Notes: a model not told the origin generated them from the letters alone. A stretch of DNA of 63,326 bases, filler included, from Bonamia ostreae (GCA_040357525.1; 44 parts of 44 records of this genome joined end to end with filler, not necessarily neighbours in it); one strand, 5' to 3'. Shown: positions 1 through 63,326, numbered from the whole stretch's first letter. Made by a program: numbers and translations.

Positions 1-19
1 TTTAATAAGAAAGTGTACA

Positions 20-573
20 CTATTTATATTTTCTCTCTTTGTATTGTGGTCTTTTGCCGCCCGAATTAAAATTCCGTTTTCGCTTTGGGCGATAGGTGTC
101 CCCGTGGCCCCAACCGCCTCTCTTCGAATCATAATCAGTTCTATGTTCTTCTCTTACTTGCCCTCCGTGTTTGCCGCGGCCAAATTGCCGGCCCTCCTCA
201 AAACCGGGATCCTGGTCGACTCTGATAGTCTTCCCGTCCAACTTCATGTTGTTCAAGTATTTTAACGCGCTTTTGGTATCCTCGGGCGTGTAGTAACTTT
301 GAGGTTGACAATTAATTACTCGACGAAGCAGAATCCGCAGGCTTTGCCGTTAAAGCGATTTTTGCCTAAAATAACTCTTTTGACACTGGCAATTTTCGAG
401 AAAAGAGCGTAGAGCTGTTCTTCAGTGGTGGTGAAGGAGAGGTTGCCTATGTACAAAGTGCATGACGACTGAAGTCTCTCTACGATCTTGTTCCAGCCCT
501 CTTCGCTGTACAGGTTTTTACGAGACTTAAGGTACGGAGAAAGCGCATTCGGGTTAGAATATAAAAACGACAT
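20..573 (-). CDS. NCBP2: Nuclear cap-binding protein subunit 2 (CBP20), 2 exons
   Basis: Motifs [23 protein letters not shown] and [14 protein letters not shown]. Removing the 23-nt GT-AG intron at 297-319 joins the two ORFs in frame. Confidence 0.96.
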
Positions 574-874
574 CAGAGCTTACAATATTAAGATTTTCAA
601 ATATAATTAGAGATTTTTCGAGCTTAAAAAAATTTTAAGCCATTTTATTAAATGTGAAAGTTAAAATCAGCGCAAAATCAGTTTCCGATTTAATGGCAAA
701 ATCAGCGCAACACAAACTCAATTATATTCTGATTTAAAATGCTAACTTTGAAATTTAGCAAAACCGATTATACCGAGGTTCCCTAGAATTCTGAGCCAGA
801 AAGCTAAAACATAAAAGCCATAAAAAAACCCTAAGGGATCTTACTTCCTTTAAAAAAAAGAAAAAAACAAAAAA

Positions 875-1351
875 ATGTCAACTGCTACAACGAACACAGA
901 ACGCGAAAACGCGGCGGAGACAACAACGTCAACGCCACACGAACCCAAAAAGACGAGCAACAGAGCGTCACTTTATGTCGGTTCCGAATTTTATTTTTAA
1001 GGCGATTTGCCCGAGACAGTGATGGAGCAACGTCTTTTCGATATTTTCAACAACGTCGGGAACGTTTCGTCGATCCGAATTTGCCGCGACTCGGAGACTT
1101 TCCGGTCCTTGGGATACGCTTATGTGAACTATCACTCTGCGATGGACGCGAGCAGAGCGATCGATAACCTCAATTTCCTGAAAATAGACGGGCGCGAAAT
1201 AAGGATAATGTGGGCCAATTCGGATTCGTCGGTGAGGAAATCTGGCGTCGGAAACATCTTTGTCAAGAATCTCGACGACAACATTGACAACAAGATTTTG
1301 TACGACACTTTTTCCGTCTTCGGCACCGTCATGTCGAGCAAAGTCGCGCAT
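875..1351 (+). CDS. PABPC1: Polyadenylate-binding protein, 5' part (RRM1 and start of RRM2)
   Basis: Motifs SLYVG|DL, RSLGYAYVNY and RKSGVGNIFVKNLD. A 21-nt intron at 981-1001 contains an in-frame TAA. Truncated by the contig end. Confidence 0.96.
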
Positions 1352-1451
1352 NNNNNNNNNNNNNNNNNNNNNNNNNNNNNNNNNNNNNNNNNNNNTTAAT
1401 TAATTAANNNNNNNNNNNNNNNNNNNNNNNNNNNNNNNNNNNNNNNNNNNN
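1352..1451. other. Artificial contig linker (N44-TTAATTAATTAA-N44), representative of 43 copies
   Basis: The identical 100-nt spacer, with stops in all six frames, recurs every ~1.43-1.45 kb. Contig length falls from 1351 nt (first) to 1330 nt (last). Confidence 0.99.
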
Positions 1452-2750
1452 TAATTTTTCTGTCACAATCTTCAACAATTTCTAATTTTCAAATTTACAA
1501 AAACCAAAACAAAAGAAAACGGGATTTCTTTAACTGTTCTGAAAACCAAATCTTTCTCGTTTCTATCTAAAATTCGCCACAACTCTTGAAAATCCTAAAG
1601 TTTAAAATTTAACATCAATTCTAATCGCTTCGACGACTTTTTTCGTGTTCTCGAATTCAATGTCGGCCAAATTTGACGTGTCGTTTTCGACTTCGCTGGG
1701 CAAAAACTTGTCAAAATTTTTGTCAAAATTTAGCTTTTTGTCTAATTTTTGCTGTTTCGTATTCGAATTTAGGCTTTCGGCTTTTCTCTTGTTATCGCAA
1801 ATTTTGTCCAAAATTATTTCTTTTTCTTTTAGCGATTTGTCCATTTTCTAATTTTATTTTTTCAAAAACAAATTTTTCGACTGAAAAGAACGAACCGTTT
1901 TTTGTCAACAAAACAACTTTTCTGTCAAACAAATCGCCAAAAACTATTCGGCCTTTCGAAAGCTTTAGTTTAAAAATTGGATTTGATCGTTTTTGGACAA
2001 ATCCGTTTTTAAAATTTAGCCAAAATAGTGAAGCTGATCCGTCTTCGTTGACCGTCAGAGACGTCAAAGACTTTTTCTCGTCGTTTTTTATTTTTGGATT
2101 TTCGGCGTTTTTTAGGATTGCTAAATTTATCGGAAAAGTGCATTGCAGAATGCTGAACGGTTCAGTGCTCCGCGATTCTGCGCTCCATAACATCGCTTCA
2201 TGTTCTTTCATGTGCGATGAACTCGATATGATCAACTTTCCGTCTTCGCTCATTTCCAAACTGCTAATCTTCACATTTAAAAATGCTAAATTTTAACATA
2301 AAAAGCTAAATTTTAATATAAAATTGAATTTAATTTGCAAATTTGAAAAATTTTAATTTGTTTAACTTTGTTTAAATGTCCTTTGAAGACATTGCGCAAA
2401 ATGGCGGAACTGCCATTTAAATCGAAAAGAGCGATTTTCTTGTCGGCGACGGCGAGAAGATTGTTGCCAAAGGCCAAGCGCTCCGGCAAAAAGGCGTTCG
2501 GGGACCAATCGTTAACGATTTTTTTGGTTTCCAGAGAAGCTTCGAAAATTCGACCTTTTCCGTTTGTTGAAATGGCGGAAATAAAGAGTTTATGGTCGCC
2601 GTCAAAAGCGATGTCAGTGGAAACGAAGTCGGATAAAATTTGTTTTTTGGGTAAAATAAGCGATTTTCTGTTCGAGGTTAAGTCGATTATCGAAATGTTT
2701 ATTGATTGGCCCAGAGCAATTAGTTTTAAATGAGTTTTGTCGTTTTCGGT
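1452..2750 (-). CDS. WD40-repeat protein, internal fragment with several introns
   Basis: Splicing a GTT..AG intron at 2269-2366 gives FKGHLNK|ISSLEMSEDGKLIISSSS...LWS, a GH-WD repeat pattern. Other exon boundaries are unresolved. Confidence 0.6.
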
Positions 2751-3097
2751 CTAAAAATCGATTTATTTTTATATTTTTTTGTTCGTTTTTAAATAAACAA
2801 AANNNNNNNNNNNNNNNNNNNNNNNNNNNNNNNNNNNNNNNNNNNNTTAATTAATTAANNNNNNNNNNNNNNNNNNNNNNNNNNNNNNNNNNNNNNNNNN
2901 NNTCAATTGCACTTTTATATTTACTCAAAACTGATTTTTTGTACTTTCCAAATAGCAAAAGCGGCGTCGAAGAATCAAAAAGCAACGGCGTTGTGTTATT
3001 AACATAGATTTTTCTCACAAAAATGTTATTTCAGAACAACAAAATTTCGATCAAACAAGATTTTGAATAAAAATTTACGTAGAAAATTCGATCAAAT

Positions 3098-4253
3098 TTA
3101 ATTGTCGCGCCACAACATGTGCTGCTGATTTTGCACAAGAAAAACGGCAATTTGCTGCAACACAATAACATTCCTCATTACTTTCTTCAAAGCGTAAAAA
3201 TACGCGTTCAGCCCCCACAACAACCTGTACTGCTCAAACGACACGTCTTGTTTAATTATGCTCCACTTTTTCCTCGTGCCCAAAAACTTCTTCACCGCTT
3301 CAAAGTACATATCAAAATTTTCCATTATCTTCTTTTTATGTTAAAGTTTTGTTGGACTAATCGCACAAAATTATCAAAATTATCAAATTATCAAAACATC
3401 ACAAAATTCTCTCGTTTTGTCAAAATCGTCTTCAAACTTTTTCTCCAAACATTTTTTGGGCGTTTTCATGGCTTCGATTATATTCTCCAGCGATTCTTTG
3501 ATACTGTTCTTTCAACATAATTGATTTCACAAAACAGCCATTTTTACAAAAAAAACAAAAATGGTTTCATAGTCCAAACAAATGATCTCATATTGCGCCG
3601 TGTTCTTGATTTCGCAGTCGTTCAGAGCGTGCGCCGAAACAATGACAAAATTGGACAGATTTGCCGTCGCTTCTATTATCTCCTTCAGATTCGCCGGACT
3701 GACGTTTTTGAAGTAGAGCTCCGGCTCGTTCTCCGCTTCTCCTTGCAACTTTCAATTGTTTTTTGAAGTGCAAAAAACCTCCGACATTATTTGATGATTG
3801 CTCTTGAAAGCGTACAATTTGTCGTTCAATGTGCACATCCTCGCGCTGTTGAATTCTGTTTCGGTGTGACAAATTGTAACAATGTTGGATTATGGAAACT
3901 GTCGAGAGAAGGGGGTTCCCAGCTGATGACCAAATCGTTGTCCAGAACGATTTCTTTCACCATTTCGAAGGTTTCTTTGCCCTCGAAATCTTTGCTCTGG
4001 ACGCCGCGGAAAACGGTTTTCTGCTCTTCGAGAATTTGGCAGATCATCGAAAACTCTTCCTCGATTTTGATGAGGATCAAAGAAGCCGCTCTCTTCGCGT
4101 TCGCGATCATCAAAAAGACGATCGACAGCGAAACGCCTCCGATCGTTCTGTTCAGTTAGAAAATAACATTTTGATGACTCTGAAGACGCTCTCGTTGATG
4201 TCGTCGGCCGAGCTGTAATCTGTCAACATTACGCTGCAAGCAATGAATGAGCT
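3098..4253 (-). CDS. Hypothetical multi-exon protein, 3' part (compact eukaryote)
   Basis: Consecutive minus-strand ORF pieces can be linked by short GTT..AG introns such as gttattttctaactgaacag. No family recognised. Confidence 0.4.
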
Positions 4254-4354
4254 NNNNNNNNNNNNNNNNNNNNNNNNNNNNNNNNNNNNNNNNNNNNTTA
4301 ATTAATTAANNNNNNNNNNNNNNNNNNNNNNNNNNNNNNNNNNNNNNNNNNNNG

Positions 4355-4486
4355 TCTTACGGGCTAAACCTCTTATTCACAAGTATTGTGATTTGGATTT
4401 ACGCAATCATGCTCGCGCTCATGGCCGGATTGCTATATTTCAAGCGGGAGATATATTTGAGCAAAGCAGAAAAAACGCAGTGTTAA
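4355..4486 (+). CDS. C-terminal end of a membrane protein
   Basis: Open frame from the contig start: SYGLNLLFTSIVIWIYAIMLALMAGLLYFKREIYLSKAEKTQC*, with a hydrophobic helix. Confidence 0.45.
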   Translation, partial: SYGLNLLFTSIVIWIYAIMLALMAGLLYFKREIYLSKAEKTQC

Positions 4487-4553
4487 ATAAAAATAATGTT
4501 GTCAAACAAAAATCATTCGTCAAATAAAAATAATGTCCCATAAAAATGTAAAA

Positions 4554-4764
4554 GGGGCGATGGCTCAGCGGTTCGGACCAAGTGGGCGCATTCGTGCGGG
4601 CATGGGTTCGAATCTCGGTGCTGTCGTTTCCAAACTGATGTAAAGAAGATTTTATTCGAACTTGTAATTTGACTGAGGTTGCCCCTAGAAACTTCGGACC
4701 TTGAATGTCTGCGCTAGACGATGGACGGTCAGGTCGGGGTCGTGAGTCCCCAAATTGCAAATTA
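4554..4764 (+). mobile_element. tRNA-derived SINE, apparently full-length copy
   Basis: A box TGGCTCAGCGG (4561-4571), B box GGTTCGAATCT (4605-4615) and an A-rich end. Flanking direct repeat AAAAATGTAAAA at 4542-4553 and 4765-4776. The 3' half recurs at 15276-15478. Confidence 0.8.
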
Positions 4765-4820
4765 AAAAATGTAAAATAAAAAATGGAATGTGTATGTTTA
4801 CGTGCCAAGTTGAATTTCTT

Positions 4821-5051
4821 TCATTTCTGTGGCCGATTGAGAGTACTTTTATTTTGAAGAAAAACCCAGCTGTCCTTTTTGTTTTTTTCGTCAAAATAAT
4901 AGCGGTACGAAATTCCGAGCACGAACGGCGAGAATCCAATTGCGAAGATCAACATGTCTCTGCACATGACGATTCCGCGCGTGTAGAATTCCTGGTTGAA
5001 CGTAAATTTTTTAAAATCCAATTGGCTGCGAGGCACGGATCTCATCGTCAA
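4821..5051 (-). CDS. Small single-TM hypothetical protein
   Basis: 76-aa ORF with one hydrophobic segment (MLIFAIGFSPFVLGISY). No family recognised. Confidence 0.4.
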   Translation of the reverse strand: MTMRSVPRSQLDFKKFTFNQEFYTRGIVMCRDMLIFAIGFSPFVLGISYRYYFDEKNKKDSWVFLQNKSTLNRPQK

Positions 5052-6065
5052 GCCCTGTTTGGATCGGAGTTAGTGATTAGAGCTTAAAACATATGTGTTG
5101 TGGATATCGTCTCTTAAGTGGGCTTTCAGAATTTGGGTTCTGACGTTTGGGAAGAAAGGAGTGAGTTTAGGCATTTTCACAGCTTCTGTGAGGTATATGT
5201 AATTTCGTTAATGTTTTAAAATTAGCCAGAAATATCAGAAGACGTTTCACATTAAATTTAAAGGGTTGCAAAAACGTTTTCACACCAGATTATTTTAAAT
5301 TTGATCATTTCACATTTTACATCATTCTTCTTTTATCTTTTGAGAACGGGAGACGGTTTGATATCGAAGATTTTAGTTTTTAGGTTTAATCAATTGGAAA
5401 ATAATTTATTTTACATTAAATTGAAAATATAAAATATTTTTATTCGTCGGTTCATATTTGGTCTAAACTAGCCAAGCTGACGTGGTGTTTGTTATGGAAA
5501 CTCAACATTTCGAAGGATTTGCGCATATCGATATATTCGTTTGTCTCAGAGTATATAAAATATCTTTACATCGAGTTTTCAGTCAATGTTATTTGATTGC
5601 CCGAACCCAAAAGGCTGTATAACTGGTTCAGGGGGTCTTTTGTTGGAATCAATATAAAATTGCTTTTAACAAAAATTGTTTTTCGAATTTTTTATTTTTG
5701 TTAANNNNNNNNNNNNNNNNNNNNNNNNNNNNNNNNNNNNNNNNNNNNTTAATTAATTAANNNNNNNNNNNNNNNNNNNNNNNNNNNNNNNNNNNNNNNN
5801 NNNNCCTGCAAGTTTGTTGAAATCGAGTGATAGAATGCCAAATGTACAAGAACATGAAAAAACTTATATTATGTGAGCGAACGGGTAAGTTCTATATACC
5901 TTTTGGATCTCTGTTGCAAGATGGTCATAATGTAAAAAGTAACAAATAAAATATATTTCCGTGTTTTTCAACCGTTTAAAAGCAATAAAGTATATGGATA
6001 ATGTAAATTGTAGTTTTCATTATACAAAATATAATTTCTTGAATATTTATGATAGGAAGTCTCAC

Positions 6066-7155
6066 CTACACTTGGAGTAAAGTAGACAGGAGTGGTTGAT
6101 GTAGTTAAAGTTGTTCTCGGAGAGGACTGTATTGAAGATGATGGTGAGCTGTTGATGGGGACTTTTAATATCGTACTGGTGTTCATTATGGTTTGTGCTA
6201 CATTACTTTGGGTACTGGTAAATGAAACTGGTTCATTACTGCTGGTGCTGATATCTGAAACTGGTTCATTACTGAAGATGCTGATATATGAAACTGGTTC
6301 ATTACTGTTGTTACTGGTATTTGGAACTGGTTCATTACTGCTGACATTGANNNNNNNNNNNNNNNNNNNNNNNNNNNNNNNNNNNNNNNNNNNNNNNNNN
6401 NNNNNNNNNNNNNNNNNNNNNNNNNNNNNNNNNNNNNNNNNNNNNNNNNNTATCTGAAACTGGTGCATTACTGTTGGTACTGATATCTGAAACTGGTGCA
6501 TTACTACTGGCACTGGTATCTGAAACTGGTTCATTACTGCTGGTGCTAATATCTAAAACTGTTGCATTACTGCTGGTGCTGATATCTGAAACTGGTGCAT
6601 TACTGTTGGTACTGATATCTGAAACTGGTGCATTACTGCTGGTATTGGTATCTGAAACTGGTTCATTACTGTTGGTACTGGTATCTGAAACTGGTGTATT
6701 ACTCTTGGTACTGATATCTGAAACTGGTTCATAACTGCTGACACTGGTATCTGAAACTGGTGCATTACTGTTGGTACTGATATCTGAAACTAGTTCATTA
6801 CGGCTGGTGCTGATATCTGAAACTGGTTCATTACTGCTGGCACTGGTATCTGAAACTGGTTCATTATTGCTGGTGCTGATATCTAAAAGTGGTGCATTAC
6901 TGCTGGTGCTGATATATGATACTGGTTTATTACTGTTGTTACTGGTATTTGGAACTGGTTCATTACTGCTGGTGCTGATATCAAAATCTGGTGCATTACT
7001 ACTGGTGCTGATATCTAAAACTGGTTCATCATTGCTGGTGCTGATATCTAAAACTGGTGCATTACTGCTGGTGCTGATATCTGAAACTGGTTCATTATTG
7101 TTGTTACTGGTATTTGGAACTGGTGCACTGCTTTGTAGACTGTTGAGTAATACTG
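6066..7155 (-). CDS. Mucin-like Ser/Thr-rich exon built from a 33-bp tandem repeat (animal-type contig)
   Basis: A stop-free frame encodes (ISTSSNEPVSD)n on both sides of an internal N gap and ends at a canonical AG|GTGAG donor (6065). Confidence 0.65.
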
Positions 7156-7394
7156 NNNNNNNNNNNNNNNNNNNNNNNNNNNNNNNNNNNNNNNNNNNNT
7201 TAATTAATTAANNNNNNNNNNNNNNNNNNNNNNNNNNNNNNNNNNNNNNNNNNNNTAATCAGATAATTGGCTGTTAAGATTAATGAGCCTTTTGTATCAT
7301 CATCAATGCGAATTCCTTACAATTTAGATAATAACTCTGTTTTGTGACAGACAGTATTTTTGTATTTTTTTAAATATTATTTGCATTCGTTTAG

Positions 7395-7910
7395 ATGTTG
7401 GAGAATATCACTGACACGACAAGCATCAAATCGTTGGAGCTTCTTGAAAGATTCTTGAAACTATGTGTGAAAGGTGTGGTGTGTGAAGTGTTCGGGTAGG
7501 TTTTTCTCATTCTCGTTTTTAAACGTAACCTGCAAATTCTTAATATTTGATGAATATGTCGATTGTGTAATTTCTAACCTCTATAGGGTACATTAAATAC
7601 AATGAAGTGTGCATAAAATCAAATAGTAGCCCATTTTACATCTCTTATTCACAATGCGCTGTATATACATTACCTGTGCAAGATGTTAATAGTATGCTAT
7701 CCCACTATCGCATTTTCGTTGATCCAGGAAGAAGATGAGTTGTAATAACTGCGAGTCAGACATAGTGGACCAACCGGTGAAACTGCCTTGTGATCACGAT
7801 ATTTGCCTTAAATGCTACAAAGAAACCTCAATTCTGGAAAAGACTATGTGTCCTGTTTGTAAAAAAGCCTTTTCAAAAGACTTTACATACAGTTCCACTG
7901 ATATAAAAAG
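7395..7910 (+). CDS. RNF213: RNF213-like E3 ligase, two exons including the RING (7395-7495, 7728-7910)
   Basis: Phase-compatible exons. CxxC..PVKLPCDHDICLKC..CPVC....DF resembles the RNF213 RING as recalled. Confidence 0.65.
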
Positions 7911-8759
7911 GTATATAATGTGAAATTTATCACCTGCATTGTATCATTGGATTAATGTTGGACATATGTAGCGAAATTCGTTCTCAAAGAAACTTAGATT
8001 CTGAGCGATGATTACGTTAATAGGAATAACTTACGATTTACAACCAATCTAAACAATCGTGCCTTTCATCATTAATTGTACAACACGTGCAACTTACCCT
8101 TGGTATATTTCATTTCAACTCAGAATCAGCGTGTGTTATTGAGTGTAGTAAATTTGAAAGAATAAGGAACAGGACACACAAAATTAATGAAATTATTATT
8201 AGCTTTATTAACTATAAACAGTACATCAAAAGTACGGCTTAAACATACACAGTCTACATTTAAGTATGATATTCCCATTCCGCTATAAAACTGATAGTAA
8301 ATGGGGATTTTAAAACACTGTAAAGGGAGAATTTTTCGTGTTATAGAACCAGTCACAACCGGAATCCTCAAATTGAGAAAGCTGGTGCTGATATTTCAAT
8401 GTACATGTAAGCGGTATTAGAAATATAGATAAAAGCATTAAATGATTATTCTTTGATAGAGTTTGTACAAATAGCATTCATCATTCTATAGACAATAACG
8501 CGCTAAGGCTTGTTACTCGATTTGTTTCCATATTCTATTACAGTTATTGCAAAGATAAAAAGACTTCCGCAGTCATTATTCTGCGACATCCTTTGTACGT
8601 AATAACNNNNNNNNNNNNNNNNNNNNNNNNNNNNNNNNNNNNNNNNNNNNTTAATTAATTAANNNNNNNNNNNNNNNNNNNNNNNNNNNNNNNNNNNNNN
8701 NNNNNNAGACATTATTTACATACACTATTCCTTTCCAATTTGAATACATCTCAGATTAA

Positions 8760-8960
8760 ATCTTCTATTCTCCATCAATACTGTTTGACACGTTTTGCAT
8801 TCTTCACCAACTTCTCATCATCAAAGATGTCACACCTAGTCAAATGAAACAAGTCATAGCTTCCGTAGTTCATATGTTTCATGGCATGTTTAAATTTTGA
8901 GACATACTTAAAAGTTTGTTCACATGCCTCCGTGTTCAAATTGTTGAATTCAGGAACTTC
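8760..8960 (-). pseudogene. Degraded KDZ-like transposase C-terminal fragment
   Basis: LNTEACEQTFKYVSKFKHAMKHMN resembles the NTE..EQ.F motif of KDZ-type transposases. Stop codons lie upstream. Confidence 0.35.
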
Positions 8961-10342
8961 CTATCCAGAACACTATTTCTACTCTCAACCATTGCACGCA
9001 TTGCATATGTCCTCGAATGAAGAAGCATTTCTATACCTAAGCATATTTATTGAACAGATTACAATTTAATGTTACGTCTTACTTAAGTTATTGCTAGCAT
9101 GCAGTTATTAAGAAATCATGAATTACAAAAATTCAAATTTTATTTCAAAATTCAATATTGGGGTTCCTTGCCTGTCACGATCAATGGAATAAATTAGTCC
9201 GTTTTCAAAAACTGTATCTCGGGTGCTGACGGAGTACTTCTGCTTTAAAGAATTTTGTAATAACCTTCCATATTCCCTCAATTTTTAGAATTTAGATAAC
9301 AGGCAGTCTTGCATTCCCTACAGATGCCTACATGCAATACCCCTGAAATTCCACCCGCATTCCCTTCGAATACAGTGCATTTGGCAAATTCTTAGACCAA
9401 TATTTACATTGCAGGTAAAATTTCCAGACAGAAGTTCTCTCTCTACACTTTCCTTGCTTCATTGAAATATCCTACATCAGTCATTTTTTTCAAAATATCT
9501 GGTAGTAGTCTTCTTTATTCTTCATATTCCTTGGGAAAATATGTAACAAATGTTGGCATGTTAGGATAGCTTGGAGGCGACNNNNNNNNNNGTCTCAGTA
9601 CAACATTGAAGTTCATGCCTGAATTCCAATAACATAGGTCTACGATGTATCCGTTGAAAAACCTGTTTACATTCATGAACGTTATATTTTGTTGTGTAAT
9701 GACGTTAGTCAATTGTTGACGGAATTGGTGTAACATTTGTTACGTCACATTAATAACAACTCGTGACGCTGTCATTCAAAATCACACCACTTACGACGCA
9801 AGGGTCTTGATAGCAGGACCTGAGGAATGGCTTCCATGTTTAACTCGAATTACGTATCCCCATTTGGGAGGTATTCGATGCAAAAACGGGAAAACTTTTA
9901 GACAATATATCCTCAGCAAACAGCATACCACCCGAATTCCTGCTTCCGCCGGTTTTGTCAGCATGCTAAAACTTTTTAGAAAAATCCGTTGTGTGTCCTT
10001 GGGGAACGTGGAAACAGCCTCACGCAACCATTACAAACACTATAATGATTCGATATCNNNNNNNNNNNNNNNNNNNNNNNNNNNNNNNNNNNNNNNNNNN
10101 NTTAATTAATTAANNNNNNNNNNNNNNNNNNNNNNNNNNNNNNNNNNNNNNNNNNNNATAAAGAATATCAAAAAAGAGAGTTTGTTTGCGACAATCAAAT
10201 GCACTTTTTCTACAATAAAATTTGCCATTTTCCCCAAAAAATTTTGAGTTTTTTCATTACGATTTTGATTTGTCATTGGAGTTTTTAAGTTGCTAATCCA
10301 ATTTTATTTTTATGAAAGAGTTTGAGCCAATTTGTGGATTTA

Positions 10343-11270
10343 TCACATGCACTGGTCCTGTTCTCTTGGCCTCGGAGCACATCTTATGATATCGTCAGTG
10401 TGAACAATCATTTGAACTGCTTCGTGCGCTTTGTCTAGAATCGAATCTTTCAGGAGAAACGGCTCGATCACATTCAGTTCCGACATGTCACCTATTCTAC
10501 CCTTTTCGATGTCCAACCCGGCCGTCGTGTCGTTCTTTTTTGTAAATTGTCTCGAAAACTCGATAATGAGCAGAACGCAAATTAGCGACGATTTCGGCTC
10601 GGTCTAAACCCGCGTTTCCAGCGACAACGGCCACCAATTCTTTCAAAGCGCCCGCAAACGATTCGACTGCCAATTGCTTTAAACCGAAAAATCAAATTTA
10701 AGTCGAATTTCGAAAAGTTATTGTGCTCAAAAAACTTCTTTTCCGCCAATGCCAGGAGCAAGTCTTTCGATATCTTTGGCCATTCTGATTTCGGAGCAGC
10801 CCCCGCCGAAAATAGTCCTTCCGTCCTTAAAATTTAGCAAATCGAACTCTTGCCACCAGCGACACAACACAAAGAGCATCGTGAATGGCCCTTTCGACTT
10901 CGTCCAACAAATCTGTTTTATTATTCGTTGGCCATTGAAAAATTTTGCATCAAAGTTTTAAATTTAACGTGAACTGGCTCCTCTTAAAACGATCGTGCAC
11001 GCTTTCCCCTGTTCGACTCCGGAGAAATGGATCATTTTTTCGTCTCCGACCATTATTTCTTCTATCAATTTGCAATGTCCCAATTTGGTCTTTTCCGGGT
11101 TGTCGAATGTCGAAGCTATTTCAGCTCCCAAAGAGAGCGCCTTTTAATTTAAATTGGTTCAAACGAGTCTTTCGATTCCTTCGAAGTCAGCGTGTTCAAT
11201 GGCCATGACGTTTTTGTCGGCGAATAGTTGTTCAGGATAATTGTAAATTAGTTGGCGATTCACAAAACAG
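10343..11270 (-). CDS. CCT2: Chaperonin CCT subunit beta, 3' part (6 exons)
   Basis: Motifs [37 protein letters not shown] and [12 protein letters not shown]. Introns at 11141-11164, 10913-10968, 10826-10847, 10677-10735 and 10535-10559 all start GTT and restore the frame. Missed by the ORF track. Confidence 0.95.
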
Positions 11271-11281
11271 CTAAATTTGGC

Positions 11282-11500
11282 AAAATTTTTTGATTTAAAC
11301 TTGCGAAAAATTGCCAATTCTCGAATTTTTGATAAAAAATTTTTGATTTAAAATTGCGAAAAAATTGCCAATTCTCGAATTTTTGATAAAAATTTTTTGA
11401 TTTAAAATTGCGAAAAAATTGCCAATTCTCGAATTTTTGATAAAAATTTTTTATTTAAAATTGCGAAAAAATTGCCAATTCTCGAATTTTTGATAGAAAA
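11282..11500. repeat. ~54-bp minisatellite (4 copies) inside a CCT2 intron
   Basis: TTGCCAATTC recurs at 11311, 11365, 11419 and 11472. Confidence 0.9.
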
Positions 11501-11607
11501 ACTTTATNNNNNNNNNNNNNNNNNNNNNNNNNNNNNNNNNNNNNNNNNNNNTTAATTAATTAANNNNNNNNNNNNNNNNNNNNNNNNNNNNNNNNNNNNN
11601 NNNNNNN

Positions 11608-11770
11608 ACTTTTTTTGATCGATTATTTCAAAATAAAATTTTTTTGACCAATTTTTTCGACTTTTTATTTAGACTAAAATTTTTTTGACCAACTTTTTTT
11701 GATCGATTATTTCAAAATAAAATTTTTTTGACCAACTTTTTTGATCGATTATTTCTAAATAAAATTTTTT
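11608..11770. repeat. ~41-43-bp AT-rich minisatellite, probably intronic
   Basis: The unit aactttttttgatcgattatttcaaaataaaattttttgacc is repeated about 4 times with variation. Confidence 0.8.
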
Positions 11771-11808
11771 AAAATTTATTCTAAAAGAAAATTTTGAGCC
11801 AATTAAAA

Positions 11809-36500: not shown

Positions 36501-38543
36501 GTGGGTATTACTTAACTATCAACGATGTTATTTTCATCAATCAGAATATGTAAGCGATGAATATATAATAGGATAATATAATAAGTATTTTATACAGCAG
36601 TGATACTTTCCTTGTCATATTTAGCATAAATATTTTCCCTCAACTTGAGGACTTATGTGCAGCTTCAGTTCCTGTAGAGAATAAATCCAAATGTACTGCT
36701 TTTCGTTCTACAAATCTGCTTTAAGGGGGAATAGATGGTGCTATGTCGTTTTGGGAAAACATTTTGCGACATGTTCCTGGCTGATAATATTGTTGAAGTT
36801 ACGCTTAAACTAGAGTATTTGGTCGATTAGTGCACCAGTCCTGAACGAAATTGAATTGTAAAAATGGGGATAGTATTGAGCATGATTTATTATTCTTTGT
36901 ACTTAACTAGATTTTAGCACCTTGGTGATACTAAAAATAGACACTGATAACATTATTTGTGAATTGCTTTATAAATGGATAAGTCATAATTCTTCTTACA
37001 TGGTTAACAAACTTGTGTTTGATATACAAACACATTGAGGTGGCTTCTTGCTACAACTAAATGTTATTAAGTTTGTTTGTTAAACCATCTTAGAAGAAGT
37101 ACATGTACATGAATATGGTAAATGTAAGAGTGATTAACAATTTTTCGCAATTAATTTATGTGAGGTTTCTCAGAGTTTTGTCCAGAATAATGAAACACTA
37201 AACGTGTTATGTTTGCAAATGATATATTTTGAATAACAATCTAATACAATATGCCTAAATAATTCAAATAGACGTTCTGATTTTGTAGATTAAAATATTT
37301 CTGAGCAAAACATGTGATTGCTGTCGTGGTTTAACATAAACACAAATCTGAAAAATTATTTTTAACGAACAATGATGAAATTGCGGTGTATATACATGCC
37401 TGTATAACACACAATTCTTTTATATAGATTACCATTACAAGAAGTGTTATTGGACGAATTGGTTGAATGGCTTTGACGAACCTGTCGTTTACTTTGTCCC
37501 TAAAGGATACGTATTGAGANNNNNNNNNNNNNNNNNNNNNNNNNNNNNNNNNNNNNNNNNNNNTTAATTAATTAANNNNNNNNNNNNNNNNNNNNNNNNN
37601 NNNNNNNNNNNNNNNNNNNCCCTACAAAAAAAGCATAATTACTATTCACTACACATTAAATAGTTATCGATGAAGAGAACCTAATTCAGTGATAACTGGT
37701 ATAACATTGTTTCTCCCACTCTAATGCTCTGTCTGACAATTAGACTGGTCATTCATTTTAAACTTCACATTTTTATGAAATTGAAGAATTACTTTTAGCA
37801 ATTGATCGGATGACTGTAACATATCCTTAGTAAAAGTACAAATTCAAATTATCGAATCTGTAAAAAGTGCTTAACATTGTTTTAATCTGATGATACCTGT
37901 ATATCAGTATCAACATTTGTACTACTAAATAATGTCTTTAAATAATGAAACAATATTACATAATAATCTCAGCTGTGATTAAGCTTACAATTTAAGTACA
38001 GACCAAAACAAACTAACCGCTCTGTCCCTTGCTTAAGCTCTTTGGGGGTCTCAGTCGCTTTATTTTCATCTAATGTACTCTGTGGAGAAAATTATTGTAC
38101 CGCCAATGTCATTGTTTTCAAACAAAATTAACTTCATACTTTCATCTATTATGCATGCATAAAAGATAATATAATATACGTTCGGTGTGTATATTTTTCC
38201 TTGAAAAGTAGATTGAATAAGTCCAGAATAAATCAAATTATATTGAATTGTTTTCTGCAATACAGAAAATATCCGCACGTTTAAACAAAATGACTTTAGG
38301 ATTAGTTATATCGATGCCGAAATAATACTTAACTTTCAAGAAATTTCTACATTTAAAAAACCGGTCATGTCATTTCCTTTATTTTTAAGAATATATGAAA
38401 TTGAGAACAAATTCTGTTGGTTATTTGTAAAAAAAAATTAATGTTTTAAATTAAAAAAAAAACAGTAAATAGAATCAATATATACGTACTAGTATCAGAC
38501 ATGTATCTACAGTAGTAGAGTACCACAAGTCTTAGAAACTTAC

Positions 38544-38959
38544 AATTTCGCAGGGCATTGAATCAACACGTCTTCCATTTTCTGGTGTTTTGGATGTTTC
38601 GATATTAATGTTTTCATTTGCTGATATGTTGGATGTTTCCTTATCATTGTTTTCAACTGCTGAGTTGACAGCATGATAACATTTGGATTCAACGGATCTC
38701 TTTTCGTTACTTGTTGGGTCATTTTGACTCGCAATTTCACTTGTGTTCTCATCATCTTCTTTCTCATCGTCACATATGATCTGAAGACGGTTTCCTGGAA
38801 GTTTAGATGTTGATCCAGGTTTGACACTGGGAACGATTTTGTCAGCTTCATTACTACCGCAATGAGCAGAATTCTGCTTTGACTTAGAGCCACCATCGGT
38901 TCGCGAATCTTCTTTGACCTGCTTTTCATCTACGTCTTGAGGCTTTTCGTTGTGTTCTG
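38544..38959 (-). CDS. Low-complexity hydrophilic exon (animal-type contig)
   Basis: Stop-free frame EHNEKPQDVDEKQV...DSMPCEI ends at a GTAAGT donor (38543). Confidence 0.5.
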
Positions 38960-39059
38960 NNNNNNNNNNNNNNNNNNNNNNNNNNNNNNNNNNNNNNNNN
39001 NNNTTAATTAATTAANNNNNNNNNNNNNNNNNNNNNNNNNNNNNNNNNNNNNNNNNNNN

Positions 39060-40235
39060 CGCTAAAATTCCGCCCCGAAATTCCTCCGGCATTTTTGATA
39101 GTTTGACATTAGTAATTTCATTAGTCCAAAACGTAAAACCGTCTGCCGTCTCAACTTTCTTCCAAAACAGCGACTTATCTTTTTTCCTTTCCTCCCTCTT
39201 CACCATCCAATGCAACCCGATTTTTTGGTGCACCAACAATTCAGTTTTTACCAGTTCTCCGGGCTCCATGGGCTCCAGATCTTCGAAAGAAGTGGCATTT
39301 TCGAAAATCTCCCTAAAATCGCCGCTAAGTTCTTCTGTATTTTTGCCGTTCAAATCGTCTTCAAAAGTCTTTTGTCTGTTTTCAGAGCTTTTCTCTTCGT
39401 TTTTGGTGTTTTTGTGTTCGATTAAAGCTTCTTCGAACATTTCGTCTTCCAACATTTCCAATGTTTGGACATTGAACAAAGGGTGTGTTTTATAAAAATG
39501 GAGGTCGATCTCCATTTTCTTCATCCGACTTTTAATGCGTTAAAAAAACTGGTTCAGATAAGAACAGATTTTTTTGATGCTAAAAATCGGTCCGATCAGA
39601 TAAACCTTCATCTGCGCCGCAAACTGATTTTCAGGCGGATCTTCGATTTCTTCGTCAAAATCGCAGACGATTCCTTCCGCTTTGAAAAAGTTGGCGTTTT
39701 TGAGAATCTCCGTTAAAGCGTCTCTGGTGTTGACATCGCAGTAGCCCATCACGTTTTCGCCGGAGAAATTTTGCTGGGGACAAACCTTTATCGAAAGCGG
39801 GTCGATTTTGTTGTTAATATCTTTGATCAGAACGACTTTTGTGCCAACGGAGACTTTTCCAAAATCGGAAATTTGGCCAAAGATGTAACCTTTGAAGACG
39901 CCATAGAGCGTTAGGGGGTTTGCGGGCGGTTTCAAGTGTGGTCGATTTTGTAACTGCCCAAAATTGGCGTTTATTCGGGGAATCGGTTTGCTTCTGAGAA
40001 ATAAATTTGGTCTAGCTTTCTTGATGAAATCGTTATGGTTGATTTGGTTTTGGTGCAAATATCGTTTTTGGGGAAATGTGTAGTGGTTTGGTTGGTTCTC
40101 AAAGTTTCTTGTTGCGTTCATTGCGTTTTTTGGCCGTGTTGGCGGATGGACAAAATTTCGTTTTTTCGAATCGATATTTCGTCTGAAATCGATGTTGTTC
40201 TCGAGCTTTAAACTGTTATTTTTAAAATGGTCCAT
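39060..40235 (-). CDS. HLTF: HLTF/Rad5-like HIRAN-SNF2 helicase, 5' part
   Basis: HIRAN-like VVLIKDINNKIDPLSIKV...MGYC, then KTELLVHQKIGLHWMVKRE...FW...NEITN...FRGGILA. A 21-nt intron lies at 39529-39549. Confidence 0.85.
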
Positions 40236-41143
40236 TTTTGAAAGATTTTCAGGCTAATTTTGCTATTTTATATAAAAATATCGTTTCTTTTTGCTATTAT
40301 ATATTGTAATATGGTCATATAGTTTTTTAGCCAAAAGCTTATTTTGTAATTTTTGTCAATAAAAATTTGTTTTCCGTTTTCATTATTAAGTCGATGCTNN
40401 NNNNNNNNNNNNNNNNNNNNNNNNNNNNNNNNNNNNNNNNNNTTAATTAATTAANNNNNNNNNNNNNNNNNNNNNNNNNNNNNNNNNNNNNNNNNNNNTG
40501 ACAGCAACTTTCCAACCCAAAGGACTATAGTCCTCGATTCCATAAGCTTTTGTCTTTCAGTAATGAACTGAAAAACTTTGTCCGAGCGGCGGTAATGTGT
40601 CATATGGTAATATTGTTGCTGTACAAACTGGCGTCTGCTTCCCGTATGTTTATCATGACGTAGGCGTTTCCCTTGCAATGCACTTCGTTACCGTGCCCCT
40701 TGAACGAGCCCAAAATGTTATACTAGATTTTGTGAGCTGTGAGGTAGGTAGCTGTTGTTGCGTAGTTCCCATATAAGTTTTAAAACTCTTGAAATTGCGA
40801 TAAACCATGTTGTTTAATATTTCCGAGGATTCGACAGCTTTCTTGAAGTCGACACGTATTGACTGTGGACGTGAGAACTAAAGCTGGTATTTTTCTATGC
40901 GAGGCGGGCTAGAACTGATAGTACATGCTAAGAGAGTACACATCAAAACAATCTCATCACTACGCGACTTTTAACTACAACTCATCGGGTCATTTATTTC
41001 TGAATTAATTTCCGCTAATCTCCGTAAAACGGAAGTATAAAACTGTGTACATAGTTAAGATTCATGTCAACACTAATATTATAAGAGGTTATGGTGTACA
41101 AATGTAAAATGTTAATAGTTTTGTTATTACACGTTTGTTTCAG

Positions 41144-41332
41144 GTAATATTTCTAGAAACTTCAGAGTCAACTATTACGATGACGTCGACGATTGGCCTT
41201 TTAGCCTTAGCATGACATATGTTTCAAATCCACACAAAATAGAGTTTCAAGTTCAACGGAGTGGGAGTATTGTCTACTTGGATATCATAACAGACGTATT
41301 CGGATTTGAGGTGTGCGAGATTCAAGTGTATG
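41144..41332 (+). CDS. Galactose-binding/F-type-lectin-like domain exon (animal-type contig)
   Basis: 189-nt phase 1-1 exon ending FEVCEIQVY|G at a GTGAGT donor, matching the CEVxVYG end motif. Confidence 0.6.
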
Positions 41333-44300
41333 GTGAGTTATTACTCCTGTCTAGATATATCATCGTATTGAATTGTATTTTGTCTATGTTTTGCTGAAAA
41401 TATTTAGTTTTCACCAGTTTTAGTTGAAATACACGTTTCGGTTTAATGATCAACAGAAAAAAAAATTGATGGATGTACCTTGGAACTTCAGATGTGCGAC
41501 TTACAAGGATTTGTCGAATTTTAACACGTGTACTACTACATATACAATGTTCAGGCTCGCTGGCAATATTTGCGTTTTACATAAATGCAACCTTAAAAAC
41601 ACATTGTGGTTAAACTAATGCAAGGGAAACCTACAATTATTACATATTTGAACTCCCTTGTTCCATAAAGATGGCATAATTTATTTGAACATCAGTATAA
41701 ATGCGACTTCCACATACATATTGCATGATACGTTTATGGATATTTCTAAAAATACTGTCAAGTTAGCATCGTACAAGATTTAACCTCCGAGTTCAATATG
41801 AAGAATGAAGAATTCTTTAGTATTTTAAGGTGGTACNNNNNNNNNNNNNNNNNNNNNNNNNNNNNNNNNNNNNNNNNNNNTTAATTAATTAANNNNNNNN
41901 NNNNNNNNNNNNNNNNNNNNNNNNNNNNNNNNNNNNAACCTGGTATCATTAGCATCAAATAATGTGCTTACGTATTCGATTATTTGACACTTTACACTAG
42001 TACACTAGATAGAAATGTACAGAAGTATAATTTGCAAATTAGTGTAATTTCTGAATAGTTACACATTGCATAATCCGTTTACAGATAATATTTCAAATTC
42101 GATTCGAAATTACAATAAAATATTCCTGTGAAGTGAAACATTTGAACATGTCCATTACCACTATAATTGTAATTAGAATCACCTACATATACATAATGGC
42201 TTCGATGCTCAAAACATTATCCATGGATTTTGTCACAGTTTACCTCAAATGAGTGAACATGTTGATATAGCAAATAGTTTGAATTACCGTTTACGTACTC
42301 ATAGAAAAAATGCTTTGCTTGTCGGACGACACAACCGGAATATTTGCTTTCTCCACCGTGCAATATAACTCTCCGGGTTTGCACATTACTTCGGAGCAAA
42401 TAGTCTGGTGTGCCGCCCGTGAAGCCGTACATTATATGTACTGGCACAATACATGTGACAAGACTATTGAAATGTCACAAGTTAAATCATGGGATGGTTG
42501 TCGTATTTAATTCTAACAAACTGGAATTTTGGTAACGCATGTCCAAGCACGTGTCTTTTTACACAAAATGAAAACGTGAGTTGACTGAAAGTTAACTGAA
42601 AGGTTTGGTTGCAATGTGAATGAATAGTGGATTTAGTAACTGCTCGGCCACCTTCAATTCTAATGGATCTTTTTGTGGTATCAACGTTGGCCTTGGTACG
42701 TTAGAAGTAAGTGCATAAAGTAGTATCATGGGTTGCACTATGGGTATACTGATAACTATATGGTGTTTGTAACCTTTGGATCAATCCGTTATCTTATCAA
42801 TAGTATGACTCTCAGATTAATCATTTTTCCTTGTTATTGTGTAGTTAGGAACTTATCTAAACAAAAATCACGTTTTGATAAACTGTACGATCATGTTCAG
42901 TAGCATACTTAAGGTCCCAAATTTTGATCTCATATCTTTAGTAATCATTTTGATTTTCATTTGAGCATACGTTTTAACAAATGACGAGCAATACGTTAAC
43001 ATCACGCGAATTCGTCTAACAAATAGATGTCATATCGTTGCATACAGAATTGTCAAAACTTTGATCCGAATGGAAACTAAAAGGAAACAATTTATAAATA
43101 GAGATCTTTGGACAGCAAAATACTTATATAGAGTTTACATCATTCAACAAAACACTGAATGCTCTAAATATCTTATGTGTCTCATAACACTATTATACCG
43201 TTCTGTGCATACTGAGTTTGACTACGAATTATCTCGTTTACCTGGCCAATATATAGAGCTCGACGTGGGTGTGNNNNNNNNNNNNNNNNNNNNNNNNNNN
43301 NNNNNNNNNNNNNNNNNTTAATTAATTAANNNNNNNNNNNNNNNNNNNNNNNNNNNNNNNNNNNNNNNNNNNNAAATGGTTGAAATGATGCCCTTGCTGC
43401 GTATTCCAAGTGTATTGTATATCCAGTTGATACACTCAACAAAAGCTTGTGAGTGGCATATTAAGAGTATTGCTAGTTAAAGAGTTGTCGAGTCTATATT
43501 ACTCGTTATTGGACAAAATACGGTTAAGGACAGTACCTTCCTGTGACTCATCACAAATTCACTCACCAATTTCTGGACAGCCAATCGAAGTTTGACTGAA
43601 ATATCTGTAAAGAAAAATAGTGCTAAGGATGCTTGTTTTTTCATCTTTTCGAATTTATATACCTCTGCAGTAGTGGTGAAATAGCTAAGCCTTTTGCACA
43701 AAATAGATTATTATTACTATAAATATTTCGCAGAAAATTTCAACAAAACAACATTAATCAAAACACAAAACCACGGTAATAAAATTGGAAAAGTTCAAAT
43801 GTTTCCTTAAGATTTTAAGATAAAATAATCGTTATGACGAATGCATCTCTACACATTTGATACGTCATCAGTTTACTTGTGTTGCGCATCACATGTTTAT
43901 TCTCGAACAAGGAAGCCTTCATTTTCAACATAGATTTCAGCCAAAATTTACTATGACACATAACAATGTGGTTTTCTTCCTATTTTGTTTTCAGTGAAAT
44001 ATGAAATATAACAACCTACACATTTTGTCGATTCTTAAAATGGTACCCTTAGTTTTGTGCCTTCGTTTCAAATGAAAGTATCAAAGAGAACGCATACTTT
44101 CTAATTGATAATTGTTTGACATACTTTGTGAATATTAGTGTTAAATCCACAAATGAATACATAAGGAAGTTAGAAATGTCTTATAGAAAGTTAGTTTTCA
44201 CCTTCATGTGTTCGTTTGATTTCTTCTATGAGACGGGTGAACTCATCTGCTGCGCCAAATCTACTCCTAAATCCGATATTTTCCTGCCAATGGAAGAGCA

Positions 44301-44807
44301 AAAAGAATCTTAAAAATTACGCCTACACTAAAATCCTAATTTTGTGTTTGTTGACATAGACACTTAGGTACCTTTACACTTAAATTAACAACAACATTAT
44401 CGTCTTTTAATTTGTTATTATTTGACTTTGTTTTTAACTCTATTTCAAGATGATGTCAGGAATATTGGAACTACCAACATTGTAAAAAAGTTAGAATTGT
44501 AAATATGTGTATATTTTCATGTATCAATGTGAACAATTTCCTATTATTGTTTGTATAAGTAAACAGTTGTCACTGCTGCTGCAAAAGGTAAGAAAGGTAT
44601 AAAACACCAGTTTTTCTACTTTCAAAGGTAACCAAGATGCTTAGAAATGGAAAGGTGGTACATTTCTCCTACGATGACGTTATGAGATATGCTGTCAAAT
44701 TCAAGCGNNNNNNNNNNNNNNNNNNNNNNNNNNNNNNNNNNNNNNNNNNNNTTAATTAATTAANNNNNNNNNNNNNNNNNNNNNNNNNNNNNNNNNNNNN
44801 NNNNNNN

Positions 44808-44890
44808 ACCACCTGTGACATCGGGGGTCAGTTTTTGAGGTCACCTCCGAAGAACTGTCCCATTTAGTCGCCTATATGATAAGTAAGATG
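44808..44890. repeat. Fragment of an interspersed repeat of bivalve type
   Basis: gtgacatcggg..cagtttttgaggtcacctccgaagaac..cccatttagtcgcct resembles a common oyster repeat as recalled. Lies at the contig edge. Confidence 0.4.
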
Positions 44891-46578
44891 GGGGGGGGGG
44901 GGTTACTGGGGATCTAACAGTAAAATGTGTTCTATGCGTTTGCATGGGAACGAAGAAGTGAAAGTGTCATTGTGTGTCTCAGAACTGTTTACAAAGTTGA
45001 AATTTGTTTTCTTGAGATATACATTAACAGAGTATACGTTGATCTGATTCTGTTCTCGGATAATATGTAAAATGATTTGTGTCTGGCTTATCAAGTTTAA
45101 AACCATGCTAAAAAAATCGAAACAGTCATTCGTTTTAGACCTGTCGTGTGAATACTAAAATAAAATATTTTGAGATTTGCCAATCAACAACCATTGTATC
45201 ATGAGCTTGACACGGTGCAGTTTTTCATGCGTTTTTATCAGCAACTTCTGTAAATGTTGTCCGTTTCGTTTCTGTATCATCAGTTATTTGATGTATTAAA
45301 ACAGATTTAATCCGACAATATTTATCAAATGCAACTTTTGTGCCAATAACGACGATATTGCATTCTGTCACAATTGTGACACAGATTAGTGTATGAATTC
45401 AAATGGATTTCATTCTTTTCACATTCTTCCTTTTTTATCAGTTCAGATTTCACATAAAAAGATAGCATATATCGGAGGATATTGCAGACAAGTCAAGAGA
45501 AATATTTCTGTACAAAGCTCCATGCACATATTCTTAAATTTGATCAATTGATACAAAATATGAATATCTAGAAAAAGTCTTAACATGTGAGACAGAGAAC
45601 AATCGGCGAAATAAGCACAGCTGTCTAAACCTGCGGATGGATGAACGAAACCACCTTATTTACTCACCATGTTATTTGAAATCATTCCATAATTAGATAG
45701 TTTGCATCCGCGGCCTATAAATATCTGAAAGGTAACAAAATAGATCACGTACACATACATTTAAACTGAAATGTCTAAAACGAAGAGAACTTGCTCTGTT
45801 TTCGGAGTATTTAATAGTTTTATTCCATTTCTTTTTTTTACTTTCTATGGATTGATGTGTATATCATATCTATCCGTAAGTCGTACGAAGGACATAATAT
45901 ATTGTACGCCTGCTTTTTTTTATCGTAAGTACGATTAATTATCTTGAACGTTCAATTTGTCAATATCAAATCGTCTTCTCTTTCTTGAGTTAAGGGAATT
46001 ATGCTTCCGTGGAATTAATTATATTTCTTTGAAATAAGCACTCTACCACAGATTGGGTGATGATAATTGCAACTGTAAATTATAATGTTTAAGGAAATAA
46101 GATATAAAATTTCTTGATTTTTAAGGTTGTCAGAACCCTGGNNNNNNNNNNNNNNNNNNNNNNNNNNNNNNNNNNNNNNNNNNNNTTAATTAATTAANNN
46201 NNNNNNNNNNNNNNNNNNNNNNNNNNNNNNNNNNNNNNNNNGCCCTGCCATGGGGGCAGTACCTCTACCCCAGCGATTCTCAAATTTACAATTTTGGTGA
46301 AGGGCTGCTTGCTCATTCAATATGCTATCAATAGCATGAAAGATGTTTTTTGAATGTTTTACACATAATCACTATAAACCGTTTTTAGACCGATTGTCCA
46401 GGTTCATGAGATAGGATCAGAGCAAAGTGGGGGGATATTGGGATTGACAAATCTGTTGGAATGGCCATTCGATGTGGAATTATGTAACTTGAGCATAGGT
46501 TAGATCATAGAAACATCAAATCTCAGATTTCAATGTTTCCTTAAAGAATGATTTATTTAGTGAAATATACTAAACTAC

Positions 46579-47575
46579 CTTCTAGTCCTTTTTTTCTGCT
46601 GACTTCCTTCCTCTGCTTCTGTCTGCTGGTCAGATGTATCTTCTGCTTTCGACATATTTTCTCTAGCCCTCAAGTAGTTATCTGTAATTAATGAGTAATT
46701 ATCTGTAGCTTATAAAAGTATATACCTAACAATATATAGCATGTACTGGTAAATTCATTTTAGCTTTGACAGTTGTGTCTGTAGAGCTGACTCAGGGGTA
46801 AATCTAGAAGTTCTTGAAAGGATGGGGTTCTTCAATTTTATTTTCAAGGGATTGGGGGGGGGGGGGGTGTTGCTTTATTTTTTTTGGTTTTGGTAGGGGG
46901 TTTCATGTTGATTTTGGCTAATTTTTTGGTTTTTTGAACACATTTTTCAGACGAAAAGGGGGGGGGGGGGTGTCCCACTGGAACTTTCCTCTGGATCCGT
47001 CACGGTGATTTTATTACAAATGATAACCATGATATAAATGCCCCGCAAAAATGCAATCATACCAGTCTGGTACAAGACTTTAACTGGTATTAAGGAGTGA
47101 AATCGGATGTTGGGACAACCATTTGTTTGATAGCCATGGTTATTTTTGTGGTAGATTTGAAGACTGGCCAGAAGCATTGTTTATGGTCAGCTGTCAACCA
47201 CTTAACCGGTACCACTTCCACTTCCTTCTCATTGGTAAACTCAACCACTGCATACTTATACACAGACCTGACCAAAGTAATTAAATTATACAAATTTAAT
47301 GGCTTCTAAATCAAAGGTACTTGATTTGTAACGAAAAATTGTAATGCTGACCTTGTACTCTCAATAATGTGCAAATTAGATAAAAAGAAACAGGTATTCG
47401 CTAACCTGAAAACATGTTAAACATACCAAAATAGGGCCTATATGCCTGATATTTAGTAATTATTCTGAATTATATGCCTACCACACAGCATCAGCAAAAG
47501 GTAGTGCAACATAACTATCTCTATATGGAAGAAGCACACACTTGGTTTGTACATCATTCAGCTTTGCTGTGTACA
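46579..47575 (-). pseudogene. DNA-transposon remnant: transposase C-terminus followed by a frameshifted DUF4806-type accessory gene
   Basis: KCVLLPYRDSYVALPF*, then YAVVEFTNEKEVEVVPVKWL....CFWP with a frameshift near 47090, then an exon at 46579-46681 (NYLRAREKMSKAEDTSD). Confidence 0.5.
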
Positions 47576-49109
47576 NNNNNNNNNNNNNNNNNNNNNNNNN
47601 NNNNNNNNNNNNNNNNNNNTTAATTAATTAANNNNNNNNNNNNNNNNNNNNNNNNNNNNNNNNNNNNNNNNNNNNGGGTTCTGGTCGTGCTCCCAAGAAA
47701 AGGAGAGGAAACTTTATTGAACGTGGAGTCAGTTTCGTGAAATCTTTCTTCTAGATGACTAAGAACAACGACACATCGTTCTTAGACGTTTTATAATAGA
47801 CATCGTTGAATTAGGAGATGTACTTTAGTGAATTTGTTAGCATTAGGTAAATACTGGACATAGACTACCAAGGCATAAATCTACAGTAACTATCTCTTGA
47901 CTTATTATTCTTCGGTAAACACCGTTGATTTTATGATATTTTAGATACATATATCCAATGCTTTGTGGGCGTATATGTACATTCTATTAGTTAGAGCGAT
48001 ATAGATGTTAAATCAACAAAATCATTGAAGAGGTTAATATGTCTAACGCTCAAATGAATATCTCAAACTATCACAAGCAAAATACTACCATTGCTTTGGC
48101 ATATTTATTGATGACATTGCTTTTAGCCGAATGATCTTGGTCCCAAGTCTTTAAATAATATGACCTACTAATCCACAATGAGATAAATCACTGACCCAAG
48201 GTTACAGAAGTTTCATAATTTTGGTGTATTCAAAATAGACACCCATTTTGTCTGCTACAGCAAGAATATATTGGACAATTATATTTTTTAGCATCCTACA
48301 CCCCATCCTGGAGTCATGATGATAGAGGCTATTGAAATGCACAACGATGATGCACATGGATTTTGGTGAACTTTTAAATATACCTATGTTTACAACGTAT
48401 TGACAATGGATTGGCAGGTCATTGTCACTAGATAGTTCATAATGTAATTGGTTACAACCAGAAAATGCTAGAATAATATATAGTTCTTCAAAACAATGGA
48501 AGAAATTTTCTTATTTGTATCTTTGTCTCACAACTACCGTTATATATGCATTTCAATACAATTTGAATTGTTTTAGTATGCTACCATGTGTATATATACC
48601 CTATGCATATGACTTTTTTGTGATTTTCTTATTGGTCTCCTTGAATTTACAAACATGTTTTGGGTGTTTTAAAAAAAACTTTCTGAAAGTGATATTTATA
48701 TGTAGATGTATAGGCATGCAAGAAACAAAATATGATTTGCAACACTTTAGGATATAACATATGCATAATAAATCTCAAGAATATAATGTGGATAATTCAA
48801 TTTGCTCTTCACAATTTATTGTATGAAGAAGTGTTTTCATTTGAATTTCAAAACAATAGCTTGTATGACAATGAATTCAAATAAAGATGTCGTAATTTGT
48901 GTCTGTTTCACCTTTATCTCTCCTTTCAAAAACAAACCAAAAATCATTCAGTTGAAGTTAAAATGACATGGATTTTTACAGAGGAATAAATGTAAAAATA
49001 AATATTAGCNNNNNNNNNNNNNNNNNNNNNNNNNNNNNNNNNNNNNNNNNNNNTTAATTAATTAANNNNNNNNNNNNNNNNNNNNNNNNNNNNNNNNNNN
49101 NNNNNNNNN

Positions 49110-49426
49110 AAGGAAACACAAAAAATTTGGCCAAAAAAGCCAAAATCAGAAAAGGCTCCAAAATTATTCTCAAAAACGGATCGAAAAAGAAAAAATTAGT
49201 CGTCGGCCAAAAAGTCGATTTTCTTACTAAAAAAAATTGGGTCGCCGGCGTTGTCTTAAAAGTCTCCAAAGGACAATATTTTGTCCAATTTTCTGTCGAC
49301 GTTTTCCAAAATAAAAAATTTCCAAAAAATAAAGAAAGAAAAGACGAAAGAAAAATGGGTCGCTTCGATGGCCAAAAGAGTTTATCCGGAAGTTACAAAA
49401 AGAGCAAAAGATTAAATTTATTGTAA
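49110..49426 (+). CDS. 3' end of a Lys-rich hypothetical protein
   Basis: Open frame from the contig start (LVVGQKVDFLTKKNWVAGVVLKV), with a probable GTT intron from 49301. Confidence 0.4.
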
Positions 49427-49710
49427 TTTTGATTTTTAAAATTTTTGTTCGACTTTTCAAAAAAGACGGATCGACCTTTCGATCTTCTTTTGCTACTGCA
49501 AACTCAAAACTGCTTATCGTCATTTTTAAGCTTATTAATCTTTATATGAAACTTAATATTTTAACAGTCCGAAGCTCAATGTTGGATGCCAACACTGTCA
49601 TTTCCAATTTCTTTAATGATTTTAAGTTTTAGGTTGTTAAGGCGTTGCGAACATTTTAAGAGCAAATGCGATTAAAATGGGGCAAAAAATTTGTTCCCAA
49701 AACGGAAAGT

Positions 49711-50443
49711 TCAAATATCATTCATTCGAACGAAAGTTTTGGTCACGTCCAATAACTGTTTCAATTCCAAATACCTTTTCGCTTCATTTTCCCAATCGCC
49801 ACAAACCGTCTTTTGGAAACCAGTTAAAGTATCCATCTCTTCAACTGCTCGAGCGAAATCGTTTTTTCTGACAAAATAACAGGTCCGACTGAGTGTTTTC
49901 GCTGGTCCGTTTCCTTCGACGTAAGCACTTTCGTTTTTTGACAATCGCGAAATGATGTACGCGAGGACGTGTCTGAAAGGGTTATTGGAGTTTTTGGCGA
50001 GAATGGCTTGTCTCATTGACTTTTCGAATGTTTTGTGAAAACCTTTTCGACGTCGAAAAGAAACCAGTTTTTTAGAGATTGTTTTGACATAACATTTTCT
50101 TTTAAGTCGTTGTTGTAAAAAGTGAAAAGTTTTTTAAGTTGTTCGTCTTTTTCAATGTTTTTTTGCAGTTCTTCGAAAATGTCTTTGTAAGGTTTTTCGT
50201 TTTCGATTGAAGTTATTATGTTGTCGATTTGGTTGCAAATCTTAAATTTTGATGAAAACTTTTAAAGATCTTTTTTTTGAAATCAGAAAATCGTTAATTC
50301 TCGAATTTTCGGAATGCAAAGAACGGATTTCGTTTTCCATTTTTTCCAAAACTTTATTTTTTTCTTTAACTTTCAAATTTGTCGTTCTTATAAATTCTCT
50401 AAATTTTTCTTCGTATTCTTTTATCTTTTTTTCGGTCAAATTT
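49711..50443 (-). CDS. IMMT: MICOS subunit Mic60/mitofilin, 3' part
   Basis: A coiled coil is followed by TLSRTCYFVRKNDFARAVEEMDTLTGFQKTVCGDWENEAKRYLELKQ, the mitofilin C-terminal signature. Confidence 0.8.
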
Positions 50444-50744
50444 NNNNNNNNNNNNNNNNNNNNNNNNNNNNNNNNNNNNNNNNNNNNTTAATTAATTAAN
50501 NNNNNNNNNNNNNNNNNNNNNNNNNNNNNNNNNNNNNNNNNNNTTGAAACCCCTGTAACATCAATCTTGTGAGAAAGCCTTCAAAGAGTAATATATTTGA
50601 AGTATAGCATTGCGTCCCAACCAATTCGGATTTGTTTCTTTTCGGTTTAGAAAAAAAAATCCTATTTTGGCAAAATCAATCATGAATATGTAAAATTAGA
50701 TCAGTTTAAGTGAGGACGAATTTATTTTTTAAAAGCATTTTCAT

Positions 50745-51130
50745 GGGATGATGAAAACAATTGTTGTAGCCTTCAACTTGGTGTTTAGAAACATCGACAA
50801 TATTTCCTCTACTAATGATATTCGTTTTCACTCATATGTGGATTCGATGTATCCCAGTTAACTTGAAAAAAATGACATCACAGAGTTCTCGCATTATCCG
50901 TCGGACGACACTCGCCCCACAGGGTTCACCCCCCTTGAGAGCTCCTGCATCGGCCTACGGATAACTTCATTTACCTGAGAACAGAGACTCTCGGTGGATG
51001 TGATTTGTGAACAGATGGTGCATACTACACCTAGGCATCTGAGATCACTTCTAGTGTTACCAGGGGTATAAATTTGCCCCTTTCTCAATCTCATTTTCTG
51101 TTTTTGTATAGGATTTATGAGATCAATGTG
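50745..51130 (+). mobile_element. Degraded retroelement remnant (Penelope-like RT piece plus associated repeat)
   Basis: FNLVFRNIDNISSTNDIRFHSYVDSMYPS*LEKND is a decayed FRYIDD...YP.ELE RT motif. Confidence 0.55.
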
Positions 51131-51187
51131 CCCCCTTCTTCATAAAATAGATGTAGTTTTATGAAGATTTGTGTTTATTATTTACAG

Positions 51188-51544
51188 GGAATGTTGTGTA
51201 TAATCTTTATTATCTCCTTTGTCTCTGATGGGAATGCGTTTTACGTCCCCAGACCAGGGCCCCTTCAAAATGAATCCTATGACACCACGCTCGAAACGGC
51301 TGTCCACAAGAGTCTCTCAACAAATATCGATGCTGACGTTGTCAGTCAAGGAACCAGATCAGTTGGTACAACCGATGCCTTCAAAAGTCAGGACGCTGAT
51401 CCTAGCTTATCCCTGGTTACTGGGTCAGGAGACGCACCAGGTGTTACAGTGTCTGGTGGATTAGAGGATGACACCAAAGACGCAGGAATCAATAGTCAAT
51501 TTATGAATGATATTAACTGCCCTCTTGGTTATTGGTGCCGTTAA
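51188..51544 (+). CDS. Putative secreted precursor protein, terminal exon
   Basis: A tttacag acceptor, then signal-like MLCIIFIISFVSDGNA, an acidic spacer and C-terminal CPLGYWCR*. Confidence 0.55.
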   Translation, partial: GMLCIIFIISFVSDGNAFYVPRPGPLQNESYDTTLETAVHKSLSTNIDADVVSQGTRSVGTTDAFKSQDADPSLSLVTGSGDAPGVTVSGGLEDDTKDAGINSQFMNDINCPLGYWCR

Positions 51545-52297
51545 TGGAGGTCGAGTGACTGTTAAATTACTAAAATAAGTACATGTAATTGTCATGTATC
51601 ACGCAATTATTGCATATTTGATTTAGTGTTATAAAATGCATAATTGATATATCAAATTCTTAATTGTTGTATATGTCGATAAACAGTACGCCATAGATTA
51701 ATTTCCTATAAAATGATATCAATCGCTTCTATCTATCGCTTATCTGATCAAAATCGTGGAAAGTCTTAGAAATCATTGCATTAGTTAACAATTTGGAAAA
51801 CAGCAGATTATATGTGAATCACTTCTACATCACGTGTTTCAGTCATAATTAGTTACCGATTGTTAGACCGTTCTTNNNNNNNNNNNNNNNNNNNNNNNNN
51901 NNNNNNNNNNNNNNNNNNNTTAATTAATTAANNNNNNNNNNNNNNNNNNNNNNNNNNNNNNNNNNNNNNNNNNNNAAATGCTAAGACGACATATCTTTCT
52001 TCGAAAACGAAGCGTCAAAATGTCCAAATCAAAAAGTCGAGATTTGAAAAAATAATTAATTTTGACAAAAGGGATCGATTGTTGTTTGATATTCTTGCAC
52101 GTTGATGCCATATCCGACATGCGCTGGGTCAACCATTAAATCTAAAAAAATTAAATCTCTCAACTTTCTTTTCAATTTACTTTTTAAATGTTTTCGAAGA
52201 TTTGTCGATTGAATTTTATCCACTAAAAATTTTGAAAATTGCTTTTTCGAAATATCTTTTTGTACAAAATGAAAAATGGCTTTAATAGTTTACTCGC

Positions 52298-52830
52298 TCA
52301 AAACTTTGCAAGCACCGCTAAAACAATAAAAATCGGTACTAGTGCCAAGGAAAGGTACAAGTTGAAGCTGTTGGACACATTGAATGATTTGTTTATGCTT
52401 TTTTTGAAGTAAAGGTCGTACAAGATAGGCAAAACTACCGACGATATTGCGAGGCAAGCGTACAAAATAATAAATAGATACTTCAAAATTTTGCTGAAAC
52501 ATAAGAGCAATCCCTTTATAATGGCCAATGCTACCAATGCAAAAATCATGATGCTCATGAGAGCCAACAAAATCTTGTTTCCTTCCTCAAACTAAATATT
52601 GTTTTATAAACTTTGGGGCAAGCTCCAATGCAAAAAGGACTGTTTTTGCCGTAAGAAGAAATTCCTGACAAGTCGAACTTTGCTGTTGACGTGGAATATC
52701 CTCGAATTCCAAGGTGAAAAGAATTGTTGTTGGCGACAGCGACGAGCCAGTTAGGATTGAAGATGAGAACGAGAAGGATGAGCGTAGCGCCCGTGGTCAA
52801 TACAAAATTAATTATTGAGAATAAAATCAT
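52298..52830 (-). CDS. Four-TM claudin/amastin-like membrane protein
   Basis: A 20-nt intron at 52592-52611 joins TM1-PNW...LGI...C-x3-C loop to three further hydrophobic helices. Confidence 0.6.
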
Positions 52831-53066
52831 TTTTGTTTTAGCGATAAAATGGACAAACCAGAAAAACAAATGATTTTATGATTGTTTTTTAAAATCAACA
52901 ATTTTTATGCTTAATTTTGTTTCTTTTAGTTTAGAAAATTTGTCTCTGCATTTTTTAAAACATGCTTGGACATTTTTTAATATAATTAAATGTCATTGAG
53001 ACGATATTTTTTGTATTTTAATGTGGTTTAATCCACTTTTTTAAAATCGAACAAATATAAAAAAAT

Positions 53067-53273
53067 TCATCTTTTTTTATTGAAAGAAAAAGGTTGATTT
53101 CTTTGGTAAAATAGAATATAAGCTGGTTGATTCAAAACTTTCTCTATATCGATTCTTGTTATTTTTTCGTCATCTAACTTGTACCAAACTCCGTTTGGTC
53201 CTTTTACAGACGATATGTAATGCCCCGTGTTTATAGAAGGACCCAAATGAGAAACTATTGCGTAAAGTGTGTA
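53067..53273 (-). CDS. Ubiquitin-specific protease (C19), terminal exon with His box
   Basis: YTLYAIVSHLGPSINTGHYISSVKGPNGVWYKLDDEKI...AYILFY. Absent from the ORF track. Confidence 0.92.
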   Translation of the reverse strand, partial: YTLYAIVSHLGPSINTGHYISSVKGPNGVWYKLDDEKITRIDIEKVLNQPAYILFYQRNQPFSFNKKR

Positions 53274-53407
53274 CTATTTTTATTAATTTCTTAACTTTAT
53301 AAATTAANNNNNNNNNNNNNNNNNNNNNNNNNNNNNNNNNNNNNNNNNNNNTTAATTAATTAANNNNNNNNNNNNNNNNNNNNNNNNNNNNNNNNNNNNN
53401 NNNNNNN

Positions 53408-54561
53408 AAAATTGTCTCAGCATACTTTCATAATCATTATTCTCTGTTTCGACTATTTCGCAGTCAACAAAAACTATTTTTAAACCCAAATTTCTGTAAA
53501 TAACAAGAATGGCGTTTTTTCCAATATTTTGATTGATAAGTTTGTTTTTTGTTTGAACAATTTCATAAAAGTGCTCCCACAAATTTTTTAGTACAATATC
53601 TAAAACAATTCCACTAAAAATTGAATTAATTGAAAGTATCTCCAGTAATGGATATCCTTTCACCTTTTTTTCTAAATATTGCTGTTTTGTTTTTGATGCT
53701 GCTAATGTGTATTTTGGATGTCTTTCAGTAACTTAGAATTTTAACAATTGTTTGAATATTAATTGGAATAGCCATTGTATTTTAACTGGGAACAGCCACT
53801 AACTTAGAACAATTAAATTAGTATTAAAAAAGGCATTTTTATAAAAATTGTTTCGGTCCGGTATCAATAAACAAATTTAAAACCGTAAAATGCCTGCATT
53901 TTTTTGCTATATTCAACAAATTCTTTTTCTACTGGATTTGCTGATATCATTGCCTCGTCAAGGTTATCTGATACATCAATGTCTCCCGTTGTGTCTGTTA
54001 ATTTATCTATTTCTCTTGCAGATGTTAGACTCTTTTGTTCTTTTTTAATTATTTTGTCATCTAGTGTTTCTGTTTTAGTATCTTCATCTGATTTTTCGTA
54101 TTCGTCAATTTTTTTCAGATATTTGTTCCTTTTTTTACACATTCTGTGTCGCAAATATTCAGATTTCTGTTCTGTTTTAGGTTCTTTTTGCACAATTTCG
54201 CGTCTTTTTATATTTTTAGGTTTGGCACCTTCGTTTCCAAAGTCTTTATACGAAGTATCGTAAGATGACAACAACGGAAGTTCATCTTCTTTGTTTTTAT
54301 CAATTGTTTCTGATGAACTACTTGAAACTAATTCACTCGAATCTACTGGATTAGCAGCATAGAAATCATTCTCAGTGAAATCTTTTTCTTGAATATCATT
54401 ATCGGAACAATCTCTGAAATCTACAAATTCTGACAAAAATTGAGCATCTTTATTATTTGTATCTCAGAACGAAAACCTTTGCTGTCATCAGAATTAGTAT
54501 TTTCTGTGTCTTCAAAAGTAAAACTTTTCGACTTATTTCTTTTTATATTTTTTAGGGGCAT
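53408..54561 (-). CDS. Hypothetical acidic/charged protein, 5' exons
   Basis: MPLKNIKR... joins the 190-codon ORF through the intron gttttcgttctgagatacaaataataaag. No family recognised. Confidence 0.5.
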
Positions 54562-55104
54562 TTTAATTATTATTTTAATTTTTATAAAAATTTTATATAA
54601 TAAGGTCAAATTTGTAAAATGAAAAATTATTTCTTTCGTTTAGTAATTCTTCAAATGAATTTATGATAAGAAATTAACTAAATTTAGAATTACATTTTAA
54701 TAGTAAGAATATAACACAAGAACAAATTAAAGTTCACACNNNNNNNNNNNNNNNNNNNNNNNNNNNNNNNNNNNNNNNNNNNNTTAATTAATTAANNNNN
54801 NNNNNNNNNNNNNNNNNNNNNNNNNNNNNNNNNNNNNNNTGTTTAACATGAAAAAAGTTGCACGGAACTTCGGTGTAATTTGTAAACGCTATACCACTGA
54901 TGAACGTTGTATCATTAGAAGGAGACTGCGTTGTGTGAAGAAGTGATATCATTATGGTTAGAATAAGCATTTTCAGAAACAGTGCCTTACAATGCAGATC
55001 CTTAATTGTTTGTAATAGGAAACATCTGAAAGATGAGTTCTTGTACTAATATATCATGAAACTACTTATAACTATCGAGCTTCTGTTCATTATGATAATT
55101 TCAG

Positions 55105-55806
55105 ATCCCTAAGAAACCTTTGATACTTGATATTAAGTCGGATTCCGTGAAGTTAACATGGCCATGCAACCACAGGGATGTTGAGTGTTTTGAAATCAGA
55201 TATAGATCCCCATCAGGCCTAGAAAAATATAAGACGCATCGCACGAATGGTAACGAAAATATTACAACAGTCACTGGTCTGAAAGGAAGCACTGCCTATG
55301 TTTTCCAAGTGAGATGTGTCTGGGAAGAAAAGGAAGGAGATTATAGCGAACAAAGCAACGAAGTGTCTACAGGAGATTCACTAGCTTCAAGACTTTTAGC
55401 TGATGCTGTTCAATTAAATGAAGAAAAACCCTCAAAATATCAACTTTGTCCTCGGATATTGACAAGGAATGAAGAGAAAAAAATAAAACAAGTTCAATTA
55501 GGTAAACATTTGAAACGTTAATCAAAAATCAAATGCATAGTTAAAATATGTTTAAGGAATTTGAAAACATCAACATTTATAGCACATGAATACTTGTAAA
55601 CATGCTAGTATATCAAACTACCTACAGGGTCGGAAATGGGTATATCTGTCAAAGAAAAGACGATCATGCTTATTGGCGCCACAGGATCTGGAAAAAGTAC
55701 CCTTGTTGACGGAATGATAAATTACGTTACAGGAGTAAATTTTGATGACCCTTACAGATTCTCATTATTGCAGCTGGAGAAAGAGGAACAAAAGACAAAT
55801 AATCAG
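55105..55806 (+). CDS. FN3 + septin/AIG1-like P-loop GTPase, two exons (55105-55501, 55628-55806)
   Basis: FN3 (SVKLTW...VTGLKGSTAYVFQVR) spliced in phase to KTIMLIGATGSGKSTLVDGMINY. Confidence 0.85.
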
Positions 55807-56271
55807 GTTAGTTTGCGGTGTTCATAACATCCGTCGTTACTAGACACCAGCATAAAGTTACTCTAATGCAAAGGCTACATATAATAATTTGATGGAACAA
55901 AATTTGAAATAGATTCAAATTATGAAACATATATCCATCAGATATTAAATGGGCAAAAATGTATCTTGCCACTACTTTCTAAATGGCTTTGTGCAGAATA
56001 TCCTAAATATAGATGTAATTCAATTGAAATTCGCATTATAGATACAAATATTATTAAAAACTCACTGCATCACTTTCAATTTCAATCCGGTTTCTATACA
56101 GTCAGTTTTTGGAGCCAGCTATGTGGAAAAAAATTAATTGAGGAAGGCAACTGACAAATAAGTCTATGGTANNNNNNNNNNNNNNNNNNNNNNNNNNNNN
56201 NNNNNNNNNNNNNNNTTAATTAATTAANNNNNNNNNNNNNNNNNNNNNNNNNNNNNNNNNNNNNNNNNNNN

Positions 56272-56390
56272 CTTGCACAACATTTTTTGCGACATTTCTT
56301 TGCCATTTAATCAAATTTGGCAAATCTTGCACAACATTTTTTGCGACATTTCTTTGCCATTTAATCAAATTTTGGTAAAATTTGCACTAA
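56272..56390. repeat. ~54-bp tandem duplication, probably intronic
   Basis: cttgcacaacattttttgcgacatttctttgccatttaatcaaattt occurs twice in tandem. Confidence 0.8.
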
Positions 56391-56401
56391 GTTTATTGCG
56401 A

Positions 56402-57372
56402 TTATAGAAACAAGCAAATTTTGGCGAATTTTTGATCATTAAAGATATCGCTAGTTTTCATTCCAGAAGGGGTTAGCTTTGAAGTTGGCAACAAGAACGA
56501 AACGAGTTTAAACACTTGTTGCACTGCATAACCAGGGATGATTTTTGGAGCGATTTTGATCATCGGCGAAATAAAAACGATCCCATCAAAATTGTGTTTT
56601 TTGGCCAAAATGTTAATCGCAACCGCTCCGCCCATCGATACAGACAACAAGTACTTTTTACAATCGCGGTAGTCTTCTGAGATTTTGTTGTACACTTTTT
56701 CGAAATAGTCGGTATATTTATCGAATTTGGGTATGAAGCCGTGGAGACCATCGCTGAGACCGTGGCCAAAACCGTCCATTGCGTAAACGGTGTAGTTGTG
56801 ACTACAAAAACTTTTGGAGACGACACTGTTGGCAAAAGAAACGGAGCTGGCGTATCCGTGTATATAGAATAGAACTGCTTTTGGGCATTTGTTAAGTTTT
56901 TTGATCTCGAATTTCTTTTAATTTTAAAATTAATTTTTTTTTATTTTTCGGCGCTTTTTCAAATTTTTCAATTTTATTAAAAAACGCGTATTTTTGTAAT
57001 TTTCAAAAATTGCAAAAATTATCAGTAAAGATAAATGAATAACGGCAATTTATAAATTTCGTAAACCTTTTTATTTGAGTTTTCTAACATTGTCGTAACC
57101 TCAACGCCGCCCAATTTCGACATTTCCTGTAACTAAAATGTTAACGTTGTAACCGGGTCCACAAAATCACCCTCCACGTGCTCCCATTGTTGCAAATAAA
57201 ATGTCAGATCGGAATCCAACTCGATTCGATGTTGGATCAAACTGATGTTTGGGGCGCCGAACTGCATCGAAGGAATCATTGGATTATAAATCGAATGTCC
57301 ATATTTCCTAAATTGAGGATGGTCATCATACACTTTCCTTCTTTGCTCACCTGTATTAACTTTCAAAGGCAT
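56402..57372 (-). CDS. Alpha/beta-hydrolase, monoacylglycerol lipase/lysophospholipase-like, 5' part
   Basis: Motifs PKAVLFYIHGY, YAMDGFGHGLSDGLHGFI, SVSMGGAVA and GIVFISPM. The first exon begins at 57372. Some junctions are unresolved. Confidence 0.85.
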
Positions 57373-59585
57373 TTTAAAATAATATAATTCGGTTTGTTTT
57401 GGGCAGTTTAACAGATTTGTAATAATTAAAACGGACGAACTTTGAAAAACTACAGATTTTGTAAAAACAAATTTGGAGAAAAGGAAATTGTGGTTTTAAC
57501 TGGGAAACATGTATATTTAATTTGTTTAAAAAAATCCTCTCATAAGAATGGAATCGTCACGCTTTTTTTTTTAATTTTGGTCCTTCGTCAACCGATTTTT
57601 TAANNNNNNNNNNNNNNNNNNNNNNNNNNNNNNNNNNNNNNNNNNNNTTAATTAATTAANNNNNNNNNNNNNNNNNNNNNNNNNNNNNNNNNNNNNNNNN
57701 NNNGACGATATAAACACTTCAGTGGGATGCAGCCGTACCGATTTATTATGCAAGATACACGGAGTTCAGTCTACTGAGTGTATTCAATATTATGATATTA
57801 GGTGTTTCATCCAAAAGCACCACAGGTTGATGAACACATATGTCTTCATTGCTAATGGATTGTCAACGTTAATGATATAATGGGTACATGTCAAGATAAA
57901 GGACAGACACCTAAGATCATTAGTACGAGAACTAAGCATTTATCTACGATGGTTAAGAAACTTGAATATAATATATCCGCATGTTATGCATAAAAAGCTC
58001 CCAGTGCAAATATAAAAAGTAGAATATAAAAACATTCAGTAATTGTAGTCAATAAATCATAAACTTACCAGAATCCATGGTATCGTGTAAGCCAAAACAC
58101 ATCGACGGTTGTTTAAGGTAATTTATTCTATGTTTTTGTTATCAATTTGAATTACATTCGAGAGAACACATGAATAATGAAAATCTAGATACAAATACGT
58201 CTTTGTGTCGATTGATAAAGGTGAATCTTTTCAACTTTGTACTCTGTTATCAGTGAGATACAGCCGTACTGATTTATTATGCAGGATACACGGAGGTCAG
58301 TCTACTGAGTGTATTCAAATAAATGTGTTGTGGATTTTTATACAGGTATCAAGGGGGACTTTGAAGGGTGTTTGGATTGAGATGTCACGTACATGACAAA
58401 ACATATAAATGTATTTGTAACACTGAAGATTTGGAAAACTCTTAAAACGTTTTTCAATTGTTTTGCACCGTGTTATCGTTTGTTTTCTCTCGGTTAGCAC
58501 AGCCGAGAGAAGAGAAAAAAACCCGATAACACGGCCCAGAATATTATATTTACCATAGTCACGCAATGTCAATCAGCAATCATAATATGATTCCGCTACG
58601 CCTCATACTAATTCTGGGTGTGACTGGTATAGGGATATGCACCGAGTCGTTACATTTCATCACCGGAAGTACCTGTTTACTCTATTCCACTCTGTGTTTA
58701 AATATGGCTAAATACGTCTTTTCGAGTTTTATGGCAGTTTTTAAAGTATCATCTTGGTATTCTCTTTCTAATAGGGAATAATTATGTGTCATTTCAAATC
58801 ATTATTGCCGATTTAACGGTCGAATTAGCGCAGCCGGTAATACGAATGTTTATGACCATTAAATCAGAATCGGTGGTTGGAAATAACAAACAAGATAGTT
58901 ATAATTCCCAGTTTAATACCATTTTGCATTATACTTGATATTTGCGCCTTTTTTGTCAAGTTTTAATAATATACAGTTCTTTCTTGATAGTGAGGGAGAT
59001 ATGAAGATTTAGTCACTTAAGTAAAATCATATTTNNNNNNNNNNNNNNNNNNNNNNNNNNNNNNNNNNNNNNNNNNNNTTAATTAATTAANNNNNNNNNN
59101 NNNNNNNNNNNNNNNNNNNNNNNNNNNNNNNNNNTAGATGGTATGAGTCCAAGATGTATAATTGTGACAATCCAAATGTAATGACTACAGTATTAGAACC
59201 AACATGCTTATGATGAAGTTCATTGCAATTATGATTTAATTCAGTTCATCACTGATGGATTTGAATTATAACGTTTAGTTTTTTAGTAAGAATTTTGTGG
59301 TTTGTTAACACTCAGGGATTTTTTGGGATTGAGACTCAGTTGTATGTCTAATATCCGAAGATTACGTCGTCTCCTTGTTTGTAATTAGATATACTTTTGC
59401 ATTCGTCAGACGAAAAGGTACAATAAGGTACAGTTGATATGTAAATGATGTCATTGAATAGTTTGAGGAGTTAAAGGTCTATATAATAAATTCTGGTAAA
59501 AAATGTTCTCATCAAGCAAGAAATAATAAATGTTGCATGATTGAATATATCGTTAAATACAGAAGATTGCTTTTTTACATTTTAG

Positions 59586-60211
59586 GACCAGTACGTGTTT
59601 TTGTATCATGCGCTACATGTGTACTTCAAGCAGAAAGGGAAACTAATCCAAAAAGAAGAGTTTTGCAGGCTGTTTGGAGGAATGGAGACACAGGAAATAC
59701 GAAAATCCCTTACAGATGAATTCAACGTATGACAATACTGATATATTTTCTCACAACAAAATAAGTATATGTGACTATATATGTAGGTGTACTCTGTGAA
59801 ATCCAATATGAGGACTAAAGAAGTATTATGTAAGTTGTATCATAATTGCCTGAACGCTATCAATGATGATGCAATGTACTATCATAATGCTATTTCATAT
59901 TCAACTAGATTCTATAATGAGCCTTTATATGGATTTAACTATTTTGCAGGAGCTGAAAAGTTTAAAACCTAATTATATTGACAAGGATTTCAAAACTGGA
60001 AAGGCGCATCCAAAACTTAATATGACCAAATCGGTTTTACCAGGTATTTATAAGAAAAAGATAAATTATTCCTTGAATAGATACAAGAGCAAAATAATAG
60101 TGTACTTCCTTACGTATTGTATTTCTTTATTATGCAGTTGAGCAATACCTGGTGTATTTAACTTCCAATGTTCGGGGCCGAGACACCTACTACAATGCAG
60201 TGACTGTTTCG
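59586..60211 (+). CDS. Receptor-type protein tyrosine phosphatase, D1-D2 junction, three exons (59586-59726, 59950-60043, 60138-60211)
   Basis: DQYVFLYHAL (Q-loop helix), then ...LNMTKSVLP|VEQYLVYLTS...TYYNAV. Splice phases are compatible. Confidence 0.85.
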
Positions 60212-60565
60212 GTATGTATCGATTATAGGTCATTAAAAATATTACATAAGAATGATGAACATTCCGTGGTGAGGACCCATATAAACAGCATTCGTGATTT
60301 CTTCTGTAACAGTTAGAACAGTTGACGTCAACATGCAATGGATCAATGTTAATTCAGCGCAAAATGAAAAGATATATCGCCACACGGGTGGAATCGTATT
60401 TTTCAGTGCGGATGCCCTTGAAAAGATAGGTTTGGAATTCTAATTTCAGGGTTGATTTGCAATCCNNNNNNNNNNNNNNNNNNNNNNNNNNNNNNNNNNN
60501 NNNNNNNNNTTAATTAATTAANNNNNNNNNNNNNNNNNNNNNNNNNNNNNNNNNNNNNNNNNNNN

Positions 60566-61166
60566 CTTTTTTCCATTTCGAGTTCACTGAATTCGCCCGA
60601 CCTTCGAAACCGCTCAAATTCAGCCATTTTTTTCTCGTTGTATTGAGATGTTTTGTGGTCAAGTTCCTTTAAGTAAATTATTTCGAACCTCCTTTTTTAC
60701 GTCTGAAAATTGTTTATATTCTTCAGACAGCTTTTTCATCGTGCTCTTGCTCAAATTCTCGCTCACAAAATAACCGTAGCGGCTCGTTTTCTTAAACTTC
60801 AATTTGTTTTCTTTTTGAAATTTGGCTTTTTCTTTTGATTTTTTAAATTATCAAAATTTTGTTTTTCTTTACATAGAAAAATTTAAAATTTTGGTCTCGA
60901 AAACCAAGTACTTTGATGAACTCATCCAAAAATTCCGCGTAATTATTGCTTTTTTTGTAATCTTCAATTTTGCTTTTGAACATTTCCATGTCCTCTTTAA
61001 ACTGGTGATCCAATTCTGGAGTGACATTTGTTATATCCTTTTTTAAACGAGGATTTAACGGCTTTTTGGGCCGTAGATTGTCTACAAGTTTGGGCAGTCC
61101 TTTCCGTTTTTTGACCACTCTGAACCTTTGCGTTGAGCAAAAAAGTCTCTTTGAAAAGGAAATCAT
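60566..61166 (-). CDS. Hypothetical protein with mitochondrial-presequence-like N-terminus, 5' part
   Basis: MISFSKRLFCSTQRFRVV is basic and free of acidic residues. Confidence 0.45.
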
Positions 61167-61277
61167 AAATTCGTTATTTAGTTTAAGATTTTGAATTATA
61201 ATAAGTTCGAAATCATAGAATTATAAAAATTTTTGAATAAAATGGCGATTTGATTGCATTTTCAATGTGTGATTTAA

Positions 61278-61735
61278 CTACATTTGCGAAGGATTGTATC
61301 GTGCGAGACTGTCATTCGCCATCAGCGCCAAAATTTCTATTTCCGCCTTTCCAAAAATTTCGGGATCACTTGATCCTTCCTGAATCGCCTTTTCGATCTC
61401 GTTTACTACTCTGTCGCTTAGATTTACCTTCAAAAAGCAAATCGTCTCGGTTAAAAATAGCGTTTAACAAATCTCATTTTGTAAATGTGGTCAAAAATAA
61501 CTTGAAACTCTGATTCAATCGAAACAAATTTGTAAAAAATGGCGATCGATATTTCTTTTCGGCCATATTCATTGCTAGCTTTGGTAGATTTTTTGTATTG
61601 AACGACAGATTCATAAAATTCGAGATTCTCCACCGAATATTCTTGCAACAAATGTTGTCTGAACTTTTGTTTTTCTGTTTTGTCGCTTAATATTTTTTTC
61701 AGTTTCTCGATCGGGTTAAGTTTAGACGCTCTCAA
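61278..61735 (-). CDS. RGS-domain protein, 3' part
   Basis: FRQHLLQEYSVENLEFY...KFVSIESEFQ|VNLS...IFGKAEIEILALMANDSLARY, with an intron at 61428-61501. Confidence 0.88.
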
Positions 61736-61996
61736 TTGCCTTAAATTTTGGAACTAGTTATTTTTTGCAGATTGGTATTTTATCATCACCAATTTCAAAA
61801 TTTTACAGCCAAAAATCTATTTCCATTTATACAGTTCGTCATATTTTAATATGCTGTAATTTGACATTTTTGCCAAATAGAGGCAATTATTGCGTTNNNN
61901 NNNNNNNNNNNNNNNNNNNNNNNNNNNNNNNNNNNNNNNNTTAATTAATTAANNNNNNNNNNNNNNNNNNNNNNNNNNNNNNNNNNNNNNNNNNNN

Positions 61997-62176
61997 ACCA
62001 AAGCATTCCCAAACAAAAAGAGAAGCAATTTTCCCGGTATTTTCGTTGGCTTCAAAAACCTCCAAATACTTTCCTCTCACAACAATAAATTCTTCCGCTT
62101 CCGCTCCAGAAAAATTTCCGTAAACGGCGTGTGTAATCGCTTGCGATTTTTGCAATGTTAGATTGTACAAATGCAT
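61997..62176 (-). CDS. SF3B3: Splicing factor 3B subunit 3 (SAP130/Rse1), N-terminus
   Basis: MHLYNLTLQKSQAITHAVYGNFSG...IVVRGKYLE...TGK...FG. Confidence 0.93.
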
Positions 62177-62294
62177 TCGAGATCTTGTGCTAAGTTTTCA
62201 ATTTAGCAATTATTAACGTTTTTGAATAAAATAATAAAGCTTTTTTGTAAAAAAGGAATTTAGCTTTTAATAAAATCGCAAAAATAAAAATTAT

Positions 62295-63117
62295 TTATTT
62301 TGGCGTATTCAAATTTCTTCGAATTTCGTCGTATTTGGACATTGTTTCTTTAAAATTAAAATTCAAATTTTTGTTTTTCGATTTTTGCTTTTTAAGATTT
62401 TTCAGTCTTTTTATCGCCATCAAATTTTCTGTTATTTTCGAGATTTTTTCGTTTAATCTCAAATGCGAATCTTTTCGGAAAATTTTAGCGAATAACAAAA
62501 ATTGCAAAAGATTAAATTTACAAAAACCAAAACCAGAAAATTTTTCATGATCAGCAAATAGAACGCCATTTTTATTTTCTGCAAAATTTTTTTGTATGTT
62601 TTCTGCGTATTCTTTTGTTGACAGTCGCAATTTTTCAAATTTTCGTTTCTTCGCTTTTATTAAAAAACATCGAATAAAATTTGTTCGTTTTTGTTTTCAA
62701 ACGGCGTCGTTCTATCAGAAAAATCATCGTTTTTCGACATTAACGTGAAATGGAAAAATCTTATCTTTGGTTTAAAAACGCTTTTTTTGCCATTAATATG
62801 AATATTCTTATTGGTTCGTGCAAGTTTTCTTTTTCAAATATTTCCATCGTTGTTTTTATAAATTTCCAATCTAAATTTTTTAATTTTGACAATTTTCTCG
62901 AAAATTAAAAACTAAATGGCAGTTCTATTTTGACATAATCGTTTCTAATCGAATGTTGTGTTGCATAAATGACGTATAAAATAAAAATGATGATCATTTT
63001 TTGTTTTGTTTCTTTGCAACTTTTCCATTTCTCTGTTAAAATAGATTTTAAACGAATAAGTTTTTTAAAAATGTCGCCGTAAAAAGAAGAAGGAAGTTCT
63101 TTGTTTTTCCTCAACAA
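62295..63117 (-). CDS. Hypothetical multi-exon Lys-rich protein, 3' part
   Basis: Co-directional ORF pieces ending about 120 nt before the SF3B3 ATG. Confidence 0.35.

Positions 63118-63326: not shown

Follow-up and report, generated by a model that had tools for sequence, protein, structure and literature searches.

Are the minute intervals that interrupt open frames in this window, a stretch of 63,326 nucleotides with filler included, true spliceosomal introns, and how might 5′ sites reading GTT be recognised? The first-pass annotation had listed 15 such intervals of 19–25 nt with GTT donors and AAG acceptors in the majority, an A-run in place of the polypyrimidine tract, and a longer class of 43–98 nt. 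All 15 proved to be GT..AG on the open-frame (coding) strand and to lie within this length range, and the donor (GTT 12, GTA 3) and acceptor counts (AAG 9, TAG 5, CAG 1) were reproduced exactly. Tiny GTT-donor introns in this AT-rich eukaryotic window are real, and the original observation is thereby confirmed. With a probability of about 0.85, they are true spliceosomal GT-AG introns from a compact nuclear genome rich in AT, ultra-short, with a GTT donor, an A-rich acceptor side and no pyrimidine tract. All counts given here come from this one 63-kb window.

Intron removal in a CCT chaperonin gene

RNA contigs were aligned to a single N-free segment (10158-11507, 1.35 kb), whose minus strand carries a CCT chaperonin gene. 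Five introns were assigned to this gene:

10535..10559, minus strand: 25-nt intron, GTT..AAG; absent from an X2 RNA contig; Cpn60_TCP1 436/437
10677..10735, minus strand: 59-nt intron of the longer class, GTT..AAG; X1/X2 joints; Cpn60_TCP1 397/398
10826..10847, minus strand: 22-nt intron, GTT..AAG; Cpn60_TCP1 367/368; parser
10913..10968, minus strand: 56-nt intron of the longer class, GTT..CAG; X1 joint; Cpn60_TCP1 345, split codon, 347
11141..11164, minus strand: 24-nt intron, GTT..AAG; X1 loose end; parser

A polyadenylated X2 contig, with its poly(A) tail at 10321, lacked exactly 10535-10559. Joints over 10677-10735 (X1 and X2) and 10913-10968 (X1) showed zero boundary ambiguity ('both' = 0 in each case), and the joint ends read CT..AC on the plus strand, as for a minus-strand gene. 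Furthermore, a 10-letter loose end at 11140 in X1 matched the exon beyond 11164, supporting 11141-11164. Splicing of 10826-10847 was not seen in the RNA on segment 10158-11507, where one short X1 contig read through it unspliced. Precise removal from mature polyadenylated RNA was therefore observed on this segment for three of the five CCT introns exactly and for one by its loose end. As to the longer class, 10677-10735 and 10913-10968 were joined in RNA, while its other members came from the parser described below.

The CCT transcript, with 0 other letters, also occurs in a run that bears the label mollusc metagenome. This label is the only hint at the source organism, which would most likely be a small mollusc parasite or symbiont, for example a dicyemid mesozoan.

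Protein-profile continuity across introns

The remaining introns of the first-pass set were assigned, together with longer ones in the same or other genes, as follows:

297..319, minus strand: 23-nt intron, GTA..AAG, cap-binding protein 20-like RRM gene (20-573); parser, RRM_1
981..1001, plus strand: 21-nt intron, GTT..AAG, poly(A)-binding-protein-like gene (875-1351+); parser
11891..11913, plus strand: candidate 23-nt intron, GTT..TAG, K/E-rich low-complexity frame; sequence only, missed by the parser
13429..13449, plus strand: 21-nt intron, GTT..AAG, ferritin-like gene (13350-13936); parser
13610..13667, plus strand: 58-nt intron, GTT..TAG, ferritin-like gene; parser, Ferritin profile
13758..13779, plus strand: 22-nt intron, GTT..TAG, ferritin-like gene; parser
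14807..14830, plus strand: 24-nt intron, GTT..AAG, ubiquitin-conjugating E2 gene (from 14681); UQ_con profile
24206..24224, plus strand: 19-nt intron, GTT..AAG, after the Ribosomal_S6 domain exon (23939-24205); parser with length prior
24337..24356, plus strand: 20-nt intron, GTA..CAG, Ribosomal_S6 gene; parser
27868..27891, plus strand: candidate 24-nt intron, GTT..TAG, before a terminal exon of ~7 codons; from the sequence alone
34270..34291, minus strand: 22-nt intron, GTA..TAG, CH-domain/filamin-repeat gene (33298-34638); parser, CH and Filamin matches in flanking exons
34364..34406, minus strand: 43-nt intron, GTT..CAG, CH-domain/filamin-repeat gene; parser
39529..39549, minus strand: 21-nt intron, GTT..AAG, HIRAN-domain gene (39060-40235); parser, joins frames of 228 and 156 codons
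52592..52611, minus strand: 20-nt intron, GTT..TAG, joins two hydrophobic open frames (88 and 97 codons); open frames
61417..61508, minus strand: 92-nt intron, GTT..AAG, RGS-domain gene; parser version without length prior

Pfam profile coordinates ran gap-free across 297-319, 14807-14830 and four CCT junctions (RRM_1, UQ_con and Cpn60_TCP1, respectively); the fifth CCT intron, 11141-11164, lay outside this profile test. RRM_1 covered positions 1-44 in exon 1, followed by a split codon and 47-70 in exon 2, and UQ_con covered 1-37 in exon 1, with 38 in between, and resumed at residue 2 of the second exon with 39-115. In the ferritin-like gene, the exon after 13429-13449 began at Ferritin profile position 21, and weak PDB ferritin matches of the two exons around this intron agreed within ~1 residue. 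Around 13610-13667, the profile extended to ~69-70 before the intron and resumed at 79 after it (~76 counted from the exon's first residue). The boundaries of 981-1001 cannot slide with GT..AG kept, and retention of this intron leads to an in-frame TAA.

For 24206-24224, the first parser version picked another model, and the Ribosomal_S6 domain stops at the exon end. The frames flanking 52592-52611 gave no Pfam match, and the parser favoured a weak plus-strand model there. An alternative 23-nt intron model of the RGS-domain gene produced overlapping profile matches (2-67 and 65-112). Of the 15 short introns in the first-pass set, 11891-11913 and 27868-27891 keep the rank of candidates.

Ab initio prediction and the curated set

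We used an exon-chaining parser, the first version of which knows GT/AG and codon usage only; 28 of its 36 predicted introns were GTT. The second version adds a length prior and inner AT composition and is blind to positions +3 and −3, and yet 37 of its 48 predicted introns were GTT (binomial p = 1.6e-6 against a null of 0.43) and 25 of the 48 ended in AAG. This version recovered all five CCT introns and 11 of the 15 introns of the first-pass set, missing 14807-14830 (confirmed by Pfam), 52592-52611, 11891-11913 and 27868-27891. The parser was checked against the CCT gene only, and elsewhere it erred by placing false introns downstream of the P2 stop codon and within a phage-like ORF and by choosing a wrong RGS model. 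Further predictions were:

1482-1504, 1595-1613, 1848-1869, 2269-2366, 2751-2798, minus strand: predicted introns, all GTT; parser
3509-3535, 3749-3778, 3856-3899, 4148-4167, minus strand: predicted introns, all GTT; parser
50020-50042, 50241-50259, minus strand: predicted introns, GTT, Mitofilin gene; parser, Pfam identity of flanking exons
54448-54476, 56826-56842, 56915-57043, 57127-57153 (hydrolase gene), 60667-60688, 60832-60904, minus strand: predicted introns, all GTT; parser, Pfam matches in flanking exons

The nine introns predicted ab initio between 1482 and 4167 fall in two genes, and most of them appeared in both parser versions. The curated set of 35 introns, most of which rest on the parser, was obtained after three introns had been dropped and three added by judgement.

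Signals at the splice sites

The main class measured 17–30 nt with a median of 22 (25 of 36 introns were at most 30 nt long), and a second class of ~43–130 nt had ends as in the short class. Introns were richer in AT (77%) than exons (60%). Within the short introns, the 5′ half contained 105 T and 69 A, the 3′ half 115 A and 73 T.

At the donor, T occupied position +3 in 32 of 35 curated introns and A in the other 3; of all GT dinucleotides in the window, a share of 0.38 is followed by T. A purine at +3 (3/35) and G at +5 (3/35) were rare. Compared with MAG/GTRAGT, a mean of only 2.2 of the 7 positions outside GT matched, which leaves these donors almost without complementarity to standard U1. 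Positions +3 to +6 carried 2.35 bits of information, 1.52 of these at +3; T was found at +4 in 20 of 35 introns, and +4 to +6 were weakly T-rich.

The acceptor side of the curated 35 had no polypyrimidine tract and followed no general YAG rule. Instead, as the first-pass annotation had stated, an A-run was common: AAA occurred in the last 12 nt of 27/35 introns, TTT in 13/35. Position −3 was A in 20, T in 8, C in 7 and G in none of the 35. The 20 AAG acceptors represent a modest excess over the 0.375 of window AGs that are preceded by A, and their share largely reflects base composition without a pyrimidine preference at −3. Positions −4 and −8 to −10 were A-rich, with no C at −4 (0/35). In the small sample of 25 short introns, the branch-point motif yUnAy was not enriched (7 versus 9.3 ± 2.3 in shuffles), and T.AC was found in 8 (5.7 ± 2.1 in shuffles).

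To gauge these signals, we considered 421 decoy GT..AG pairs of 17–30 nt within exons. T at +3 was seen in 35% of the decoys and in 88% of the 25 real short introns; inner AT of at least 0.7 was seen in 14% and 92%, respectively, although AT-richness inside the 'real' introns is partly built into the scoring of the second parser version.

Recognition of the introns

These cis-signals are compatible with recognition that is either changed or relaxed. We propose that the intron would be recognised whole, by intron definition, with the short AT island between AT-poorer exons, T-rich in its 5′ and A-rich in its 3′ half, as the presumed recognition unit. Within the A-rich part, the branch adenosine is probably located a few bases from AG; at that distance there would be no room for tract binding of the U2AF2 type.

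How the 5′ site is chosen may be explained in several ways. We give about even odds to standard snRNAs with relaxed pairing, where GU, protein contacts and the nearby 3′ site would select the 5′ site in a very short AT-rich intron, and U at +3 would be favoured other than by U1 pairing, e.g., through a U6 or Prp8 contact or avoidance of cryptic sites. A standard U1 is retained by the majority of lineages whose donors are atypical (bioRxiv 10.1101/2022.06.08.495308), and both a canonical U2 branch-point region and U2AF1/2 persist in myxozoans that have similar micro-introns (PMC13644364). GTT and AT-richness together eliminated ~95% of the exonic decoys. Nevertheless, ~19 decoys still passed when GTT, AT of at least 0.7 and absence of G at −3 were combined, compared with 20 real introns, indicating that more information is needed than the signals found. 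Moreover, a mechanism by which U would be preferred at +3 is not known to us, which counts against relaxed pairing.

Less probable, though a serious contender, is the reading given in the first-pass annotation, a co-evolved spliceosome in which U1 at its 5′ end and/or U6 in its ACAGAGA box would have changed to pair with GUU(U), and U2AF2 or SF1 would have been lost or altered. The near absence of complementarity to standard U1 is in line with this assumption, and the share of T at +3 (91%) far exceeds that in the 5′ half (47%), suggesting that +3 is read by something specific. A precedent is described in Entamoeba, where GUUUGU donors face a U1 with ACAAAC instead of ACUUAC, with Mastigamoeba as a second case (Roy and Bowser 2022, bioRxiv 10.1101/2022.06.08.495308). 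However, the same source gives a standard U1 despite atypical donors for yeasts, Giardia, Thecamonas and Mamiellales, and the merely weak T-richness of +4 to +6 leaves U1 little to pair with beyond +3. At the gathering threshold and at E ≤ 1, the window showed no Rfam match and no snRNA, and no genes for U2AF, SF1 or U1 proteins were among the ORFs scanned.

It is improbable that GTT and AAG merely mirror an AT-rich genome, with no selected signal. The modest AAG excess would agree with this explanation, A being the commonest base before any AG of the window, but the absence of G at −3 and of C at −4 would not. For the donor, we rejected composition as the sole cause, given that T followed GT in 32/35 introns, against shares of 0.38 for all GT of the window and 0.35 for the exonic decoys. 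A mini-hairpin that would bring the splice sites together by pairing of the 5′ T-rich with the 3′ A-rich end (GUUUU...AAAAG) is very unlikely: the consensus ends are complementary in composition, but there was no intron-specific covariation (85 of 150 pairs versus 81.1 ± 5.4 with ends swapped among introns), and the mean MFE of −0.48 kcal/mol hardly differed from that of shuffles (−0.45), with 1 of 25 introns at −2 or lower.

Relation to known ultra-short introns

Ultra-short introns that combine reduced signals with A-stretches have been published for some small parasites, and the GTT-donor introns are an unusual form of them. In dicyemids and myxobolids, such introns are reported to lack the tract and to have an A-stretch ahead of AG (PMC13644364), and for dicyemids PMC2483917 describes no branch-point signature. 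The introns studied here share with those of dicyemids GT-AG ends, a length mostly below 30 nt, weak signals with no apparent branch-point motif, the A-stretch without a tract, their occurrence in intron-rich genes, and LINE elements in the genome. The median below 30 nt in multi-intron genes likewise matches the animal ultra-short class. In contrast, the median of 22 nt is below the dicyemid values of 26.2 ± 1.9, 27 (median) and 38 (mean) given in the literature (Aruga 2007, PMC2222250; Zverkov 2019, PMC6543705; Lu 2019, PMC6736024; Hadjez 2026, PMC13644364; Ogino 2010 via these). The donor differs as well, being given in published text as 'GTa' for D. japonicum and myxozoans (PMC13644364) and as carrying 0.5 bits at +3 to +6 in D. 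acuticephalum (PMC2483917), versus GTT with 2.35 bits and A at +3 in 3 of 35 here. The window thus stems from another species or is at odds with annotation-based logos. Myxobolids resemble it in median length (22–27 nt), AT-rich genomes and a weak A-stretch upstream of AG, and differ in the 'GTa' donor and in their hosts, fish and annelids rather than molluscs (Hadjez et al. 2026, PMC13644364). Markers of cnidarians were not seen in the window.

Ciliates (Paramecium, Stentor) and the Bigelowiella natans nucleomorph are described with AT-rich introns of 15–35 nt and minimal signals (PMC2483917, PMC13644364, PMC2222250), but with 5′ sites 'largely restricted to GT(A)' (PMC2483917); the window, by contrast, is read in the standard code and contains LINE elements. 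Among the published cases found, Entamoeba is the sole one with a +3 U rule, having U at +3 (often also at +4) in nearly all introns. It differs in being intron-poor, with a strict extended motif including +5 G, constrained 3′ structures and introns that are not ultra-short. The near-universal GUUUGU was not found here, T at +3 (32/35) being followed by T at +4 in only 20/35 and G at +5 in only 3/35. In addition, Pfam identifies Mitofilin and a mitochondrial-type S6 among the products of the window, which do not fit Entamoeba.

Gene content

The window comprises 63,326 bases with a GC content of about 31% and uses the standard code, its long frames terminating at TAA or TGA. Filler recurs at a spacing of about 1,450 bases (first at 1352–1451), each unit consisting of 44 N, TTAATTAATTAA (12 letters) and another 44 N, and this regular pattern interrupts any gene longer than about 1.35 kb. 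Further N runs at 6351–6450 (100), 9582–9591 (10) and 31240–31249 (10) look like scaffold gaps. A Pfam scan revealed the following genes, which are of eukaryotic housekeeping and signalling type:

RRM gene, cap-binding protein 20-like
RRM gene, poly(A)-binding-protein-like
within 10158–11507, minus strand: CCT chaperonin, C-terminal part
ferritin gene
ubiquitin E2 gene
ribosomal protein S6 gene, mitochondrial-type
CH-domain/filamin-repeat protein gene
HIRAN protein gene
Mitofilin gene
alpha/beta hydrolase gene
RGS protein gene
55178–55827, plus strand: FN3 exon, then P-loop NTPase exon with an AAA_29-type N-terminus; the combination is unusual and the introns that separate the two exons are uncertain
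20305–21650 and beyond: non-LTR retrotransposon (LINE), ORF1 with RRM (Pfam), then ORF2 with AP endonuclease domain

As read from the translation, ORF1 of the retrotransposon also contains CCHC (Cys/His) knuckles. Scans of the window with Rfam gave no match at the gathering threshold or at E ≤ 1, and a tRNA scan of the window returned none. With the filamin-like exon as query and homologues restricted to longer proteins, none was found at E ≤ 0.001, while the E2 exon matched three metagenomic loci at 34–57% identity, with no close relative among them.

RNA evidence for splicing of the chaperonin gene

The first-pass annotation had proposed 15 short introns of 19–25 nt, mostly with GTT donors and A-rich AAG acceptors. 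RNA contigs of two public sequencing runs, X1 (‘organism A’, its RNA nature being guessed) and X2 (RNA-seq, with the library label mollusc metagenome), were placed on one segment, 10158–11507, which was picked as the N-free segment with most claimed introns and covers three of the 15. Both runs contain part of the window. A 420-letter X2 contig showed no mismatched letter to the window, skipped stretches aside, indicating that the window organism was present in the mollusc-derived RNA sample. In this contig, which has its poly(A) tail at 10321, precisely 10535–10559 is missing, a deletion that, given its flanks, cannot be shifted by even one base. Contig joints skipping 10677–10735 (X1 and X2) and 10913–10968 (X1) were unambiguous and end CT..AC on the plus strand, corresponding to GTT..AAG and GTT..CAG, respectively, on the coding strand. 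Furthermore, a 10-letter loose contig end at 11140 matched the exon sequence following 11164, indicating that 11141–11164 is spliced as well. The RNA junctions on this segment agree with two of the proposed short introns, 10535–10559 exactly and 11141–11164 through the loose end. For 10826–10847, no spliced form occurred among the X1 and X2 contigs listed for the segment; a 79-letter X1 contig (10797–10875) retains it at a word depth below that of its neighbours and could represent intron retention, pre-mRNA or DNA. The stretch 11148–11507 lacked RNA cover, and both this gap and the relative depths are uninformative.

Homology across exon junctions

As an independent test, single exons were scanned against Pfam and the profile coordinates were compared across junctions.

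Profile coordinates at exon junctions
297–319, RRM_1: upstream exon aligned up to profile position 44, residue 2 of the downstream exon at 47; a split codon and one residue between
five CCT exons, Cpn60_TCP1: aligned 291–344, 347–365, 368–397, 398–434 and 438–488
four CCT junctions, unaligned end residues counted: 345/346/347, 367/368, 397/398 and 436/437; 10826–10847 included
14807–14830, UQ_con: exon 1 at 1–37, exon 2 at 39–115 from its residue 2

Coordinates in the ferritin and RGS genes were compatible with introns, but looser; in the latter gene the profile reading favoured a 92-nt intron (61417–61508) over a 23-nt alternative. A 26-aa ferritin exon searched against PDB gave E of about 1.3 and was weakly informative.

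The CCT exons match their 490-position Pfam profile from position 291 onwards, and directly upstream of these exons lies a tandem repeat (11282–11505; 54 nt, 4.2 copies, 94% matches). Owing to this late start of the match, the array probably lies inside a long intron of the CCT gene, or else the gene is truncated there. A second tandem repeat occupies 11610–11770 (42 nt, 3.8 copies).

Intron prediction and the curated set

All 15 proposed short introns start with GT and end with AG on the frame-carrying strand, and the tallies of the first-pass annotation were reproduced exactly (12 GTT and 3 GTA donors; 9 AAG, 5 TAG and 1 CAG acceptors). A brute enumeration of frame-joining GT..AG pairs yielded 3389 candidates, falling into 244 groups, and proved too noisy for further use. 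We wrote an exon-chaining parser in which exons are scored on self-trained codon usage and every GT..AG of 15–150 nt is accepted as an intron at a fixed penalty; it was run per N-free segment on both strands. Its basic form returned 36 introns, 28 of them starting GTT by hand count, with two of the five CCT introns correct. In a second form, a length prior and intron-interior AT content were added, while intron positions +3 (from the 5′ end) and −3 (from the 3′ end) were purposely left unscored. This form gave 48 introns, including all five CCT introns as defined by RNA and Pfam and 11 of the 15 proposed short introns. Of the remainder, 14807–14830 was confirmed through its Pfam profile and 52592–52611 links 88 and 97 open codons; 11891–11913 and 27868–27891, likewise not recovered by the parser, are claimed as candidate introns from their sequence. 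A curated set (n = 35) was assembled from 35 second-form introns in genes scoring ≥25, from which three were dropped as judged false (two past the ribosomal P2 gene's own stop codon, one joining phage-like ORFs) and to which 14807–14830, 61417–61508 and 52592–52611 were added.

Donor, acceptor and composition

Among the 48 introns of the parser, T occupied +3 in 37 and A occupied −3 in 25, compared with whole-window backgrounds of 0.378 for T after GT and 0.375 for A before AG. The GTT excess corresponded to a binomial p of 1.6e-6 against a null of 0.43, set high on purpose. The curated introns bore out the proposed GTT donor, with T at +3 in 32 of 35 (A in the other 3) against the background of 0.378. 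G at +5 was found in only 3 of 35, and the donors matched MAG|GTRAGT, GT excluded, at a mean of 2.2 of 7 positions. Total information over +3 to +6 amounted to 2.35 bits, with +3 alone contributing 1.52 bits. Given these counts and this information content, the GTT donor rule is real and strong.

The proposed AAG acceptor rule is weak: A was the commonest base at −3 (A 20, T 8, C 7, G 0; n = 35) against a background of 0.375, and the rule mainly reflects a missing pyrimidine preference in an A-rich context. The acceptor also shows exclusion, with no G at −3 and no C at −4. The A-run proposed in place of a polypyrimidine tract was evident, AAA occurring within the last 12 nt of 27 of the 35 curated introns and TTT in 13. 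In the short introns, T outnumbers A in the 5′ half (105 vs 69) and A outnumbers T in the 3′ half (115 vs 73). There is no avoidance of lengths that are multiples of three (10/35), and in 21 of 32 cases a retained intron would bring in a stop within its own sequence. The data show two intron length classes with like ends. Taken together, they demonstrate that the introns are real and that GTT together with an A-rich 3′ part makes up the genome's normal intron grammar.

Features distinguishing introns from decoys

As decoys we took 421 GT..AG pairs of 17–30 nt within 12.3 kb of predicted exons. T at +3 was present in 35% of these and in 88% of 25 real short introns; an inner AT content of at least 0.7 was found in 14% and 92%, respectively, a difference that is partly a product of the parser scoring. 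Filtering for GTT and AT ≥ 0.7, with G disallowed at −3, retained 19 decoys and 20 real introns. Branch-point motifs were not enriched in the short introns. A hairpin between the intron ends was considered and rejected: end swapping yielded equal pairing (85 observed vs 81.1 ± 5.4), and folding energies resembled those of shuffles (−0.48 vs −0.45 kcal/mol). Since swapped ends pair equally, the GTTTT...AAAAG complementarity is a trait of the consensus ends, not of single introns.

Comparison with known systems

Excerpts of the published accounts place very short, uniform introns of Dicyema on record since 2007 (PMC2222250). Lengths are 26.2 ± 1.9 nt for D. acuticephalum (PMC2222250); the median is 27 nt for Dicyema sp. 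(PMC6543705) and the mean 38 bp for D. japonicum (PMC6736024). According to Irimia and Roy (2008), the dicyemid 5′ boundary is the weakest known (0.5 bits over +3..+6), a branch-point signature is absent, and in Paramecium, as in the nucleomorph of Bigelowiella, 5′ sites are ‘largely restricted to GT(A)’ (PMC2483917). Hadjez et al. (2026) described introns of <30 bp in myxobolids (median 22–27) and D. japonicum, with 5′ signals reduced to ‘GTa’ and 3′ signals to ‘AG’, two to three weakly conserved A's before AG and a pyrimidine tract that is absent or very short (PMC13644364). As far as these excerpts go, micro-introns, weak signals and the A-stretch are already published for dicyemids and myxobolids and are shared by the window introns. 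In contrast, the window introns carry T at +3 where the wording for myxobolids and D. japonicum gives A, a difference on which the published logos may bear. The GTT donor rule is in tension with the dicyemid description in these excerpts. Nowhere in the excerpts of the dicyemid/Dicyema and Intoshia intron literature was a GTT donor rule stated for animals; figures or supplements, e.g. the D. japonicum logos (PMC13644364), could already show T at +3.

Within the excerpted sources, Entamoeba alone was found to carry U at +3 as a rule, as do the window introns. The donor there is GUUUGU and the U1 sequence is ACAAAC in place of ACUUAC; other lineages with odd donors have standard U1s (10.1101/2022.06.08.495308). 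These findings are direct precedent for the idea of a co-evolved snRNA and, equally, for its failure.

Implications for the spliceosome

To our knowledge, a purine at intron +3 is close to universal in eukaryotes, because it stacks into the helices with U1 and later U6. A changed U1 or U6 together with reduced U2AF dependence, as put forward by the first-pass annotation, would be a plausible, if conjectural, mechanism. We tentatively give a probability of roughly three in ten to a 5′ splice site that shifted from GUR to GUU genome-wide, with either a matching change in U1 (or U6) or a recognition independent of U1 pairing beyond GU. If true, the matching change would add a core snRNA that co-evolves with its target, the first outside Archamoebae. 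With about nine of ten donors carrying U at +3 and introns too short for a pyrimidine tract, the genome offers a natural test of the minimal sequence needs of the spliceosome as well as of snRNA–target co-evolution. Aligners and gene finders with a default minimum intron size and GTRAGT/YAG models will mis-annotate such genomes, which may be the reason why published text gives ‘GTa’ for the donor logos of myxobolids and D. japonicum.

Other features of the window

Between eukaryotic genes, 15958–19867 holds intron-less ORFs with phage affinities, flanked by a CCCH zinc-finger-like ORF (15476–15857, read from translation) and the LINE at 20305; the left junction lies inside filler. PHROG matches comprised a primase (phrog_19458, E 1.9e-18), phrog_1499 and phrog_13450, and an AAA_15/SMC_N ATPase N-terminus was also present. 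Against phage records, the top tblastn identity was 25–31%. The block could have arrived by horizontal transfer, could be a fragment of an endosymbiont or prophage, or could result from a chimeric scaffold.

On the minus strand, 20.5 copies of a 33-nt (11-residue) repeat make up a long open frame at 5968–7155; its product, in which Ser, Thr, Asn and Pro abound, resembles a mucin-type or surface protein. An acidic ribosomal protein P2-like gene without intron is located at 23488–23820 (plus strand), and its protein extends about 10 residues beyond the GMDLFD-type ending, which we take to be the customary C-terminus of P2.
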